Positions 1 through 64,000 of a stretch of 64,000 nucleotides of DNA are shown piece after piece. The stretch comes from an uncultured Actinomycetota bacterium (GTDB lineage: Bacteria; Actinomycetota; Thermoleophilia; RBG-16-64-13). The translations under genes were made by a program, and so were the position numbers. Location of the stretch: positions 5,306 to 69,305 of the forward strand of contig CAVTPV010000005.1 in NCBI GenBank assembly GCA_963736705.1, written 5' to 3'. Numbering within the stretch: position 1 is the first letter of the stretch; every line of letters starts with the position of its first letter. Below the pieces are notes generated by a model, which did not search any database, had not been told where the DNA came from, and worked only from the letters and a program-made list of their open reading frames with translations.

Positions 1-9
1 AAGCACGGC

Positions 10-218
10 GTGGACTTCGTCGAGGCTCAGAGACTCTGGCTCGACCCGGACTTGATGCGCGTCCGCGTGCTTCGCGACGTCGAAGAGCGCTGGCTGCTGC
101 TCGGAATGATAGGCGAGAAGCACTGGTCGGTCATCATCACATATCGCGGGACGCGGGTTCGCCTGATCTCGCACGCCGTTCTCGGCCCAAGGAGGTTGCT
201 GACTATGCGCGTCGATGA
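10..218 (+). CDS. brnT: BrnT-like toxin (DUF497 family); reading frame changes near nt ~165
   Basis: N-terminal 'WDPdK...V..L..E' and C-terminal '..RLIS..RRSRPKEVADYARR*' BrnT-like signature appear only after a +1 shift; stop at 216-218 is embedded in the start of the next gene (ATGCGCGTCGATGA). Confidence 0.5.
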
Positions 219-436
219 GTTCGAACGGAAGTTCGATGCCGGGAGGACATCACCGATATGCTGGACCTCGCCCGCTCTGAGCGCGTCTATCCGAAGACGC
301 AGCGCGTCAACGTCGACTTCCCTCCGTGGATGGTGGAGTCCCTCGACAAAGAATCGAAACGCCTGGGCGTGACCAGGCAGTCGCTCGATCAAGATGTGGC
401 TCGCCGAACGTCTCGAGCGCGTCGCGTCCAAATGAG
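205..436 (+). CDS. brnA: BrnA-like antitoxin (ribbon-helix-helix), two apparent frameshifts
   Basis: 'MRVDEFERKFDAG|EDITDMLDLARSERVYPKTQRVNVDFPPWMVESLDKESKRLGVTRQSL|IKMWLAERLERVASK*' is assembled from three frames; the FDAGEDIT...VNVDFP...LGVTRQS..K.WL.ERL pattern is typical of BrnA; the start overlaps the brnT stop. Confidence 0.5.
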
Positions 437-465
437 CAAGCAGCCCAGCCCGGAAGGAGGCCCCA

Positions 466-650
466 TGCCCGTCGTGATCGTGAAGATGCTGGAAGGCCGG
501 ACGGTGGAACAGAAGCGTGACCTGGCGTCCGCCATCACCGACGCGGTGGTCAAGCACACCGGCGCGCCGGCGGAAGCCGTGGACGTCATCATCGAGGACC
601 ATCCCCGGACCGACTGGGCCAAGGGCGGGACGCTCTACTCGGACAAGTGA
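466..650 (+). CDS. 4-oxalocrotonate tautomerase family protein (61 aa)
   Basis: 'MPVVIVKMLEGRTVEQKRDLASAITDAVVKHTGAPAEAVDVIIEDHPRTDWAKGG' shows the Pro1 tautomerase fold signature; a GGAGG RBS lies 6 nt upstream of the ATG. Confidence 0.7.
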
Positions 651-1375
651 CCGGCATGATCGCCGCGTTCCTGTGGGGAGGGCTGGCGGCTGTGTCCTTG
701 CTCGTCGGCTACGTGCTGGCGCTGGCGAGGCCTGTCCAACCGGACCGTCGGCCTGGTGATGGGCTTCGGGGCCGGGGCCCTCATCGCCGCTATCGCCTAC
801 GAACTCGTCCCCGACTCCGTGGACCGTGGCTGGGATACCGTGCTCTTCCTGCTCGGCGGCGCAGTGGTCTTCTTCTGATGGACTGGGTCGTCGACCACTG
901 GGGCGGCGCGAAACGCAAGACCATCGCCGGCGAGCACGAGGGGAGTTCGGGAGCCGTGGTCTACATCGGCACCCTGCTGGACGCCGTGCCGGAGTCGATC
1001 GTCCTGGGGATGGGCCTGGCGATGGGAGGCTCCATACGGCTGGCCTTCCTGGTGGCGGTGTTCGTGTCCAACGTGCCGGAAGCCGTCGCGGGGACGCTGA
1101 ATCTGGGCGCCGCCGGCCACTCTCGCAGGCAGATCCTCGGGATGTGGGTCTCGCTCGTTCTTCTGTCCGCGGCCGCGGCCGCGCTGGGAGCCGGTCTGGT
1201 CCAGGCGCTGCCTTCCGCGGATGGGACGCTTGCCCAGGCGTTCGCCGCCGGCGCCATGCTCATGATGCTGGCCGACGCGATGATCCCCGAGGCGTACCAG
1301 CACGGAGGCAGGCAGACGGGCCTGTGGACGGTGCTCGGCTTCGTGGTGGCCGCGGTGCTGTCGGCGTTGGACTGA
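647..1375 (+). CDS. ZIP-family divalent metal (Zn) transporter, at least 2 frameshifts
   Basis: Composite reading gives 'LLVGYVLAL..|VGLVMGFGAGALIAAIAYELVPDSVDRGWDTVLFLLGGAVVFF|LMDWVVDHWGG...GGSIRLAFLVAVFVSNVPEAVAGT...LADAMIPEAYQHGG', typical ZupT/ZIP motifs; GTG start overlaps the tautomerase stop. Confidence 0.6.
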   Translation: MTGMIAAFLWGGLAAVSLLVGYVLALARPVQPDRRPGDGLRGRGPHRRYRLRTRPRLRGPWLGYRALPARRRSGLLLMDWVVDHWGGAKRKTIAGEHEGSSGAVVYIGTLLDAVPESIVLGMGLAMGGSIRLAFLVAVFVSNVPEAVAGTLNLGAAGHSRRQILGMWVSLVLLSAAAAALGAGLVQALPSADGTLAQAFAAGAMLMMLADAMIPEAYQHGGRQTGLWTVLGFVVAAVLSALD

Positions 1376-1393
1376 GGGTCTCGCGCCCCGCGC

Positions 1394-4300
1394 CTACACC
1401 CCGTAGGCCGCGGCCAGCAGCGTGACCGGGTGCACCGCCTGCAAGGATGTCGCCTCGGCGATCTGCAACCGGCAGGTGCTGCATTCGCTGGCCACGAGGT
1501 CGGGGCCGACTGCCGCGATGCGCTCGAAGAGCGGCGCGCCGGTGAGCATCGACAGGTCGTAGGTGTCCTTCTTCATGCCGAAGGTGCCGGCCATGCCGCA
1601 GCAGCCGGCCGCGAGGTCGATCACTTCCACGCCTGGGAGCTCGCGAAGCAGCTCCACCCCCGGATTGCCGACCCCCTGCGCCTTGAGATGGCAGGGCTGA
1701 TGGTAGGCGACGCGACGGACCTCGCTCCACACACCGGGAAGCGGGCCGGCGACGGGCGACCGGTCTGGATGATCGGCTCGGTAGCGGACGAGGAACTCGC
1801 CCAGGTCGTGGGTGGCATCGGCGACCGCGGAGCAGTCCGGGCTCGACGAGGTAGTCCGGGTAGTGGACCTTGAAGGCGAAAGTGGCTGTCGGCTCGGCCG
1901 AGAGCACCACCGCGCCGCGTTTCGTCCAGGGCAGCATGGATGCCACGTTGTAGGCGGCCGTTTCGCGGGCTGAGTCGGCGTAGCCGTAGAGCATCTCCGG
2001 GATGCCGCTGGAGCGCTGCTCGGGGAGGACCACCTCGATGCCGTGGGCGGCGAGGAGGCGCAGCACCGTCTGCCCGAGGTCCGGGTCGTTGTAGGCGGCG
2101 TAGAGGTCGCTGAAGTAGGCGGCCAAAGGCCGGCGGGCGCCGAGGACGGGCGCCGGGTCGCCGGGCGTCGCGTGGACCGCGGCGCCGGGCGCGGTCTGGG
2201 CCAGGGTGTGCCGCGCGAAGCGCGGCATCCGGCGGCGCCTGTCGATGCCGGTGAGCGGCTCAGTCAGGCGGCGCACCAGGGGCTGAGCCAGCAGCGGGTT
2301 CGCCAGCGGCGCGAAGCGCCGGCCCAGGGCCGAGGTGGTCTCGGCGTGGCCGAGCGCCAGTTCGAGCGGGGAGCCGCGGTGGGCCGCCCGGTATTTGCTC
2401 TTGGCCTCCAGCATCAACTTGGGGATGTTGACGTTCGACGGACACTCCACCGCGCACATCCCGCACTCGATGCACCAGTCGGTGACCGACTTCATGGCGG
2501 CTTCGCCGTAGCTGGAGTCCGGGTCCAAGCGCCCCGGTGATGACCGCGCGCAGCAGGTTGGCCTTGGCGCGGGGCGACGCCGCCTCCCGGCGCGTCGCCT
2601 TGTAGGTGGGGCACATGGTGGTCACCACCGTGCTCTTGCATTGGGCGCAGCCGTGGCATTTTTCGATCTCCCGCTCGTATTCCTCGCCGGGGAAGTGCAG
2701 AAGCGGCTTCTGCGGGAAGGTGCGGTAGTCGAAACCGTAGCGCAGGTCACGGAGCAGGGGGCCGCTGGGTGCGGCGCCGGCCTGGGCGCCGCCGTCCCAG
2801 GCGGCCAGGTGCCGCTCTCCTCCTGCGGCCCCACTTTCTTGCCGGGGTTCATCAGACCCTGAGGATCGAACGCATTCTTGACCAGAGAGAACAGGGAGTA
2901 GATGGCATCCCCGTACGTCTGGCGGAGGTAGGGGGTGCGGAGCAGGCCGTCGCCGTGCTCGCCCGACATGGTGCCGCGGACGCCGCGGACGTAGGCCGAG
3001 ACCTCGTCGTAGAGGCGCTGCATGGTGCGCAGGTCGGCGGGGTCTTTGGGATCGAGGAGCGGGCGGGTGTGGATGTTGCCGTCGCCCACGTGGCCGTACA
3101 TGACGGCGTCCACGTGTTCGCGGTCGAAGAGGCGCTGCAGGAAATCGACGTAGCCGGGGACCTCGGTGGGATGCACGGTGACGTCCTCGATGAAGGGCAG
3201 CGCCCGACGGGGGCCCGGCATGCGCAGGGCCAGCGCCACGGCGGACTTGCGGACCGTCCAGAGGCGGGCGGCCTCTTCGGCGGACCGGGCGCGGACCATG
3301 GTGATGGCGCCGGTGCCGGCCAAGTGGCGCGCCAGGGCGGCGAACTTGTCGTCCACCTCGGCGTCGTCGCCCCCCTCGAACTCGATGAGCAGGGCGGTGT
3401 CGGTGTGCTCGGGCAACATGGCGTCCACGCGGGAGTCGTGCTTGCGCACCAGGGCGAGGAAGCGGGAGTCCATGATCTCGACGGCGGTGGGCGCCAGCGC
3501 CAGGATGCCCGGCACCGCCTCCCCGGACGCGAACACCGACGGGAAGTACGCCATGGCTATGCCGCGCCGCCGGGGCAGCGGCACCAAGTTCAGCGTGGCT
3601 TCGGTGACCAGTCCCAGCGTCCCTTCGGCGCCGACGAACAGCTTCTGGAGATGGACCAGGCTGGGCCCTTCGGGCCCCCGCGCCGCAGCCATGCCGGCGC
3701 CGCCGGCGCCGCAGCCCCGCGGCCCCCTCGCCGAACACCGTCTCCAGCCGGTACCCGGAACAGTTCTTGACCACATTGGGCATGGCCGCCGCGATGGCGG
3801 CGGCGTTGGCCTGCAACTCTGGAAGTAGCTTGGCGAACGCGCGGCCGGCGAGAGTGGCGGCACCGGACCAGGCGCCGGTTTCGGCGCCGTTCCCATGTCC
3901 GGCTCCCGCGCCCAGCAGGGCGGCCAGTTCGGCGCCATCGGCCGCCAAGGCCCGCGCCGTGAACGTGCTCCCATCCGCCAGCACGGTCTCCAGTGCCAGG
4001 ACGTGATCCTTGGTGCCACCGTAGGCGACGGTGCGGGCGCCGGAGGAGTTGGTGCCGATCATGCCGCCCAGGCTGCAGTAGTTCTCGCTGGAGGGGTCGG
4101 GGGCGAAGAAGGCGCCGTACTTGGCCGCTTCCTGGTTGAGGTTCGCCATGACCAGGCCGGGCTGCACCCGGGCCCAGGAGCCGTCGGGGGCGATCTCAAG
4201 GATGCGGTTCATGTACCGGGTGAAGTCCACCTGGATGCCCGCGCCCACGGCGCCGCCGGCCAAGCCGGAGCCCATGCCCCGGCCGACAAGGGGCAGCCCG

Positions 4301-4431
4301 TGCTCGGCGCAATACTGGACGAGGCGCACCACGTCCTCGGTGTCGCGCGGCGAGACGACGCCCAGCGGGGTCACCTGGTTGAGGCCGGCATCGGTGGCGT
4401 AGAGGTGGCGGGAGACGTCGTCGAACTCCAC
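1394..4431 (-). CDS. FAD-linked oxidase fused to Fe-S/CCG-domain oxidoreductase (YdiJ / GlcD+GlcF-like, ~1000 aa), multiple frameshifts
   Basis: N-terminal FAD-binding PCMH domain (VVSPRDTEDVVRLVQYCAEHGLPLVGRGMGSGLAGGAV) and FAD-oxidase C-terminal domain (HVGDGNIHTRPL...MSGEHGDGLLRTPYL...NPGKKV). These are followed by a 2x4Fe-4S segment (CHGCAQC...CPT, CIECGMCAVECP) and two CCG cysteine-rich domains (HQPCHLKAQGV...AGCCGMAGTFG). The pieces sit in three frames of ORFs 2260..4431, 2622..4019, 1260..2528 and 1394..1732. Confidence 0.65.
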
Positions 4432-4531
4432 GTCGCCCTTGAGTAGGCGGCGCAGGTCGGCGGCGACGCGGGCGCCGCGGCGCGGGCCGCGCGGTGCCGC
4501 GCGGCGCGGCGCGGCCGGCTGTGCGGGCCGG

Positions 4532-6265
4532 TCACTTCAGGGGTATCACCGGCAGCAGCAGGTGCGACGGGTACTCCGCGTTGTGATAGACGCTGTGTGT
4601 CACGGTCTTGCTGCTGCACACGTGGTTCCCGATGTATTCGATGTTGCTCAGGCCGGCGGTGCCAGTCGGTACGTCGAGGCTGGTGATGTCCACGCAGATC
4701 CGGTGCCCGCGCAGGAACATGTTCGCCGTCGAGAGCAATTCTACCTGGTATTCGTTGATTTCCCCGGGGACAACCGGCTGCTGGGCCTCCCGAGTGAGCT
4801 TGTGGAACGGCGCCCAGGGCTTGCTGTGCTCCGCATCGAGGGCGCGGTGCGACGCCTTGAGCCATCCGCGGGTGAGTTCCCGCTCGGGAAGATCGCCCGG
4901 GACGTTACGTTCGCCCTCCCGTTGCGTCCGCACCGACACGTCCGGCCCCACGTCCGACAGGACGATGATCCAGTTGGTGTCGTCCTGGTCGAGGGCGGCG
5001 TGGATGGTCAGCGAGCAGGGGCCCACCACCAGCAGGTCGTCGGCCAGCGGCTCGCTCATGTAGCGGAGGCGCTCCACCTTCATGGTCTTCTTGAGCGGCA
5101 TCTGCGTGAAGACGTCGGGGTCGGGGTTGTAGCTCTGGGTCTGCTCCTTGGGCAGCGACTCCTCGGTGGTGAGGCGCTCCCAGCTGTCGAGGTAGAACTT
5201 GGTCCACTGCGTCTCGGGGGCGGGCCAGTCGCTGAAGGTGCGCCACTTGTTCTCGCCCATGACCCAGGTCTTCACCGGCGGGTCGGCCTCGGCGCCGTTG
5301 TCGATGCCCTTCAGCCAGTGGTCGTACCAGCGGATGATGTCGTCGTGCATGTCGTGGAACGGGCGTTCCATGTGGGCGGGTCCGTTGAAAAGGAGCCGTT
5401 TCTTGGGGGAGTTCTGAGCGTTGATGAACCAGTGCTGGGCTCCCTGCCAGTGCATCTTGTAGGTGTAGGCGTAGGCGCCGGAGCCGCAGACGAACGGGAT
5501 CTTCACCTTCTGGAAGTCCACCTCGCTCTTGGCGAGGAGTTCGGGATAGTCATACGGATCGATGAGCGTCCAGAACGTCATCCCCTGGCGCTGGCCCTTC
5601 TGGGTGAGGATGTTCCACAGGTGCGCGTACATCCGGTAGTCGGGGTTGTTCATGGCCCATTCCCACTTGGCCTCGTCCTCGGGCGATAGCGGCCCCGGCT
5701 GCCCGCACGGCTCGTGCACGCAGCTGAACATGCCCAGCAGGTAGGGCATCATCTGGAACACGCCGCCCGGATGGAACTCGCGGACGCTCCACATGCCGCT
5801 GAAGCCGCCCATGGAGTCGTACGGGTAGATGGCCTTGAGCGCCGGGTGCCCCTGCACCGCGGCCCGGAACTGCTCCCCGCCGAACGCCGATATGCCGATC
5901 ATGCCCACATTGCCGTCGCACCAGGGCTGCTGGGAGATCCACTCGATCATGTCGTAGTGGTCGGTCTCGTTGTCGGGCGTGTAGTCGCCCTCCGACTTGC
6001 CCACCCCGCGCAACTCCGCGATGACGTGCGCGTACCCGTTGGCCACCAGCCGCTTGGTGTCTCCGCCCTCCACCACGCCGTACCACAGTGAGGCGTAGGC
6101 CGGCTGGGGCGGCAGCGCTTCGGCGATCTCCGGGCGCTGCAGGTCTTTGTTGTGCACCGCGCAGGTGTAGAGCACCGGCGTGGCGCCGCCTGCTTTGGGC
6201 CTGTAGACGTCCACGGCCAGATGCACTCCGTCGCGCATCCGCACCATCACGTCACGTTCCTGGAT
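4532..6265 (-). CDS. CocE/NonD (peptidase S15) family hydrolase / X-Pro dipeptidyl-peptidase-like
   Basis: Uninterrupted ~578-aa ORF; 'GVHLAVDVYRP...PVLYTCAVHNKD...GYAHVIAELRGVGKSEGDY...GMIGISAFG' carries the alpha/beta-hydrolase GxSxG and the S15 N-terminal signature; the likely start is M at 'MIQERDVMVRM'. Confidence 0.7.
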   Translation of the reverse strand: MQERDVMVRMRDGVHLAVDVYRPKAGGATPVLYTCAVHNKDLQRPEIAEALPPQPAYASLWYGVVEGGDTKRLVANGYAHVIAELRGVGKSEGDYTPDNETDHYDMIEWISQQPWCDGNVGMIGISAFGGEQFRAAVQGHPALKAIYPYDSMGGFSGMWSVREFHPGGVFQMMPYLLGMFSCVHEPCGQPGPLSPEDEAKWEWAMNNPDYRMYAHLWNILTQKGQRQGMTFWTLIDPYDYPELLAKSEVDFQKVKIPFVCGSGAYAYTYKMHWQGAQHWFINAQNSPKKRLLFNGPAHMERPFHDMHDDIIRWYDHWLKGIDNGAEADPPVKTWVMGENKWRTFSDWPAPETQWTKFYLDSWERLTTEESLPKEQTQSYNPDPDVFTQMPLKKTMKVERLRYMSEPLADDLLVVGPCSLTIHAALDQDDTNWIIVLSDVGPDVSVRTQREGERNVPGDLPERELTRGWLKASHRALDAEHSKPWAPFHKLTREAQQPVVPGEINEYQVELLSTANMFLRGHRICVDITSLDVPTGTAGLSNIEYIGNHVCSSKTVTHSVYHNAEYPSHLLLPVIPLK

Positions 6266-6534
6266 CATGTTCTCGTAGACGGGCTCGTCGAGCGCCACTG
6301 CGCCTCCCTTCCTCGCCGGACGGCGCCGTTCCCCGGCCGCCGCCGCTGCGCGAGCGAATCTAGTAGTGACTAACCCCCACGATAGCGCAGTGGCCCGGTT
6401 CATGAGAGAATCTTTGGGTCCCGGTATCAGCGGCTCCGGCCGCCCGCGGGACGAGCAGCCTCAATCGGATTCACAAAGGAACCAAGCACCATGGAACGCG
6501 GCGCGTCCGCGTCGAGCAGAAAAGGGGGTGAGTC

Positions 6535-7471
6535 ATGCTTGCCATCCTCAAGACCACCGAAACGGGTCTCGAGAAAATAGAGGAGTTCGAACCGGGCTCC
6601 TGGATCGATCTGGTCAGCCCAACCGAGGAAGAGCTGCGACGAGTAAGCGGCGAGCTGGACATCCCGCTCGACTTCCTGAGTGCTCCCTTGGACGAGGAAG
6701 AGAAATCGCGGGTCGAGATCGAGGACGGGGCTCACCCTCGTGATCGTCGACATCCCGGTGCTGGTGGTGGAGGACGACGAGCGTAGCTACGCCACCATCC
6801 CGCTGGGGATGATCGTCCACAAGGATTACTTCATCACCATCTGCCTGCGCGTGAACCCCATCCTGGGCGAGTTCGAGCGGGGAACGGTCAAGAACTTCTT
6901 CACGTTCAAGAAGACCCGTTTCCTGTTCCAGATCCTGCAGACCATATCCGCGTTCTACCTGCGCTACCTCTATCGCATCGACCGCGAGACCGACAAGTTG
7001 GAGCGCGAACTGCGGGCGTCGTCGCGGAACGAATCCATCTATGACCTGCTCAACCTGCAGAAAGCCCTGGTGTACTTCACCACCTCGCTCCGCTCGAACG
7101 AGAGCGTGCTCCAGAAGCTCATGCGCGGGAAGAGCGTCAAGATGTACGAAGAGGACGAGGAGCTCCTCGAGGACACCCTCGTCGAGAACCGGCAGGCCTC
7201 GGAGATGGCCAAGATCTACACCGACATCCTCACGGGCATGATGGACGCGTTCGCTTCGGTCATCAACAACAACCTGAACCAGGTGATGAAGCTCCTCACC
7301 TCCATCACCATCATGCTGTCGGTGCCCGTCATCGTGTCGTCCTTCTGGGGGATGAACGTGAAGGTGCCGTTCGGGGTCAACTACGCCCACGGGTTCGTGA
7401 TCGCCATCGCGATCGCGGTGGCGGGGATCATCGGGTTCTTCATCGTGTTCTGGAGGAAGAAGTACTTCTAG
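6535..7471 (+). CDS. corA: CorA Mg2+/Co2+ transporter, 1 frameshift near 6730
   Basis: '...PLDFLSAPLDEEEKSRVEIEDG|LTLVIVDIPV...' continues to the C-terminal TM pair with 'FWGMNVKVPF' (the GMN motif) and 'GFFIVFWRKKYF*'. Confidence 0.7.
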
Positions 7472-7505
7472 GAGTGGCCGGCGCCGAGGTGGCGCTTCCC
7501 TTCCT

Positions 7506-9363
7506 CTACTGCCTCCAGGGCGAAAGTGGCTTGGTGGCCGTCTGGTGGTGCCTCGGCTTGCGGCGGCCTCTCGGGGCCGGGGGTTCCAGCAGGCTCAGTT
7601 CGTCCTGCACCTCCAGGGTCTCGATGGGGATCACGCGCATGCGTTTCACTCCCATCAGCACCATGAAGGCCGACGTTATGAACACCATCGCCGCCGGGCC
7701 GCGGACGCCGTAGGCGCCGGAGACCGTCTGGACTATCGCGAACCACCAGGCCCGCAGCCAGCCTATGTCGTTCCCTGAGGCCAGGTACGAGTACAGAAGG
7801 ATGGGGACGATCAGACCGAACAACAGCACCGGGGCGTTGCTCAGGAAACGGTGGCGCCAGAACGCTCCCGTGTAGACGGGCTCGGCGAAGCAGGTGGCCA
7901 GCGGCCAGGTCCAGGCCAGGGCCAGGCAGGGCAGCACCAGGAACGCCGAGCGGGACAGCATCAGGGTCAGGCCGAATATCAGGCTCACGAAGCCCACGCA
8001 TAGGCGGGTCATCTCCGTGGCCGCGCGGGATTCGCGGGGGCGCAGGTAGCCCAGCAGATGCCGGGAGATCACGAAGGCGGCGCCGCCCAGCAGGATGAGG
8101 ATGAGCGTCGGGCCGACCTTGGGACTCGTGGCCGGGCCGGGCGTCGTCGGCACCTGGAAGTGATACAGCGGGATGAGCCCCCAGCGGGCGAGGGCGTAGG
8201 CGAGCAGGAAGACCAGCCCCAGCGGGATGGCGAACGACAGCAGGTTGCGCAGGTGCAGCAGGGCGCCGCGTCCGCTGATGCGCGAGGAGAAGAGCCAGAT
8301 GAGCAGAGCGCAGATGGTCGGGAGGAGCATGAGCACGGCCAACAGCGTGACCGCCCGGCTGGTGAGGTAGCGTCCGGAGTTGAGCACCAGGGCCGTCCCC
8401 GGGTCGGAGGGCATCTCGGCCTGGGCGTCCAGCGACATGATGAGCCGCTCGATGGCGGCGCCCTGCTGGGAGAGCCCGGCCGCCGTGGGGTTGCCGGTCG
8501 AGTCGTCATAGAGGCGCAGCGACGGGATGCCCTTGCTGAGCCCCGCCACCTGGTCGCCGCGGGACAGGGCGAGGGCGTGGTCGGCGGCCTGTGAAGCCAT
8601 GCCGGGCACCCGGAGCGCCAGCCCTGATTTGGCCAGCACCTGGGTGGTCAGTTGCACGTACCAGCCCGGAGTGGTGTCCTGGGGAGCGCTGACCCCGGCC
8701 CGCAGGATCTTGGTGCGCTCCTTGCCGAGGCCCGAGACCGAGAGGATGGTGGAGACATTGGAGACGATGTCCCGGAGTTCGCCGTCGCTGTTGTTGAGGA
8801 AGTAGTCCATCCCCAGACCACCGCTGCTCCAGTCTTCCGTGGAGAGGAAGATGATGGTCTTCTGATGGGGCCGGGATGCGAACACCTGAGCCAATTCCAT
8901 CAGGACGGCCGAGCCGCTCGAGTAGTGGAGCGGGTCCACCTTGGCCACGGCCGGCGTGTCGCGCGGCGCGGCGATCACGATGGCGTCCCCCTTGCCGGGC
9001 AGGACGAGCACGACGTTGCGCAACGTCACTTCGCGATCACCGAGCGGGGCCTGGAACTCCTGGACCACGGGGTCGCCGAAGGCGGAGAACTTGCCCTCGA
9101 CCCAGGTGGCCACCTCGGCGGCGTCTTCCGATCCCAGGCTGCGTTCCTGGTCCCTTGCTCCACATGTCCTCGGCCAGGCGGAAGGCCCGGTTGGAGTCGA
9201 AGAAGGTGGGGCCGATGGTGACCTCGATGGTGGAGGTCGGGGACGAGATGGAGAGGAAGACGACCACGGCCGAGAGGACGACGAGGGCCACGCAGACGGC
9301 GTACGCTATCTTCCTCAGTTGCCGGACCCGGTCTACCAGGCGCCGGCGGATGGTCAGGGGCAT
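7506..9363 (-). CDS. Membrane-anchored M28-family peptidase homolog with C-terminal polytopic membrane domain, 1 frameshift near 9130
   Basis: N-terminal TM helix (AVCVALVVLSAVVVFL); M28 peptidase-like core (VVLVLPGKGDAIVIAAPRDT...HYSSGSAVLMELAQVF...IFLSTEDWSSGGLG); then ~8 predicted TM helices. Confidence 0.5.
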
Positions 9364-9468
9364 ACACGACTCCCGTTCTGTGGAGGCTCAGAATTATATG
9401 CCTGCTAACCGCGTCGAGGCAAATGAGCGTGTTATCCTTCGGCGGTCTGCCCCCTGGAGGAACCATCC

Positions 9469-10706
9469 GTGTCAGCCAAGCTCATCAGCATAGAAGAGGC
9501 CCGAAACCGCGTTCTGGCCGAGGCTCAGCCTCTGCCGCCGGAGACCATCCCCATCGTCGAGGCTCTCGGCTCGGTGCTCTGCGAGGACATCGTCGCCCCG
9601 CACGACGTCCCCCCGTTCGACAACTCCGGCATGGACGGCTACGCGGTACAGGCGGCGGACATCGTGGAAGCGGACGCCTCCTCTCCGGCCCGGCTGCTCA
9701 TCACGGAGACCATCCCCGCGGGGCATGTGGCCTTGGCGGCTGTGCTGCCGGGGCAAGCGGCCCGCATCATGACCGGCGCTCCCGTGCCCCAAGGCGCCGA
9801 CACCGTGGTCCAGTCGGAACTCACCACCGAGGACGACGGGTACGTCAACATCCTCGAGGCGGTCAGGCGGGGCAAGAACATCCGCCGCGCCGGTGAGGAC
9901 GTCACAGTGCGGCGAGCGGGTGCTGGCCGCGGGCACGCCCCTCGCTCCGGCCGAGATAGGAATGATCGCCAGCCTGGGATATCCCCAGGTGTCGGTGCAT
10001 CGGCGGCCGCGGGTGGCCATCATCTCCACGGGCAGCGAACTGGTGGAGGTCGACCAGCCGCTCGGCCCCGGGCAGATCCGGAACTCCAACAGCTACTCCC
10101 TGCAGGCGCTCTGCCGGCAGATGGGAGTGGAAGCCGGTCCCGTTCGGCATCGTCCCCGACGACTATGAGGCCACGCGCAAAGCGGTGGAAGCCGGTCTGG
10201 AATACGACGTGCTGCTCACTTCCGGGGGCGTCTCGGTCGGCACGTTCGACTTCGTCAAGGACGTCCAGGACGAGCTCGGCGTGGAGCGCAAGCTGTGGGG
10301 CATCGCCATGAAGCCCGGCAAGCCGGTGGCGTTCGGCGTGCGGGGCAAGACTCTGGTCTTCGGGCTGCCAGGCAACCCGGTGTCGGCCATGGTGTCGTTC
10401 GAGCTGTTCGTCAAGCCGGCGTTGCTGCGGCTCATGGGCCACCGCCGGACCACCAAGCCGCTCTACACCGCCATCATCGAGGAAGACATCTCCAACCCGG
10501 ACGGCCGGGTCTACGTGGTGCGCGTGCGGGCCTGGCGCGAAGACGGCGCCTGGCACATCAGCTCCACCGGCGCGCAGGGCTCGGGGATACTGAGGTCCAT
10601 GGTGGGCGCCAACGGACTGGCCTTCATCCCGGGCGGCCACCGGGGCGTCAAAGCCGGTGAACAGGTGGAATTCCTGCTTCTTCGCGAAGACCTTGAGGAA
10701 CCCTGA
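9469..10706 (+). CDS. moeA: Molybdopterin molybdenumtransferase MoeA, 2 frameshifts (~9900, ~10140)
   Basis: 'PPFDNSGMDGYAV...RIMTGAPVPQGADTVV' + 'IASLGY..V.V.RRPRVAIISTGSELV' + 'DVLLTSGGVSVGTFDFVKDV...FGLPGNPVSAMVSFELFVKP' across three frames. Confidence 0.75.
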
Positions 10707-10735
10707 TAGTAGCCTGAACGGCGTGCCTCGGCGGG

Positions 10736-10764
10736 TTGTCGACGGACCTCGCCGGGGCTACAAT
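10736..10764 (+). promoter_or_regulatory. sigma70-like promoter: -35 TTGTCG, 17-bp spacer, -10 TACAAT
   Basis: TTGTCGacggacctcgccggggcTACAAT read directly in the moeA-downstream intergenic region; predicted TSS ~10771. Confidence 0.5.
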
Positions 10765-10770
10765 GAGAGC

Positions 10771-10882
10771 GTGATCAAAGTAATTCGACAGAGGCGCGGG
10801 GGAGCTGATGAAGGCTCAACCGTGCGGGGCAAAAAGACCGGTTGAACTGGCCTGGTAGCTGACGCTGCTGGGCTTTTTTGTT
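10771..10882 (+). ncRNA. Candidate small RNA or attenuator-type 5' leader (~110 nt) between the promoter and an intrinsic terminator; contains a 16-codon mini-ORF (10808-10858, MKAQPCGAKRPVELAW)
   Basis: Promoter, then ~80 nt, then a hairpin CCUGGUAGC-UGAC-GCUGCUGGG followed by CUUUUUUGUU; the mini-ORF stop lies inside the terminator stem; local GC is lower than the flanks. Confidence 0.25.
10851..10882 (+). terminator. Rho-independent terminator (9-bp stem with 3 G·U pairs, UGAC loop, U6 tract)
   Basis: cctggtagc tgac gctgctggg c tttttt g tt. Confidence 0.4.
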
Positions 10883-10921
10883 GGAACAAGGCTTCTTGGC
10901 TCAGATCGGAAAGGAGATCTC

Positions 10922-11110
10922 ATGGCCAACCACTTCACCCCCGAGGAGCTTGCGACCGAGCTGAACACAGGTACGCATGACGTGATCCAGTTGTGCGTGA
11001 AGGAAGGCATCCCCATCTACAAGGGGAAGATCGATCGCAGCCTCCTGACGGCGGTGATGAGGACCAAGGGCATCCAGCTTCCCAAGACTGAAGTAGCCGC
11101 TACGGCCTAG
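10922..11110 (+). CDS. Small (62 aa) putative HTH DNA-binding protein (excisionase/AlpA-like fold suspected)
   Basis: 'MANHFTPEELATELNTGTHDVIQLCVKEGIPIYKGKIDRSLL' resembles HTH_17/Xis-type helix-turn-helix; RBS GGAAAGGAG lies 6 nt upstream; lower GC than surroundings. Confidence 0.35.
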   Translation: MANHFTPEELATELNTGTHDVIQLCVKEGIPIYKGKIDRSLLTAVMRTKGIQLPKTEVAATA

Positions 11111-11164
11111 AGCCCAAGTCCGATCGCGCGGCGGGCCTTCGGGCCGCCGCTTCATCCAGGCCGG

Positions 11165-13161
11165 TCAGACCACCGAGCCGGCCGCACGGCCGGCCGGCCA
11201 TTCGGCAAGCACGTGCCAGGCTTCTGCCAGCAGAAGCTCCCGCGCCTGCTGCTGATCCTCGAGGGTCGCGGACGGCCCGGGCAGCACCACGAGCGAGTAC
11301 GCCTCGCTCTCCTTGAACCAGCGGCGCAGGGCCAGGATCCTGTCCAGGTCTTTCTGCAGCACGGCCACGCCGTCATCGGGGGCCGCCGGCCGGCAGGCCG
11401 GCGCCGGCGCCGACAGCGCGTCCAGTCATCGCCGCTATCTCCTCCGCCAAGGCGGGGTTCGCCAGAGACACAGCCTCCCGCAGCCTGCCCTCCGAGACGA
11501 GGTTGAGCCGCACCGCGGGTATGCCGTCGGCATCGGTGGCCGGCCACAGCGCCGCGAAGCGCAGCGACATCGCCTCGACCAACGACTGGTACGAGCGGCG
11601 CACGTTGAGGAGAGCCTCCGCGCCCTCGCGCATGCGCTGCGCCTCCTCGAAGCGCCGTTGACGCGACAGCGAGCGGACCAGGTCGTCGGCGAGCTCCGAT
11701 CGGGTCCGCGAACCCTTCGGGAGCCTCTCCCGCCAGCCAGTTCACGATGCCCATGACCAGCGCGTCATGCCGCTCGATGATCTCCGCATCACCGGTGCAC
11801 GGAGCGAGACAGGCACCGCACTCCTGCCTCACGCAGGGGCGTTCGGCGGCGCCCCGGGCACAGCGCCGGATGGGATAGCAGTGGTGCAGCAGGTCGAGGG
11901 CCTGGGCCATGCGGGCGCGGCCGCGGAACGGGCCGAGTACCAACGGCGTGCGCGGAGGACGCACCGGATGCTCGCTGGACGTGAGCCACCGGGGCTGCCG
12001 GCTGCTGACCGTGAGTGAAAGGCCTGGGCCGTTGTTGCTGACCTTCAGGTACATGTAGTTCTCGGGCCGGCTACCCTGCACGTTGCACGGCGGGCGGTGC
12101 TCCAGGATCAATTCCTGCTCCCGCACGACCGCCTCCAGGGGGGTGTGGGTCTCATCCCAGTCGATCTGCTCCACCTGGTGGATGGCCTGCCGCAGCTTAC
12201 GGGTGTGTCCCGCCCCGGGCACGAAATAGGAGCGGACACGCTCCCGCAGCCGGTCGGCCTTGCCCACGTAGAGCACGGTGCCCTGCTTGTCCATGAAACG
12301 GTAGGCGCCGGGGGTGCGCGGCACGTCGCGGGTGAGGCGCAGCTTGTCGATGGCGGTGCGGGAGGAGGGGCTGAGGAAGGCCCGGGTCTCGTTCAGGCGG
12401 GTGATGCCCCGCTCCTGGAGGCGTCCCGCCAGGGTGATGAACACGTGGCCCGCGGCCTGAGCATCGGCGAGGGCCCGGTGGCAGGCGGGTACGGGGGCTC
12501 CGAGGGCTTCGGCGACGGTGCCGAGGCGGTAGTTGGGCAGCCCGGGAGCCAGCAGCCGGGAGAGGGGCAGCGTGTCGATGGCGCCTTCGCCCAGGCGGCG
12601 GCCCTTGAGCCGCTGCAGTTCGTAGTTGAGGAACCCCACGTCGAACGATGCGTTGTGAGCCACGATGACCGCGCCCTCGAGGAACTCGAGCAGTCCGGGG
12701 ATGACTTGCTTCGATGCGGGGCGCGTCGGCCACCATCGCATGGGTGATGCCGGTGATGTGGGTGATCATGGGGGGGATGGGGCGCTGGGGGTTGACCAGA
12801 GAGTGGAACGTGCCCACCACCTCGAAGCCCTCGATGCGCACGGCGCCGATCTCGGTGATCTTGCTGGTGCCGGCGCGGGAGCCGGTGGTCTCGAGGTCGA
12901 GCGCTACGAAGGGGACGTCGGCCAGATCGGGGTCGGGGAGTCTCCCAGTGTTTGAGCGAGAGCAGGTCCGCGGTGGCGCCGGAGCAGAAGCGTTGGTCCT
13001 GTTGCACGAGCGCGGCCACGACCCCGACGGCAGATGGGCTCGGGGGCTGAGGGAGAAGCGAGAAGGATGCGGGCCGCTTCAACGGCATCCAAAGGCTCCC
13101 CGCGAACCAGGAGGGTCTCGTGGAGCCTATCCGCGACGGCCAAAGAAAGCTGCAGTTGCAT
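11165..13161 (-). CDS. DnaQ-like 3'-5' exonuclease fused to GIY-YIG/UvrC-like nuclease (Cho-like), at least 4 frameshifts
   Basis: 'VALDLETTGSRAG...EIGAVRIEGFEVVGTFHSLVNP...VIVAHNASFDVGFL...CHRALADAQAAGHVF' (DEDDh exonuclease) + 'GAYRFMDKQGTVLYVGKADRLRERVRSYF' (GIY-YIG) + UvrC-like region; fragments in ORFs 12393..13202, 12197..12841, 11152..12741, 11373..11633 and 11165..11368. Confidence 0.65.
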
Positions 13162-13310
13162 GGGCCGGCGCTACATCCCGTGAAACGAGGAAAACCTTGC
13201 AAAGGGCTGCTTCATCCTGGACAATACTACCACCCTGGAGGGACGTAGCCTCGCGAGCGAGAGCCGTGTTGCACTCGCGCCCGGGATGACCGACCGATAG
13301 TAGGTGAGCC

Positions 13311-13740
13311 ATGCTGGACCGAGCGCAGATCGAAGCGATACTCCCCCACAGGGATCCCTTCTTGTTCCTCGACCGAGTGATCGAACTCGTGCCGGGCGAA
13401 TACGCCGTTGCCGAGAAAGACCTGCTGCCCACCGAGGACGTGTTCCGCGGGCATTTCCCCGGGCACCCGGTGTTCCCGGGAGTCCTGCAACTCGAGGCGC
13501 TCGCCCAGACCGGCGCGGTCGCCGTGCTCTCTCAACCCGGAGTCACAGGGCAAGATCATCCTGTTCGGCCGGGCCGACGAAGTGAAGTTCCGCCGGGAAG
13601 TCGTTCCCGGAGACACGCTGCGGTTCGAGATAAGGATGACGCGGAGCAGGGGAGCCGTGGGCAAGGCCGAGGGCAAGGCCTTCGTCGGGTCCGAGCTCGC
13701 CTGCAGCGCCGCCCTCACCTTCATGATCACCGAGCCATAA
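13311..13740 (+). CDS. fabZ: 3-hydroxyacyl-ACP dehydratase FabZ, 1 frameshift near 13545
   Basis: 'ILPHRDPFLFLDRVIELVPGEYAVAEK...FRGHFPGHPVFPGVLQLEALAQTGAV' + 'ILFGRADEVKFRREVVPGDTLRFEIRMTRSRGAVGKAEGKAFVGSELACSAALTFMI'. Confidence 0.75.
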
Positions 13741-13743
13741 CCC

Positions 13744-14784
13744 ATGCCACATCGCGAGCAGCACCCCATCATGGGGGACATCCATCACTATCACCGGACT
13801 CGGCATCCACACACCGCCGAAGGTCGTCACCAACGACGATCTCGCCCTCACCCTCGAAACGTCCGACGAGTGGATCCGGCAGCGGACGGGCATCTGTCAG
13901 AGGCGCGTGGTAGCGCCCGGAGTCTACACCTCCGACATGGCGACCGCCGCGGGGCGGGATGCGATCGCCGACGCGGGAGTGAAGCCCGAGGACATCGACC
14001 TTGTCATCGTCGCCACCCTCACGCCCGACAACTTCACGCCGGCGACGGCTGCGCGCGTCGCGGATAATCTCGGCTGCGTCAACGCCGGAGCTTTCGACCT
14101 GTCGGCGGCGTGCGCCGGCTTCGTCTACGGTCTCGCCATGGCCACCGGCACGATCTCCGCGGGCATCCACAAGCGCGTGCTCGTGGTGGGAGCCGAGATC
14201 ATTCTCGCGGATCCTCGATATGGAAGACCGCACCACTGCGATCCTTTTCGGGGACGGCGCCGGCGCGGCGGTCGTGGAGGCTGTACCCGGGGCCGGCCGG
14301 CATACTGGGCTTCGATCTGGGCTGCGACGGCTCGGGCGCTGATGTGCTCGGTATCCCGGCGGGCGGCTCTCGGATGCCGGCATCCATCGAGACGGTGCAG
14401 GGCCGCCAGCACTATCTCAAGATGGACGGCAAAGAGGTCTACCGGTTCGCTACCCGGGTGGTCGGCCATTCCGCCCACAAGGTGTTGGACACCTGCGGCT
14501 ACGAGGTCAGCGACATCGACCTCTACGTGCCTCATCAGGCGAATCTGCGCATCATCGAGAGCGGTGCCGAGAAGATGGGCATCCCCAAGGACAGGATCTT
14601 CACGAATCTACAGAAATACGGCAACACCTCCGCGGCTTCCGTGCCTCTGTGTCTGTATGAGGCAAGGGCGGAAGGACGCCTCAAAGACGGAGACCTCGTG
14701 TTGCTCATGGGTTTCGGCGCCGGTCTGAGCTGGGGCTCGTGCCTGATGAGGTGGGGCACGGGCGCCGCCGATCCGGCGGAGTGA
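13744..14784 (+). CDS. fabH: 3-oxoacyl-ACP synthase III FabH, about 4 frameshifts
   Basis: '[38 protein letters not shown]', '[18 protein letters not shown]', '[14 protein letters not shown]' and '[20 protein letters not shown]...[16 protein letters not shown]...[10 protein letters not shown]' in alternating frames. Confidence 0.7.
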
Positions 14785-14817
14785 CCGCGACAGCCGGCAA
14801 TAAGGGAGTGACAGATA

Positions 14818-15754
14818 TGGCGGGTACCCTCATCCTCTTTCCCGGTCAGGGCAGCCAGGCGGTCGGCATGGCCGAATATCTCTGGGACTACCCCGTGGCC
14901 CGGGACACCTTCGCCGAAGCGGCGGACGTCCTCGGTTGGGACATCGGCGAAGTGTGCCGGCACGGCTCCATGGAGGAGCTCACCCGCACCGACCGCACCC
15001 AGCTGGCGATCCTCACCTGCAGCGTGGCGGCGTGGAAGGTGCTCGAGGAAGATGGCGTGAGTTTCACCAAGGCTGCCGGACACTCGCTGGGCGAGTATTC
15101 GGCCCTGGTGGCCGCGGGTAACCTGACCTTCGCAGACGCCCTCCATGTGGTGGATGCACGCGGCCGGGCCATGCAGGCCTGCGCCGAGCAGCGGGGCGGC
15201 GCCATGGCGGCCGTCATCGGGCTGGACACCGAAGAGGTCGAGAAGGCCTGCGCCTCCGCTTCCGAAGCCTGGGTGGCCAACTACAACTCACCGGGGCAGA
15301 TCGTCATCTCCGGGTCCACCGAGGGCGTGGCCGCCGCGGGCGAGGCCGCGACCGCCGCGGGTGCCAAGCGGGTCATCCCGCTGGCCGTGGCCGGAGCGTT
15401 CCACACGCCGCTCATGGCCGGGGCCGCGGAAGCCCTTGCCAAGTCGCTCTCTGAAGTGAACTTCTTGCCCGGCACCGGGGCGTTCTTCTCCACCACCGAG
15501 GTCCGCGCGCCGCAGGCCGGCGAGCTCGCCGAGGTCATGGCCCGGCAGCTGCTGTCGCCGGTGAAGTTCAGCCAGAGCATGGAAGCTCTGCTCGGTGCCG
15601 CCGACGCTCCCGACCGGGTGCTGGAAGTCGGGCCGGGCAACGTGTTGTCCGGACTCATGAAGCGGATCGCCCGCGATCTACCGGCCGCCTCGACCGGGGA
15701 CGCGGATTCCCTCGCCAAGGCGCTCGATACATATGGAGCAAAGGGAGGCGCCTG

Positions 15755-15755
<1 letters not shown>
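14818..15755 (+). CDS. fabD: Malonyl-CoA:ACP transacylase FabD (intact)
   Basis: 'LILFPGQGSQAVGM...AGHSLGEYSALVAAG...AGAFHTPLM'; uninterrupted 312 aa. Confidence 0.85.
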
Positions 15756-16536
<781 letters not shown>

Positions 16537-16557
16537 GTCAGGGAGGAGAACGTACTT

Positions 16558-17822
16558 ATGACGGGCATGACGAGGACCGTCGAGTACAAGCGGGTCGTGG
16601 TCACCGGCATCGGGGTCGTCTCGGCCATCGGGCTCGGGAAGGTGGCGTTCCTGGAGAACCTGCTGGCGGGGCGCTCCGGCGTGCACACGATCCAGCGCTT
16701 CGACATCACGGAGTATCCGGTGAAGATCGCCGCTGAGGTCACGGACTTCGACGCCGGCGACTTCATCGACAAGAAGATGAGCAAGCGCATGGACCGCTAC
16801 GCCCAGTACGGCGCCGCCGCGGCCGTCATGGCGGCGGAGGACTCGGGCTACCCCATCGCCGAAGACCCGTACGCGGTCGGCGCCCTCATCGGCTCGGGCG
16901 TGGGCGGCCTCGACACCTTCCTGGAGCAGACCGAGATCCTGCTCACCAAGGGCCCCACCCGGGTGAGTCCCTTCTTCATCCCCATGATGATCCCGAACAT
17001 GGCGTCGGGCTGCAGCTCCATCATCCTGGGGCTGCAAGGGCCCGTGAACTCCACCTGCACCGCCTGCGCCACAGGCAACAACGCCTTGGGCGACGCCTTC
17101 AACATCATCCGCCGCGGCGACGCCGACCGCGATGTTCGCCGGCGGGGCTGAAGCGGCCGTCAACCCGGCGGGCATGTCCGGGTTCGCCGCGCTGCGCGCG
17201 CTGTCCACCCGCAACGAAGAGCCCGAGAAGGCCAGCCGTCCGTACGACGCCGGTCGTGACGGTTTCGTCATGGGCGAGGGCGCCGGAGTGCTGGTGCTCG
17301 AGGAGTTGGAGCACGCGCTCAAGCGCGGCGCCCACATCTACGGCGAGTTCGCCGGCTACGGCATGACCGGCGACGCGTCCCACCTCACCGAACCGGTGGA
17401 GACGGGCGAGCCCGCGGGCAAGGCCATGCTGCGCGCCCTCGCGGACGCCGGCCTCGAGCCGTCCCAGGTCGACTACGTCAACGCCCACGGCACGTCCACC
17501 CCCCTCGGTGACGCCATGGAGACCAACGCCATCAAGTACGCATTGGGCGATCACGCGTACAAGATCATGGTCAGCTCCAGCAAGAGCATGTTCGGCCATT
17601 GCCTCGGCGCAGCGGGCGCTCTGGAGGCCGCCGCTACCATTCTTTCCATGGAAGCTGGTAAGGTACCGCCGACGATCAACCTCGAGACGCCGGATCCCCG
17701 GTGCGATCTGGACTACGTGCCCAACGTTACCCGGGACGCCAAGGTGAACGTGGCCATGTCGAACAGCTTCGGCTTCGGCGGTCACAATGCCGCGATCGTC
17801 CTTCGGAGGTGGGAAGGCTAGC
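16558..17822 (+). CDS. fabF: 3-oxoacyl-ACP synthase II FabF, 1 frameshift near 17130
   Basis: '[15 protein letters not shown]...[27 protein letters not shown]' + '[12 protein letters not shown]...[14 protein letters not shown]...[20 protein letters not shown]...[14 protein letters not shown]'. Confidence 0.8.
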
Positions 17823-17831
17823 AGCCGAGTC

Positions 17832-18675
17832 ATGGCTAAGTATGTGACAGTACAGGTCACGCGGAGGGAGCCTCCGGCTCCGGTGGAAGTCACCGGGCCG
17901 CAGTGCAAGAAGTGCCGCCACGGCCTGCAGGCCGGGGAGTTGGAGCAGAACCTCCACGTCTGCCCCCATTGCGGGTACCACTACCCCATGCCGGCCCATT
18001 CCCGCGTGGCCCTGCTGGCCGACGCCGGCAGCGTGAGCTTCATCGGCGACGATCTCCGTCCCGCCGACCCGCTCGAGTTCTTCGACATGCGCGCGTACCC
18101 CGAGCGCATCGCCGAGGCCCAGAAGGAGACCGGGCTCACCGAGTCCATGCTGGCCGCGCTCTGCACCGTCTCCGGCTACCCGACCGCGCTGGGTGTGATG
18201 GACTTCAAGTTCATGGGCGGCTCCATGGGCTCGGTGCTTGGTGAGCGCTTCTACCGTCTGGCGCAGGCGGCCGTCGCCGACCGGCGCGCGCTCGTGGTCG
18301 TCGCCTCTTCGGGCGGCGCGCGCATGCAGGAGGGCCTGTTCTCCCTCATGCAGATGGCCAAGACCGTCACGGCCGCCCGCCTGGTGGGCGAGGCCGGCCT
18401 CCCTTACATCACCATCCTGACCCATCCCACCACGGGCGGGGTCTTCGCCAGTTGGGCCACCACGTCCGACATCATCATGGCCGAACCCGGCGCCGTCATG
18501 CAGTTCGCCGGAAGCCGCATCATCGAGCAGACCACCCGGGAGAAGCTTCCCGCCGACTTCGGGACCTCCGAGAAGCAGCTGAGCCAGGGCCAGGTGGACA
18601 TGGTCGTGCACCGGCTGGACCTCAAGGACAGGCTCTCCCAGTGCCTGTACTTCTTCAGCAGCCTGGCGGGAGGGG

Positions 18676-18701
<26 letters not shown>
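17832..18701 (+). CDS. accD: Acetyl-CoA carboxylase carboxyltransferase beta subunit AccD (intact, N-terminal Zn ribbon)
   Basis: 'CKKCRHG...CPHCGYHY' zinc ribbon + 'FMGGSMGSVLGERF...VVVASSGGARMQEG'. Confidence 0.85.
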
Positions 18702-19580
<879 letters not shown>

Positions 19581-19584
<4 letters not shown>

Positions 19585-20084
19585 GCCACCAGATCGAGAT
19601 ACGGCAGCCACGCCTCGGGGATCACCCGCTGCGCTGCCAGCACGAAATCACCGGGTAAGGGCGGGCGCGGTTTGCGCGAGGGCCACATCCCCACCTCGTT
19701 GGGCAGGCAGGCGCCTTTTCGCACGTTGCAGGGGGCGCAGGAAGTCACCACGTTCTCCCAGGAACTGTTGCCGCCCCGGCTGCGCGGGATGATGTGATCG
19801 AGAGTGAGATGCCGGGTGCTGCCGCAGTACTGGCAGCGGAACCCGTCCCGGGCCAGGATGGCTCTGCGCGACACCCTCCGCCCGTCGGCCCGCGGGATGC
19901 GTACGTACTCGAGGAGCCGGATGACGGCCGGGCGGGCGAGAGAGGTCCTCTCCGAGCGAAGCGGACCCCCGGCAGCCTCGATGATCTCGGCTTTGCCCTT
20001 GAGGAGCAGCACGATCGCCCGGTGCAGCGAGCACACGTTCATGGGCTCGTAGGTCGAGTTCAACACCAGAACCTGTCGGGACAC
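19581..20084 (-). CDS. HNH endonuclease (McrA-like, 167 aa, intact)
   Basis: 'CQYCGSTRHLTLDHIIPRSRGGNSSWENVVTSCAPCNVRKG' HNH motif; convergent with accA. Confidence 0.7.
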
Positions 20085-20161
20085 GCTCCAACCCCTTCTG
20101 TTCCACCCGCGCCTGCTGCCATTTTAACAACCCCAGCCGCCGTCGCTGATAGAATCCGGTC

Positions 20162-21541
20162 ATGGAGGAAGATCTCTTCAGCTCCCGCCTGAGCGCCGAC
20201 CTGTCGCAGAACGCCCCGCTGGCCGCCCGCATGCGCCCGCGCACCCTGGACGAGGTCGTGGGGCAACGCCGGCTTCTGGGCGAGGGAGCCCCGCTGCGCG
20301 TCGCGATCGAGACCGGCACCGTCGGGTCGATGATCTTCTTCGGTCCTCCCGGCACCGGCAAGACCACGGTCGCCCGGCTGGTGGCCGCGGCCGTCGGGGC
20401 CGTGTACGAGGAGCTCTCCGCCGTCAGTTCCGGCGTGGCCGAGGTGCGCAAGGTCATCGAGAAGGCCCGCGACCGCCGGTCGCAGACCGGGCGGCGGACC
20501 ATCCTCTTCATCGACGAGATCCACCGCTTCTCCAAAGCCCAGCAGGACGCCCTGCTGCACGCGGTGGAGGACGGCATCATCACTCTGGTCGGCGCCTCCA
20601 CGGAGAACCCGTACTTCGAGGTCATCCCGGCGCTCATCTCGCGCTGCGAGCTGTACCAGTTCGAAGCCCTTGATCGCCGCCGACATCCGGTCACTGCTGG
20701 AGCGGGCCCTGGCGGAGCGGAGCGAGCAAGGTGCCGGCGGGGCGGCGCTCGGCGGCGGGGGCCCGGTGGCGCCCATGGACGTCCCCGGCGAGGTGCTCGA
20801 CCTCATCGCGGAGGCCGGCCTCGGCGACGCCCGCAAGGCGTTCAACCTGCTCGAGCGGTCCCTGGTGCTCACGCGGGCCAAGAGGCCGGACCGCCGTGGA
20901 CGAAGCCACCGTCCAGGAAGCGGCCCAGCGCAAGCTCGTGCTCTACGACAAGCAGGCCGACGCCCACTACGATGTCATCTCGGCGTTCATCAAGAGCCTG
21001 CGCGGCTCCGACCCCGACGCGGCCCTCTACTATCTGGCCGTGATGCTCACCGGCGGTGAGGATCCCAAGTTCATCGCCCGCCGGATGATCATCTTCGCCT
21101 CCGAGGACATCGGCAACGCCGACCCGCGGGCTCTCGAGATCGCCATCGCCGTCTCGCGGGCTGTGGAGTTCGTGGGCATGCCGGAATGCCGCATCAACCT
21201 GGCCCACGGGGTCACCTATCTTAGCTGCGCCCCCAAGTCCAACGCCTCGTATCTCGGGATCGACGCGGCTATCGCCGAGGTGGAGCAGCACGGGGCTCAG
21301 TCGCCGCCGGTCTTTCTGCGCAGCACCGGCTACTCCGGCGCCAAGACGCTTGGTCATGGGGTGGGCTACCAATACCCGCATGACGACCGGGGGCTACAAC
21401 GCCCAACGGTATCTGCCCGAGAAGCTCGCGGATAAGGAGTTCTACCGGCCCACCGAGAACGGTCTTGAGGCTCGAATCAAGGAATTCCTGGGCCGTCTTC
21501 GTAATCTACGGAAGGGCGGTACGCAGGACGACCGGGGCTGA
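20162..21541 (+). CDS. rarA: Replication-associated recombination protein A (RarA/MgsA AAA+ ATPase), at least 3 frameshifts
   Basis: 'MRPRTLDEVVGQ...MIFFGPPGTGKTTVARL...ILFIDEIHRFSKAQQDALL' + 'DARKAFNLLE' + 'YDKQADAHYDVISAFIKSLRGSDPDAALYYLA...GEDP.FIARRM.IFASEDIGNADP'. Confidence 0.75.
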
Positions 21542-21701
21542 CGCCCGGGTCAAGGTTCTTCCTGCACCCGCCGATAGGTAGATATGTCCGTCACGCGCTG
21601 CCGTCCGTGCGAAAAGGCGGAAGAGGTTGCTGATAAAGTTAGAGATGACGCTGTCGGATAGCGACGGCGGAGATGGCTTGGTCTTCAGGAAGGGGCTCAC
21701 G

Positions 21702-23565
21702 ATGACCGGGTTCTTCAGGATACTGCTCGGGGGAGCCGTTGGCGCTGTCCTCGGCATTCTATTCGTCAAGAAGCAGAGCGCGCCAACGCAGTTCGATCGA
21801 CCCATGCTGCCACCGGCGCAGACGACCGAGACCCCGGTCCCGTCGTCCGCGGCCACCGTGACACCTCCGGCGCCGTCGCAGGCACCGTCTGCCCCCATGG
21901 TGCCGACCTACATCGTACCCATGTACTACGCGCAGCCGCAGCCCGGCGCAGGCACCGGTCAGGCGCCCCAGCCTATGTATGTCGCCGCGCCTCAGTACAT
22001 GCAAACACCGCCTGCGCCGGCCGCCGCAGCGCCGGCTCCTGCATACGCGCCGCCGGCAGTCCCGATGTATGAACCGCCGGCTCCGCCGGTCGAGGCCGCT
22101 CCCGCTGCTCCCGTTCAGGCTGAGCCCGTAGTGCCTCCCTTCCAGCCCATGTCGCAGCCGCCCGTCGTCGAGGTCGCGCCTGTTGCACCGCAGCCGCAGC
22201 CCGTGGTTCAGGTGGCCCCTCCGGTTCCTGTGGAGCCTCCGGCGCCCGTCGCGGCGCCCGCGCCCGTGGTCGAGGCTGCACCGCCGGCCCCGCCGGTCGT
22301 CGAAGCAGTTCCGGTCGCACCGCCGGTCCTCTTGGCCCCTGAGCCGCCCCCGGCGCCCCCTACGCCCGTCGAGGAGGCCCCGCCCGCTTCGCCGGTCGAG
22401 GCGGAACCCGCTCCTGTGTATGTGGCTCCCGCGCCGTGGTTCGTTGAGCCGGAGCCGGTGTTCACGGAGCCGGCGGCAGTCGAGCCTGAAGTGGCCAGCG
22501 AGCCTGAGGTGGCCCGCGAGCCTGAGGCGGCCGCTGAGCCTGAGATGATTGCTGAGCCCGAGGTAGTGCTCGAGCCCGAAGAGGCGCCGGCCGTCGAAGC
22601 TGCCGAGCCCGAAGAGGCGCCGGCCGCCGAGGTTGCCGAACCGGAGCCCGGACCCGAACTTGAAGAACTCATGGCCGCCGCGGTGGACGCGATGGGCGAT
22701 GTCGGCTCTGACGTGGTCTTCAGCCCCGAGGTTCTCGAAGATCCCGTGCCTGGCGCCGGCTGGGAGCCGTCGGCCGTCTTCCTCCGCGAGGAGGCGGAAC
22801 TGGACGAGTTGCTGCCAATGGTCCCGGACGCAGTCCAGCCATACCTAGGCGTGCAGGTCGGCGACAAGACCCCGCTCGTAGGCGAGGACGACTGGATCGC
22901 GGCCGGATGGCCGGAGATCGCCGAAGCTACTGCGGCCGAATCTGTGGCTTCGATGAGAGAAGAAGTGAGCGAGACCGAAGTGAACGATCTGGAGGCGGCT
23001 CTGTTCGAAGCGCCCGTGTTGGATGAAGCCGCCGCTGAAGTCCGCTACGAGATCCCGGCCCCGCCGCCGATGGCATTCGAAGCGGCGCCATTCGCCGAGG
23101 CCTTCCCCGAACCCGTAGCCGAACCGGTGGACGAGTTCGCCGTCGAGCCTGTGGCGGCGGTTCCCGCTCCGGAGATCGAGCCCGATCAGGCGGCGGCTGA
23201 GGCCGCTCTTGGGGACGACCTGAAATCTCGTATCGAGGAGACCAGGCGGCGCATCCGCGAGGAGCTTGAGAAGCCGTTCGCCGCGGTCGACGAACCGCCG
23301 ATCCCCGAGCCTGTCCGGCCAGGTGGCCGCTCCGGCGCCTGTCATCGGCGAGGCCATGACGGACCAGCGCTCCCGCCAACGGCGCCGCGCCGGCGCAGCC
23401 GGCGGCCGCCGCGCCCGGCGGTCCCGGCGGCCAGCGGCAACGGCGTCTGACTACGACGCCATGCGGGCCCGCATCGAGCTCACCCGCAGCCGGCTCAAGG
23501 CCAAGGCCTTCGACGCGATGATGGCCGGCGAGTCGGCCCTGCTCGGTCGCGACACGAAGAACTGA
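21702..23565 (+). CDS. Membrane-anchored Pro/Ala/Glu-rich low-complexity protein (about 620 aa), 1 frameshift near 23310
   Basis: Single N-terminal TM helix (FFRILLGGAVGAVLGILFV); then a long PAPV/EPEVA repeat region (EPEVASEPEVAREPEAAAEPEMIAEPEVV...); C-terminal 'DYDAMRARIELTRSRLKAKAFDAMMAGESALLG' in a shifted frame. Confidence 0.5.
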
Positions 23566-23647
23566 CCGGCGGCGCGATCAAGCCCGCCGCCGCCTTCGAC
23601 AGCGAGATCGAGCAGACGGTCGACAGCACCCTTCGCGAGGAAGACCG

Positions 23648-24751
23648 CTAGGAGCCCAGGGGGCCAGCGCGCCGCTCCGACGCCCCCGAGTCGTCCTCGC
23701 CGGGAGGCAGGAAGTCCTCCTCTTGGTGGGCCGCCCGCGGCACGTGCAGCGGCCGGCGGAAGAGGTTGCGCAGGTCGGTCCACGGCGCATCGCGCGACCC
23801 GTCGACGATCTCCAGGAAGCCTTTGACCTTGGCGTCCAGGTTGTCCACGTGGTGCAGGATGAGCGCCTCGATGGTCTTCGGCCGCTTGGGCGAGCCCCAC
23901 TCCAGCTCCCCGTGGTGGCTCACGATGCAGTGCAGCAGCTGCTGGAGCTTGGCTTCGGGGAACGACGGCAGCTCGGACGCCTTCTCGCGACACCAGCATG
24001 ACGCCCTGGATGACGTGCCCCAGGAACTTGCCCGCGTCGGTGAAGTCGATGGTGGTCTCGAAGGCCAACTCCCGCGTCTTGCCGACGTCGTGCAGAAGGG
24101 CGGCGGTGAGCAGCAGGTCCCGGTCCACCCGGCCGTACTGCTGGGCCACGAAGTCGCACGTCTCGGCCACGCTGACCGTGTGCTCCACCAGCCCGCCCAG
24201 GTAGGCGTGATGGTAGACCTTGGCGGCCGGCGCCGTGGTGAAGGTCTCGAAGAAGGCCGGGTCGCCGAAGATGAGCTGGAGCAGGGCGGCGTAGTCCCGG
24301 TCGTAGACCGAACCGATGTGGAACTGCAGGAAGCCCCTGAGCTCCTCGATGTCGCGGTAGGTGGAGGGGAGGAAGTCGCGCGGCTCGGCGGCGCCGGCGG
24401 GCGCCGGGCTCACCTTGGTGGCCTCCAGCTGGGCCTTGCCCTGGTACTCGGTGACCCGGGCGCAGACCGTGACCAGGTCCCCCACCTTGACGTCCCGCGG
24501 ACATCGCGTCGACCTCCCACACCGTGCAGTCGACCGTCCCGGTGCGGTCGCCCACCCGGAGCTTGTAGAAGGGCTTGCCCTGCCGGGTCTGGCGGGTCTC
24601 CTTGGCGGACAGCAGGTAGATGCCGTCCACTCCGGTGCCCGGCACCAGGTCGCACGACGGCGTACGCGTCGCGGCGGGGCGATGCGCCCTCTCGCCGGCG
24701 ACTGCAAGGGCTCGAAGGAAGCGCCGAGATCGAGTTGATCGTCGTTCATGG
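23648..24751 (-). CDS. YhaM-like 3'-5' exoribonuclease (OB-fold + HD domain), 2-3 frameshifts
   Basis: OB fold '[37 protein letters not shown]' + HD domain '[18 protein letters not shown]...LLHDVGK...[27 protein letters not shown]'. Confidence 0.6.
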
Positions 24752-24835
24752 TCCTCTCTTGAGGTTGCTCGAGCCTCATTCTAGCTGAGCGTCCGGACGA
24801 GCAGGGACCGTGCGGCCGGCTCGGCCTCGTCTCTA

Positions 24836-26516
24836 GTGGGGCAGGAACGGCAGCTTGCTCTCCCCGCGCTCGCGCTTGTTGTAGAAGAAGAACGCCGGGA
24901 TCACCGCCAGCCCGATGATGACGGCCGCGATGAGGAAGAAGTTGCTGAACACGGTGTGAAGGGCCTTGTCGATGGCGGCGTCCGCCGCGTCCTTCATGGC
25001 CTGCCACTGCGCGTCGGTCAAGCCCTCCGGCCGCACGATGGGGATGACGATATCGTTCGCCAGGGCGTTGTAGCGCCGGACGCCCCAGGAACTGAGCGCC
25101 GACAGGGCCAGCACCATCCCCACCATCCGCGACACCGTCACCAGCGCCGAGCCGGTGGCCATCCACCGGGTGCCGGACGCGTGGGTGACGGTGGCGCCGA
25201 TGGGGCCCACCACCAGTCCGAAGCCGAAGCCGCTGATGAAGCAGGTCCCGGAGTCATCAGCAGGCTCGCCGGGTGAAGCGACCAGCGGCTGACAAGGAGG
25301 ATATCCGCCGCAGGCCACCAGGAAGCCGAGTATCGCGACGGCCCGGTAGCCGATGTAGATCCGCCAGCAAGCCCCCGATGACGGCGCCCACCGGGATCAT
25401 CACGGTCAGCTCGGATGAGCAGGAGCCCGCTCCCGATCTCGGACTCATCCCGAACAGGGTGTTGGCGTAGAGCGGGATCTCCACCATCCCGATGATGAGA
25501 GCGGCGCCCACCAGCAAGTGCGCGATGTTCGCGGCGGCGAACGGCGGCTTGCGGAACAGTCCGAAGCCGGATGAGCGGCCGATCGGTGTCCGCCACTCCC
25601 AGAGGAGGAACAGCGGCGAACGCCACAGCGGCGACCAGCAACCACGGCCAGCGCACCACGCCGCCGGCGCCCGTGGGGTCGCCGGTGCCGGTGTTCACCA
25701 TGGTCGTCCCGGTCCCCAACCCGATGGTGACTCCGGCCAGGGACAGGGCCATGAGCGCCGCGCCCGACATAGTCGACCTGCCCTTGCGCAACCACCAACG
25801 CCGCCCGCGCGTCTCACCGCGCTCGAGCCGCGCTCTGCCGCGCACCGGCTCGGCGAGCCAAGCGGACTTCCTCCGGTGCAGCTCGGCGTCCGGATACGAC
25901 GGCGCGGCTCCCGGCCGGAGCAGCCACCAGCACAGCGGGATGAGTATCAGGCACAGCGGGATGTTCACCAGGAAGATGAGCCGCCAGCTCCAGGCCAGCG
26001 ATAGCGCCGACCCCGTACATGGGACCGAGGACTCCCCCGGCCTCCGCCGCTCCGCCGATGATGCCCAGCACCAGCGCGCGTCGGGACAGCGGGATACATG
26101 TCGGCCGCGGCCGCCATCGCGATGGGGACGAGCGCCCCGCCACCGGCCGCCTGGATGACGCGGGCCACCACGAAGAGGTCGAGCCGCGCCAGGAACACGC
26201 AGAGAGCGCTCCCGATGAGGAACAGGCCCAGCGCCACCATGGTCATCAGGCGGCGGCCCCGACGTCGGCCAGCCGGCCGAACAGCGGCATGGCCACCGTG
26301 TAGCCCAAGCAGGTAGGCGGTGATGATCCAGCCGGCGTCGTTGAGGTTGCGCACGTCGATGTACAGCGAGCGCATGATGTCGGGCATGACCGTGAGGACC
26401 ATGGTCTGGTCGAGCGCCGCCACGAAGACGGCGGCGCACAGCGCCACCATGGCCAGAGTGGCGCCCCTGGAGAGGTTCTTACCAGCCGGCTTGAGGTCGG
26501 CAGACCGGGGGGTCAC
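24836..26516 (-). CDS. MFS transporter (DHA2/EmrB-QacA-like; P55/Rv1410c-like partner of LprG), many frameshifts
   Basis: 'MVALCAAVFVAALDQTMVLTVMPDIMRSL...DAGWIITAYLLG...GRLMTMVALGLFLIGSALC' N-terminus and a C-terminal MFS helix set in ORFs 25965..26516, 25257..25517 and 24833..25318. Confidence 0.65.
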
Positions 26517-26518
26517 GG

Positions 26519-27244
26519 TCAGATGGGAGCCTTGATGTCCACGAAGACATCGAGATTGGAAAGGACGATGCTACGCCAGGTGCCCTCCGGCTCGTCGGCG
26601 GTGGCTGGGCCCGTGGATGTCCACCTCGTAGATGTAGCTGTCGTCGACCCCGATCCAGATATCGACGGGGAAGGGGGTCGTCGGTGGTGGTCGATTGAGC
26701 GATGGCCTTGACGGCCGCCGCGGGCACGCTCCCCGCGATGTGGTAGCACTTGGCGCCGGCCTTCTTCTCCTCACCCATGTACTTGGCGCCGGTCGACCTG
26801 CTCGAGGATCTGCACCGTGCTGGCCCCGAGAGTGAGCTTGCCGACCGGGCTGGACTCCACCGGGATCGTCTGCCAGGCGCCCATCTGCAGGTACTGCGTG
26901 TCGCCCACCTGCACGAAGTTGAGGGTCAGCGGCACGTTGCCCTGGGTGACGTCGATGGCGGCCTGCATGTTGCCGTCGGAGTTGACGTCGCCGGTGATGC
27001 GGGCGATCTCCAGGCCGGTGCCGGGCTTGGTGCCGGCCGGCTTGTGGACTTCGTACACGAAGTGGAAGCCCTTGATGAGCTTCATCTTGGCGGCCGAGCC
27101 GGAGAGCACGGTGGCTGGGTCCACCTGCGCCGCGCTCCCTCCGCAGCCCAGGGCGAACAGGGCGGTGCCGCCCACGACCCCGGCGAGGACGGCCGCGGCT
27201 GCGATGACTGCGATATGTCGGCGAAGTCGTTTCATAGCGCTCAT
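26519..27244 (-). CDS. LppX/LprAFG-family lipoprotein (LprG-like), about 2 frameshifts
   Basis: Signal peptide + lipobox 'AVLAGVVGGTALFALGCGG'; 'KMKLIKGFHFVYEV...LTLNFVQVGDTQYL'; stop abuts the downstream MFS gene (3-nt gap), as in the mycobacterial lprG–p55 operon. Confidence 0.55.
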
Positions 27245-27366
27245 TATATGCAGCCTTGCCCCAGACGACACTATCGCGGACGACGGATGCCGCCAAGGCG
27301 GCCGCCGCGCGCCGCGGGCTGCTACAATTGCGGCGCAGCATCATCAGCAGTGGCACAGGGGTTCGT

Positions 27367-28196
27367 TATGGCAGCTGAGAACAGGCACACCCACCCCAAT
27401 TACTCCTCAGGCGAAGACTACATCCTGGAATTCCGCAGCTTCCGGTACGGGTTCAACAGCGTTGACTTCGCTCAGAGGGTCGAGATGGCGGCGGTGGAGC
27501 TTGGTCTTGTGGAACCCGGCCTGCTTCGCAACGATGAGTGCGCCGATCTGGTGCAACTGGTCGCCGGCGGCGTCATCGAATTCCCGGTCAGCTCGCTCGG
27601 CGAGTACCTGCTTGAACGCGGGGAGGACGTTCTCACCCTGCACGGCGAATGCCTGGTCTACTGGCTGCGCGAACTGGTGTTCCGCAGCGCCTGGCTGGAT
27701 CTGAGGCTCATCGAAGGCCAGCTCGAGGTTGCCTTCGAGGACGAGGAAGGCCAGTTCGCCTACTTCCCCACGGGGCACCGGTCGCGCCGCATCGGCCCTC
27801 CGCCTCATCCCTCGTGGCAGGAAGTCGCATACACCCGCTCGTAGCCACGACCGCCCAGTTCGTCTTCGCTTGAGATCGGCCGATACCGTCCAGTCCCTCC
27901 GGCTGGCTTTCAAGAGGACCTTCACCGCGTACTACCTCGCCCTGGCTTCCCCGGGTATCGCCGACCCCACCGAGGCCTTCGAGACCGCCTTGGCCTATCT
28001 GGACGAGCTTCACGCGCAGCTCGGCCGAGCCGAGTTCATGCACCGGCTGGACGACGACACCACCCATATGGCCGGCCAGGTCGAGCAGGACCTCAGGCAC
28101 AAGCTGAAGGGCCGGGCGTACGATCCCGACTACGACGACATCGAGGATCGCCTGCGGGAATGCTTCGAGTACGGGTTGTCGCAACTCCCCGGCTAA
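27367..28196 (+). CDS. Hypothetical protein (~275 aa), 1 frameshift near 27850
   Basis: ORFs 26750..27844 (from M at 'MAAENRHT') and 27729..28196 join to one polypeptide; no recognisable motifs. Confidence 0.4.
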
Positions 28197-28233
28197 CAGC
28201 CAACCAACGTCTCATGCGGTAGAATCCCGGACC

Positions 28234-28983
28234 ATGAGTTTCTTCCAGGACTGGCTGATACCGCTGCTCGAGAACCACGGCCTGCTCATCGTGTTCCTCA
28301 CGATGGTGGCCGAGAGCGCCTGCATCCCCATCCCCAGCGAGATCGTGGTGCCGTACGGGGGCCTGCTCGCCGCTCAGGGGGACACCCGGATGTGGATGGT
28401 CATCGCCGTGGCCACCCTCGCCAACCTCGTGGGCTCCACCATCGCCTACGGCGTCGGGCGCTACGGCGGCCGGACTCTCTTCCTCCGCTACGGCAAGTAC
28501 GTGCTGGTGCAGCCGCATCACCTCGACAAGGCCGATGTCTGGTTCGAGAAGCACGGGCAGCTCACCGTGTTCTTCACCCGCATGATGCCGGGTGTCCGCA
28601 CCTTCATCTCGCTGCCGGCCGGCATCGCCAAGATGCCGTTCGTCAAGTTCCTGCTCTACTCGGCCGCCGGCTCCGTCATCTGGAACGCCGCCCTGGCCTA
28701 CCTGGGCTACGGGTTCCGCAAGGCGCTCGGCGAGGACGGCTGGGACAGGCTGCAGGAGATCTTCCACGAGTACAACCTGTACTTCTACATCGTGCTCGCG
28801 GTGTTCGTGCTCGCGGTGATCGGCTGGGGGTATCTGCGCTGGCGCGAAGGCGCAAGGCGACCGCCGGCGCGAGCGGACGAAGCCGGCCGAGCTCCTAAGA
28901 CAGGACTTTGGAGAGGAAGAGCTTGGTCCGCTCTTCCTTGGGATCCCCGAGCACCTGTTCGGGCGGGCCCATCTCCACGATGA
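28234..28983 (+). CDS. DedA/SNARE-associated family membrane protein
   Basis: '[26 protein letters not shown]...[16 protein letters not shown]...[40 protein letters not shown]'; the last ~30 codons overlap the convergent ABC ATPase, and an alternative frame gives a stop at 28898. Confidence 0.7.
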
Positions 28984-29652
28984 CGCCGCCGTCCATGAGG
29001 GCCACGCCGTCCGCCGCTTCCTTGGCGAAGCCGATCTCGTGGGTCACCACCACCATGGTCATGCCCTCGTGGGCCAGGCGCTTCATGACGTCCAGCACTT
29101 CGCCCACCAGCTCGGGGTCCAGGGCCGACGTGGGTTCGTCGAACAGCATGAGCTTGGGCTTCATGGCGAGAGCCCGGGCGATGGCCACCCGCTGCTGCTG
29201 GCCGCCGGAGAGTTGCGCCGGGTAGACGTCAAGCTTCTCCTTGAGGCCCACCTCGTCAGAGCAGCTTCTCGGCCTCGTGCTCCGCCTGCTTCTTGTCGGT
29301 CTTCTTGACCCTGATCGGCGCCTCCATCACGTTCTCGATGGCGGTCAGATGCGGGAAGAGGTTGAACCGCTGGAAGACCATGCCGATGCTGGCTCGCTGC
29401 CTGGAGACATCGCGCTGGTGCATCTCGTGCAGGACGTCGCCCTTCTGCCTGTAGCCCATCAATTCGCCGTCCACCCATAGGCGGCCGGCGTCGATCTTCT
29501 CCAGATGGTTGATGCAGCGGAGAAGGGTGGATTTGCCCCCGCCCGAGGGTCCCAGCAGGACGAAGGTCTCGCCGTGGCTTGACCACCAAGTCGACGCCCT
29601 TGAGCACGTCCAGCTTGCCGAAGGACTTCCAGACCTGCTCGGCCTTGACCAT
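28895..29652 (-). CDS. Amino-acid ABC transporter ATP-binding protein (GlnQ/HisP-like), 2 frameshifts
   Basis: Walker A '[11 protein letters not shown]', signature '[15 protein letters not shown]', Walker B '[12 protein letters not shown]', H-loop 'VVVTHE'. Confidence 0.75.
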
Positions 29653-29775
29653 CGGCTGCCCGGACGTCGCCTCGGCATGGCCGGCGGACGAGCTCGTGCG
29701 AGACGCTAGTCCCAGTTTCCAGGTTCATTGACGTCGGCCACCACTTTCTGCTGGAGTCGCTTCTGCGCTCTCTTC

Positions 29776-30667
29776 TCAGCCGACTACGGTCTCGTTCGCG
29801 CCGAAGCCCTTGCCGAAGTGGCGCTCGAGATAGTGCTGCCCGATGGTGAAGAGCGTCGTGAAGAAGATGTACCAGATGCATGCCACGATCAGCAGCGGCA
29901 TGATCTTGAAGTTCTGAGAGTAGAGGATCTGGAGTCTTGGTCATGAGCTCGTTGACGGTGCCGAGGACGGCGACAAGCGAGGTGGTCTTGAGCATGGAGA
30001 TGGTCTCGTTGCCCATGGGCGGGATGATGACACGCATCGCCTGCGGAAGGACGATGCGTCTCATCGTCAGCGGGAACGACATGCCCAGGGACTCAGCTGC
30101 CTCGCTCTGGCCCCTGTCTACGGAGATGATGCCCGCCCGGACGAGTTCGGCCGCATAGGCCGCCTCGTTGAGTCCCAGCGCCAGGATGGCGGCCACCATG
30201 CCGCCTATGATCCTGTTCGTTTCGACCCCCCCGAAGCGCCAGGCCGGTGAACGGCAGGCTCGAGGAAGAGCTTGGGATAGAGGATCCCGAAGTTGCCCCA
30301 GATGAGGATCTGCACGTATACCGGTGTGCCGCGGAAGAACCAGATGTACAACCAGGACAGACCCGGAGAGGATGTAGTTCTTCGACAGCCGCATGACGGC
30401 GAGGAGTGTGCCGCCGACAGCGCCGATCACCATTGCGATGACGGTGAGTTGGATGGTGCCGAGCACCGCGCGCAGGATTATCGGCTTGAACAGATAGTCG
30501 CCGACGACGTCCCACTGGAGCTTGTCGTTCTTCGCCAGCGAGTAGACGAGCGCGGCGAAGAGATAGAGGATCACGACCGAGGCGATCCAGCGGCCCCAAT
30601 GCTTGATCGGGACCGCTTTGATCGCCTCGGGTCGTGAATCCGACCCGCTGGACCCCCGGTTCACCAC
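29776..30667 (-). CDS. Amino-acid ABC transporter permease (His/Glu/Gln/Arg/opine family), at least 3 frameshifts
   Basis: '[27 protein letters not shown]', EAA-like '[31 protein letters not shown]'; C-terminus read from the minus strand '...[13 protein letters not shown]'. Confidence 0.65.
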
Positions 30668-30718
30668 CGCGGGTGCGTCTGTTCCGAGTTGGGTCAGCGG
30701 GTTTCACGTAGCCGGTGT

Positions 30719-31729
30719 CTAGGCCCCGCTACCGGGGTCTTTGCTGGCGTTGACGTCAGCCTGCGGATAGGGCTGGAGGCCGTAGTGGTCGATGATGGTC
30801 TTGTAGGTGCCGTCGTCCATGAGGGACTGGAGGGCCTTCTGGATGGCGTCACGCAGACCGGTGTTGGTCTTGCCCACGGCGATGCCGTCGATCTTGAGCT
30901 CGAAGCCCAGGCCGGCCGGCGGGTTCGGGTCGACGACGAGTTCGAACGCGTTGCCGTTGTCGGTCGTCTGGGCCACGTAGGCGCCGGTGGAGGCGTCGGT
31001 CAGGTCGGCGACGACGTTGCCACTCTGGATGGCCAGCAGGCGGCCGGCTGATCCGGGAACTCGCTGATGGTCATCTCGGGTTTGCCCTCGGCCTTGAGGT
31101 ATCTCGTTCAGCTTGGCCAGGTGCGGCGCCTGGGTGGTGCCCTTCTCGCAACCGACGCTCTTGCCGGACAGATCCAGCCAGCCGGCGATCTTCTCGGGGT
31201 TGCCCTTCGGCGACCAGCAGCGCGGTGCCGTCTTTGGCGTAGTCGACGAAGTCGGCCTGTTTCTGCCGGGTCAGGTCGTCGTACATGCTGGACATGATGA
31301 CGTCGATGTTGCCCGCTTCGAGGCCGATGAGCAGGCTGTCGAACTGGTCATGGCACGAACTCGAACTTGACGCCGAGTTTGGCGCCCATGGCCTGGGCCA
31401 GGTCGTAGTCGAAACCGGTGAACTGGTCGGTTCTCGCCCACGAACATCTCCCACGGCGGGTACGGAGCGTCGCTGCCGACTTTGACGGCAGCGTCTTTGT
31501 ACTTGGCCGGGACGAGAGCCGCGGCGGCTTCGTCGACTTTGATGCCTGCGACGATCGTGTTGATGTCGTAGGCAGCCGGCGCCGCGGTGGTCTCCGTGGG
31601 AGCCGCCGTGGTCTCGGTCGGAGCCGCTGTCGTCGTGGTCGTCTCGCCACCGCAAGCGGCAACCGAGGCCGCCGCGAGCACGAGCACGAGCACGAGCAGC
31701 ACGATAGAAAGGACAGATGTCTTCTTCAA
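30719..31729 (-). CDS. Amino-acid ABC transporter substrate-binding lipoprotein, several frameshifts
   Basis: Signal peptide + lipobox 'LAAASVAACGG'; Thr-rich linker; 'GFDYDLAQAMGAKLGVKFEFVP', 'ELKIDGIAVGKTNTGLRDAIQKALQSLMDDGTYKTIIDHYGL'. Confidence 0.6.
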
Positions 31730-31906
31730 AACTACCCCACCTCCTGGGATTTGCCGGCCGGTCGTTCGGGACGGGGTCGCCTGGACGTGCCGGATTCGGC
31801 CTTGCAGGCCTTACCTGATTGTGAATTGATACCACGCGTGACCCCATCTGTCTAACTTTTGCGGCAGAAAGGTCTGCAAAAGCCCGGTCGCAGGTATACT
31901 CCGAGC

Positions 31907-32969
31907 ACAATGAGTCTCGATACCGACGCATCTCGACCCGCTCTCCCCGGCGAGCCCCTGTTCCAGGAGCCCGCCGCCAACGGCGTCACCTGCACCGTGT
32001 GCCCCCATCTCTGTGTGATCGCGGAGAATGCCGAGGGCATCTGCAAGGCCCGGGGCGTGCGCGCCGGCAAGGTCGTCAGCCTCACCTACGGCCGGCCGGC
32101 AAGCGTCATCAGCGACGAGATCGAGAAGAAGCCGCTGTTTCATTTCCATCCCGGTACGCGGGCCCTTTCGCTGGGCTGCTACGGCTGCAACGTGCTGTGC
32201 AGCGGCTGTCAGAACTGGCAGATCTCCCACGCCAACGCCCGCAACGAGACGGCCCGCCTGTCCGAACTCACGCCGGACGACGCTGTCTCTCTGGCCAGGC
32301 GCCACAAGCTCTCCGGGCGTCGCGTTCACCTATAACGATCCCGTCGTGTGGATCGAGTACGTGCGCGATGTGTGCGCCGCCTTCAAGCAGGCCGGTCTCT
32401 ACACAGCCTTCATCACCGCCGGGTACATCAGCGAGGCCGCCCTTGACTACGTGGGCCCGTACATCGAGGCCTTCAAGTTCGACCTCAAATCCGCCGGCCC
32501 CGACGGCTGGGCCAAGCTGTCCAAAGTGAAAGACCCGGCGCCGGCGCTGGCCGCGGCGGTGCGCGCCCAGGAGAAGCACGGCTGCCACGTGGAGGTGGTC
32601 TCCAACCTGGTGCCCGGCATCAACGACGACGACGAGAGCATCAAGACCATGGCCGGCTGGGTGCGCGACGCTCTGGGGCCCAAGACGCCCTGGCACGTCA
32701 CCCGCTACCTGCCCGAGTTCGAGCTCTCCTACATCCCGGCGACCCCCATCAAGACCCTCGAGAAGGCTGTTCTGCTCGGCAAGCGTGAGGGACTACAATT
32801 CGTGTACCTGGGGAACGTCGCCGGACATCCGGGTCGCGACACCATCTGTCCCGCGTGCGGACGAAAAGTCATCGAGCGGGACGAGCAGATGGCGCACAAC
32901 CTGCTTGTCCGGGGCGGGCTCTGCGGGGCCTGTGGCGAGGACCTGAACATAGTGGATGGTTGGGAATGA
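31907..32969 (+). CDS. AmmeMemoRadiSam-system-type radical SAM enzyme (AmrS family), 1 frameshift near 32320
   Basis: 'CTVCPHLCVIAENAEGICKAR' + 'EIEKKPLFHFHPGTRALSLGCYGCNVLCSGCQNWQIS' (Cx3Cx2C) + '...VVSNLVPGINDD'. Confidence 0.7.
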
Positions 32970-33405
32970 ACCCTTCTGCGGTGTCGTTGTCTATACCGTG
33001 CCGCGCCGAGTATGTTTCGCTGTGCCGATTGGTGGCCGGGTCGCTGGGCCTGCGTGACGGCCTGGACGAAGACGTCATCGCCGACCTCAAGGTCATCGTC
33101 ACTGAGGCGTGCAACTGCTTCCTGGCCATGGCGGCGGCTCCGCCGGAGGCCGCGGCCGCCCAGGAAGGCGTGCCGGCTTCCGAGGTCCCCTCGCTGCAGA
33201 TGGACTTCGATTCCCAGGCGGATGCCTTCGTCATCAACGTGATCTATCCGGAGAAGCGCGAGCTGGTGTCGTGGCTGGAAGGCCGCGAAGCCCTCAGTGC
33301 GGCCGGGCTGGGCCTGACCATCCTCAAGGCTCTCACCGACGAGATGGTGGAGTCGGTTGACGGGAGCGGTACCGTCCTTCGCCTGACCAAGCGCCTGCCG
33401 GCGTA
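32969..33405 (+). CDS. Anti-sigma regulatory factor-like protein (RsbW-type HATPase_c fold, 145 aa, intact)
   Basis: 'LKVIVTEACNCFLAMAA...GLGLTILKALTDEMVESVDGSGTVLRLTKRL'; start overlaps the upstream stop (ATGA). Confidence 0.5.
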
Positions 33406-33424
33406 GCCGGCGCGGAAGACCGCC

Positions 33425-35456
33425 TTGGCCGCCACGCCGCGCACCCTCTCCGCGCTCGCACTCTCGCCGGCCGTCGCTCTTCTCGCGCTCCTTCTTCTCT
33501 TCGGCTCGCCTTCTTCGGCCGCCGCCGCAGCCCAAGCCGCCTCCGCTGATCTGACCGTCGCGATGGACCGGGCGCTCACCCAGGTGAGCGAGAGCGCCGC
33601 CATCACCATCTCCGGGGACGCGATAGCGGCCCTCGACGCCGGCGCCACCGTGGAGGTGCGGGTCACCGGGCCGGCCTCGCTCGCGCAGATCACTCAGTCC
33701 TCCGCCGCCCTGCCCATCGTGGGCAGCTTCACCATCGCCGCGGAGTCGCTCTCCGGAGTCGCGCGTCCCGACGCTTCCCAACTCCATCTGCCCATCCCGA
33801 TGACCGCGCTTGCCCGTGTCCCCTGGCGCGTACCGGGTCACGGTGGACATCAGGTCGGACGGCGCCCTGGTGGCCACGGGCGGCACGTGGATGGGCAGGG
33901 TGGCCCCCCGGGGCGGCTCGCTCGATCTGGCCTTCGTGTGGCGGGCTGAGCTCGGCATCCACAAGGATCCGCAGGGCCGCTTCTTCGATACGGTCGTGCA
34001 GGAAGCCTGCGCCACCGGCGGCGCCTTGCCTGGGCTTGCCGGTCTCAGCGCCCGCTTCCCCGATTGGCGCTTCAGCCTCGGTATCGAGCCGGTGCTGCTG
34101 ACGCAGTTGCGCGACCTGTCCGACGGCTACACACGGGCCGACGGCTCGGAAGCAGGCGCGGTTGTGGGAGCCGACGATCAGACGTCCAAGGACGCCAAGG
34201 CGGTCCTTGCCAGCCTCGCGGGCAACGCCGAGGCCGACACCGTGGAAGTCGCGGCCGCGCCCTATGCCGGCCCCGATCTGGGCCTGCTGGGCACGCAGGA
34301 CTGGCGAGACGGCTTCTCCCAGGTCCAGTTGGGCAAGCAGGAGGTCCTCCAGACGCTCGCCTTGGGGCTCCCACCTTCGGGCGCGTTCTCGCCCGGTCTC
34401 GATCTGAGCAGCGACAGCGTGGGCGACTATGGACAGGCGTCCGTGGACCATGTGCTGGTGGATGCCGGAGTGGCCGAGTCTCTCAACGAGGCGCCGGCCA
34501 AGGGCGCCGTTGCGGTGCGCGTCCATGACGACTCCAACGACCGGGTGACCCTCATCCTGGCGGATAGCGACCTGCGCGCGCTCATGGCGCCTCCCTGGGA
34601 CCCGACAGTGCTGTTCGCCGGTATCGCGGCGGTGCTGGCCTCGGGTGACCACGACGCCCTGGTGCTCACCACCCAGCAAGACTACGTCCTGCCTCCGCAG
34701 GCCTATCTGGACGCCATCGGCGAGGAACTCAAGAAGGACTCCTGGATCCGCACCCAGACCATGAGCGACCTCCTGAAGTCCCACCCCCCCGGCACGCGCC
34801 CGCTGCTCCTCACCCGGGACCCGGTGCTTCCGGCCGGCTACATCGGGCAGACGATCTTCGCGGCCATCCAAGCGGCCCACCTAGCCGTCGACGACCTGGT
34901 CGCCGGCGCGGACCCCGCCAGCCTGACCCTCGAGTCGGCCCGCCGTTCGCTCTACCTGGCCGAGAGCCGCTGGTGGGCGCGTGAGGGCGTCAGCCCGGAG
35001 CAGGCGAGCGCGGGGCTGGCCTACGCCGTCCAGGCCGAGACGACCAGCAAGGACGCCTTGAGCAAGGTCGGCCTCAGCGGCATGAGGGACGCGCTCATCT
35101 GGGGGACCGACGGCGAGGTGACCATATCCGCCATGAACGGCGGCGACTCGACCATGACCGTCGAGGTGAGCCTATCCGGCGACGGTCTCGAGTTCCCGGA
35201 AGGCTCCACGGTCACGGCCAAGCTCAAGCCCGGCGACAACAACATCACGGTGCCGGTGGTCGGCACCTCCAAGTCCCGGGAGCTTGCCGCGCAGATGGCG
35301 GTGGGTAGCACCGTCCTGGGCCGGCAGACGGCCTCCCTGCACTTCGTCACCGTCACCGATATCCTGCCGTGGGCCGGGCTCGCGGTGTTCGTGATCATCG
35401 TCATCGGCGTGACGATCTGGCTCGTGCTCCGAAGAAGGAAGCACAGGCGCAGATAA
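33425..35456 (+). CDS. Secreted, C-terminally membrane-anchored protein of unknown function (~675 aa), 1 frameshift near 33830
   Basis: N-terminal signal peptide (ALALSPAVALLALLLLFGSPSSAAAAAQA); C-terminal TM + 'LRRRKHRRR' stop-transfer sequence; no catalytic motifs recognised. Confidence 0.45.
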
Positions 35457-35525
35457 AGCCGTCGCACGCTCGTGCCGATACTCCCGTTGTAGCTTTACTT
35501 CGCATCGGGAGTGCCGGATCAGGAC

Positions 35526-35876
35526 ATGAGAGTCTTGCTGTCAACGTTCATTCTGCTGGCCATCGTGGTCGTCCTCATCTTCGACGGTGTCAGCATGTAC
35601 GGGGCTCACCGAGAAGCCGTGAACTTCGCCGCCGAGGCGGCCGAGCAGGCGACGCAGACCTTCGTCGACACCAAGGGCAACGAAGACGCGGTCCACAGGA
35701 TCGTCCAGGACATGGCGACCACCGAGGGCGTCGAACTCGTGGAGATGAGCCTACCACAAGGGCACCACGCGCTGGTACGAAGTGACCATCAAGGCGGAAA
35801 GCAACAGCATCCTTCTGAAGTACATCCCGTACTTCAAGGACCGCCTATCTCAGAAGTCCACCACCATCGAGCACTT

Positions 35877-35880
<4 letters not shown>
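35526..35880 (+). CDS. Small membrane protein (~117 aa), 1 frameshift near 35760
   Basis: 'MRVLLSTFILLAIVVVLIFDGVSMYGAHREAVNFAAEAAEQATQTFVDTKGNEDAVHRIVQDMATTEGVELVEMSLPQG|TTRWYEVTIKAESNSILLKYIPYFKDRLSQKSTTIEHF*'. Confidence 0.35.
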
Positions 35881-37218
<1,338 letters not shown>

Positions 37219-37249
37219 CGGTCCTATCCTTTGTCTAGTCCTTGCACAC

Positions 37250-38877
37250 GAGAGCGCCCAGACGCTCGGTGAGGAACACGTTCTCCCGGTAGTCGACGGG
37301 GCAATCGATGACCGTCACTCCCGGGCTTCCGAATAGCGGCCTTCAGGGTCGGGAGCAGATCCGAGGCCTTCTCGATCCGGTAGCCTTCGGCTCCGAAACT
37401 CCTCGCATAGAGGACGAAATCCGGATTATCGAAGTTTACACAACTCGCGCGCCCCAGTTGGCAGACCTGCTTCCACTCGATCAGTCCGTACGACGAATCG
37501 TTCCAGATGAGCACCACCATGTTGACGCCCAGGCGGACGGCTGTCTCGAGTTCCTGGGAGTTGATCATGAACCCGCCGTCGCCGGTGACCGCCAGGATGG
37601 TCCTGTCCGGGTGGACGAGACCGGCCGCGATGGCTCCGGGCAGGGCGATGCCCATGGCCGCGAAACCGTTGGAGACGATGCAGGTGTTGGGCCGTTCGGC
37701 CTGGTAGAGGCGGGCCAGCCACATCTTGTGGGCGCCCACGTCGCTGATGACGATGTCCTCGGGGCCCAGCGCCCGGCGGATGTCGTTGATGATCTTCTGG
37801 GGTTTCACCGGGTAGCCCTGGTCCTCGGCGTATTCAGCGATCTCGTCCAGCAGGTTGCGGCGAGGGGTGTTGGCCACGCGGAAGCGGTGGCGGCGGCAGC
37901 GCTCGCGCAGCGCGTCCAGGCTGGCTCCGATATGGCAGACCACGCCCCCATCGACCACGTAGTGCTCGTCCACCTCGGCCGGCAGTCGAATGGATGTGCA
38001 CCAGCTTGTGCTCGTCCCGGCGCCACAGGTAGGGGTGATACTCCACCATGTCGTACCCGACGCAGATGATCAGGTCGGCCTGCTTGAAGCCGCAGAAGTT
38101 GTAGTCGTTGGAGTTGAGCCCGGCCGTGCCCAGCAGCAGCTTGTGCGAGGCGGGGATGACGCCCTTGGCCATGAAGGTGGTGACCACCGGGATGTTGAGG
38201 GATCTCGGCGAACTCCACCAACTGCTCCGACGCGTTCATGCGGATGACGCCGTGCCCGGCCAGGATGAGCGGCGAGTGCGAGGCGTCGAGCAGCGCGGCC
38301 ACTTCGTCCAGCTTGCTCGGGGTTCGGGTACGGCAGGCCGGGGCTCTGCCGGCGCAGCGGCGCCAGGCCCTCGATCGTCCATCTCCTGGACGTTCTGCGG
38401 GAACTCGATGAAGCAGGCCCCCGGCGCCTCCGCTTCGGCCACCTTGAAAGCCTTGCGCACGATCTCCGGGATGGTCCGGGGCATGCGCACCTGGGCGCCG
38501 TACTTGGTGATGGGCTTGAACAGTTCGCACCAGGTCGATCACCTGGTGGCTGATCTTGTGCAGCCGGGTGGTGGGCGCCTGGCCGGAGATGGCCACCAGC
38601 GGGGCCATGTCCATGTTGGCGTCGGCCACGCCGGTCACCAGGTTGGTGGCGCCGGGGCCCAGGGTGGAGAGGCAGACGCCCGCCCGGCCGGTGAGCCGTC
38701 CGTACACGTCGGCCATGAAGGCGGCGCCCTGTTCGTGCCGGGTGGGGATGAACTTGATGGTGCTGCTGTTGACGATGGAGTCGACGAGTTGGAGCGTCTC
38801 TTCGCCCGGAATCCCGAAGATGTACTCCACGCCCTCGTTCTCGAGACACCGAGTGAAAAGATCCGCGGCTTTCATTC
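37250..38877 (-). CDS. Thiamine-pyrophosphate enzyme, acetolactate-synthase-large-subunit-like, at least 4 frameshifts
   Basis: 'MKAADLFTRCLENEGVEYIFGIPGEETLQLVDS...RHEQGAAFMADVYGRLTGRAGVCLSTLGPGATNLVTGVADANMDMAPLVAISGQ' + TPP-binding 'AVTGDGGFMINSQELETAVRLGVNMVVLIWNDSSYGLI'. Confidence 0.7.
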
Positions 38878-38920
38878 AGCCACTCCTTGAGTAGTGGGAC
38901 CCGCCCCCCGGGTCTCTCGT

Positions 38921-38988
38921 CTTAGAATATAGATTCTAGATTCTATGGTCAAGAGCCTCCAATTGAACGCTCTTTGGTGCTAGAATCG
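38921..38988. promoter_or_regulatory. Divergent promoter/operator region with TAGAAT / ATTCTA palindromes (putative TetR operator; extended -10 TGcTAGAAT for a leaderless tetR transcript)
   Basis: cttAGAATATAGATTCTAGATTCTAtgg (38921-38948; overlapping palindromes TAGAAT-ATAG-ATTCTA and TCTAGA), CAATTG at 38960, and tgCTAGAATcgg at 38978-38989, 7 nt before the GTG start of tetR. Confidence 0.4.
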
Positions 38989-38992
38989 GGCT

Positions 38993-39650
38993 GTGACCGA
39001 GACTCTACACGAAGTGAAGGAACCGCGCCAGCAGCGCAGCCGCGACTCTCAGGAACGCATCCTGAAAGCCGCCGAGGCCCTCATCAAGAGCAAGGGCTTC
39101 GAAGCGCTCACCACGGCGGAGGTCGTCCGGCGCTCGCGCACGTCCATCGGCACCCTCTATGCCCGCTTCGGCGACAAGACAGCCCTGCTTCACGCAGTGC
39201 AGGACAGAGTGCAGTCCCGCGAGGAAGCGCTGATGCGCGCCCAAGTGGCCAAGGTCGACGTGGGAGCAGCCTCTCCCTGGCGGAAGCCGTCCGGCAACTC
39301 CTGCAGATCAAGCAGATGGTCGGCGAGGGTGACGAGCCGGCTGTTCGAGGCGTTCGTGGTGCACGGCGCCACCGACCCGGTGCTGCGCGCCCAAGGGTAC
39401 CGGCACAAGGCCGTCATGGAAGGGCTCGACGTCGAGATCCTGCTCGCGCCACGCCGGCGAGATCGGCCACGCCGACCCCGAGGACGCCGCCCGCGTGGCC
39501 TCCCGGCTGGCCCAGGCCGCTCAGGAAGAGTACGTGCAGCGTTCCCTGGCCGGAGAGGCATTGCCCGGCACCGCGCCGCCCGAGTTGCTCTTGGAGCGGC
39601 TGGCGGACGTCATCATCGCCTATCTCAAGAACCCGCAGCCCGCGGCGTAG
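38993..39650 (+). CDS. TetR-family transcriptional regulator, about 3 frameshifts
   Basis: 'RQQRSRDSQERILKAAEALIKSKGFEALTTAEVVRRSRTSIGTLYARFGDKTALLHAV' HTH; C-terminal part 'AGEIGHADPEDAARVASRLAQAAQEEYVQRS...LADVIIAYLKNP' in another frame. Confidence 0.65.
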
Positions 39651-39710
39651 GCTGGGGCGCGGCTACAGGCCAGCCGTCTCAGGTGAGTCCGGTGCTACAC
39701 TCGGATTGCG

Positions 39711-40892
39711 ATGGAACGCTGGCACACACACGTGCTCCGCGAGAAGATCGACCCCAGCAGCATGCTCATCCAGGGGAACCGGGCGTGCGCTCTCGGGGCC
39801 CTCGACGCCGGCGTCCGCTTCTTCGCCGGATATCCCATCACCCCCAGCTCCGAGATCATGGAAGCCATGGCCGTGCGAGCTGCCCAAGGTGGGCGGCGTG
39901 TTCCTGCAGATGGAGGACGAGATCGCGCTCCATCTGCGCGTGCATCGGGGCGTCGCTGGCCGGGCAGCTGGCCATGACGGCCACCTCGGGGCCGGGCTTC
40001 TCGCTGATGCAGGAGGCCATCGGCTACGCCATCATGGTGGAGGCGCCGCTGCTCATCGTGGATGTGATGCGGGCGGGGCCGTCCACCGGGCGCCCCACCG
40101 CGCCGTCGCAGGGCGACGTCATGCAGGCCCGCTGGGGCACCCACGGCGACCACCCGGCGGTGGTGCTGGCCGCCTCCAACGTGGCCGACATGTACCGGCT
40201 GACCATGGCGGCGGTGCGGTTCGCCCAGCGGTTCCGCACCCCGGTGACCCTGCTGGCCGACGAGGTGGTGGGCCACATGCGCGAGAGCTTCGCCCCGGAG
40301 CTCATCGACCGCTACCGGCTCACCAGCGGCGATTTCGACTTCAGCCCCAGCTACGTCCATCCCGACATGGTGCGCGAGGTGCATCCGCCGCACGTGCTGG
40401 GGTCGGAGCCGCATCCGCACGTGACCGGGCTCATCCACGACGAGACCGGCTTCCCCACCAACGACCCGAAGAAGAGCGAGAAGTTCCTGCGCGAGCTCTA
40501 CGACAAGGTGGGCAACCACCGCGACGAGCTCTGCCTCTACGACGTCAAGAACGAGGGCAAGGGGCGGGTGTGCATCGTGGCGTACGGGTCGTGCGCGCGC
40601 AGCGCCCGGGCGGCCTGGAAGCTGGCCGAGAAGGAGGGGCTGCAGGTGGAGGTGCTCCATCTCTACACGCTGTTCCCGCTGCCGGTGGAGATCATCCAGA
40701 CAGGTGGCCCGGCGGGTGGAGTTCATGCTCATCCCCGAGCTGAACCTGGGACAGTACGCGCGCGAGGTGCGCAAGATGGCCGAGAACTGGACCACGGTCA
40801 TCAGCATGGGCAAGATCGACGGGACGCTCATCACCCCGCGGGAGATCCTCGACCGGGTGACCGAACTTGTTGGGAAGTACGAGAGTGTCTGA
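39711..40892 (+). CDS. korA: 2-oxoacid:ferredoxin oxidoreductase alpha subunit (KorA/OorA-like), at least 3 frameshifts
   Basis: 'LIQGNRACALGALDAGVRFFAGYPITPSSEIMEAMAV' + 'MTATSGPGFSLMQEAIGYAIMVEAPLLIVDVMRAGPSTG.PT...QGDVMQARWGTHGDHP' + 'EVLHLYTLFPLP'. Confidence 0.75.
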
Positions 40893-41871
40893 CGCAGCGG
40901 CGCCGAGGCGCTCGGACGATCGAGCAGTTCCTGCACACGGAGCGGCTGCCGCACATCTGGTGCCCGGGCTGCGGCATCGGCATCGTGACCGGCGCCTTCC
41001 TGCGGGCGGTCGTCGACCTGGGGCTGGAGCGCGAGAAGACCGTGGTGGTCGGGCGGCATCGGCTGCTCCAGCCGGGCCGTCGGCTACATCGACCTGGGGA
41101 CCGTGCACTCCATCCACGGCCGGGCCCTGGCCTTCGCCACCGGCATCAAGATGGCGCGGCCGGACTTCACCGTGGTGGTGCTCACCGGCGACGGGGACGG
41201 CGCGGCCATCGGCGGCAACCACCTCATCCACGCCTGCCGGCGCAACATCGACATCACCTGCATCCTGTTCAACAACCAGATCTACGGCATGACCGGCGGC
41301 CAGGTGTCGCCGCACCATGGAGCCCGGCGACCGGGGCGACCACCGCCCCGTACGGGTCCATCGAGCCGCCCGTTCGATCTCTGCCGGCTGACCGAGGCGG
41401 CTGGGGCGAGCTTCGTGGCCCGCGGTACGGCGGCCAACATCCGGCCTTTGGAGCGGCTGATCAAGCAGGGGATCCAGCATCAAGGGATTCTCGTTCATCG
41501 AGGCCGTGGTGCCCTGCCCCACCGAGTACGGCAAGCGGAACCCGCCCGCCGGGGTGATCGCCATGCTGGACGAGACCAAGGCCCGCTCCGTGTCGGTGAG
41601 CGCGGCGGCCAAGATGCCGGCGGAGGAGCTGGCCGGCAAGATCGTCACCGGCATCCTGCACGAAGACAAGGACGCGCCTGAGTTCCAGACGAGCTACGCC
41701 GCCATCGTCGAGCGGGCGCAGCAGGCTGCTGCCGACGCCGAGCCGGCGCCCAGGCCGCGGCCGCGGCGCCCGGCCGCGCCGGCCAAGAAGGCCGGCAAGG
41801 AGCGCGGCGGACCGCAGGCGACCTCGGCCTCCAGCGACGCGTCGGGCCTGCCCTGTGAGGGCGGGGAATGA
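40889..41871 (+). CDS. korB: 2-oxoacid:ferredoxin oxidoreductase beta subunit (TPP-binding, KorB-like), at least 4 frameshifts
   Basis: 'HIWCPGCGIGIV' + 'GIKMARPDFTVVVLTGDGDGAAIGGNHLIHACRRNIDITCILFNNQIYGMTGGQVSP' + 'FIEAVVPCPTEYGKRN'. Confidence 0.75.
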
Positions 41872-42547
41872 GCACCGGCGGACCGGCGGCCGGCGCCGGC
41901 AGCGCCGCGGACGTCAAGGCCGCGCGGGCGGCGCGCGCCGAGAAAGCGCGCGCCCTGGCGGTCGAGCGAAGCGGCTTCTCGCCACGCGGAGCCTCGTGGA
42001 GGTGCGGTTCGGCGGCAGCGGCGGGCAGGGGGTCATCCTCATGGGCGTCATCCTGGCCATGGCCGGCGCCCGCGACCACCGCTTCGTGGTGCAGACCCAG
42101 TCCTACGGCCCCGAGGCCCGGGGCGGCTACAGCCGCAGCGACGTCATCATCTCCGACTCCCAGATCGACTATCCGGAGCTCGAGCAGGCCGATCTTCTCG
42201 TCGCGCTGTCGCAAGCAGCTGCCGATGAGTACTTCCGCATGCTACGCTCCGACGGTGTGCTGGTCTACGACTCCGAGAACGTGACGGCTGTGCCGCCGTT
42301 CAAAGGGGAGCAGTTCGGCATACCGTTCACCCGCCTGGCGCTGGAAGAGACCGGGCGGCGGCAGACGACGAACATCCTCACCCTGGGGGCCGTCGCGGGC
42401 ATCACCGGCGTGGTGACCAAAGAGGCGCTGCGCAAGGCGATGCTGGTGATGGTGCCGGCGGGGACCGAGGAAGTGAACAGCAAGGCTCTCGCCCGCGGAA
42501 TGGCGCTCGACGCTACCGAATGGCGCAGCGCCGTGACTGGCCGCTGA
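41868..42547 (+). CDS. 2-oxoacid:ferredoxin oxidoreductase gamma subunit, 1 frameshift near 41990
   Basis: 'VEVRFGGSGGQGVILMGVILAMAGARDHRFVVQTQSYGPEARGGYSRSDVIISDSQIDYPELEQADLLVALSQ'. Confidence 0.7.
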
Positions 42548-42604
42548 GGCGCACCGGCGAGGCCGGGCTCCGCAGCAGCCCCTGAGACCGCGGAGGAGCA
42601 GAGA

Positions 42605-43384
42605 ATGATCGTTGCCGGCATCGACGTCGGAGCCAAGAACGTCCACGCAGTGTTGATCCAGGATGGCGCGGTGCTGGCCAAAGCCACCGTGGCCTCGGGG
42701 TTCGACCAGGAGGAGTCCGCCGAGCGGGGCCTGCAGGAAGCAGCCAAGGTCGGCGGCATCGAGCGGGACGCCATCGCCGCCATCGCGGCCACCGGCGCCG
42801 GGCGCAAAGCCCTGCCCTTCGCCGGACAGCAGCCCACCGAGGTAGCCGCCGACGGCCGCGGCGCCGCGATGCTGCGCCCGGGCGCCCGCACCGTCGTCGA
42901 CGTGGGCGCCGATGAAGCCCGGGCCATCAAGCTGAGTCCCGAAGGCAAGGTCATCGACTTCGCCATCAACGAGAAGTGCGCGGCCGGCGCCGGCGCCTTC
43001 GTGGAGGCCATGAGCCGCGCCCTCGACATGCCCCTCGCCGATTTCGCCAGCTCGTCCCTCGAATCCACGCAGTCCATCCCCATGAACGCCCAGTGCACGG
43101 TGTTCGCCGAGTCCGAGGTGGTCAGCCTCATCCACGCCAACACTCCCCCGGCCGACATCGCCCGCGCGGTGCACGACGCCATGGCCAGCCGCGTGTCGGC
43201 GATGGTGCGGCGCATCGGCGTGGACGACCCGGTGGTGCTGGGCGGCGGCGCGGCCCTCAACGTGGGCTTCGTGAAGTCGCTGTCCGAGGCGCTGGGCGGC
43301 GTCAACGTCGAGGTGCTGCCGGATGCGGAGTATCTGGGGGCGCTCGGGGCGGCGCTGATCGCCTGGGAGACGGCTTCGAGGTAG
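42605..43384 (+). CDS. BadF/BadG/BcrA/BcrD-type ATPase (HgdC-like CoA-enzyme activase), intact 259 aa
   Basis: 'MIVAGIDVGAKNVHAVL' N-terminal actin-fold; cluster-ligand cysteines in 'INEKCAAGAGAF' and 'MNAQCTVFAESEVVSL'; uninterrupted ORF. Confidence 0.8.
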   Translation: MIVAGIDVGAKNVHAVLIQDGAVLAKATVASGFDQEESAERGLQEAAKVGGIERDAIAAIAATGAGRKALPFAGQQPTEVAADGRGAAMLRPGARTVVDVGADEARAIKLSPEGKVIDFAINEKCAAGAGAFVEAMSRALDMPLADFASSSLESTQSIPMNAQCTVFAESEVVSLIHANTPPADIARAVHDAMASRVSAMVRRIGVDDPVVLGGGAALNVGFVKSLSEALGGVNVEVLPDAEYLGALGAALIAWETASR

Positions 43385-43396
43385 GGCGTCGGCATC

Positions 43397-44059
43397 ATGG
43401 TCGGACATCACCCCAAACTCGTGTGCTTTGACCTCGACGGCACGGTGATGCTCTGCCCCAACTCCCTGCAGTTTCTGCTCCATCTCGAACCATGCACCTC
43501 CGGAGATCCTCGCCGATATCGATCGACGCGAGACACAGCCGTGAAGTGCACTGGGTCGCGGCCGACTACGAGCGGGCTCCAGTATGTCGCCGGTCTCCCT
43601 GTCGCAGCTATCGAAGACGAGCATCGACCGTGAACTGCGCACGATCGGCGAACCTCACGTTGGTTCTGGAGACTCTTCGCAGTGCCGGCATGCTGACGGT
43701 GCTCCTGACTTCCGGACCTGTCGAAGTCGCGGAGGCAGTCGCGAGGCGCTTCTGCGTTCGGACGTTGTGCTGGGAAGCGAGTTCGAGACCTCCAGAGAAA
43801 GCCCCTCGGTCTATACCGGCCGCATCGTCAAGACATCTTGGCTCTGCCGGCAAATTGGAGGTCGCTGGAACGGGCGTGCGATGACCTGGAGCTTACCTTG
43901 GACGATTGCGTTGCTGTTGGAGACGGTGAGTCAGACATCGATCTGTTTCGGGTCGTCCGCACGTCAATCGGTTTGAACCCTTCTCCTCTGGTAGCCGAGA
44001 TGGTAGACCACGTGGTTCAAGGGAACGATCTCTCCGCCATCCTGCCGATCATCCTTTGA
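43397..44059 (+). CDS. HAD-superfamily phosphatase (SerB-like), at least 4 frameshifts; lower-GC segment
   Basis: 'KLVCFDLDGTV' motif I; '...LTLDDCVAVGDGESDIDLF' motif IV; ~58% GC against ~68% in the flanks. Confidence 0.5.
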
Positions 44060-44233
44060 CTCGCCGCTACAGTGGCGAGTACGACTCGTCGTCCTCGTCG
44101 GACGTCCATTCTTCAGAGGAGCCATCACCCCAGTCTGGCAGCGTCGAGCGGACAGGTTCTTGGCCCTTCTGACCCCCAGCCATTCTCCGACTTTGGTCGT
44201 AGCCCGGACCCCCTGTAGTACACTAACCCGACG

Positions 44234-45496
44234 ATGACCGAGCCCCAACAGCACTTCTGGCGATGGAGTGAGAAGACCTATCAGGCCCCCGACCTCGACT
44301 GGCGGGCGCGCCTCTGCCATCACCGTGGGCATCGACGTGGGGTCGGTCAGTTCGCAGGCCGTCATCCTCGCCGACGGCAAGCTTCTCGCCTTCAACTCCA
44401 CCCGCACCGGCTCGTCCAGCCCCGACAGCGCCGTGCGCGCCTTCCGCGGCGCCAGCCGAGCCCCTCGGCCTGACGCTCGACGACGTCTCCTACGCGGTGG
44501 GCACCGGCTACGGCCGGGTCAACGTGCCCTTCGCCGACCGGACCATCACCGAGATCGCCTGCCACGCCCGGGGCGCCAACTACATGGGCGGCCCCAGCAT
44601 CCGCACCATCCTCGACATGGGTGGCCAGGACTGCAAGGTCATCCGCATCGACGAGCGCGGCAAGGTGCTGAACTTCATCATGAACGACAAGTGCGCGGCC
44701 GGGACCGGCCGGGGCATGGAAGTCATCGCCGACGTGCTGTCGGTGCCCATCGAGGACATCGGGCGGCGGTCGTTCGAGATCGACGAGGAGCCCGCGGCGG
44801 TGAGCAACGTCTGCACCGTGTTCGCCAAGTCGGAGGCCACCTCGCTGCTGCGCGCCGGCTGGAGCGTCGACAAGGTGCTCGCCGCCTACTGCGCGGCCAT
44901 GGCCCAGCGGGTGGCCGGCCTCATCGAGCGGATGCAGGTGGAGCGCGAGTTCTTCATCACCGGCGGCATCGGCAAGAACATCGGGGTGACGCGGCGCATC
45001 GAGCGGCTCATCGGGGTGGAAGCGGTCAAGCTGCCCGCCGACTCGGTGCTCGATCCGCAGATCGCCGGCGCCCTGGGCGCGTCGCTCTTCGCCCATTCGC
45101 TGTACCGCAAGGCCCAGAAGGAGGCGCGCGGCGGCGCGGTCGGCGGCACGGGCAACGGCGGCGCGGCCGAACCGGCCGGCGAAGCGCGGGGTCACGGGCT
45201 GATGATCGCCAACTACGGCTACGAGGACGGCTCCGGCTTCTACTACATCACGATCGACACCGATGTCTGCGTCGACTGCGCGGAGCACGGCTGCACGAAG
45301 GCCTGTCCCGGGCAGGTCTTCGCCATCGAGATGGACGACTACGACGATCTCGTCGCCGTGGTCGCCGAAAGCTCCCGGAAGCGGCTGCGCGAGCTCTGCT
45401 CCGTGTGCAAGGGCCAGAACGGCGTCGGGCGGCACCGAGCGCAAGCTGCCCTGCACCGACGCGTGCCCGGGCGGCGCCATCCGCCACAGCTGGTAG
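44234..45496 (+). CDS. Second HgdC/BcrA-like activase ATPase with C-terminal Gly-rich linker and 2x[4Fe-4S] ferredoxin domain (apparent natural fusion), several frameshifts
   Basis: 'ITVGIDVGSVSSQAVIL', 'NDKCAAGTGRGMEVIADVL', 'SNVCTVFAKSEATSLL'; then 'GGAVGGTGNGGAAEPAGEARG' linker; then 'CVDCAEHGCTKACP' and 'CSVCKG...CTDACPGGAI'; no stop separates the ATPase from the ferredoxin part in its frame. Confidence 0.6.
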
Positions 45497-45503
45497 GCCG
45501 GCG

Positions 45504-46700
45504 GTGGAAGTCCGGATCGACGGCATCCGCGTCTCCGTGCCGGAAGGCGCCACCATTCTCGAGGCCTGCGATCTGGCCGGCCGCTACGTCCCCCGTCTGT
45601 GCTCCTATCCCGGAGCTGGGATGCTCGTGCGAGCTGGGGGTCTGGTGCGGACTGTGCGCGGTGCGAGATCGAGGGCGGTCGGCCATCGTCGCCGATCCGG
45701 TGCCCGTGCTCGCCTGCTCGACGCCCGCGCGAGCCGGGCATGGTGGTCACCACGTCCGGGCCGGCGCTCCACTCCGTCGCGTCTGCACCGCCTGGCGGCG
45801 ATCCTGGATCACCATCCCCACATCTGTCTCAGCTGCCCCGATCGGGATGGCTGCAGCAGGGAGGAGTGCACGTACGGGATGCCCGAGGAGGCGCGGTGCT
45901 GCGCCGAGTTCGGGCGCTGCGAGCTCGGCAAGCTGGTGGCCTACATCGATCCCGGGCTGCAGACTGCGGCGGTGGGCCGCGGTCGTGCCGCGGGATGCCC
46001 ATGAAGAAGGGCGTATCCGCCGGGAGCCGGGACTGTGCATCGGCTGCGGCAGGTGCGTGCTGGTCTGCAACAGCTCCGGCATGCCGGGAAGGCCCTGCAG
46101 CTGGAGGACATCGTGGGCCCGGCGTCGGCCCGGGCGGCTCTGGCCGCCGGCAGGAACGGCGTGGCTCCGAACGCCGGCACCTCTGCCGGGCCATGCCCGT
46201 CAAGGGCACGCTTCGGGCCTCAGGCTGCACGTTCTGCGGGCAGTGCGTGATGGTCTGTCCCACCGGCGCCGTGACCGCGCCCGGCGAAGGCGGGCGCGCG
46301 CTGGCTGCAGGGCTGGCGCAAGAAGGTCCGTCTGGCGGAGCCCGTGCTGCCGCCCGAATCCTGGCGACTGCTCACCGAGGACGAGTTGGCGGCGCATCCC
46401 GGCCGTGCCCGGGGTCTTTCAGATAGCCGACGCCACCGGGCAGGTGCTGCGCATCGGCGGGGTGGCCGATCTTTCGCACGGGGTAGCCGCGGCCCTCACC
46501 GAGGCCTGCTGCCGCTCCGCCGCCGGTCTCTGGTTCGAGCGGGCCGAGCTCTATCACCCAGCGGGAGAGCGAGCTGCTGGCCCGCTTCGCCCAGGAGCAG
46601 GGGCATCTGCCGCCCGGGAACGACCTGGGCGACGATCTGTTCGGCGACGATCTCTTCGACGACGACCTGGACTGGGCAGTCGCGCTCGACTGGACCGCCC
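45504..46700 (+). CDS. Multi-cluster Fe-S protein resembling the N-terminal module of NuoG/HndD/FdhA (2Fe-2S + His-Cys3 4Fe-4S + 2x 4Fe-4S ferredoxin) with an uncharacterised acidic C-terminal region; about 5 frameshifts in the first 300 nt
   Basis: GTG start 45504 'MEVRIDGIRVSVPEGATILEACDLAGRYVPRLCSYP'; 'G.C..CEIEGG'; 'ILDHHPHICLSCPDRDGCSREEC'; 'GLCIGCGRCVLVCNS'; 'GCTFCGQCVMVCPTGAV'; C-terminal segment with 'GVFQIADATGQVLRIGG' and 'DDLFGDDLFDDDLDW'. Confidence 0.5.
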
Positions 46701-47331
46701 GCAGCGCGCCCGGACGCCCCTCGTCATCGGCGTCATCTCCGACACCCACGGCCATCTCTACCCCGAGGTGGCGAAGCGCCTCGAAGGGGTGCGACCACAT
46801 CATCCACGCCGGCGATGTCGGCACCTCCGAGGTCCTTCGCGCGCTGCGCCGCATCGCGCCGGTGACGGCCGTGCGCGGCAACGTGGACATGGGAGGCTGG
46901 GCGGACGCCCTGCCCTCCCGCGCCGAGGTGGAATTGGGAGGCGTCTGCATCGTGGTGGGGCACATCTCGCCCCGGCCGGACGGCGCCGGCAGCGCGCGGG
47001 CAGCCGGTGGTCGTGGTGGCCGGTCACAGCCACGTCGCCGCCAAGGAGGAGCGCGCCGGGGTGCTCTACCTCAACCCCGGATCCGCGGGGCCGCGCCGTT
47101 TCGGGCGGCCGCGAACGCATGGCCCGGCTGGAGATCTGGCCGCCGCGGGAAGGGGCACAGCCCGGCGAGGCCTGGAGCATGCCCTGGGTAGTGGCCGAGA
47201 TCGTCACGGCTCGAGGGAGAGTAGGCCGCACCGGGCGGACGGCCCGAGTCGCCGGTCGGCGAGCGGCCGTCAGCCGCCCGACGGGCCGGGCGCCGGTCAT
47301 CGCTACAGGCTCTTGGCCACGTGAGCGGTGA
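46690..47331 (+). CDS. YfcE/MJ0936-family metallophosphoesterase; no in-frame start codon seen (start lost to an indel, or fused to the upstream ORF)
   Basis: 'LVIGVISDTHGHL...' motif I; 'CDHIIHAGDVGTSEVL' motif II; 'VTAVRGNVD' motif III; 'VVVAGHSHVAAKEERAGVLYLNPGSAGPRRFG' motifs V/VI; assembled from three frames. Confidence 0.5.
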   Translation: MDRPQRARTPLVIGVISDTHGHLYPEVAKRLEGVRPHHPRRRCRHLRGPSRAAPHRAGDGRARQRGHGRLGGRPALPRRGGIGRRLHRGGAHLAPAGRRRQRAGSRWSWWPVTATSPPRRSAPGCSTSTPDPRGRAVSGGRERMARLEIWPPREGAQPGEAWSMPWVVAEIVTARGRVGRTGRTARVAGRRAAVSRPTGRAPVIATGSWPRER

Positions 47332-48511
47332 GTTCCCCCAGCCGGTAGGTGTAGCTGCCCATCTCGTTGTCGTACCAGCCGAAGATCTTGACGTGGGTCA
47401 CCGGGATGCGGTGCTGGTGCCGTCTGATGCGCACATCCACGAAGCCGGTGCGGGTGTGGGTCTCGACGCCTTCGATGGTCACGGCCGCGTCTTCGCCCAG
47501 CATGTCGCGGGACACGTTCTGTTCCGTGCTGAACTTCAGCAGGCCCTTGGACTCGCCCGCGGCCGCTTCCGCGTAGATGGCGTTGATGGCTTCGCGGTCG
47601 ATGTCCACGGTCCCGTCCAGGCGCTCCTCGGCCTGGAAGGTCACGTTGAGGACGATGAGGCTGACGGCGTCGGTGGGGATGCGCACCGAGTCGGCCATGA
47701 AGCCGATGCGGGCGATCTCGGGCATGACCTGCTCGAGAGCCTTGGCCGCGTTCGTCGAGGTGATGACGATGTTGTTCATGCCCGAGCGGGTCTTGCGCAG
47801 GTCGGTGGCGTTGGCCGCCGGCACCGCGTCCAGCAGCGGCTGGCTGTTGGTGACCGCGTGGATGGTGCTCATGCCGGCCGTGATCATGTTGCGGGTGAGG
47901 TCGCGGGCCAGGAGCGGCTTCATCATGTGGGCGAGGCCCGTGGTGGTGCAGGAGGCCGCCGACACGATCTTGTGCTTGCCCGGATCGTAGTCGAGGTGGT
48001 TGATCCCGTGGATAAGGACGGCCGTGTCATCCGGCAGCGGGACACCCTTCACCTTGCTCTTGAACGGGGAGCTGATCACGACCGCCCGGGCTCCGGCGGC
48101 CAGGTGGCCGCGGAGCGCGCCTTTGCCGTCGTTGCCTTCCGCGTACGGATCGCGGAACTTGCCGGTGCAGTCCACCACGAGCGAGACGTTGTATTCCCGC
48201 CAGGGGATGTCCTTGGGGTCGCGCGCGGTGCGCAGGAAGATGACGTCCTTGCCGTGGACCTTGCAGAGGCCCTTGTCCTCGTCGATCACCTGCAGGTCGC
48301 GCTTGCCGGTGCAGCCGTCCATCCACTGGTGGAGCTGGCCGTAGGTGCTGTCTTTGGCGAGGTACTCGAGGACGGACTGGAGGGAGGTCCCCACCGGCCG
48401 GCCGACGTTGACCACGAAGGTGTCGAAGTCATCGTGAGCCAGGTGGTACCAGAGGGTCAACTTGCCGATGCGGCCAAGTCCGTTGATTCCCAGTGTCCGA
48501 GGAGCAGCCAT
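47303..48511 (-). CDS. Glyceraldehyde-3-phosphate dehydrogenase family protein (divergent, 402 aa, intact)
   Basis: 'LGINGLGRIGKL' NAD-binding motif; catalytic 'SAASCTTTGLAHMMKPL' (compare canonical SNASCTTNCLAP); extra insertions relative to a standard ~335-aa GAPDH. Confidence 0.75.
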   Translation of the reverse strand: MAAPRTLGINGLGRIGKLTLWYHLAHDDFDTFVVNVGRPVGTSLQSVLEYLAKDSTYGQLHQWMDGCTGKRDLQVIDEDKGLCKVHGKDVIFLRTARDPKDIPWREYNVSLVVDCTGKFRDPYAEGNDGKGALRGHLAAGARAVVISSPFKSKVKGVPLPDDTAVLIHGINHLDYDPGKHKIVSAASCTTTGLAHMMKPLLARDLTRNMITAGMSTIHAVTNSQPLLDAVPAANATDLRKTRSGMNNIVITSTNAAKALEQVMPEIARIGFMADSVRIPTDAVSLIVLNVTFQAEERLDGTVDIDREAINAIYAEAAAGESKGLLKFSTEQNVSRDMLGEDAAVTIEGVETHTRTGFVDVRIRRHQHRIPVTHVKIFGWYDNEMGSYTYRLGELTAHVAKSL

Positions 48512-48650
48512 CTTCCGGTCCTTTCGCCGTTGATACGACCTGTCATGCGGCCGTGAACACGACCCTTCTAACACTACCACCGGTCTCGCGCCCGCTTCAC
48601 GCGCGCGTGCGCGACACCGTGCCGGTGGGTGAACCAAGGTGCTCCTGCGG

Positions 48651-51600
48651 CTACAGCACCCGGGCGATGGTGGGGATGCGCCCCAGGAAGATGTTCCCGG
48701 TCCGCCCGTCGATGGAGAGCCAGTCTCCCGCCTTGAGCTCGTGGCCGGCCAGGCGGGCTTCGCCGCGGTGCTCGTCCACCTCCAGGGCCCGGCAGTCGAC
48801 CACGGCGGTCTTGCCCAGGCGCTTGGCGGTGACGGCCGCATGTGAGGTGGCCCCGCCGCGGGCGGTCAGCAATCCCGACACCCGGGTGATCATGGCGATG
48901 TCCTCGGGCACCGTGTCGGGCCGCAGCAGCACGATGGGCTCGCCCGGCTTCTCCGCCAGCAAGGCGTCGATCTGGGCCATGTTCATGGCCACCCGTCCGG
49001 AGTAGGCGCCGCCGGCCACGCCCATGCCGACGGCCGCCGGCAGGACCGAAGCCCTTGGCCGAGGTGTCGAAGTACGGGGAGTCGGTGGTCTGCTCCTGTA
49101 CCATGGCCCGCTTCTGCAGGATGTACAGGTCCTTGGGGTCGTCCGATTCGAAGGTGAACTCGATCTCCTGCGGGTCGTGCTCGCGGAAGCCCACCAGGTC
49201 GCGGGCCACGTCCAGCAGGGCCTGGTAGACGCCGGGATGGTCCTTCTCCAGAGAATGCTCGATGCCCTTGTAGGTCGGGCTGCCCAGCCTCTGCGCCTCG
49301 GACACCGGCAGCGGGAACACCAGTCCGGCCACGAGGTCCTCGCCCTGGCTGCGGGCGGTGAAGTCTCCGAACAGCCGCACCTGGTTGCTGTGCGGCTCCA
49401 GCGGGTTGCGCGTGAAGGTGACCCCCGACCCGGATTCCCGGCTGAGGTTGCCGAACACCATGCGCTGGATCACCACCGCGGTGCCCCACTCCTCCGCCAC
49501 GCCCAGATACTGCCGGTAGAGCTTCGCTTCGGGCGAATCCCAGGAGCCCAGCACCTTGCGGATGCAGGCCACCACCTGGCGGAAGGGGTCGTCGGTGTAG
49601 CGCACCCCGAGTTCCCGGCCCCGCTGCTTGTAGGCGAAGGCCATCTCCTTCATGTGCTCCGGCAGGAAGTCCGACTTGCGCTCCACGCCGTAGCGGGCCT
49701 TGAACTCCGCGATGATGGCGTCGAACACGTCGCGGTCGATCCCCGAGGCCATGGCCCATGTCTGCAGGAAGCGGCGGTAGGAGTCCCAGGCGGCCCACTC
49801 GAAGCCCGGTTTGCGCGACAGCGCCTCCGCCAGCTTGTCGTTCAGGCCCACGTCCACGAACGTGGTCATGAGGCCGGGCATGGAGATGGCCGCGCCCGAG
49901 CGGATGGACAGCGTCAGCAACCGGCTGGGATCGCCCAGGCGGAGCCCCGTCTCCTTCTCCAGGTCGTCGATGGAGCGGCGCACCCGATCGAGCGTGTCGT
50001 CGAAGAGGGGGCGGTGGGCCATGGCCGGCATGGCGCTGAAGAGCTCGGTGGTGAGGATGAAGCCCTGCGGCACCCGCTGCTTGTAGGCAGCCATCTGCTT
50101 GAGGCCCAGTCCCTTGAAGCCCAGCGTCATCTGGTCGTCGGTGGGCGGGTTGGCCTTGTGGATGCGCGAGACCAGGCGCTCCGGGTCGTAGTTCATCATC
50201 CGGGTGAGCGCCGTGTTGCCCAGCTTGTCGGTGAGCATGGAGATCTGCCGCAGCACAGTGGACATGTAGCGGTCCAGGGATTGCATCCCCAGAGCCGACA
50301 CCAGGACCTCGCGCAGCACCATCTCGGCGACGGCGTCCGCGGACATGCACCGGGCCACGCACTGCCGGGGATCGTGCTTGAGCACGGTGTGCAGCACCTG
50401 GTCGTGGCTGAGGATGGAGGTGCGCGAGAGCTGGGTGACCGATCCCATGAAGAACTGGAAGACGTTCTGATACTGGTGGAAGGTGAAGTTGTGGCTGCTG
50501 AAGCTGGACTCGAGCAGGCGCAGGTTGGCGCCCAGGTTGCGGGAGTCCACGCCGTCGGCGGCCAGGGCGCGCTCGAAGCGGCGGATGGCGTCGGCCATGC
50601 GGCGCAGCGTGTCGCGGGTGACGTAGGGCTCCACTCCGACGGTCACGAGGTCGTCCAGCAGCACGGCCACCAGCCGCTCCACCCGGAACGACAGTCCCAG
50701 CGCGTCGAACTTGGGCTCGTTGTAGTTGCCGTACATCGACGGGATGCCCGCCGCGATGTGCCGCTTCTGGTAGATGTTCTCCACGGCCACCGACGGAGCC
50801 GCGCTGAGCACGATCTTCTGCAGCTCCTCCAGCACGGTCAGTGAGGCGTCGAGCAGGCGGTCGCGGGTGGCCGCGTCCGGGTCGCTCCGCCAGGCTTCGA
50901 GCGCCTTGAGGAAGCGCGCCCGGACCTTGGCGTCGAGTTGCAGGTGGTGGTCGACCGCGCTGCTGATGTTGTCCGTGGACAGCGAGTACTTCTCGGCCAG
51001 CAACTGGTGGGTGCGCAGCATGAGGGCCACCCTGCGGCGGGCGGTCTCCCGGGCCTCGTCGCCGTCCGGCAGCGTGTCGAGGAGCTGGACCAGCGCCTCG
51101 GGGGTGAGCTTGACGAGGTGGTCGAGCAGCTCGCGGACCGCTCGCCGTCCAGGCCCGAGGCACGCGCGGCCAGCTCCTGCAGCATCTCGTGCGGCTGCTC
51201 CGCCCAGTCCTGCTCCTCGCGGACCGCGTCGAACGTGTTGGCCGATAGGTAGGGCTGCAGAGGCGTCGGATCGAGCGTCACCCAGTAGCCGAGGATCTCC
51301 CGGCTGAAAGCCACCAGCCGGTTGGACGACTCGGCGTGCGACTGCTTGCGCACGAAGTGCATCAGGGTGTCCTGCCGCTGGCAGATCTCGTCGAGCTCGG
51401 TGGACACGGCCCGCAGCTCGCCCTCGGCGCCCACGTCGTTGAAGTAGACGGGGAAGGCGCGCAGCAACTGCTTGGCCACGAAGTAGATGGGCTTGATGTC
51501 GGCGTTGAGGAAGCGGGTGACGTCGCGCTGGAACAGGTCGGTGTCGGCGATGTAGACGCCGCCCAGCCGGAGCTGCACGTTGAGGGCCGCCGCCAGGCGC

Positions 51601-52818
51601 TCGTAGAGCGCGGGGTTCGACTCGATGATGTGCATCCAGCAGCGGATCTTCGGCAGGTGGAAGGGGTTGACCACCGTCTCCCACTCGTCGGTGGCGCCCT
51701 GGATCTCCGGATACTGGAACTTCCAGGACAGCACGTCCTCGATGAGGTGGTCGGCCGCCGCCACGTTGCCCGCCTGGCCGATGGCCATGCCGATGGCCTC
51801 GTAGCACTGGAAGCGCATCAGCAGGAACTGGTTGTCGCGCTGCCGGAAGAAGCGGGTGAGGCGGGCCAGGATGGTGTCCACGTCCATGTGCTGCTCGGGC
51901 GCCATGAGCTGCCGCACCACGCCCAGCAGGTCCACCATGACCTCGTTCTGCCGGTAGCCCAGGGTGTCGTCCTTGAGGAAGTACAGGCAGACGGCGAAAC
52001 GGTCCTCGATGTCGTCGATGCGGAACACCTGGTCGATCGCCCGGTCGAGGAGCGTGGAGAAGGGCGGAAGGTCGGAGGAGAGCAGCTTCTCGTCGGGTGC
52101 AGACTCGGCCCGGCGGATGAGCGCGGCCACGGCCTCGGGCGCCAGTTCGGTGAAGCGGGCGGCCACCGCGGGCTTGTCGGTGAGTTCGGCCTCGGGCGAC
52201 ATGGCCCACGCCGGCAGCGGCAGCCGCTCGGCCAGCAGGCGGTAGCCCAGCAGCAGCAAGGAGCGGAACAGGCCGGAGAACGAGGGCTCCAGCGCCGGGC
52301 GTTTGGCGGCCTGGCGCACCAGGTTGTGGATGAGGGTGTCGCGCTCCAGGAAGGCGAACGGCCGGAGCGGGAGTTCGCGCTGCAGCGTCTCGGCGATGCC
52401 GAGCAGGGGCTCGTCGTACGAGTCGGAGTGCGGCCCCCCGAGCGCGGTGGTGCTCCAGGTGATGAGCTGGCGCAGCAGCAGCGAGGTCTGCTGGGTGGTG
52501 AGCGGGGTGTCGAGCAGGTCGAGCACCAACTCGGACAGCAGCGTGAACAGCTCGCGTGCGGTTCTCAGAACGCTCGAAGTAGCTCCAGTTGCGGAGCAGG
52601 ATGGTCTGGAACCCGTCGATGAGCAGATCCACGTTGCGGAAGTTGTGGAAGTACTCGCTGAGCGTCTCCAAGAGCGGCGTCCGCACCCCGTAGTAGCCCT
52701 GCACCGCGTCCACCAGAGGCAGATAGCGCGGGGGGATGACCACCTCTTGGGCCGTGTTGCCGATGTTCGCCCGCAGGGCGTCGGAATCGAGGGGGATCTG
52801 GATGCCGATGGGCTCCAT
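48651..52818 (-). CDS. Giant (~1390 aa) PPDK/PpsA-like dikinase: ~900-aa uncharacterised N-terminal region + PPDK-type nucleotide-binding (PEP/pyruvate-binding family) domain + C-terminal PEP-utilising phosphohistidine domain; 3 frameshifts
   Basis: 'LLTLSIRSGAAISMPGLMTTFVDVGLND...' and 'VVIQRMVFGNLSRESGSGVTFTRNP' (PPDK N-terminal ATP-grasp module); 'LLTARGGATSHAAVTAKRLGKTAVVDC' (phosphohistidine mobile domain); no TIM-barrel PEP/pyruvate domain. Pieces in ORFs 48574..53862 (middle), 50838..52529 and 48651..49025; the ATG overlaps the corC stop (cTGATGg). Confidence 0.65.
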
Positions 52819-54166
52819 CAGTCCTCCCGGCCGTTGGCGGACCCGCGGCCGTTGGCGGCGTCGTCGGCCGTCCCGGTCCCGTCGGCGCCCTCGGCCTTGT
52901 CTTCCTCCGCTTCCGCTGCGGGTGAGCAGCACCCGGGAGATGCGCATGCCGTCGACCTCGGTGACCCTGGCATGGAAGTCGCCCAGCAGCACTTCGTCTC
53001 CCACGTGGGGCCGGCGCTGCAACTGCTCGAACACCCGGCCTCCCAGCGTGGGGAAGCCCTCTTCCGGCAGGTGCAGGTCCAGCGCGTCCTCGAGGTAGTC
53101 CACGCGGGTGCTGCCGTCCACCGAGAAGCTGCCGTCGGGCTGCGGTTCGATGGGCGGGGCTTCGAGGTCGAACTCGTCCTGCACCTCGCCGATGAGCTCC
53201 TCGACCACGTCCTGGATGGTGACGATGCCGGCCGTGCCCCCGTGCTCGTCCACCACGATGGCGAGCGGGGTCCGCGTGCTCTGGAAGCGCTGCAGCGCCA
53301 CCTCGATGTTGGCCGTCTCCGCGATGAACCCGATGGGCCGCAGCAGCCGGCGGAGCGTGCTGTTGCGGGCCGCCCGGTACAGGTCCTTGACGTGGATGTA
53401 GCCGACGATGTTGTCGACATCCTCTTCGAACACCGGGTAGCGGGTGTGGTTGGTGTCCTCGATCTCGGCGATGGCTTCGGCCACCGTCCTCGATGTGGGC
53501 AGGAAGGCCGTCTCGGTGCGGGGCACCATGATGTCGCTGACCGTCCGGTCGCCGAACGTGAGCGCGCGGCGCATGAGGGCCTGCTCCACCTCGTCGATGT
53601 GCCCGCCCTCCTGGCTGGCCTCCAGGATCATGCGGAGCTCTTCCTCGGAGTGGGCCAGGTCGCTCTCCGACGCCGGCTCGATGCGGAACAGCTTGAGGAT
53701 GCCCACGGTGCTGATGTACAGCAGCCAGGTGACCGGCCGGGTGATCAGGTAGAACCAGTGCAGCGGGATGGAGATCGCCAGCGTCGACTGGTCGGCCTTG
53801 CGGATGGCCAGCGACTTGGGCACCAGCTCTCCGAAGATGATGGTGATGAACGTGATGAGCACGAAGGCGATGACCGCTGCCCAAGCCGGGGCTGACGGCC
53901 AGTTCGAACAGGTCGCCGAACGCGACGGCGCCCAGCCAGCCCAGGCCGAGGCTGGCGGCGGTGACGCCGAGCTGGGTGGCGGACAGGTAGGCGGCGAGGT
54001 TCTTGAGGATGTGGTCCGCCACTCGCGCGCGCCGGCTGCCCTCGGCGGCCAGCTCCGCGATGCGGGTGTCGCGCACCTTGACGATGGCGAACTCGGCGAT
54101 GACGAAGAACGCGTTCACGATGATGAGGACGACGACGCCGAGGATCTCGAAGGCGGTGCGGCTCAT
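52816..54166 (-). CDS. CNNM/CorC/HlyC-family protein (DUF21 TM domain + CBS pair + CorC_HlyC), about 2 frameshifts
   Basis: 'MSRTAFEILGVVVLIIVNAFFVIAEFAIVKVR...' DUF21; 'VSDIMVPRTE...IAEIEDTNHTRYPVFEEDVDNIVGYIHVKDL' CBS; 'GSFSVDGSTRVDYLEDALDLHLPEEGFPTLGGRVFEQLQRRPHVGDEV' CorC_HlyC. Confidence 0.7.
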
Positions 54167-54173
54167 CGGAGAC

Positions 54174-55268
54174 TCACCCGCGGACGGGGCAGGGGTGGAG
54201 TACGAAGACTTCGGGAGTATGCAGAGGCATCCATTTTGCTATGCCCAAGGATAGCATCAGCGGCTCTACTTGGCCGCCGCCCGCTCCCAGACTCGCCTCG
54301 ATGACCGGCCTGAGCACCCCCCAGGCCTCGTCCGCCGTCTCCACGTACTGGAAGATCTCCAGGTCGGCCGGGGCTATCACGCCCTCCTCCACCATCCCCC
54401 GGAAGTTGATCATCTTCTCCCAGTACTCCCGCCCGAAGAGCAGCACGGGCATGGGCTTGATCTTCCTGGTCTGGATGAGCGTGAGCACCTCGAACAACTC
54501 GTCCAGGGTGCCGTAGCCGCCGGGGAACACCACCAGGGCTATCGCCCGGAGCAGGAAGTGCATCTTGCGGATGGCGAAATAGTGGAAGTTGAAGCACAGG
54601 TGGGGCGTGATGTACTCGTTGGGTCTCTGCTCGAAGGGGAGCACGATGTTGAGGCCGATGTTGTCCACGCCGATGTCGTGAGCGCCCCGGTTGGCGGCCT
54701 CCATGACGCCCGGGCCTCCGCCGGTGACCACTACCACGCTCCCCTTGTCGTGCCGGATGATGCAGGATTCGTCATCCGCGGCGCGCTCGTCCTCGACGCC
54801 GCAGATCATCTGGGCCAGGCGGCGGGCCTCGTCGTAGTAGCGGCTCTTCTTGACCAGCGCCTGCACGGTCCGCAGACGCGCCGCGGCGTCCGCGTCATCC
54901 GGGTCCTCGGCGGCCTGCCGTTCGGCCTCGGCCAGGCGCCCGGCGGCGTCTTCGGGCGCGGGGATGCGGGCGCTCCCGAACACCACCACGGTGGCGGCGA
55001 TGCCCCGGTCGCGCATGAGGATGTCGGGTTTGAGGAACTCCAGCTGCAGACGGGCGCCGCGCAACTCGTCGCGCATGAGGAAGTCGGGGTCCTCATAGCT
55101 CAGCTTGTAGGCCGGGGACTCCGTCTGCGCCGTCTCGATGTCCATGCGGGCGCGCAGCCGGTCCTCGTGGGCCGACGGGAAGGGGCGCACCACCGGCGGA
55201 GGCTCCGGGCGAGGCTGCTCGGCGTCCTCGGGGATCGCGATCTTGTCAGGATCCACCTTGCCGTCCAC
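54174..55268 (-). CDS. LOG-family (TIGR00730 / PpnN-like) nucleotide 5'-monophosphate phosphoribohydrolase homolog with N-terminal extension, intact
   Basis: 'VVVFGSARI...' Rossmann start; 'VVTGGGPGVMEAANRGA'; 'ALVVFPGGYGTLDELFEVLTLIQT'. Confidence 0.7.
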   Translation of the reverse strand: MDGKVDPDKIAIPEDAEQPRPEPPPVVRPFPSAHEDRLRARMDIETAQTESPAYKLSYEDPDFLMRDELRGARLQLEFLKPDILMRDRGIAATVVVFGSARIPAPEDAAGRLAEAERQAAEDPDDADAAARLRTVQALVKKSRYYDEARRLAQMICGVEDERAADDESCIIRHDKGSVVVVTGGGPGVMEAANRGAHDIGVDNIGLNIVLPFEQRPNEYITPHLCFNFHYFAIRKMHFLLRAIALVVFPGGYGTLDELFEVLTLIQTRKIKPMPVLLFGREYWEKMINFRGMVEEGVIAPADLEIFQYVETADEAWGVLRPVIEASLGAGGGQVEPLMLSLGIAKWMPLHTPEVFVLHPCPVRG

Positions 55269-55276
55269 GGCACCTA

Positions 55277-56622
55277 CCCCTCTGTGCGCTTGTCGACCAC
55301 CCGCTGGGCTTTGCCTTCTTGCCGCTCGATGGAGCCGGGCTCCTTGAAGTTCACGCCCACGTTGACGCCGATGATGTCCTTGATGTTCTTCTGGATGTTG
55401 GACTTCAGTAGCAGCATCTTCTCGTGCTCGGCGAAGGTGGCGACGTCGTCCATCGAGAGGATCGCCTCGGACACCTCGTGATAGAGATCCTGCTTGATCT
55501 CCACTTCCACCATCAGGTTGTCCATGGCGCCCTTGCGGGTGACGATGAGCCGGTAGTGCGGCTCCACCTGCGGCGACATGAGCAGCACCGACTCCACCTG
55601 GCTGGGGAAGACGTTGACGCCGCGGATGATGAGCATGTCGTCGGTCCGGCCCGATACGCGGGCCATGCGGGTGTTGGTGCGGCCGCAGATGCAGGGTTCG
55701 GTGGTAAGGCTGGTGATGTCGCCCGTGCGGTAGCGGATGAGCGGGAAGGCTTCCTTGGTGAGAGTGGTGAACACCAACTCACCCACGGAGCCCTCGGGCA
55801 GCACTTCGCCGGTCTCCGGGTCGATGATCTCGGGCAGGAAGTGGTCGTCGTTGATGTGCAGCCCGTTCTGGGCCTCCACGCACTCGCAGGACACGCCCGG
55901 GCCGATGATCTCGCTGAGGCCGTAGATGTCGCAGCCCTTGATGTTCCACTTCTTCTCGATGTCGGCGCGCATGGCGTTGGACCAGGGCTCGGCGCCGAAC
56001 ACGCCCACCTTGAGCGGGAACTTCGTGACGTCGATGCCCTGCTGCTGGGCCACGTCGTAGAGGTAGAGCATGAAGCTCGGGGTGCAGCAGATGACCGTGG
56101 TGCCGAAGTCCTGCATGAGCATGATCTGGCGCTGGGTGTTGCTGCCCGAGATGGGGATGACCGCCGCGCCCAGGCGCTCCGCGCCGTAGTGGGCGCCCAG
56201 GCCGCCGGTGAACAGGCCGTAGCCGTAGGCCACCTGGACCACGTCGTCGGCGGTGGTGCCCGCCCCGGCCAGGGCGCGGGCCATGACGTCGGCCCACATG
56301 GCGATGTCGTTCTTGGTGTAGCCCACGGTGGTCGGCTTGCCGGTGGTGCCGGAGGAGGCGTGGATGCGCACCACGTCGCGCAGCGGCACGGCGAACAGCC
56401 GAAGGGATAGTTGTCGCGCAGGTGGTACTTGCGGGTGAAGGGCAGGAGCGGCAGATCCTGGATGCCGCGGATCTTGTCCGGCGAGACGCCCTGCTCGTCA
56501 AAGAGGGATCTATAGAAGGGGACCCGATCGTAGACACGTTTGGCCAGGGAGACGAGGCGCTCGCTTTGCAGCTTCTCGAGTTCCTTGCGGTCCATGCATT
56601 CGTGTTCGCGGTCGAAGATCAT
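55277..56622 (-). CDS. paaK: Phenylacetate-CoA ligase family (PaaK / coenzyme F390 synthetase-like) adenylate-forming enzyme, 1 frameshift near 56395
   Basis: '[21 protein letters not shown]...[20 protein letters not shown]' + '[27 protein letters not shown]...[25 protein letters not shown]...RYRTGD'. Confidence 0.75.
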
Positions 56623-56724
56623 CTGCGGGTACCCCTAGCTATGACGGTTATGCAGCCGCCAGATGGTATAGGCGGGGCGCTATAGCGTCAACCGCCGGAC
56701 ACCGAACGCGGGGCTTTCCTCCTG

Positions 56725-58693
56725 CTATCTCGGGGTGGCAGGACTCCCGCCCACCAGATTCTTGATGGCTGCTCCCAGGAGATCCCACAATCTGCTCATG
56801 AAGGACTGCGAAAACGCCTTTGAAGCGAGGGGCCCGTCCTGATACGTGTAGAGGTCGGTGTCGGTGGGCGTATCTGGGTCCGGTTCAGGAGTGCCGCCTC
56901 CCACCGCGGTCACCTGCACCCGCACGGTGCCGGCGGCGCCTGGCGGCGCGACGGCGGTGATCTGCTCGTGAGAGTCCACCGTGTACTCCGCCTCGTTGGT
57001 TCCGAAGAGCACCGAGGTCACCCCGACGAAGTTCTGTCCGGTGATCACCACATCGTTCCCTCCTTCGGCCGGCCCCTCTGTCGGAAGGAGAGCGGTGATG
57101 ACCGGAGGATCCACATAGGCGTAGTCATCGGCGGCGGTGTCGGCCGTGACGCCCCCGGCGGTAGTGACCCGCACTTGCACCGGGCCGGCATCGTGGGCAG
57201 GGGTGGTCGCCGTGATCTGGGTGGCGGAGTCGAGGGTGTAGACGGCGGCGTTCTTGTCCCCGAAGGCGACGGCGGTCGCGCCGAGCAGATCCGTCCCGGT
57301 GATGACGACCGTGGTGCCTCCCTCAATGGGGCCGGCCGCCGGGCTGATCCCGGTGAGTGTGGGCGGCGGCACATAGGTGTAGTCATCGGCGCCGGTGTCG
57401 GCCGTGACGCCCCCGACGGTGGTGATCTGCACCTGCACCGGGCCGGCGGCGTGGGCAGGGGTGGTCGCGGTGATCTTGGTGGCGGAGTCGACCGTGTAGG
57501 CGGGCGTTGCCGCCCCCGAAGGTCACCGCCCCCGACCCTGTCAACCCGATGAAGCCGGTGCCTTTGATGACCACCGTGGTGCCCCCGTCGATGGGGCCGG
57601 CCGCCGGGCTGATCTCAGTGATGGTGGGTACCGGCGCATAGGTGTAGTCATCGGCGTCGGTGTTGGTGGTGGCGCCCCACGGGCCCGTCACTTTCACCCG
57701 CACCTTGCCGGCGGTATGAGTGGGAGCGGTGGCGGTGATCTGGGTGGCGGAGTCGACGGTGTAGACGGCCGTGGTGTCCCCAAAGAAGACGGCGCCGGTG
57801 GGGCTCACTCCCGTGAAGTCCGTGCCGGTGATGACTACGATGGTGCCCCCGGCCGTGGGACCCACCGTCGGGCTGAGCGCGGTGATCGCCGGAATGGGGA
57901 TGTACACATAGTCGTCGGCCGCGGTGTTGGCGGTGGTGCCTCCGGCGGTCGTCACCTTCACTCGTACGGCGCCGGCGGCATGAGCGGGAACGGTGGCTGT
58001 GATCTTGGTGGAGGAGTCGACGGTGTAGGCGGCGGCGTTGGTGGCCCCGAAGGCGACCGCGCTCTGCCCCGTCAGCCCGATGAAGCCGGTGCCCGAGATG
58101 ATGATCTCGTCCCCCCCGGTGACGTAGCCGCTCCCTTTGGAGAGCCCTGTGATCGTGGGAGGACTCACATAGGTGAAGTCGTCGGCGGCCGTATTGGCCG
58201 TGTCGCCCCCGGCCGCTGTCACCTGGATCTGGACCTTCCCGGCGGCGTGAGCGGGGGAGGTCGCGGTTATCTGGGTGGCGGAATCGACAACGTAGTCCGG
58301 GTCCGCATCGATCCCTCCGAACGTGACGGCAGTCACGCGGATGAAGCCGGTGCCCTTGATGACCACTTTGGTGCCCCCGGCGGTGGGGCCTGCGCCCGGG
58401 CTTCGACTGGTGATGGTGGGAACGGGCGGCGCCGTCGTGGTGGTGGTCCGGGGCTGGGTCGTTGTGGTCGGAGCCTCCGTGGTGGTGACCGATTCGGTGG
58501 TGGTCGGCGCCTGGGTCGTGGTGGTCATCGGCTCAGTCGTGGTCACCACCTCAGTCGTGGTCACCGTCTCGGTCGTCATCACCGCCACGGTGGTGGTCGT
58601 GGTCTCCGGACTGCCGCACCCGGTGACGGCCGGCGCGAAGGCGAGCAGCGACGCGATGAGTACGCCGAGCGCAACACGTTTGATGGACCTCAC
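56725..58693 (-). CDS. Lipoprotein with Thr-rich linker and ~7 tandem IPT/TIG (Ig-like) repeats; 1 frameshift near 57450
   Basis: Lipobox 'LLAFAPAVTGCGS'; repeated unit 'P.IT..SP..GP..GGT.VVI.GT.F.G......V.FG......YTVDS.TQITAT.PAH.AG.V.V.VTT.GG.T..T..DDYTY' about 7 times. Confidence 0.6.
56800..58400. repeat. About 250-bp tandem direct repeats (coding IPT/TIG modules) — collapse/expansion risk in assembly
   Basis: Near-identical nucleotide blocks such as 'gtgtagacggcggcgttcttgtccccgaaggcgacggcggtcgc...' recur at ~255-bp spacing. Confidence 0.5.
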
Positions 58694-58875
58694 CGGACCT
58701 CGACCTCCTCCTCAAATGGCGGGCAGACCATGTTCATGGGAGCTTACTTACCCCCTTGCGCAGGTAAACAGTCGAAGGTGCCTCCGCAAGTGGCCTAGGT
58801 GACGGTCTCGCCGGTATGTGCTAGCCTCTTGCGGTTCGCCCGAAGGCCACGCCGGCCGGCGAACCATGCCATCGT

Positions 58876-60147
58876 GCCAGTAGGGAGGCCGTTATAAGCA
58901 ACGGCACGGTCAAGAATATCGGTTCGCGTCTCGCGTGTTCCCTCCTCTTCATCCTGCTCTTCGTGCTGATGGGGGCTACGGCCGTCCAGGCCGAACCGCA
59001 GGACCTCTCCAACGCCAAGAGCGAGGCTGCCACCCTCGAGGCTCAGCTGAAGGAGTTGAAGGAGCAGGCCGCGGCGCTCCAGGGTACATACGACTCCGCG
59101 AACAAGCAGCTGGCCCAGATCGAGGCCGACGCCGCGGAGTATGCGGACCTGCTCGCCCAGGCCCAACAAGACCAGTTGGACGCCGAAGACGCGTTGACCG
59201 CGCGGCTCGTTAACATCTACAAGCAGGGACGGAGCGGTACTCTCGACGTGCTGCTCAGCTCCGACTCGTTGGCCGACCTCATCCATCGCGCCACGGCCCT
59301 CAAGCGGATAGGCAAGCAGGACGCCGATCTTCTCGATCAGGTGACCACCTATCGTGCCCAAGTCGCCGAACACGAGTCGAGGCTTACCTCGGAGCTGGAG
59401 AAACAGCAGGTCGTCACTGCCCAGGCGGAGGTCGCCCAGCAGGCCATGACTCAGAAGCTCGCCGAGGCGAAGAGCCTGCTGAAGGGCAAAGAAGCCGAGG
59501 TCGCCCAACTGGATAAAGAGTGGAAGGCCAAGGTGGCCGAACAGGCGCGGCTCGAGCGGGCGCGCCAAGCCAAGCTGGAAGCTGCCTTGGCGGCCGCGCA
59601 GGCGGCCGCGCAGAACGGCGGCAGCAGTGGGGGCGGTAGCGGCGGCGGTAGCGGCGGCAGCACCAACACCACGGTCCGTACCACCAGCACCACCAACCGC
59701 ACCACCACGACGACCGGCGGCAGCTCCGGTGGCACCGGGACCTACCACCCCGGCGTCCGCAACATCCTGAAGCCCGAACAGATCGCTCTGGCTGCCCAGA
59801 AGGCCGGCTTCTCCGGGGAGAACCTGGTGATCTCGGTGGCGGTGGCCATGGCCGAATCCGGCGGCGACGCCAATGCCATAGGCCGCCTCAAGACCTACGG
59901 CCTCTGGCAGATCTTGGCCTCCGCCCACCCCACCATGATCAGCCCCAGCAATCCGAACGCGAGCAGATGGTACGACGCCTACGTGAACGCCGGATTCGCC
60001 TGGAAGATATCGAAGTCGGGGGCGACATGGCGGCCGTGGTCGGTCTACACCTCAGGCTCCTACTCGAAATACATGACCAGGGCGCGCACCGCGGTGAACG
60101 TCCTTCTCAACGATCCCGGTTCGATAACGCCGCCCGGGGTGAAGTAG
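58876..60147 (+). CDS. Secreted coiled-coil protein with C-terminal lytic-transglycosylase/lysozyme-like domain (PcsB-like architecture); start uncertain (GTG 58876 to GTG 58963)
   Basis: Signal peptide 'LACSLLFILLFVLMGATAVQA'; long heptad-like coiled coil; Gly/Ser/Thr linker; 'AVAMAESGGDANAIG...YGLWQI'. Confidence 0.55.
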   Translation, partial: ASREAVISNGTVKNIGSRLACSLLFILLFVLMGATAVQAEPQDLSNAKSEAATLEAQLKELKEQAAALQGTYDSANKQLAQIEADAAEYADLLAQAQQDQLDAEDALTARLVNIYKQGRSGTLDVLLSSDSLADLIHRATALKRIGKQDADLLDQVTTYRAQVAEHESRLTSELEKQQVVTAQAEVAQQAMTQKLAEAKSLLKGKEAEVAQLDKEWKAKVAEQARLERARQAKLEAALAAAQAAAQNGGSSGGGSGGGSGGSTNTTVRTTSTTNRTTTTTGGSSGGTGTYHPGVRNILKPEQIALAAQKAGFSGENLVISVAVAMAESGGDANAIGRLKTYGLWQILASAHPTMISPSNPNASRWYDAYVNAGFAWKISKSGATWRPWSVYTSGSYSKYMTRARTAVNVLLNDPGSITPPGVK

Positions 60148-60160
60148 TGACCTCGGCGGG

Positions 60161-60826
60161 CTAGACCTTGAAGGCCGACGGACAGATGTCGTTCAGCAGG
60201 CAGTCGCCGCAGCGCGGGCGTTTCGCGTCGCAGACGGCCCGGCCGTGCTCGATGAGCAGGTAGGTGAGCTCGAACCAGTCGGCGCGGGGGACCACGTCCA
60301 TCAGTTCCCGCTCGATCTTCTCCGAATCCTTGGACGCCGCCAGGCCGAGGCGCTGGCTCAGCCGGTTGACGTGGGTGTCCACGGCGATGCCGGAGTCCGG
60401 GTCGCTGAGGTAGGCCTCGGGGTAGGCGTTGCCCAGGACGATGTTGGCCGTCTTGCGTGCCACGCCCGGCAGGGTGAGGAGCTCCTGCATGCTGGCCGGC
60501 ACCTCGCCGCCGTAGTCCGCGAGGATCTTCTGGGCGGAGGCGATCACGTGCTTGGCCTTGTTGTGGAAGAAGCCGGTGGAGTGGATGTCCTGCTCGAACT
60601 CGGCCAGGTCGGCGCCGGCGTAGTCCGCGACGGTCCGGTACTTCTTGAACAGGTTGGCGGTCACCTTGTTGACGGTGACGTCGGTGGTCTGGGCGGAGAG
60701 CATCACGCAGACCAGCAGCTCCCAATCGTTGCTGAAGTTCAGCACGATGTGGGCGTCGGGGTACTCGCCGCGCAACCGGCGGATGACCTCCACGGCTTGG
60801 GCTTTCTTGTCTGCGACTGTGGGCAT
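60161..60826 (-). CDS. nth: Endonuclease III (Nth), intact
   Basis: HhH-GPD 'LLTLPGVARKTANIVL'; catalytic 'DTHVNRLSQRLG'; 4Fe-4S 'CDAKRPRCGDCLLNDICP'. Confidence 0.85.
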   Translation of the reverse strand: MPTVADKKAQAVEVIRRLRGEYPDAHIVLNFSNDWELLVCVMLSAQTTDVTVNKVTANLFKKYRTVADYAGADLAEFEQDIHSTGFFHNKAKHVIASAQKILADYGGEVPASMQELLTLPGVARKTANIVLGNAYPEAYLSDPDSGIAVDTHVNRLSQRLGLAASKDSEKIERELMDVVPRADWFELTYLLIEHGRAVCDAKRPRCGDCLLNDICPSAFKV

Positions 60827-60886
60827 ATGCGCATGATACGGCAGAAATTGACTACAATTACACCCGGATAGCCTGTCGCCCAAGGA

Positions 60887-61486
60887 TTGGAGGACGCCAT
60901 CGACGGGCAAGCGGTGACACGAGTGATCGTCGGGATAACGGGAGCGTCCGGGACCATCTACGGGGTGCGGCTCCTGGAGGTCCTGCGCGACTCCGGCATC
61001 GAGACGCATCTGGTGATGAGCGAGGCCGCCCGCCGGGTGGCGGAACTGGAGACCGGCTACAGCGCGGCCGACATCGAAGCCCTGGCCGACTACTCCTACG
61101 CCAACAGCGAGATCGCCGCGCCCATAGCCTCGGGCTCGTTCACGACCAGCGGCATGATCGTGGCGCCCTGCTCCATCAAGAGCCTGTCGGCCATCGCTCA
61201 CAGCTACAACGACAGCCTGCTGGCCCGCGCCGCCGACGTCTGCCTCAAGGAGCGGCGCAAGCTGGTGCTGGTGGTGAGGGAGACCCCGCTGCATCTGGGA
61301 CATCTGCGCTTGATGGCGGAGGTCACCGAGTACGGGGCGATCGTCCTGCCCCCGATGCCGGCGTTCTATCACCAGCCCAAGACCATCGCCGACCTGGTGG
61401 ATCAGACCGTGGGCAAGGTGCTGGACCAGTTCGGCATCGACCACGACCTGTACCGGCGCTGGGGCGGTGGCGGATCCGGTGAGTGA
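60887..61486 (+). CDS. ubiX: Flavin prenyltransferase UbiX (prFMN synthase), intact
   Basis: 'RVIVGITGASGTIYGVRLLEVL...HLVMSEAA...GMIVAPCSIKSLSAIAHSY.DSLL.RAADV.LKERRKLVLVVRETPL'. Confidence 0.85.
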   Translation: MEDAIDGQAVTRVIVGITGASGTIYGVRLLEVLRDSGIETHLVMSEAARRVAELETGYSAADIEALADYSYANSEIAAPIASGSFTTSGMIVAPCSIKSLSAIAHSYNDSLLARAADVCLKERRKLVLVVRETPLHLGHLRLMAEVTEYGAIVLPPMPAFYHQPKTIADLVDQTVGKVLDQFGIDHDLYRRWGGGGSGE

Positions 61487-61531
61487 CGGGCCTGCCGCTG
61501 CGGCGACGCCGCCGGGTGTCTCCGCGAGCGG

Positions 61532-62054
61532 GTGGCGGAGTATCTGCGCGCCCATCACACCATGACCGTGGCCACGGTGGGGCCGCTCCCGGCCGCGGAA
61601 GCCGGGGCCGGCGGGTCGCGGCGGGCGGCGCCGCGGCGCGCTCGGCGGCGCCGCGGACTCCGGGCCTGCCGTGCCGCATGCCGCCAGCGTCTTCTACGCC
61701 GTCGACGACGATCTGCGGCTGATCTTCCTCAGCAAGTCCGACAGCACGCACGGGCTGCACATCGGGACAGGCGGCGCCGGTGGCCGTCACCGTCACCGAG
61801 CAGTACGACGACTGGGAGGACATCCGGGGCGTGCAGCTCTGGGGCGTCGCCAAGCGGGTCACCGGGCCGGCGAAGGTCGCCGCCATGGCCGCCTACCTGC
61901 GGCGCTTCCCCTTCGTCGCGACCTGCTGGAGCAGCCGCGGCTGGCCGCGGCCATGCGCGGCGTCTCCGTCTACCGGGTGGAGCCGCACCGCGTGGCCTTC
62001 ACCGACAACACCACGGGCGTGTTCGGTCGGGAGATCCTCGACCTGAAAGGATGA
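61532..62054 (+). CDS. Pyridoxamine-5'-phosphate-oxidase-like FMN-binding split-barrel protein, at least 3 frameshifts
   Basis: 'AEYLRAHHTMTVATVGP', 'PHAASVFYAVDDDLRLIFLSKSDSTHGLHIG', 'VAVTVTEQYDDWEDIRGVQLWGVAKRV', 'GVSVYRVEPHRVAFTDNTTGVFGREILDL'. Confidence 0.55.
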
Positions 62055-62220
62055 CCGGCATGCAGTCCTCCGGCTACACCCGCTACAGCGTCGGAGTCGG
62101 GCAAGCACGAGGTGCGCACGCGCGCGCACCGGCCGCGCCGTCCTGTGGGTGCTCATCGCCGTGGCGTGCGCGGTCATCGTCGTCTTCGCCTATCTCCTCG
62201 CGACCGGGGGGCAGCTGTGA
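62051..62220 (+). CDS. Possible small single-TM protein (~56 aa), frameshifted; overlaps both neighbours' stop/start
   Basis: 'MTGMQSSGYTRYSVGVG..' then 'AVLWVLIAVACAVIVVFAYLLATGGQL*'; ATGA overlap upstream, GTGA overlap downstream. Confidence 0.3.
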
Positions 62221-63450
62221 CCGTGGACCTCGCGTTCCCGGCCGGGAGGTGGGACTTCGTCCCCGCCGCGGAGATCGAGAGCCGCACCCGGCGCTTCCAG
62301 GCGGCTCTGGCGCAGGCCGGAGTCCAGCTGGCGCTCATCGTGCTGAACGCCGATCTCTTCTATCTCACCGGGACCATCCAGCAAGGGGCGCTGCTCGTGC
62401 CCGCGGAGGGCGAGCCGGTCCTGCTGGTCCGCAAGGACCCGGACAGGGCCCGGGTGGAGTCGCCGGTCAAGGACATCCGGCCGCTGGGCAGCCTGCGGGA
62501 GATGCCCGCCGGTCATCGCCGAGTTCGGTCTGGGCGCGGACGCGGTCGTGGGGATGGAGTTGGACGTCGTCCCGGTGAGCGTCTTCCGGCGCTATGAGGC
62601 GCTGCTTCCGGGGACGGCGATCAAGGACTGTTCGCCGGTCATCCGGGCGGTCCGCTCGGTGAAGTCGGCCTACGAGCGGGCCTTCACCGCCGAGGCCGCG
62701 AAGATCGTGGACGCCGGTTTCCGGGCGGCGGTCGAGACGCTGCGCCCGGGCATGACCGAGCTCGAGCTGAGCGCCGAGTGCGAGGCGGCCATGCGCCGCG
62801 TGGGCAACAGCAACGTGCAGGACCCACCAGTTCAACGAGGACTGGCCGTTCGGCAACGTCTCCGCGGGGCCGCACGCGGGCCTCGCCGGCTATACCGGCA
62901 ACCCTCTGGCGGGGGCGGGGATGTCCCCGGCCATCGGCCAAGGCTCCGGCTGGCGCGTCATCGCTCCGGGCGACCCCGTGGTGGTCGACCTGGTCGTCGT
63001 TCGCCGGCGGCTACTACTGCGATCAGACCCGCATCGTCAGCATCGGCCCGGTGGCGGACGACCTGGCGGCCGGCCAGCGTCTCTGCGAGGAGGTGCAGGA
63101 GGTGGTCCGCCAGACGGCCAAGGCGGGCGTGCGTCTGCGGCGACGTCTACAAGACGGCCAACGATTGGATGACGGAGCAGCTCGCCTCCGCGGGCCTGGA
63201 CGCCTACTTCATGGGCGCTCCCAACAACCAGGTTCCGTACATCGGTCACGGGGTCGGCCTGGAGCTGGACGAACTGCCGGTACTGGCCCGCGGCTTCAAG
63301 ATGGTGCTCGAGCAGGACCACGTGGTCGCCTGCGAACCCAAGCTGGTGTTCCCGGGACGGGGCGTGGTGGGCGTCGAGAACACCTGGCGGGTGACGGCTT
63401 CCGGCCTCGAAAGGATCACCGTATCGGCGGACGCGCTCGTCGAAGTCTGA
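62217..63450 (+). CDS. M24-family Xaa-Pro aminopeptidase / creatinase-like metallopeptidase, at least 4 frameshifts
   Basis: Creatinase_N-like N-terminus 'VDLAFPAGRWDFVPAAEIESRTRRFQAALAQAGVQLALIV'; C-terminus 'VPYIGHGVGLELDELPVLARGFKMVLEQDHVVACEPKLVFPGRGVVGVENTWRVTASGLERIT'. Confidence 0.65.
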
Positions 63451-63523
63451 GCCCGGGACCGTTTCCCTTTTCTTCGTTATTCGTTGCCTCATGAGTTGAC
63501 CATGCCCCGCCGATAATCAAGGC

Positions 63524-63760
63524 ATGGAGATGTTTCACACTTGGAAGTGCCCCGGATGCGGGGCCTTGGTCGGCATGCCCGGTGACGCTCCCGCACCCGT
63601 AGACGTCCGGTCCGAGAAGCGGCTTGACCAGCTCGCTCAGGCGTCGTGCGGGTGTTGGGTCGACACCCTCTCTGACCGCGGCATGGCCAGGCTGCTCGAC
63701 GCCATCGTCAGCCTCGATGATGTGCGCACGACCCGCGTTTACTGCGCCCACAGGTTCTAG
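63524..63760 (+). CDS. Small Cys-rich putative zinc-ribbon protein (78 aa), intact
   Basis: 'CPGCG...(36)...CGC' pairs; no other homology recognised. Confidence 0.4.
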   Translation: MEMFHTWKCPGCGALVGMPGDAPAPVDVRSEKRLDQLAQASCGCWVDTLSDRGMARLLDAIVSLDDVRTTRVYCAHRF

Positions 63761-63767
63761 GAACAAG

Positions 63768-64000
63768 CTAGACCGGCCACGTCCCCGTGTTGGCGACGTC
63801 GCCCGCAGTGAGCCAGGCCCGCCGCGCCTCCCCGATACCCCACCTGAGATTGTCGAAGTCACCCGGCGCGTGAGCGTCGCTGCAGATGACCATCCTTGCT
63901 CCCAGTGACGCCGCCCGCCGCGCGGCGGGGGCGGCCAGGTCCAGGCGGTCGGGGGAACCGTTGATCTCCAGGAAGGTGCCGGTCTCGGCCGCCACTCGGG
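63768..64000 (-). CDS. C-terminal fragment of a PHP-domain phosphoesterase (PolX/histidinol-phosphatase-like); runs off the window
   Basis: 'FLEINGSPDRLDL...GARMVICSDAHAPGDFDNLRWGIGEARRAWLTAGDVANT'. Confidence 0.45.
   Translation of the reverse strand, partial: RVAAETGTFLEINGSPDRLDLAAPAARRAASLGARMVICSDAHAPGDFDNLRWGIGEARRAWLTAGDVANTGTWPV

Follow-up and report, generated by a model that had tools for sequence, protein, structure and literature searches.

Frame changes across a 64-kb metagenome contig window are very probably consensus errors of long-read assembly

Programmed +1/-1 frameshifting and transcriptional slippage are known from prfB, dnaX, IS elements and the poly-A tracts of endosymbionts; such sites have defined slippery motifs and are themselves conserved among orthologues. 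In pseudogene-rich decaying genomes, such as those of Mycobacterium leprae and recent endosymbionts, a large share of genes is interrupted. Classical homopolymer errors (454, Ion Torrent, Nanopore R9.4.1) likewise give single-base indels, frameshifts and truncated gene calls, and the artefact that textbooks give for Nanopore is the loss of a base from a homopolymer, unlike the non-homopolymer insertions that we describe below; in raw PacBio CLR reads, insertions of any base are typically overrepresented. Among metagenome assemblies, the MFD-LR set comprises Flye assemblies made from Nanopore alone with one Medaka round, in which MAGs of lower coverage have reduced coding density (PMC12313526). 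Polishing is needed for bins below 40-fold coverage (PMC9262707), frameshifts are commoner in ONT than in HiFi soil assemblies (PMC13087279), and residual indel errors in such assemblies are tied to low coverage (PMC12313526, PMC9262707, PMC13087279).

The whole stretch of DNA analysed here (the window; 64 kb, GC 68%) resembles Nanopore-only metaFlye + Medaka assemblies of the Microflora Danica kind in that single-base indels fragment conserved genes. Frame changes were detected by aligning proteins locally to the DNA, by dynamic programming with frameshifts permitted (BLOSUM62, gap 11/1, frameshift penalty 20); the reference proteins were the ORFs of 18 syntenic loci in relatives. An event was of high confidence if 60% or more of the references spanning it concurred and each flank had 6 or more identical residues in 10. 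Over the whole window, this alignment yielded 87 high-confidence shifts (75 +1 and 12 -1) and 31 of medium confidence. Relatives' real gene calls, used as references, added shifts in TetR (3), Metallophos (3), the 97-aa gene (1) and CNNM (2), and visual inspection of genes lacking a reference gave about 11 others: brnT, brnA (2), ZIP (2), CorA, TIG and HAD (at least 3). Altogether the window holds about 110-125 frame changes, some 90 of them well supported, with a density of 1.62 per kb of coding DNA. The first-pass annotation had put the affected genes at no fewer than 35 of about 60, and we find 39 of about 59 CDS frameshifted (about two-thirds of the genes) and 19 intact. The genes and their shifts are as follows.

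1..435, +: brnT (truncated at the start of the window) and brnA, a toxin-antitoxin pair (Pfam BrnT_toxin; frames read from the DNA); brnT has a -1 shift at ~168 (direct frame reading, no reference locus)
465..650, +: 4-oxalocrotonate tautomerase, intact (Pfam Tautomerase 1-59 of 60; 88% identical to the L085 orthologue)
647..1375, +: ZIP-family transporter, shifts ~745 and ~875 (three-frame translation); the Pfam Zip match in one frame is limited to the C-terminal part
1397..4431, -: FAD_binding_4/FAD-oxidase_C/Fer4/CCG oxidoreductase, ~1010-1070 aa, shifts 1847 and 2535 (high confidence), 2782 and 3717 (medium) (L085 alignment; full-length domains in the repaired protein)
4532..6298, -: S15 / CocE-NonD hydrolase, unbroken throughout its 1.77 kb (no shift vs L085); 100% identical to P0241 (588 aa) from a 1,777,065-bp NCBI+ENA contig
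6532..7471, +: CorA, +1 shift ~6715 (N-terminal 60 aa in a different frame); the Pfam CorA match of the long ORF covers only positions 48-290 of 292
7512..9363, -: conserved 628-aa protein, shift 9147 (4/5 references concur)
9466..10706, +: MoeA, shifts 9907 and 10136 (5/5 references concur)
11168..13167, -: RNase_T + GIY-YIG (UvrC-like), shifts 11426, 11700, 12709, 12938 and 13023 (5/5 references; Pfam on the repaired protein)
13311..14769, +: fabZ (13536) and fabH (14204, 14295) (alignment)
14754..15755, +: fabD, intact (91% identical to L005, no shift)
15755..17821, +: fabG (15878, 16410) and fabF (17125) (5/5 references concur)
17787..20123: accD (+), accA (+) and HNH endonuclease (-), intact, within the error-free 17125-20666
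20153..21526, +: RarA-type AAA ATPase, shifts 20666, 20880 and 21388 (5/5 references concur)
21505..23648, +: membrane-anchored Pro/Ala/Glu-rich protein, shift 21608 and several weaker calls near both ends
23678..24770, -: OB-fold + HD-domain protein, shifts 23987, 24492 and, weaker, 24712 (alignment, Pfam)
24836..26570, -: MFS_1 transporter, the most heavily shifted gene, with 11 shifts of high and 1 of medium confidence within 1.7 kb (5/5 references at most sites; once repaired, the protein matches Pfam MFS_1)
26522..27205, -: LppX_LprAFG lipoprotein, shifts 26612, 26676 and 26794 (alignment)
27368..28880, +: 157-aa gene, 109-aa gene and VTT/DedA gene, all intact
28898..31729, -: amino-acid ABC transporter; ATPase shifts 29258 and 29571; permease shifts 29784, 29938, 30236, 30261 and 30364; binding-protein shifts 31040, 31102, 31211, 31353 and 31432
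31842..35877, +: radical SAM (32315), HATPase_c_2 (intact), 678-aa protein (33809) and 117-aa protein (35751)
35877..37218, -: citrate synthase gltA, single +1 shift 37029 (4/4 references concur)
37238..38875, -: TPP enzyme (acetolactate-synthase-like), shifts 37326, 37981, 38203, 38316, 38376 and 38524
within 38993..42413, +: TetR (39261, 39334, 39446), korA (39876, 39928, 40700) and korB-gamma fusion (41051, 41313, 41338, 41369, 41481, 41786, 41971, 42398)
42605..43384, +: BcrAD_BadFG activase 1, intact (alignment)
43397..44062, +: HAD-like hydrolase, GC 0.60, shifted 3 or more times within 0.66 kb; absent at the equivalent position in relatives
within 44219..47217, +: activase 2 (44309, 44454), 97-aa gene (45424), Fer2_4/Fer4 'NuoG-like' gene (9 shifts, from 45615 to 46555) and Metallophos_2 (46792, ~46990, 47118)
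47306..48361, -: GAPDH, intact (alignment)
within 48654..54166, -: PPDK_N / PEP-utilizers protein, ~1440 aa (49038, ~51150, 52554), and CNNM/CBS/CorC gene (~52910, ~53885)
54174..55268, -: LOG / TIGR00730 gene, intact
55280..58693, -: PaaK-like AMP-binding ligase (-1, 56396) and IPT/TIG repeat protein (+1, ~57440)
58963..61474: PcsB-coiled-coil / SLT_3 lysozyme-like (+), nth (-) and ubiX (+), all intact
61514..63447, +: 221-aa protein (61598, 61773, 61917) and M24 peptidase (62511, 62818, 62996, 63129)

The single genes singled out in the first-pass annotation largely behaved as it had described. brnA is indeed shifted twice (-1 at ~248 in gccGGGagg and +1 at ~388 in ctcGatc), the frame changes in korA (3), korB (6-8), the MFS transporter (11-12) and the M24 peptidase (4) were recovered, and fabD, accD, accA, the HNH endonuclease, the S15 peptidase, activase 1, GAPDH, nth, ubiX and LOG are all intact as claimed. 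fabH is shifted, but at 2 firm sites and not at about 4, and the reported 5 or so shifts within 300 nt of the NuoG-like gene are roughly right, there being 9 over 1.15 kb with 4 in the first ~460 nt. Because of the 68% GC, wrong frames stay open over long distances and yield chimeric ORFs; this bears out the suspicion that three long ORFs were chimeras, the true frame covering 64% of the 1762-aa ORF (which spans the PPDK_N/PEP-utilizers and CNNM/CBS/CorC genes), 27% of the 944-aa ORF and 44% of the 723-aa ORF.

Could these be real, recent indels in a decaying genome or after a mutator burst, with most affected genes fresh pseudogenes? The frame changes truly stand in the deposited sequence, and the HAD-like gene at 43.4-44.1 kb, with its low GC, its absence from relatives and its 3 or more shifts, could be a true pseudogene. 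However, this reading would make 39 of 59 genes dead, including fabZ/H/G/F, gltA, korAB, moeA and the PEP-utilising enzyme, and core metabolism is affected as often as accessory genes, unlike in decaying genomes, with lesions that are almost all +1. The shifted genes, among them the essential fabZ, fabH, fabG, fabF, gltA and korAB, are otherwise undecayed, in keeping with the earlier argument from such genes: no in-frame stop falls within a gene in the best-reference alignments, shifted genes have a median identity of 83% to their orthologues vs. 85.5% for intact genes, and neither large deletions, IS elements nor excess amino-acid divergence were found in the window. After repair, Pfam domains are matched from end to end, through as many as 6 shift sites; the repaired TPP enzyme is 95% identical to L001, has 3/3 TPP domains at full length and can be aligned along residues 1-542 with 80 independent metagenome contigs. 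A preponderance of +1 insertions of any base (86%) also matches no known mutational spectrum, and we regard real indels as very unlikely.

As in programmed frameshifting, the conserved protein resumes in another frame directly after each shift, as would be expected of a gene restored by ribosomal frameshifting, transcriptional slippage or other recoding. In contrast to recoded genes, the shift sites in the window show no slippery heptamer, poly-A/T tract or strong shared motif, follow no particular codon context and are conserved in position in no orthologue; recoding would also have to act as many as 12 times in a single gene, both as +1 and as -1. Comparison with orthologues had been proposed earlier as a check, and up to 5 syntenic relatives per site lack a shift at the same position, the closest of them having 85-89% DNA identity to the window, which makes this a cross-species comparison. 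Contigs of other species made by the same technology show the same pattern, and the probability that the shifts are decoded appears negligible.

With respect to error type, about 86% of the shifts are single-base insertions, outnumbering deletions by about 6:1. The inserted bases (C15, G14, T13, A9) differ from both neighbours in 71% of localised insertions, although the exact inserted base is often ambiguous and the margin of DNA-level localisation is frequently 1. The first-pass annotation had named homopolymer errors as an example of the mechanism, and classical run-length miscalls do fit a few sites, namely the -1 shift in brnA and the insertions at 2535 (GGGG) and 26676 (CCCCC); CCCG/CGGG is also weakly enriched, about 2-fold, within 6 nt of sites (28 vs. 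13.5 expected, uncorrected p=6e-5). On counting, however, 11% of +1 sites vs. 8% of random coding positions have a run of at least 4 no more than 3 nt away; for runs of at least 5 the shares are 3% vs. 2%. The inserted base stands alone, as a run of 1, at 71% of sites and falls in a run of 4 or more at 3%, against 51-56% and ~4-5% under a random-insertion null, and only 4 of 83 runs of at least 5, and 1 of 14 of at least 6, have any frameshift call within 6 nt. Together with the insertion excess, these counts render homopolymer miscalls highly improbable as the general cause.

The same pipeline was applied to relatives assembled by different technologies. Eight short-read assemblies (SPAdes/MEGAHIT; L004, L005, L008, L012, L014, L015, L085 and L086) had 0-0.14 shifts per kb, and Nanopore-only metaFlye+Medaka MFD contigs had 0.05-3.2 per kb at unrelated positions (L013 3.2, L002 2.0, L011 1.75, L001 1.1, L010 0.9). 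Since Nanopore-only relatives thus reach 3.2 per kb vs. at most 0.14 in short-read relatives, the shifts in the window are attributed to the assembly; that unrelated long-read contigs repeat the pattern, and that none of the relatives assembled from short reads does, is a further point against real indels. The five Nanopore-only contigs share the insertion-rich, patchy, non-homopolymer pattern of the window, with insertion:deletion counts of 31:3 (L011), 21:6 (L002) and 13:5 (L010) and localised insertions mostly in runs of 1. The shifts are therefore assembly-specific, insertion-dominated, clustered and not tied to homopolymers, a signature common to sister long-read contigs. We conclude with high confidence that they are consensus errors of long-read metagenome assembly that are absent from the actual DNA of the organism; the earlier claim of unevenly spread indel error as opposed to pseudogenes was supported by every test run.

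The nearest DNA relatives of the window, L001 and L002, are ENA 'contig_N' records, and L003, which shares its ENA assembly with L002, corresponds to contig_132793 of MAG MFD00709.bin.2.159. The window comes from an uncultured soil actinobacterium of Gaiellales/Thermoleophilia type, and its contig is probably the 1.78-Mb one that encodes the identical S15 peptidase. We surmise that this contig belongs to the Microflora Danica project and was most likely built from Nanopore reads alone with metaFlye and one Medaka round, as in that catalogue. Published accounts stress homopolymers and whole-MAG coding density, unlike what is seen here, and describe neither kb-scale patchiness nor a 6:1 insertion excess (PMC12313526, PMC9262707, PMC13087279); we found no published description of a non-homopolymer insertion excess as a Nanopore artefact, though the sister contigs show it empirically. 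The biological interest is low; in practice, such assemblies feed truncated proteins and chimeric ORFs into databases.

The uneven spread noted earlier is borne out by the variance/mean of shift counts, which is 1.81 in 500-bp bins, 2.50 in 1-kb bins and 3.85 in 2-kb bins, values attained in 0 of 5000 uniform simulations (p<0.0002); the longest error-free stretch is likewise improbable (p=0.009). Dense patches (24-32, 38-42 and 44-48 kb) and clean stretches (3.5 kb at 17125-20666; 49-52.5 kb) alternate, and the patches span gene and strand boundaries, which again argues against real indels. No link was seen between shift density and GC (rho -0.07) or strand (1.48 vs. 1.61 per kb). The patches likely arise from kb-scale stretches of very low read depth. 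At very low effective depth, stray single bases would survive polishing, mostly as one extra nucleotide, of any kind and in no preferred place, adequate depth would give clean consensus, and gene callers would split genes at each error; depth varies on the scale of read length, which would account for kb-sized patches indifferent to gene borders and strand.

Some other artefact, i.e. patchy short-read polishing of a long-read draft, a collapsed multi-strain consensus or a PacBio CLR-type assembly, is in our judgment unlikely. Clean and dirty stretches could also alternate on the kb scale as a result of patchy polishing or strain bubbles, and the excess of insertions of any base is as in raw CLR reads, but both the nearest relatives and the sister contigs that share the signature stem from a Nanopore-only, Medaka-polished project, and the independence of GC speaks against failed Illumina polishing, which often would track GC. 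Contrary to what had been supposed, clustering of this kind is not in itself unusual for such data; L013, L001, L002 and L010 are similarly patchy, with 57 of 59 events in the first 11 kb of L013 and 14 of 17 in the first 4.8 kb of L001, and patchiness is a general trait of long-read contigs of this kind.

Frameshift-aware alignment, together with three-frame reading, bore out the claim of the first-pass annotation that single-base frame changes pervade the conserved genes of the window, with 39 of ~59 genes frameshifted, 19 intact and a tally of ~110-125 shifts in 64 kb. As references, we used syntenic loci of relatives (L001-L004 near citrate synthase, L005-L015 near accD, L085 near the S15 peptidase, L086 and L087 near LOG) that jointly span almost the entire window at a DNA identity of 70-89%; each gene was aligned locally, protein versus DNA and with frameshifts allowed, to as many as five reference ORFs drawn from separate loci, and the calls from all references were clustered and then graded, yielding 87 shifts of high confidence (75 with an extra base and 12 with a missing base, relative to the reference reading frame) and 31 of medium confidence. 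Real gene calls of relatives, when taken as references, disclosed additional shifts in the TetR (3), Metallophos_2 (3), 97-aa (1) and CNNM (2) genes, and LOG, GAPDH, VTT and two small genes were intact against such calls as well; three-frame translations of genes devoid of a reference contributed ~11 further shifts. At 68% GC, conserved DNA also shows conservation in its antisense and off-frame ORFs, and the resulting noise led us to discard a per-position track of the frame of the best HSP in favor of chaining per gene and alignment by dynamic programming. A number of the reference ORFs, delimited from stop to stop, were themselves fused, off-frame or frameshifted (L011_5365_6912, L003_6231_8006, L010_18673_19743, L087_18421_18822 and the L002 ORFs), giving rise to spurious or misplaced calls at 9465 and 26908, a "46561-46930 minus" gene and missing-base calls at 36927-37180 seen with L002 only; calls from these ORFs were dropped or redone against real gene calls.

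At about 90 well-supported sites the conserved protein resumes in another frame after a 1-nt indel, as exemplified by citrate synthase, with residues 1-64 in one frame and the other 382 in another vs. orthologues that are single 446-aa proteins. Frame changes were visible by eye in fabZ, fabH, fabG, fabF, rarA, the PaaK-like ligase, the CNNM protein, brnT and brnA, the last carrying both shifts previously ascribed to it (a missing base in gccGGGagg and an extra base in ctcGatc); fabD, accD (best match 87% in a scan of genome contigs) and accA, held earlier to be whole, were also found so by eye. Comparison with orthologues, proposed earlier as a check, revealed none shifted at the same position, with up to 5 of 5 references reading through. 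Upon repair, ten proteins gave single end-to-end Pfam domain matches spanning the repair sites, Peptidase_M24 was matched over 4-208 of 208 and FAD-oxidase_C over 2-247 of 248, and all three domains of the TPP enzyme matched across six shifts. A scan of metagenome contigs with the repaired TPP enzyme recovered relatives only, at identities of 63% or less, supporting collinearity of the repaired protein with natural ones. In addition, the phase of the GC-rich third position in a codon-position GC plot switches frame inside same-strand coding stretches.

As a control for noise, the identical pipeline was applied to every reference locus. Eight short-read loci (SPAdes "NODE", MEGAHIT "k141", LaPlata and WOOD18 scaffolds) displayed 0-0.14 shifts per kb vs. 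1.62 in the window and 0.05-3.2 in the "contig_N" loci, which stem from ENA assemblies and MAGs belonging to the Microflora Danica (MFD) long-read project; the window thus lies within the spread seen among its long-read relatives, and frameshifting follows assembly technology rather than lineage. Five of these relatives (L001, L002, L010, L011 and L013) harbor 0.9-3.2 shifts per kb, outside homopolymers, in patches and at positions unrelated to those of the window. In L002, L011, L010 and L001 the shifts are mostly extra bases, with the inserted base mostly a run of 1; L013 likewise has runs of 1, but deletions about equal insertions (about 1:1).

Two biological readings were weighed against these data. 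The first, that the affected genes are true pseudogenes of a decaying genome, would call for accompanying damage and for the sparing of essential genes; the shifted genes include fabZ/H/G/F, gltA, korAB and moeA, and we rejected this reading given the absence of stops, of any excess of non-synonymous change, and of deletions or mobile elements, as well as the involvement of the fab genes, gltA and korAB. No in-frame stops were found in the repaired frames, median identity to orthologues was 83% for shifted vs. 85.5% for intact genes, and, as judged by stops and identity to orthologues, the affected genes bear no sign of relaxed selection besides the indels. The second, programmed frameshifting or transcriptional slippage, was likewise rejected, in that no slippery or shared motif was detected at the shift sites and the position of the shift is not conserved in any orthologue. 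Held to the defining tests of decaying genomes and of programmed frameshifting, the window therefore resembles neither. To our knowledge, single-base insertions of any base at a ratio of ~6:1 match no known mutational or recoding spectrum. It could also be argued that the extra bases truly reside in the DNA of the cell, with ~1.6 per kb being tolerated via correction at the level of RNA or ribosome, or reflecting a recent burst of insertion mutagenesis; we regard this scenario as extremely improbable, because the same signature is present in unrelated long-read contigs and absent from short-read assemblies, and overall we give real insertions at most a very slight probability. Our data strongly support the view that the frame changes are an assembly artefact and not a biological feature, in agreement with the main reading of the first-pass annotation (indel error of sequencing or assembly), since the shifts track assembly technology and the repaired genes are undecayed.

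The type of error differs from the one previously surmised. Homopolymer error had been offered as an example of the mechanism, but the sites are not enriched in runs, with the first brnA site among the few that fit. To locate the insertions, we chose the single-base deletion after which DNA identity to the references was highest; as the margin of this localization is often 1, the inserted bases (C15, G14, T13, A9) are approximate. Single extra bases make up ~86% of shifts (~6:1 over missing bases), and the inserted base differs from both neighbors at 71% of sites (vs. 51-56% under a random-insertion null) and lies inside a run of at least 4 at 3%. Runs of at least 4 within 3 nt were not enriched (11% of shift sites vs. 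8% of random coding positions), and only 4 of the 83 runs of at least 5 had any shift call nearby. With no run enrichment and 71% of inserted bases being a run of 1, miscalling of homopolymer length is ruled out as the general mechanism. Shift density was linked neither to GC (rho -0.07) nor to gene strand, and among k-mer motifs at shift sites none was convincing except for a weak, ~two-fold enrichment of CCCG/CGGG, found within 6 nt of 28 of the 73 extra-base sites vs. 13.5 expected (p=6e-5 uncorrected, ~0.007 corrected for 114 k-mers). Several of the extra-base sites resemble a C inserted directly before a G run. This enrichment could be a context effect of the basecaller or polisher, or a by-product of uncertain localization. 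The errors in the window belong with the long-read assembly indels already known to truncate proteins but, unlike the textbook homopolymer deletions, are insertion-rich and independent of homopolymers.

The uneven distribution, described earlier as unusual in itself, proved to be real but typical of this type of data. Within the 51.6 kb of coding sequence that was callable, the variance/mean ratio of the 82 retained high-confidence shifts was 1.81, 2.50 and 3.85 in bins of 500 bp, 1 kb and 2 kb, respectively, values reached by none of 5000 uniform simulations. Dense stretches at ~24-32, 38-42 and 44-48 kb reach up to 4 shifts per kb, and clean ones lie at 17.1-20.7, 42.4-44.3 and 49.0-52.5 kb, the last interrupted by a single call of medium confidence near 51.15 kb; patches span several genes, on both strands. 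Sister long-read contigs are equally patchy, with 57 of 59 shifts of L013 in its first 11 kb, 14 of 17 of L001 in its first 4.8 kb and none in L002 between 9.96 and 15.7 kb. As to provenance, P0241, a database protein encoded on a contig of 1,777,065 bp (NCBI and ENA), is 100% identical in sequence to the S15 peptidase of the window, and for an uncultured soil actinobacterium a contig of 1.78 Mb would be consistent with long reads. Closest at the DNA level are L001 and L002, both ENA "contig_N" assemblies, and Nanopore MFD contigs figure among the nearest relatives; L003, which shares its ENA assembly with L002, belongs to an MFD MAG. The MFD long-read project relied on Nanopore-only Flye assemblies with one Medaka polish, and coding density was reduced in its lower-coverage MAGs (PMC12313526); earlier work from the same group found that bins below ~40-fold coverage still require short-read polishing (PMC9262707). 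Based on this pipeline and these reports on low coverage, we postulate that the dense patches may be stretches where few reads backed the consensus.

The biological import is small: by gene-by-gene comparison the closest similarity is to uncultured Actinomycetota of the Gaiellales/Thermoleophilia type, and the window encodes an ordinary Gaiellales-type metabolism with genes that are intact once stray bases are removed. Scans of the 64-kb window found no tRNA genes and no Rfam families at the gathering threshold. The consequences for use of the contig are larger, as annotation, pseudogene counts, coding density, completeness and metabolic reconstruction will all come out wrong if frameshifts are ignored: 1) the window (GC 0.676) has 231 six-frame ORFs of at least 100 aa vs. 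~59 real genes, as expected at 68% GC, so ORF length is no guide to coding status; 2) this GC content keeps wrong frames open, and six-frame ORF lists therefore contain long chimeric ORFs that resemble new large proteins, including those of 1762, 944 and 723 aa, rightly called chimeric before, where the true frame covers 64%, 27% and 44% of the respective lengths; 3) homopolymer-aware fixes would miss most errors, because the insertions are of any base and outside homopolymers; 4) error density shifts ~ten-fold within a few kb, and a per-contig quality figure thus conceals bad stretches; 5) truncated products of such contigs have already been deposited in protein databases. Those of long-read relatives are present in the protein collection searched; one of them is the citrate synthase fragment P0002 (335 aa), encoded by the sister contig L002 (ENA ERZ25039461 contig_181001) and representative of a cluster with 4 members.

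Several loci merit separate mention:
43397-44062, plus strand: HAD-like hydrolase (Pfam Hydrolase_3, C-terminal part), between two BcrAD_BadFG activase genes
56725-60147: IPT/TIG-repeat surface protein and PcsB-coiled-coil/SLT_3 lysozyme-like protein, with one shift at ~57440 in the IPT/TIG gene
40910-42413, plus strand: korB and gamma (POR) domain, apparently fused via a Pro/Ala/Arg-rich linker, as in L001 (517 aa)
21627-23450, plus strand: 607-aa ORF for a membrane-anchored low-complexity protein, extremely rich in Pro/Ala/Glu/Val, aligning with relatives at its two ends only
1-650: brnT/brnA toxin-antitoxin pair directly upstream of a 4-oxalocrotonate tautomerase gene
4532-6298, minus strand: S15/CocE-NonD hydrolase, grouped at 90% identity into a cluster whose 109 members come from many metagenomes

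The HAD-like hydrolase gene has a GC of 0.60, compared with a window value of 0.676, and requires no fewer than 3 frame changes over its 0.66 kb; it may have been acquired and is the sole candidate for a true pseudogene in the window; the corresponding position in L003, L004, L086 and L087 is empty or occupied by a toxin-antitoxin pair. The IPT/TIG block has no counterpart at that position in L086 or L087, where the interval from nth to the PaaK-like ligase is occupied by UbiA and SDR genes, or by AFOR genes. korB and gamma are two genes in L003 (375+221 aa) and L004 (366+240 aa), and the linker shifts at 41786, 41971 and 42398 were called with the long-read locus L001 as sole reference, 41971 with high confidence and the other two weakly. 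The contig that encodes the protein P0372 lists a neighborhood matching that of brnT/brnA (BrnT, CopG-like antitoxin, tautomerase, FAD/CCG oxidoreductase, S15 peptidase and CorA), suggesting that it is a closer relative there. The S15/CocE-NonD hydrolase is more widely shared than the adjoining genes, its next-best homologues including proteins of Bradyrhizobium, Paraburkholderia and Pseudonocardia at 61-64% identity.

Follow-up and report, generated by a model that had tools for sequence, protein, structure and literature searches.

A conserved leader with a predicted promoter and intrinsic terminator of its own precedes a small winged-helix-type gene downstream of moeA in uncultured Actinomycetota: a candidate leaderless-ORF attenuator

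The 216-bp spacer 3' of moeA in the 64-kb window analyzed here (the whole stretch of 64,000 nucleotides) is, judging from its conservation amongst relatives, a genuine leader or small transcription unit with its own promoter and intrinsic terminator, in which promoter, short reading frame, hairpin and terminator follow one another in front of a gene for a 62-aa protein. We propose that the spacer acts in cis as a transcription attenuator of this gene, such that a ribosome on a leaderless upstream ORF (uORF) would occlude the terminator, a reading to which we give a little less than an even chance. The basis of the proposal is a conserved promoter, start codon and open frame, co-evolving hairpins, a terminator and a fixed linkage to the gene. 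A sequence-only reading of the window had already described the spacer as a leader or small transcription unit before a gene of HTH type. The promoter-like site, terminator, 16-codon ORF and 62-aa ORF that it listed are all present where it placed them, and promoter and terminator are kept in relatives, whereas the specific mini-ORF that it singled out is not. The features of the locus, all on the + strand, are the following:

10725-10758, +: GC-rich inverted repeat GCCTCGGCGGG ... CCTCGCCGGGGC immediately 3' of the moeA stop codon, spanning the -35 hexamer (predicted 11-pair helix)
10736-10764, +: SigA/Sigma-70-type promoter, TTGTCG-17 nt-TACAAT (consensus scan, relatives)
10771-10845, +: candidate leaderless short ORF of 24 codons (VIKVIRQRRGGADEGSTVRGKKTG) with GTG at the predicted transcript start (conservation of frame and start)
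10794-10825, +: core hairpin with outer helix GCGCGG/CCGTGC, GG/AA internal loop and inner helix GAGCT/GGCTC (minimum-free-energy fold, co-evolution)
10808-10858, +: 16-codon mini-ORF (MKAQPCGAKRPVELAW) with its TAG (10856-10858) in the 5' arm of the terminator (present in the window, not conserved)
10849-10882, +: intrinsic terminator with 5' arm (G)GCCTGGTAGC at 10849-10859, loop TGAC and 3' arm GCTGCTGGGC at 10864-10873 (scan, co-variation)
10883-10921, +: spacer and ribosome-binding site, GGAAAGGAG at 10908-10916 (alignment of relatives)
10922-11110, +: putatively regulated gene for a 62-aa protein (about 61 aa in the family) with a predicted small winged-helix fold (homologues, model)

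The comparison set consisted of 107 distinct homologous regions upstream of the gene; every one stems from uncultured Actinomycetota or Thermoleophilia, represented by MAGs from sediment, soil and bioreactor samples. Counts for promoter, start codon and terminator rest on 102 parsed regions (amongst them L113, whose terminator was mis-assigned in parsing) and those for the reading frame on 103, while the main group comprises 42 sequences. The gene order moeA, leader, ~61-aa gene and convergent exonuclease gene is fixed in all 57 genome loci, and the leader occurs as a single copy per locus directly 5' of the same gene family, with no second copy in the 64-kb window. As had been pointed out from the sequence, local GC content is low (0.565-0.585 in the leader region against about 0.68-0.72 in the flanks). 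The covariance model match of the leader spans 10771-10882, and the predicted transcript from its start to the U-tract would measure about 110 nt instead of the ~80 nt first suggested.

Between promoter, start codon and terminator, the sequence is too divergent to be aligned across lineages (about 100 distinct sequences), and the main, 'D' and short-leader lineages carry different upstream structures or none. In the short-leader lineages (L051, L055, L107, L123, L126) the leader is only about 72-76 nt long and has no large hairpin; they retain the starting ATG, the terminator and an ORF of 9-11 codons that stops 0-8 nt short of the stem. A -10 hexamer, 7-8 nt, an ATG and a 9-codon ORF are also present in the distant gene lineage P0160, where the upstream neighbor is a NIF3 gene, and in P0191, whose contigs are too short to show the upstream neighbor. 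The promoter-ORF-terminator arrangement is absent from the very distant homologues L139-L145 and is therefore confined to the closer family. An Rfam/Infernal scan, proposed earlier as a check, returned no match for the region at permissive E-values, for the whole window or for 20 relatives.

The site at 10736-10764 is one of only two promoter-like sites between 9000 and 13000, where shuffled sequences lead one to expect 0.2. Amongst the parsed relatives the -10 hexamer reads TA[CG]AAT in 96 of 102, and a TTG -35 element is found in 97 of 102, at a distance of 17 nt in 91 and of 18 nt in 6, with a spacer of variable sequence; scan and relatives thus bear out the near-consensus promoter noticed at the outset. 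A start codon, ATG in 96 regions and GTG in 6, follows the -10 after 6-10 nt in every one of the 102 parsed regions (after 7 nt in 69), the bases in between being variable. Because of this short distance the start of the short ORF would be of the leaderless type. The GC-rich inverted repeat at 10725-10758, possibly a hairpin at the 3' end of the moeA transcript, is peripheral to the leader element; a hairpin at this position is frequent in relatives and variable in form.

At the other end of the leader, the terminator hairpin (10849-10874) consists of 11 pairs closed by a 4-nt loop, with T6 at 10874-10879 and then GTT behind it. Across the 42 sequences of the main group 99.6% of the cells are paired and four pairs are changed on both sides, and the arms form more stable duplexes with their own partners than with those of other sequences (-20.45 versus -18.67 kcal/mol, p < 0.0002). 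All 102 parsed regions have a hairpin with a T-run 5' of the gene, the mean hairpin energy being -18.7 kcal/mol. The stem, GCCUGGCAGC/GCUGCUGGGC with a conserved tandem U-G/G-U, is conserved as sequence, beyond what pairing would demand. The terminator with UGAC loop and U6 that had been read from the window is accordingly upheld by the scan and by compensatory changes. No U-rich tract was seen by eye before it. From the end of the hairpin to the coding sequence the distance has a median of 50 nt (range 24-74), and within this interval the ribosome-binding motif GAAAGGAG is near-invariant; a conserved promoter or -10-like hexamer was not visible in the terminator-to-RBS spacer when its alignment was inspected by eye.

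The short ORF of the window ends with TGA at 10843-10845, 3-4 nt before the terminator stem (which starts at 10849/10850). In 99 of 103 regions the frame set by the first transcript codon is open to the terminator; of the four exceptions, L003, L023 and L043 belong to assemblies whose naming series includes further contigs with frameshifts, and L130 is a visibly error-ridden copy of L064. Of the 103 regions, 51 have the stop codon at the terminator base and 3 within the stem; in 45 it is past the terminator or absent. In about half of the regions it sits a median of 4 nt before the stem, with UGA, UAG and UAA interchanging, and close relatives have lost it by point mutation (UGA to CGA in L028 compared with L012, for example), so that its exact position is not strictly selected. 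Stops in this frame are rarer than in column-permuted alignments (5 observed versus 11.3 +/- 2.3, p about 0.004), a depletion of only about 2-fold, and the number of independent stop positions per frame (5 vs 11 vs 9) does not differ significantly. Substitutions by codon position (303/298/361) display a weak third-position excess (p = 0.02), equivalent to a third-position share of 37.5% compared with 65% in the real gene, and pooled over the regions there is essentially no conservation at the peptide level. Since the peptide evolves almost neutrally, coding is unprovable from conservation. By eye, some pairs within the D lineage look synonymous-biased in the short ORF; pooled, the signal is weak.

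No run of regulatory codons was found in the short ORF, the sole recurrent feature being a richness in arginine (16.4%). Since another frame has a similar level (14.2%), this richness is compositional, as are the RR and RRR runs, and the 9-codon variants carry no more than 0-1 Arg; arginine sensing was accordingly rejected. Only AUGA is shared across lineages, the sequence after it being wholly different in the main, D and short-leader groups, and this invariant tetranucleotide could serve another role, for instance in a 5' helix. A pairing of the 5' AUGAG with CUCAU at the start codon of the gene was rejected, as it is uncompensated where CUC changes to CUG.

The sequence-only reading had placed the attenuation frame elsewhere, in the 16-codon mini-ORF that opens at ATG 10808. 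This ORF exists in the window with its TAG inside the 5' arm of the terminator, but amongst the 42 main-group sequences only 3 have a start there and the ends differ, and it was rejected as a conserved feature; the conserved candidate is instead the frame from GTG 10771 to TGA 10845. The comparison with relatives thus retained the terminator hairpin, kept in all parsed regions, and discarded the mini-ORF. Of the 'classic attenuation geometry' claimed for the spacer, the opposition of ribosome and terminator exists, but the trp sense of the term, with antiterminator and codon run, does not apply.

The core hairpin is found in the minimum-free-energy fold of the window leader, and its pairs (alignment columns 23-31 with 52-61) are mostly retained in the main group. 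Its arms co-evolve, with a mean duplex energy of -13.95 kcal/mol for own partners versus -12.92 kcal/mol for crossed ones (permutation p = 0.0008), and the internal-loop and stem nucleotides, GGCNCGGRRG ... ACCCGNGCC, are conserved as sequence beyond pairing. Conservation of the core hairpin does not extend to the D and short-leader lineages. When the folding check suggested for this region was run, a 121-nt stretch of the window folded better than its shuffles (z = -3.2). For the main group the mean z-score is -1.9, with 23 of 42 sequences below -2; the leaders L004, L005, L007 and L008, which belong to the window's clade, fold no better than shuffles. A basal stem is absent in the window's own clade and shifts register between clades, its one line of evidence being the alignment-free own-versus-cross duplex test (p about 1e-4). 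Two descriptions of the whole leader were tried and dropped: a single consensus 'rod', for which RNAalifold on the MAFFT alignment gave the terminator only, and a hand-drawn four-helix model, in which the basal helix was 48% and the apical helix 54% paired and which covariance-model realignment did not improve. Neither did an antiterminator emerge, as the 5' arm of the terminator had no consistent partner when leaders were folded minus the 3' arm. The candidate 2:3 pairing showed no co-evolution (own -9.1 versus cross -9.76 kcal/mol, p = 0.997), in the manner of the control pairings.

The gene behind the terminator is truly coding, since its substitutions concentrate in the third codon position (325/228/1032), and the proposed layout of a ribosome-binding site followed by a 62-aa ORF holds, with GGAAAGGAG at 10908-10916 preceding the 62 codons of 10922-11110. 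The 216 homologues all belong to uncultured Actinomycetota or Thermoleophilia; amongst the 120 listed, identity ranges from 67 to 95%, and the proteins of the D and short-leader lineages are 56-70% identical to that of the window. The protein is at least as conserved as the neighboring MoeA. No match above threshold was obtained from Pfam or NCBIfam for the protein or its relatives, the best family match being HTH_17 in a distant relative, at E = 2.7e-4 and with 21.6 bits where the cut-off demands 27; the protein gives a weak IF2_N-like signal. An AlphaFold model (pLDDT 83) predicts the order beta-alpha-alpha-beta-beta-alpha, for which Foldseek returned weak matches (E 0.3-1, TM 0.55-0.62) to RacA, BldC, the Pukovnik Xis and IF2-N; a PDB sequence search and an exhaustive profile search likewise gave an identity only as fold-level MerR/Xis/BldC/IF2-N resemblance.

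According to the model, then, the protein weakly resembles a small winged helix of the MerR/Xis/BldC type. With the BldC, RacA and Xis group of small MerR-like proteins it shares its size (about 60 aa), the predicted element order and the best fold matches; it differs in falling below all family thresholds and in its fixed chromosomal context without integrase or attachment site. Of the 'Xis/AlpA-like HTH' assignment made earlier, the weak fold-level likeness to MerR, Xis and BldC survives while no Pfam family reaches its threshold. The hint of foreign origin in that label and in the lower GC content is not supported, the core-genome context being fixed in 57 of 57 genome loci. A phage-type excisionase (Xis/AlpA) found no support either, as the HTH_17, Phage_AlpA and excisionase models stay below threshold and the order moeA, gene, exonuclease holds in all 57.

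As in ribosome-mediated attenuators, a short ORF with a start codon lies at the 5' end and an intrinsic terminator stands between ORF and gene. In pyrBI attenuation of Escherichia coli, the leader ORF has a Shine-Dalgarno sequence and UTP is sensed through U-rich pause sites. The leader described here would resemble pyrBI, as far as its sequence tells, in an ORF that reaches or crosses the intrinsic terminator (at its base, inside it or beyond it in the proportions given above), in a coupled ribosome blocking the hairpin and in having no need of an antiterminator; unlike pyrBI, it has a leaderless ORF and no evident U-rich pause region, and its target is a tiny winged-helix protein, not a biosynthetic operon. 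With the trp and his attenuators the element shares a promoter-proximal short ORF, a possible 1:2 pause hairpin and a terminator ahead of the first structural gene, but the defining 2:3 antiterminator and regulatory codons were looked for here and not found. Closer in phylogeny, leaderless short ORFs act as attenuators in mycobacteria, where polycysteine sORFs with runs of Cys codons control access to a downstream ribosome-binding site, that is, translation (bioRxiv 10.1101/834739). The ilvBNC leader of Corynebacterium glutamicum has Val/Ile/Leu codons and a three-hairpin terminator/antiterminator; synthesis of its peptide proceeds in the absence of a ribosome-binding site (Morbach et al. 2000, as cited in PMC4046766). 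Both systems are from the same phylum and, as proposed here, combine a short ORF at the transcript 5' end with ribosome position on a structured leader; the present leader differs in its lack of a codon run or antiterminator and in its output, an intrinsic terminator.

Several other explanations of the spacer have to be weighed against attenuation by a ribosome. We consider it unlikely, but deserving of serious attention, that the ~110-nt structured RNA serves as an sRNA in its own right, or in a dual role, by acting in trans or binding a protein, the gene being reached by leaky read-through and the 5' start codon being incidental. The promoter and strong terminator do define an independent transcription unit, core hairpin, basal stem and terminator co-evolve, folding is better than expected in the main group (mean z-score -1.9, 23/42 below -2), the peptide is not conserved, and the hairpins, as there is no antiterminator, behave as independent modules, as they do in many sRNAs. 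Yet no seed candidate is common to the lineages, whose sequences after AUGA are entirely different. Hardly any RNA body is present in the short-leader lineages, and the RNA is never found away from the 62-aa gene family. Moreover, as no promoter is visible for the gene alone, a cis effect of the terminator on it is unavoidable in any case. A combined version, in which the terminated attenuator RNA also acts in trans, has a precedent in rnTrpL of Sinorhizobium meliloti, an attenuator-derived sRNA with a trans function (PMC6614838); like the RNA predicted here it is a prematurely terminated leader that forms a discrete ~110-nt hairpin RNA, but no trans target or conserved seed is identifiable in the present case.

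Termination might otherwise be set by a protein binding the core hairpin or terminator stem, be it the 62-aa product itself in autoregulation, a ribosomal protein or another RNA-binding protein, which would make the short ORF irrelevant. Conservation of both elements in sequence as well as pairing, the lack of an alternative RNA pairing that could account for conditional termination, the predicted nucleic-acid-binding fold and the weak IF2_N-like signal speak for this; the loss of the core hairpin in the D and short-leader lineages, whose proteins are still 56-70% identical, and fold matches that are weak and point toward DNA-binding proteins make it quite improbable. A metabolite-binding riboswitch with the terminator as expression platform would have the same layout of promoter, structured leader, terminator and gene and could explain a hairpin with conserved loop nucleotides. 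We regard it as very improbable in view of the negative Rfam searches, the simple rod-like structure without a multi-stem junction, a putative aptamer that lacks conservation between lineages and does not occur in those with short leaders, the absence of any pairing mutually exclusive with the terminator, and a target gene that is neither enzyme nor transporter. Scarcely more can be said for an ordinary moeA terminator and an ordinary promoter without regulatory meaning, with the small gene read from an unrecognised promoter. It is true that moeA lies upstream on the same strand and that no other U-tract terminator stands between it and 10849. However, the terminator is located about 145 nt past the moeA stop and 3' of a promoter conserved in 97 of 102 regions, it persists where the upstream neighbor is not moeA (L132-L135), start codon and open frame are conserved, and no -10 of the kind this explanation calls for is visible in the spacer.

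Under the attenuator model, the SigA-type promoter would yield a transcript whose first codon is the start codon (GTG 10771 in the window, AUG in most relatives), so that 70S ribosomes could load at the 5' end without a Shine-Dalgarno sequence. The strong intrinsic terminator would be encountered about 105 nt downstream of the predicted start, and, with no separate promoter visible between terminator and gene, we propose that the gene is expressed only via read-through. As the short ORF reaches the base of the terminator in the window, or passes straight through it in other lineages, a ribosome close behind RNA polymerase would cover the 5' arm, block the hairpin and let the polymerase proceed into the gene. 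If the leader were left untranslated, the core hairpin would form, in many lineages together with a basal stem burying the AUG, after which the terminator would fold and a ~110-nt RNA would be released; the core hairpin may in addition serve as a pause hairpin that synchronises ribosome and polymerase. The model thus supposes transcription from the first codon onward, translation of the ORF, a terminator that is functional and conditional, and a sensed signal, which would probably be general translation or the capacity for leaderless initiation and not any one amino acid. Direct occlusion cannot fully account for every lineage, since in P0160 about 40 nt separate the end of the short ORF from the terminator.

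Were the model to hold, this would be a clean, sequence-defined case of attenuation governed solely by the presence or absence of a ribosome behind the polymerase, in a large uncultured actinobacterial lineage with almost no known regulatory biology. It could then represent an attenuator class not described before, although we think this somewhat doubtful: a leaderless ORF of arbitrary sequence, without antiterminator or sensor codons, would gate a terminator purely by ribosome occupancy, and expression of the deeply conserved ~61-aa winged-helix regulator would report how far the cell is able to translate leaderless mRNAs (with 70S ribosomes) or to couple transcription and translation, while the ~110-nt leader may also act as an sRNA. 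The ~61-aa protein itself, conserved, without family assignment and, if the model is true, under tight control by its leader, is flagged as a regulator worth study. With more than 100 sequences in which core hairpin and terminator co-evolve, there is enough material to seed a family for this element, which is absent from Rfam, and even if the model is wrong the locus would still be a conserved small transcription unit that automated annotation has overlooked.

The 215-bp spacer after moeA leads into a 62-codon gene (hereafter the small gene), and the following features were located in and around it:

10704-10706, TGA stop codon of moeA (reading frame)
10736-10764, promoter-like site TTGTCG-17-TACAAT (consensus scan)
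10771 to 10843-10845, candidate leaderless short ORF of 24 codons, GTG to TGA, ending 3-4 nt before the terminator stem
10794-10825, core hairpin (main-group alignment)
10808 to 10856-10858, 16-codon ORF of the sequence-only reading, ATG to TAG (sequence)
10849-10874, terminator hairpin of 11 pairs, then T6 at 10874-10879 (consensus scan)
10908-10916, ribosome-binding site GGAAAGGAG, 5' of the 62-codon ORF
10922-11110, small gene, 62 codons (ORF)

The promoter-like site, terminator hairpin, 16-codon ORF and 62-codon ORF are present as the sequence-only reading had described them. Over 4 kb the consensus scan finds just two sites resembling a promoter, where 0.2 would be expected. The low local GC is borne out as well (0.565-0.585 versus about 0.7 in the flanks) and is simply that of non-coding and short-gene sequence. 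The transcript, previously put at ~80 nt, is here predicted to span ~110 nt (10771 to about 10880). The proposed Rfam scan returned no family for the leader region with E-values as high as 10 allowed, and at gathering thresholds the window as a whole gave no match. Upstream, moeA ends in three consecutive in-frame stops (TGA TAG TAG, 10704-10712), and an 11-pair GC-rich inverted repeat (10725-10758) has its arms on either side of the leader promoter's -35 hexamer. Hairpins of differing sequence are frequent at the equivalent position in relatives; the repeat could be a 3' hairpin of the moeA mRNA lacking a U-tract, or it could occlude the promoter.

Homologous loci were taken from contigs at one genome per species (57 genome loci), and the addition of 73 metagenome loci gave 107 distinct upstream regions, of which 102 were parsed by script and one more, L042, by eye (103 in total). 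In the parsed regions the -10 hexamer is TACAAT in 72 and TAGAAT in 24, a TTG -35 element lies 17 nt upstream of it in 91 and 18 nt upstream in 6, and the promoter spacer sequence varies freely. A hairpin and T-run (mean hairpin energy -18.7 kcal/mol) stand 5' of the small gene in all of them, the coding sequence begins a median of 50 nt after the hairpin end, and GAAAGGAG is near-invariant 5' of the gene. A covariance model derived from 42 leaders, the main group, finds exactly one copy per locus, matching the window at 10771-10882 with 69.5 bits and without a second match in its 64 kb. L042 (2670-3000) has a leader of the type found in the D group, a set of other leader lineages, with TAGAAT, ATG and a 25-codon ORF whose TGA is separated by 2 nt from the core stem of the terminator; a GC-rich insert of ~190 nt extends the distance from terminator to gene.

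Every parsed region has a start codon where transcription should begin (ATG in 96, GTG in 6), 6-10 nt after the -10 hexamer, at 7 nt in 69, with variable intervening bases. The frame so opened is unbroken to the terminator in 99/103 regions: its stop (UGA, UAG or UAA) falls at the stem base in 51/103, with a median gap of 4 nt to the stem, and inside the stem in 3/103, and in 45/103 the frame crosses the terminator. Four regions have early stops (L003, L023, L043 and L130, the last of which is plainly L064 copied with many errors). The frame pattern survives nucleotide divergence, with 25-27 codons in D lineages, a 9-11-codon ORF ending 0-8 nt before the stem in short-leader lineages, and 9 codons, beginning 7-8 nt after the -10 hexamer, in the distant gene lineages P0160 and P0191. 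P0160 has a NIF3 gene, not moeA, as its upstream neighbour, and the P0191 contigs are too short to show theirs; very distant homologues lack the promoter-start-ORF-terminator arrangement. The ORF from ATG 10808, the one put forward in the sequence-only reading, was rejected as a conserved feature, its ATG being present in 3/42 main-group sequences and its stops differing.

The short-ORF frame contains 5 stops; alignments with permuted columns give 11.3 +/- 2.3 (p about 0.004), and in the other frames the same test shows no depletion of stop-bearing sequences. Counted as independent stop positions, the frames (5 vs 11 vs 9) do not differ significantly, and statistically the case for selection on the frame is real but modest. 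Substitutions at the three codon positions (303/298/361) are barely enriched at the third (p = 0.02), so the peptide itself appears not to be under selection; its arginine richness is compositional. In P0160 the short ORF ends ~40 nt before the terminator. In L132-L135 of that lineage, whose leader lies ~135 nt 5' of the gene, the 3' half of the 9-codon ORF (GGCGGGCCCGAUGA) can pair with the terminator 5' arm if the 3' arm is left out of the fold. Seen in four near-identical sequences, this is a possible classical antiterminator that would invert the logic of the main group, so regulation may not follow one scheme in every lineage.

The terminator hairpin admits no doubt. Across 42 sequences its pairing is 99.6% complete, with both-sided changes at four pairs, and arms from the same sequence pair better than swapped arms (-20.45 vs -18.67 kcal/mol, p < 0.0002). 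The main-group core hairpin, GGCNCGGRRG ... ACCCGNGCC at 10794-10825, largely retains its pairs, and its arms co-evolve (p = 0.0008). Many lineages also have a basal stem, in which the stretch immediately 5' of the terminator pairs with the leader's own 5' end and takes in the UGA of AUGA. A fixed-column model scores it poorly (48% paired) because its register shifts between clades; an alignment-free own-versus-cross test supports it (p about 1e-4). This stem is missing from the clade to which the window belongs (the window and L001-L008); the leaders of L004, L005, L007 and L008 fold no better than shuffles, and that of the window reaches z = -2.3. Hairpins in the D group are quite different, and the short-leader group (~72-76 nt) has almost none. 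An antiterminator finds no support: the 5' arm has no consistent partner when the 3' arm is withheld, and the only plausible 2:3 pairing scores no higher than the controls, with no sign of co-evolution (p = 0.997). In many main-group relatives the core hairpin 5' arm (A2 columns 29-37; window 10798-10806) reads GG(A/G)GGUGAU, which is complementary to the 16S rRNA 3' end (AUCACCUCC). A second GGUGAU recurs in the terminator-to-RBS spacer, ~25 nt 5' of the gene, and there provides the stop of the long-form short ORF. Such motifs might bear on pausing of the ribosome or on its standby binding.

Substitutions in the small gene (325/228/1032 at codon positions 1/2/3) bear the signature of a coding gene. 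The protein collection contains 216 homologues of its product; those listed, 120 in number, share 67-95% identity with it, come, where a source is named, from uncultured Actinomycetota, Thermoleophilia or a related MAG, and have no Pfam domain recorded. AlphaFold confidently predicts a small beta-alpha-alpha-beta-beta-alpha fold (pLDDT 83), whose best Foldseek matches, all weak (E 0.3-1, TM 0.55-0.62), are RacA, BldC, mycobacteriophage Pukovnik Xis, the pSK1 Par DNA-binding domain and the IF2 N-terminal domain. None of the sequence models reaches threshold (IF2_N gives E = 0.026 with the window protein, HTH_17 E = 2.7e-4 with a distant relative). The predicted fold can fairly be called a small MerR/Xis-type winged helix; an excisionase, as the earlier label Xis/AlpA-like suggested, does not fairly describe the gene. 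The order moeA, spacer, small gene and convergent DEDD-exonuclease/GIY-YIG gene recurs in 57/57 genome loci, which makes this a stable core-genome locus and speaks against the suggested foreign origin.

Several local peculiarities were also recorded. Between the convergent small gene and exonuclease gene, a GC-rich hairpin, GCGGCGGGCC TTCG GGCCGCCGC (11128-11150), may be a shared bidirectional terminator, with no clear U-tract. In L073 (metagenome contig ERZ747221.4447) a DDE transposase gene (49-564; Pfam DDE_Tnp_1, E = 6e-17) ends ~37 nt 5' of the small gene and replaces the entire leader, leaving ribosome-binding site and gene intact. MAG MFD05942.bin.2.29 has two diverged copies of the entire locus on separate contigs, L010 and L023, the latter with the early stop in its short ORF (CAWEJM010000020.1 and CAWEJM010000021.1; proteins 85% and 88% identical to the window protein), either from co-binned strains or by duplication. 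In the window, moeA (9469-10706; frame 1 to ~9900, frame 2 at 9893-10168, frame 3 at 10185-10706), the exonuclease gene (11152-12741, minus strand; out of frame after ~334 residues) and a fabH-like gene (13907-14784), all housekeeping genes, are split over two or three frames. Alignments of the moeA C-terminus are contiguous in relatives; the splits look like indel errors of long-read assembly, or else pseudogenes.

All lineages appear to share a promoter, a start codon at the predicted 5' end of the transcript, a frame open to the terminator, the terminator, a short promoter-less spacer, and a strong ribosome-binding site with its gene. They have no large structured RNA in common, which argues against a riboswitch, a very improbable reading here, and weakens that of a pure sRNA; an sRNA or a dual-function attenuator RNA, comparable to rnTrpL (PMC6614838), has perhaps one chance in a few. 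Control of the leader by a protein is less probable still, and an ordinary terminator devoid of regulatory meaning seems as remote as the riboswitch.

We tentatively favour, as the simplest mechanism, translation-coupled attenuation by occlusion, which agrees in part with the attenuation idea of the sequence-only reading and replaces its ORF at 10808, the wrong one. A ribosome would initiate on the leaderless codon and follow the polymerase; halted at the stop codon, or translating through, it would cover the terminator 5' arm and permit read-through, and without a following ribosome the terminator would form. A pausing role is conceivable for the core hairpin, and one of locking the untranslated RNA for the basal stem. 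This model resembles the attenuator of E. coli pyrBI. Leaderless regulatory ORFs have actinobacterial precedents (10.1101/834739; Morbach 2000, as far as cited in PMC4046766). Unlike these systems, the leader described here has no sensor codons, antiterminator or Shine-Dalgarno sequence, and the gene it would regulate encodes a tiny winged-helix protein. We conclude that the leader is a genuine and conserved element, so far uncatalogued.

What the first reader, a model, noticed from the sequence alone, without database searches (positions are those of the whole stretch)
42605..47331. korABG-linked pair of HgdC/BcrAD-type ATPases (one fused to a ferredoxin) plus a NuoG-N-terminal-like Fe-S protein and a YfcE phosphoesterase, with no HgdAB/BcrBC catalytic partner
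Directly after an intact-looking 2-oxoacid:ferredoxin oxidoreductase set (korA/B/G, 39711-42547) come two paralogous BadF/BadG/BcrA/BcrD-family ATPases. The first (42605-43384) is an intact 259-aa protein with the two conserved cluster cysteines. The second (44234-~45195) continues without a stop through a Gly-rich linker into a 2x[4Fe-4S] ferredoxin (to 45496). Next is a GTG-initiated protein whose first ~260 aa reproduce the 2Fe-2S / His-Cys3 / 2x4Fe-4S cofactor module of NuoG/HndD/FdhA, followed by an acidic, uncharacterised C-terminal region. A YfcE-type metallophosphoesterase closes the block.

In all characterised systems these ATPases (benzoyl-CoA reductase BcrAD, 2-hydroxyacyl-CoA dehydratase activators, double-cubane-cluster reductases) inject ATP-energised low-potential electrons into an HgdAB/BcrBC-type partner. 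None is present within 20 kb on either side. The electron source (Kor + ferredoxin) and the ATP-driven 'archerase' module are there, but the acceptor is non-canonical. This would be an undescribed ATP-dependent reductase arrangement, or an activase–ferredoxin fusion servicing a distant partner. PaaK (55277-56622) and UbiX (60887-61486) nearby hint at aromatic-acid metabolism.
Basis: partly seen in the sequence, partly recalled or inferred. Interest (0 to 1): 0.8.

Follow-up and report, generated by a model that had tools for sequence, protein, structure and literature searches.

The report
Benzoyl-CoA reductase electron module without catalytic subunits
This operon encodes the electron-supply and ATP-driven "booster" half of a Bzd-type benzoyl-CoA reductase, but the catalytic half is missing from the locus. 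The arrangement is real and conserved in a clade of uncultured Thermoleophilia-like bacteria, while the reported activase–ferredoxin fusion is a sequencing-error artefact.

Summary
The genes are there, but the window is a noisy assembly, with roughly one frameshift per 400 bp in almost every gene.

- **Gene identities.** The two ATPases are orthologues of BzdP and BzdQ. A 98%-identical clean relative passes the NCBIfam BzdQ equivalog cut-off.
- **The fusion is an artefact.** In every relative whose junction reads cleanly, including that 98% relative, BzdQ and a 97-aa ferredoxin are separate genes. They overlap by 1 nt in the closest two (TGATG). The window carries the same TGATG, but an indel just upstream shifts the frame.
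- **The NuoG-like protein.** It belongs to a conserved 360–400-aa family. It matches the 845-aa ferredoxin-oxidoreductase gene that follows bzdNOPQ-fd in many phyla, minus the flavin/NAD(P)H module.
- **No catalytic partner nearby.** No HGD-D (BzdN/O, HgdA/B) gene lies in the 64-kb window or within ±10 kb in five related loci.
- **How the arrangement arose.** Sister lineages carry bzdN-O-P-Q-fd-FeS. At the orthologous locus there is also a second HGD-D pair, and a deletion scar marks its loss here.
- **Still functional.** P and Q remain under purifying selection (dN/dS 0.10–0.18).

Best reading: Kor → ferredoxin → BzdPQ, serving a partner encoded elsewhere. A new acceptor is not excluded. This is a new variant of a known system.

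The parts
38993..39650 (+). tetR-family regulator directly upstream of korA (frameshifted in this assembly)
   Evidence: The ORF translation has a TetR-type HTH N-terminus. TetR_N genes sit at the same position on the + strand in L119 and L120.
39711..40889 (+). korA, 2-oxoacid:ferredoxin oxidoreductase alpha subunit (read in 3 frames here)
   Evidence: tblastn with L007 KorA gives 79-87% identity in three frames. L007 KorA passes NCBIfam PRK08659 (464.8 vs cut-off 411).
40919..41733 (+). korB, beta (TPP/[4Fe-4S]) subunit (3 frames)
   Evidence: tblastn with L007 KorB gives 55-84% identity in three frames. The best NCBIfam match is the 2-oxoglutarate:ferredoxin oxidoreductase beta subunit, below its cut-off.
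41855..42547 (+). korG, gamma subunit
   Evidence: ORF 41855-42547. 69% identity to L007 KorG. POR family in relatives.
42605..43384 (+). BzdP-like ATPase subunit, intact, 259 aa
   Evidence: Pfam BcrAD_BadFG E 7e-46. NCBIfam CoA_E_activ 207 bits. 67% identical to BzdP of the canonical bzdNOPQ cluster in L006. Its cysteines align to the HgdC ligands and its best PDB matches are MbdQ, HadI and HgdC.
43397..44059 (+). HAD-family hydrolase, an inserted passenger gene (at least 3 frameshifts here)
   Evidence: Hydrolase_3 hit on the last fragment. Atypically low GC3. Intact 217-aa HAD gene at the same place in the 98% relative. Only a remnant remains in L120.
44234..45202 (+). BzdQ-like ATPase subunit. 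Frame changes near 44308, between about 44456 and 44497, and at about 45185-45190. The true stop is TGA 45200-45202.
   Evidence: tblastn with P0004 matches in three frames at 86-98% identity. P0004 passes the TIGR03192 benz_CoA_bzdQ equivalog cut-off (417.7 vs 380.2). C-terminal 'GVTG*' lies in the +1 frame.
45202..45496 (+). 97-aa 2x[4Fe-4S] ferredoxin (BzdM position). A separate gene, with one frameshift at about 45410-45438.
   Evidence: Matches 97-aa ferredoxins P0122 and P0129. A separate 93-98-aa gene follows BzdQ in the relatives' gene tables, either directly or, in L119, after one small ORF. 55-63% identical to the ferredoxin after bzdQ in canonical clusters.
45504..46650 (+). ~380-aa multi-cluster Fe-S protein: 2Fe-2S, a His-Cys3 4Fe-4S site, four further invariant Cys, 2x4Fe-4S and a C-terminal DUF7508. 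It is a short form of the BzdV-position oxidoreductase. Read in several frames here.
   Evidence: Family of 309 full-length homologues. Invariant Cys/His ligands. Pfam Fer2_4, Fer4 and a weak DUF7508 hit. AF2 model pLDDT 81, with the N-terminal part matching the hydrogenase F-domain and NuoG. Aligns to residues 6-256 and 742-835 of the 845-aa L022 protein.
46680..47225 (+). YfcE-family metallophosphoesterase (3 frames here). Ancestral neighbour of the locus.
   Evidence: tblastn with the L001 and L007 orthologues gives 60-80% identity. TIGR00040 yfcE and Metallophos_2 hits for the L003 orthologue. The same gene precedes the GAPDH and PPDK-like genes in L121, where 9 kb of other genes separate it from the Fe-S gene.

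Best explanation
The block is the electron-donor and electron-activation half of a Bzd-type class I benzoyl-CoA reductase (BCR) system, detached from its catalytic half.

Proposed mechanism:
1. KorABG oxidises a 2-oxoacid, probably 2-oxoglutarate, and reduces the 97-aa 2x[4Fe-4S] ferredoxin. The 380-aa multi-cluster Fe-S protein may act as a wire or adaptor.
2. The ferredoxin reduces the [4Fe-4S] cluster that bridges the BzdP/BzdQ heterodimer.
3. ATP binding and hydrolysis lower the potential of that electron.
4. The electron is injected into a transiently docked catalytic dimer of the HGD-D family (BzdNO-like or HadBC-like) encoded elsewhere in the genome.

Shown here: the gene identities, their conservation, the operon structure, the absence of a partner nearby, and the evolutionary derivation from partner-linked loci. 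Inferred: the direction of electron flow, the Kor substrate, and the existence and identity of the distal partner. The BzdQ-ferredoxin 'fusion' is an assembly indel.
For: **Orthology**
- A 98%-identical BzdQ passes the TIGR03192 equivalog cut-off.
- Window P, Q and ferredoxin are 67%, 85% and 63% identical to those of L006. The L006 neighbours pass the BzdN and BzdO equivalog cut-offs (569 vs 454 and 598 vs 449 bits).

**Canonical context**
- The order N-O-P-Q-fd followed by an Fe-S oxidoreductase recurs across the ~40 BzdO loci recovered from many phyla, wherever the contig reaches that far.
- The 380-aa protein is that oxidoreductase minus its Fer4_20/Pyr_redox_2 module.

**Derivation**
- In a BzdQ tree the Kor-linked clade is sister to the NO-linked Thermoleophilia. 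All outgroups are NOPQ.
- L121 carries P-Q-fd-FeS, a ~9-kb stretch holding a second HGD-D pair, and then YfcE, GAPDH and a PPDK-like gene. These are the same anchors as here. L119 keeps a 52-aa scar of the gene that follows that HGD-D pair.

**Function retained**
- dN/dS within the Kor-linked clade is 0.10-0.18 for P and Q.
- The cluster cysteines are conserved.
- korG and P overlap by 4 nt in L001 and L119.

**Literature**
- KorAB regenerates the ferredoxin for BCR in Thauera, and kor genes sit in BCR clusters (PMC9973337, PMC5736913).
- BzdM is the ferredoxin and BzdV a putative NADPH:ferredoxin oxidoreductase (PMC5658619).
[quoted passage not shown] This makes genomic separation plausible.
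- HGD-D pairs with no ATPase within 10 kb occur elsewhere (L117).
Against: No partner was found.
- There is no HGD-D gene in the 64-kb window or within ±10 kb in L001, L003, L007, L119 and L120.
- No HGD-D homologue among the 120 listed hits sits on any large contig of this clade, which reach 1.77 and 3.56 Mb. This comparison rests on contig lengths.
- BzdO-pattern scans of GTDB species genomes and of JGI metagenomes found only three Thermoleophilia-like BzdO loci. L008 and L009 have bzdN upstream and bzdP downstream, L096 is a contig-end fragment, and none stands apart from P/Q. BzdQ of this clade has dozens of JGI clusters.
- Both neighbouring partner gene sets appear to have been lost from this locus.
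- No downstream benzoyl-CoA pathway genes lie nearby.

These negatives have limited power. The scans need exact 8-residue words, only the best 120 hits are listed, and whole genomes could not be searched.
Confidence: 0.58

Rival explanations
1. The clade has truly lost all HGD-D partners. The Kor-ferredoxin-BzdPQ(-FeS) module now delivers ATP-boosted, very low-potential electrons to a new, non-HGD-D acceptor. This would be an undescribed ATP-dependent reductase system.
For: Both flanking partner gene sets are gone from the locus, yet P and Q stay under purifying selection. No BzdO-type or L004-type HGD-D could be tied to the clade's large contigs or to its abundant metagenome representation. 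There is new translational coupling to korG.
Against: No candidate acceptor is conserved in the operon: the Fe-S protein is missing in L003, and YfcE is only an ancestral neighbour. BzdQ remains 80-85% identical to BzdQ of canonical NOPQ clusters, which argues for an unchanged docking partner type. All characterised members of this ATPase family work with HGD-D proteins (PMC11971306). The absence of HGD-D genome-wide was not shown.
Confidence: 0.15
2. The module works with Kor itself. ATP-boosted electrons from BzdPQ reduce the low-potential ferredoxin, or Kor directly, to drive reductive carboxylation (2-oxoacid synthesis).
For: korG-bzdP translational coupling. Citrate synthase is a conserved divergent neighbour. 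No other acceptor is in sight.
Against: No upstream electron donor is evident, because the Fe-S protein lacks the NAD(P)H/flavin module. There is no precedent. In the known systems Kor is the donor for BCR (PMC9973337).
Confidence: 0.07
3. A decaying relic. After the catalytic genes were lost, bzdPQ-fd-FeS are non-functional leftovers, and the frameshifts are real pseudogenisation.
For: Many frameshifts in BzdQ, the ferredoxin, the Fe-S protein and YfcE in this window. Mobile cargo is inserted between P and Q in several loci.
Against: Frameshifts hit housekeeping genes equally: Kor, citrate synthase, the TPP enzyme and the PPDK-like gene. Relatives at 90-98% BzdQ identity have intact genes. 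dN/dS is 0.10-0.18 across a deep clade. All cluster ligands are invariant.
Confidence: 0.05
4. The BzdQ-ferredoxin fusion is genuine in this strain.
For: There is no stop in frame from 44497 through 45420 in the raw sequence. One database protein, P0001, also reads through.
Against: The conserved 'GVTG*' end and the TGATG stop/start overlap are present in the +1 frame. The window differs by a 2-nt gap from L120 just upstream. The 98% relative has separate genes. P0001 comes from an equally noisy contig and contains out-of-frame sequence.
Confidence: 0.03

Closest known systems
Bzd-type class I benzoyl-CoA reductase system of Aromatoleum/Azoarcus sp. CIB (BzdNOPQ, ferredoxin BzdM, BzdV, plus KorAB)
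   Same: A BzdQ equivalog and a BzdP-like second ATPase. A small 2x[4Fe-4S] ferredoxin gene directly after bzdQ, followed by an Fe-S oxidoreductase gene. A 2-oxoacid:ferredoxin oxidoreductase as ferredoxin-regenerating enzyme. The PQ module is expected to dock only transiently with the catalytic dimer (PMC11971306, PMC5658619, PMC5736913).
   Different: No bzdN/bzdO in the operon, the 64-kb window or ±10 kb of relatives. korABG takes their place upstream and is translationally coupled to bzdP. The BzdV-position protein lacks the Fer4_20/Pyr_redox_2 (NAD(P)H-flavin) module. No bzdW/X/Y pathway genes are nearby. Direct homology of the 845-aa protein to Azoarcus BzdV itself was not tested.
Thauera aromatica BcrCBAD-Fdx with KorAB (2-oxoglutarate:ferredoxin oxidoreductase)
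   Same: The electron chain 2-oxoglutarate → Kor → ferredoxin → ATP-hydrolysing two-subunit module with a bridging [4Fe-4S] cluster. kor genes are linked to the reductase genes (PMC9973337).
   Different: The Bcr type forms a permanent heterotetramer and has BcrA/BcrD-type ATPases. Here the ATPases score far below the BcrA and BcrD equivalog cut-offs, and the catalytic BcrB/C equivalents are missing.
Activators of 2-hydroxyacyl-CoA dehydratases (HgdC, HadI) and the double-cubane-cluster protein reductase
   Same: The same ATPase fold and the same two cluster cysteines. They act as separate proteins that dock transiently. In sister lineages the same P/Q pair sits near a HadBC-like HGD-D pair that has no activator of its own.
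   Different: Those activators are homodimers of one gene product encoded next to their dehydratase or DCCP. Here there are two diverged paralogues (~35% identical) of BzdP/BzdQ type and no HGD-D neighbour.
N-terminal Fe-S (F-cluster) module of NuoG/Nqo3, HndD/HydA and FdhA
   Same: A 2Fe-2S site, a His-Cys3 4Fe-4S site and 2x4Fe-4S, in the same fold (Foldseek E 1e-12 to 1e-10 over ~265 residues).
   Different: No hydrogenase H-domain and no molybdopterin domain. Instead it carries a ~100-aa C-terminal DUF7508 domain and an acidic tail, plus four additional invariant cysteines (C120, C130, C131, C137).

Membership tests
Bzd-type class I benzoyl-CoA reductase (BzdNOPQ) | BzdQ subunit meeting the curated equivalog model TIGR03192 | tested here: met
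   P0004, 98% identical to the in-frame part of the window gene, scores 417.7 bits against a cut-off of 380.2. The window copy itself is frameshifted.
Bzd-type class I benzoyl-CoA reductase (BzdNOPQ) | A second, paralogous ATPase subunit (BzdP) with cluster-binding cysteines | tested here: met
   Intact 259-aa BcrAD_BadFG protein. 67% identical to BzdP of the canonical L006 cluster. Its cysteines align to the HgdC ligands. No BzdP-specific model appeared among the NCBIfam hits.
Bzd-type class I benzoyl-CoA reductase (BzdNOPQ) | Catalytic BzdN and BzdO subunits (HGD-D family) encoded with P and Q | tested here: not met
   tblastn with BzdN/O (L006) and a HadBC-like pair (L004) finds nothing in the window or in L001, L002, L003 and L007. 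BzdN/O and the HadBC-like pair of L121 find nothing in L119 or L120. Presence elsewhere in the genome could not be tested.
Bzd-type class I benzoyl-CoA reductase (BzdNOPQ) | ATP-dependent reduction of benzoyl-CoA to the dienoyl-CoA | not testable with these tools
   Requires enzymology.
BzdM-type electron-donor ferredoxin | Small 2x[4Fe-4S] ferredoxin encoded directly after bzdQ | tested here: met
   97 aa with eight cysteines and weak Fer4_9/Fer4_10 hits. Homologous (46-67%) to the gene after bzdQ in the canonical clusters long enough to include it. Homology to Azoarcus BzdM itself was not tested.
BzdV-like NAD(P)H:ferredoxin oxidoreductase (845-aa form after bzdM) | N-terminal Fer2_4 plus 2x4Fe-4S module and C-terminal DUF7508 | tested here: met
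   P0145 residues 3-252 and 271-366 align to L022 residues 6-256 and 742-835. Pfam domains.
BzdV-like NAD(P)H:ferredoxin oxidoreductase (845-aa form after bzdM) | Fer4_20 plus Pyr_redox_2 (GltD-like flavin/NAD(P)H) module | tested here: not met
   Absent from all listed homologues, which are about 290-410 aa long. Present in L022.
2-hydroxyacyl-CoA dehydratase activator (HgdC/HadI type) | Single-gene homodimeric activase encoded next to HgdAB/HadBC | tested here: not met
   Two diverged paralogues, ~35% identical to each other, and no HGD-D neighbour. The CoA_E_activ domain model is met.
2-oxoacid:ferredoxin oxidoreductase, three-subunit KorABG type | Alpha, beta (TPP) and gamma subunits | tested here: met
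   The window matches L007 KorA/B/G at 55-87%. L007 KorA passes PRK08659. KorB and KorG best match 2-oxoglutarate/2-oxoacid models below their cut-offs. Substrate specificity is not testable.
NuoG / FdhA / [FeFe]-hydrogenase | Catalytic molybdopterin or H-cluster domain after the Fe-S module | tested here: not met
   Only the N-terminal ~120-250 residues match these models, far below their cut-offs. Fold matches cover ~265 residues only. Full-length conservation at ~380 aa rules out a truncated pseudogene.
YfcE family phosphodiesterase | Metallophos_2 / TIGR00040 match | tested here: met
   The L003 orthologue scores 95.8 bits against a cut-off of 56.25. The window copy is 60-80% identical to the L001 and L007 orthologues, in three frames.

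The most novel reading that the evidence does not exclude
A whole clade of uncultured Thermoleophilia-like bacteria has deleted both catalytic HGD-D gene sets from this locus. It has nevertheless kept Kor-ferredoxin-BzdPQ under selection because the ATP-driven module now feeds a non-HGD-D acceptor, for example driving Kor-type reductive carboxylation or another Fe-S enzyme. That would be the first 'archerase' of the BCR/HAD family working outside that family.
Probability: 0.15. Interest if true: 0.85.

Novelty: new variant of a known kind. Interest (0 to 1): 0.5.

Why it matters
Class I benzoyl-CoA reductases and their relatives are the only known enzymes, besides nitrogenase-like systems, that use ATP to push electrons beyond the normal biological redox range. 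Every studied ATPase module of this family is encoded with its catalytic partner.

Here a diversified and environmentally common clade keeps the ATPase pair, its ferredoxin and a ferredoxin-reducing Kor in one tightly coupled operon, after the neighbouring catalytic genes were lost. Two outcomes are possible, and one genome-wide HMM search would tell them apart:
- If a distal partner exists, the Bzd-type PQ module behaves as a free-standing, shareable activase. This fits the predicted transient PQ-NO complex.
- If no partner exists, there is a new acceptor class for ATP-driven low-potential electron transfer.

There is also a practical lesson. Apparent gene fusions in noisy long-read MAGs, and in the protein databases built from them, can be artefacts.

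Tried and rejected
**Readings rejected**
- A true BzdQ-ferredoxin fusion. Rejected on the frame analysis and on the clean relatives.
- The Fe-S protein as a truncated nuoG/fdhA pseudogene. Rejected: it is a conserved full-length family with invariant ligands.
- The Fe-S protein as the missing acceptor. Unlikely: it also occurs in canonical NOPQ clusters (L006, L009) and is absent in L003.
- YfcE as a specific component. Rejected: it is a synteny anchor also present in L121, 9 kb away from the Fe-S gene.

**Searches for a partner that found none**
- tblastn of four HGD-D queries against the window and related loci found nothing.
- A homologue search with the L004 HGD-D, combined with matching of contig lengths, showed co-location only with the 78-85% BzdQ group, not the Kor-linked group.
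- An accession-series comparison of NCBI HGD-D proteins with the Kor-linked BzdQ accessions gave no shared genome.
- BzdO scans of GTDB genomes and JGI metagenomes found no Thermoleophilia-like BzdO locus separate from P/Q.

**Dead ends**
- The ferredoxin has no solved-structure relative by sequence.
- The López-Barragán 2004 bzd paper could not be retrieved.

**Not attempted**
- Separate modelling of the DUF7508 domain.
- Modelling of a P-Q heterodimer.

Full report
**1. State of the sequence**

The window is about 68% G+C. A GC3 frame plot shows the coding frame changing repeatedly inside single genes. I ran tblastn with clean orthologues from related contigs. KorA, KorB, BzdQ and YfcE are each read in three frames. 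The ferredoxin and citrate synthase are read in two. The Fe-S protein is read in several, and a TPP enzyme is also split. Only BzdP, KorG and a GAPDH-like gene are intact.

Housekeeping genes are hit as often as the genes of interest. Relatives at 90-98% protein identity are intact. I therefore read these as assembly indels from a noisy long-read contig, not as pseudogenes. Related contigs named 'contig_NNNNN' from ENA assemblies ERZ250395xx show similar noise (L002, L120).

**2. Checking the observation**

- 42605-43384 is an intact 259-aa BcrAD_BadFG ATPase. Its two cysteines align with the cluster cysteines of HgdC. My own knowledge identifies these as Cys127 and Cys166.
- A second ATPase starts at 44234.
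- A 2x[4Fe-4S] ferredoxin ends at 45496.
- A GTG-initiated Fe-S protein starts at 45504.
- A YfcE-type phosphoesterase follows. It ends near 47225, not at 47331.
- korABG lies upstream at 39711-42547, preceded by a tetR gene.

No HGD-D family gene occurs anywhere in the 64 kb. tblastn with a BzdN/BzdO pair and a HadBC-like pair from relatives found nothing. These same queries detect each other at 26-28% identity, so the family would have been detected if present.

**3. The fusion is an artefact**

In the raw sequence the frame of 44497 runs on through 'AAEPAGEARGHGLMIANYG...' into the ferredoxin. The closest homologues end differently. P0004 (98% identical) ends '...AEPADGAGVTG', and P0009 (90%) ends '...SGVTGA'.

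In the window, 'GVTG' followed by TGA (45200-45202) is present in the +1 frame. That stop overlaps the ferredoxin ATG at 45202. A DNA alignment shows a 2-nt gap in the window relative to L120, just before GGGGTCACGGGCTGATG.

The gene tables of the relatives agree.
- On the 98% relative's contig, BzdQ is at 2356-3312 and the 97-aa ferredoxin at 3312-3605, a 1-nt overlap. L120 has the same overlap.
- The two genes are also separate in L001, L003, L007 and the P0007 contig.
- The only 'fused' database protein, P0001, comes from the equally noisy L002 and contains out-of-frame sequence.

**4. What the genes are**

*ATPases.* BzdQ of the 98% relative passes the curated equivalog model for 'benzoyl-CoA reductase, bzd-type, subunit Q' (417.7 vs 380.2 bits). 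The first ATPase matches only the general activase model. The closest solved structures are MbdQ/MbdP of 3-methylbenzoyl-CoA reductase, HadI and HgdC.

*A canonical relative.* L006 carries a BzdQ 85% identical to the window's. Its gene order is HGD-D, HGD-D, P, Q, 93-aa ferredoxin, 383-aa Fe-S protein. The two HGD-D proteins pass the BzdN and BzdO equivalog cut-offs.

*The wider pattern.* A scan of GTDB species genomes with that BzdO recovered 44 loci from Anaerolineae, Zixibacteria, Gemmatimonadota, Elusimicrobia, Acidobacteria, Ignavibacteria and others. Wherever the contig reaches far enough, the order is N-O-P-Q-ferredoxin, usually followed by a large Fe-S gene.

*The Fe-S protein.* In L022 that large gene encodes 845 aa with Fer2_4, 2x4Fe-4S, Fer4_20, Pyr_redox_2 and DUF7508 domains. 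The window's protein family aligns to its residues 6-256 and 742-835. It is therefore the same protein without the flavin/NAD(P)H module. By position and predicted function the 845-aa protein corresponds to BzdV, described as a putative NADPH:ferredoxin oxidoreductase (PMC5658619). I did not test homology to Azoarcus BzdV itself.

The short form is a real family.
- It has 309 homologues, nearly all full length.
- Invariant ligands define a 2Fe-2S site (C33, C48, C51, C70), a His-Cys3 site (H102, C106, C109, C115), four further cysteines (C120, C130, C131, C137) and two ferredoxin-type 4Fe-4S sites.
- An AlphaFold model (pLDDT 81) matches the Fe-S domain of [FeFe]-hydrogenases and NuoG over about 265 residues.
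- Judging by matching contig lengths, it shares contigs with BzdQ in at least 14 cases.

It is not a nuoG remnant.

**5. Three arrangements in the Thermoleophilia-like lineage**

| Type | Loci | Arrangement |
|---|---|---|
| A | L006, L008, L009 | bzdN-O-P-Q-fd-FeS, then (seen in L006 and L009) a sensor kinase/LytTR regulator and an operon of ECH, ApbA-like reductase, CoA ligase and a second, HadBC-like HGD-D pair |
| B | L004, L005 | P-Q-fd followed by that second operon; no N/O and no Fe-S gene |
| C | window, P0004 and P0007 contigs, L001, L002, L003, L007, L119, L120 | (tetR)-korABG-P-[variable insert]-Q-fd-(FeS)-(yfcE), then convergent GAPDH-like, ~1400-aa PPDK-like, CNNM, (LOG) and PaaK-like genes |

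L121 also carries P-Q-fd-FeS followed by that second operon. Its sequence upstream of P was not available, so I cannot say whether it is type A.

Type C comprises nine independent loci with BzdQ identities of 74-98%. The Fe-S gene is missing in L003. In L119, yfcE was detected only by tblastn. None has an HGD-D gene within ±10 kb.

korG and bzdP overlap by 4 nt in L001 and L119. This indicates co-translation.

The P|Q intergenic site carries different cargo in different loci. It holds a HAD gene here, PemK/MazE in L001, an ABC transporter with NTP_transf_5 and a ParA-like gene in L007 and L002, and HicA in L119.

**6. How type C arose**

In a neighbour-joining tree of BzdQ, the Thermoleophilia-like sequences form one clade. 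Type C is sister to types A and B, and every outgroup has the NOPQ arrangement. Linkage to N/O is therefore ancestral.

L121, from a 1.14-Mb contig, shows the intermediate geography. Its order is P, Q, fd, FeS, an 84-aa gene, kinase, regulator, ECH, ApbA-like, ligase, HGD-D, HGD-D, a 6PGD-like gene and a nitroreductase. These are followed by YfcE, GAPDH, the PPDK-like gene and CNNM, the same downstream anchors as type C. Orthology across these anchors is 45-70%.

In type C locus L119, a 52-aa fragment homologous to the N-terminus of the 6PGD-like gene sits right after the Fe-S gene. I read this as a deletion scar. Type C is then this locus after the loss of about 9 kb that included the second HGD-D pair, with korABG in the position held by bzdNO in type A. 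YfcE is an old neighbour brought adjacent by the deletion, not a designed part of the system.

**7. Is the module still in use, and where is the partner?**

*Still in use.* Within type C, dN/dS is 0.10-0.18 for both ATPases, at dS of 0.5 to above 1.5. This is comparable to 0.07-0.11 within type A. All cluster ligands are kept. The module is functional.

*No partner found.* I could not find a partner for type C.
- The 120 listed hits of the search with the HadBC-like protein share contigs only with the 78-85% BzdQ group. None sits on the large type C contigs (378 kb, 518 kb, 930 kb, 1.77 Mb, 3.56 Mb).
- NCBI accession series of the HGD-D proteins and of the type C BzdQ proteins do not overlap.
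- BzdO scans of GTDB genomes and of JGI metagenomes recovered BzdO at 52-61% identity from many phyla, but only three Thermoleophilia-like loci. L008 and L009 have the N-O-P-Q order and L096 is a contig-end fragment. Type C BzdQ, by contrast, is represented by dozens of JGI clusters.

*Limits of these negatives.* They are suggestive, not conclusive. The scans need exact 8-residue matches, only 120 hits are listed, and I could not search whole genomes.

[quoted passage not shown] HGD-D pairs with no ATPase within 10 kb exist in other lineages (L117).

**8. Mechanism I commit to**

Kor oxidises a 2-oxoacid and reduces the small ferredoxin. The ferredoxin reduces the [4Fe-4S] cluster bridging BzdP and BzdQ. 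ATP hydrolysis then drives that electron into a catalytic HGD-D-type dimer encoded elsewhere.

The Kor-ferredoxin-BCR chain is established for Thauera, and kor genes occur in benzoate clusters (PMC9973337, PMC5736913). The short Fe-S protein probably acts as an electron wire or docking adaptor. It is dispensable in L003.

I put about 0.58 on this overall. I am much more confident in the module's identity than in the distal partner. Rivals are:
- a new non-HGD-D acceptor (0.15);
- ATP-driven reversal of Kor (0.07);
- a decaying relic (0.05);
- a genuine fusion (0.03).

**9. Verdict**

The finding is real in outline but over-read in two details: the fusion, and NuoG-like novelty. It is a new variant of a known system. 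It is the electron-supply and activation half of a Bzd-type reductase, fused into an operon with Kor and orphaned by loss of the adjacent catalytic genes, yet conserved. That makes it moderately interesting. A simple genome-wide HMM search would decide whether it is merely a split system or something new.

Noticed in passing
window 43397-44059: A HAD-family hydrolase gene is inserted between bzdP and bzdQ. Its GC3 is about 0.6, against about 0.9 in the neighbouring genes. It has at least 3 frameshifts here, is intact (217 aa) in the 98% relative, and is reduced to a ~140-nt remnant in L120.
   Followed up: partly
L001 9258-9819; L007 5128-9996; L002 7250-9861; L119 7402-8278: The bzdP|bzdQ intergenic site is an insertion hot spot in the Kor-linked clade. 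It carries PemK/MazE in L001, an ABC transporter with NTP_transf_5 and a ParA-like gene in L007 and L002, and a HicA toxin in L119.
   Followed up: no
window 47306-48511 (-) and about 48574-52800 (-): A long (402-aa) GAPDH-like gene and a ~1400-aa PPDK_N/PEP-utilizers protein are conserved convergent neighbours of the block in all Kor-linked loci and in L121. Their function and any link to the block are unknown.
   Followed up: no
whole window: There is about one frameshift per 400 bp in nearly every gene, including the FAS II genes at 13.3-19.6 kb and the GlcD/GlcF-like oxidase at 1.4-4.5 kb. The contig needs polishing before any gene-level claim is made.
   Followed up: partly
protein database cluster of P0009; P0001 from L002: 97-aa ferredoxins are clustered with 325-aa BzdQ proteins, and a 456-aa read-through 'fusion' is on record. 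Noisy assemblies have seeded artefactual fusion proteins in the public collection.
   Followed up: partly
L029 9639-13629; L031 16211-20217; L042 16428-21098; L048 16156-20184: Gemmatimonadota and Ignavibacteria loci carry a second, divergent N-O-Q-P-like set (22-42% identity) directly after the BzdV-like gene. This is a paralogous ATP-dependent reductase of unknown substrate.
   Followed up: no
L117 8806-11212 (and L118): An HGD-D pair is embedded in a beta-oxidation-like cluster with thiolases, crotonases, two CoA ligases and IorAB-like genes. There is no ATPase within 10 kb.
   Followed up: no
L004 13726-19760; L006 9242-14860; L121 5383-11236: A conserved operon encodes ECH, an ApbA-like reductase, a CoA ligase and a HadBC-like HGD-D pair under a LytTR two-component system, with no activase of its own. 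It is presumably served by the nearby BzdPQ pair, which would then be a shared activator.
   Followed up: partly
L001 4757-5449 (-) vs window 38993-39650 (+): The 230-aa minus-strand gene called in L001 is an antisense artefact of the plus-strand tetR gene. TetR_N is called on the plus strand in L119 and L120.
   Followed up: yes
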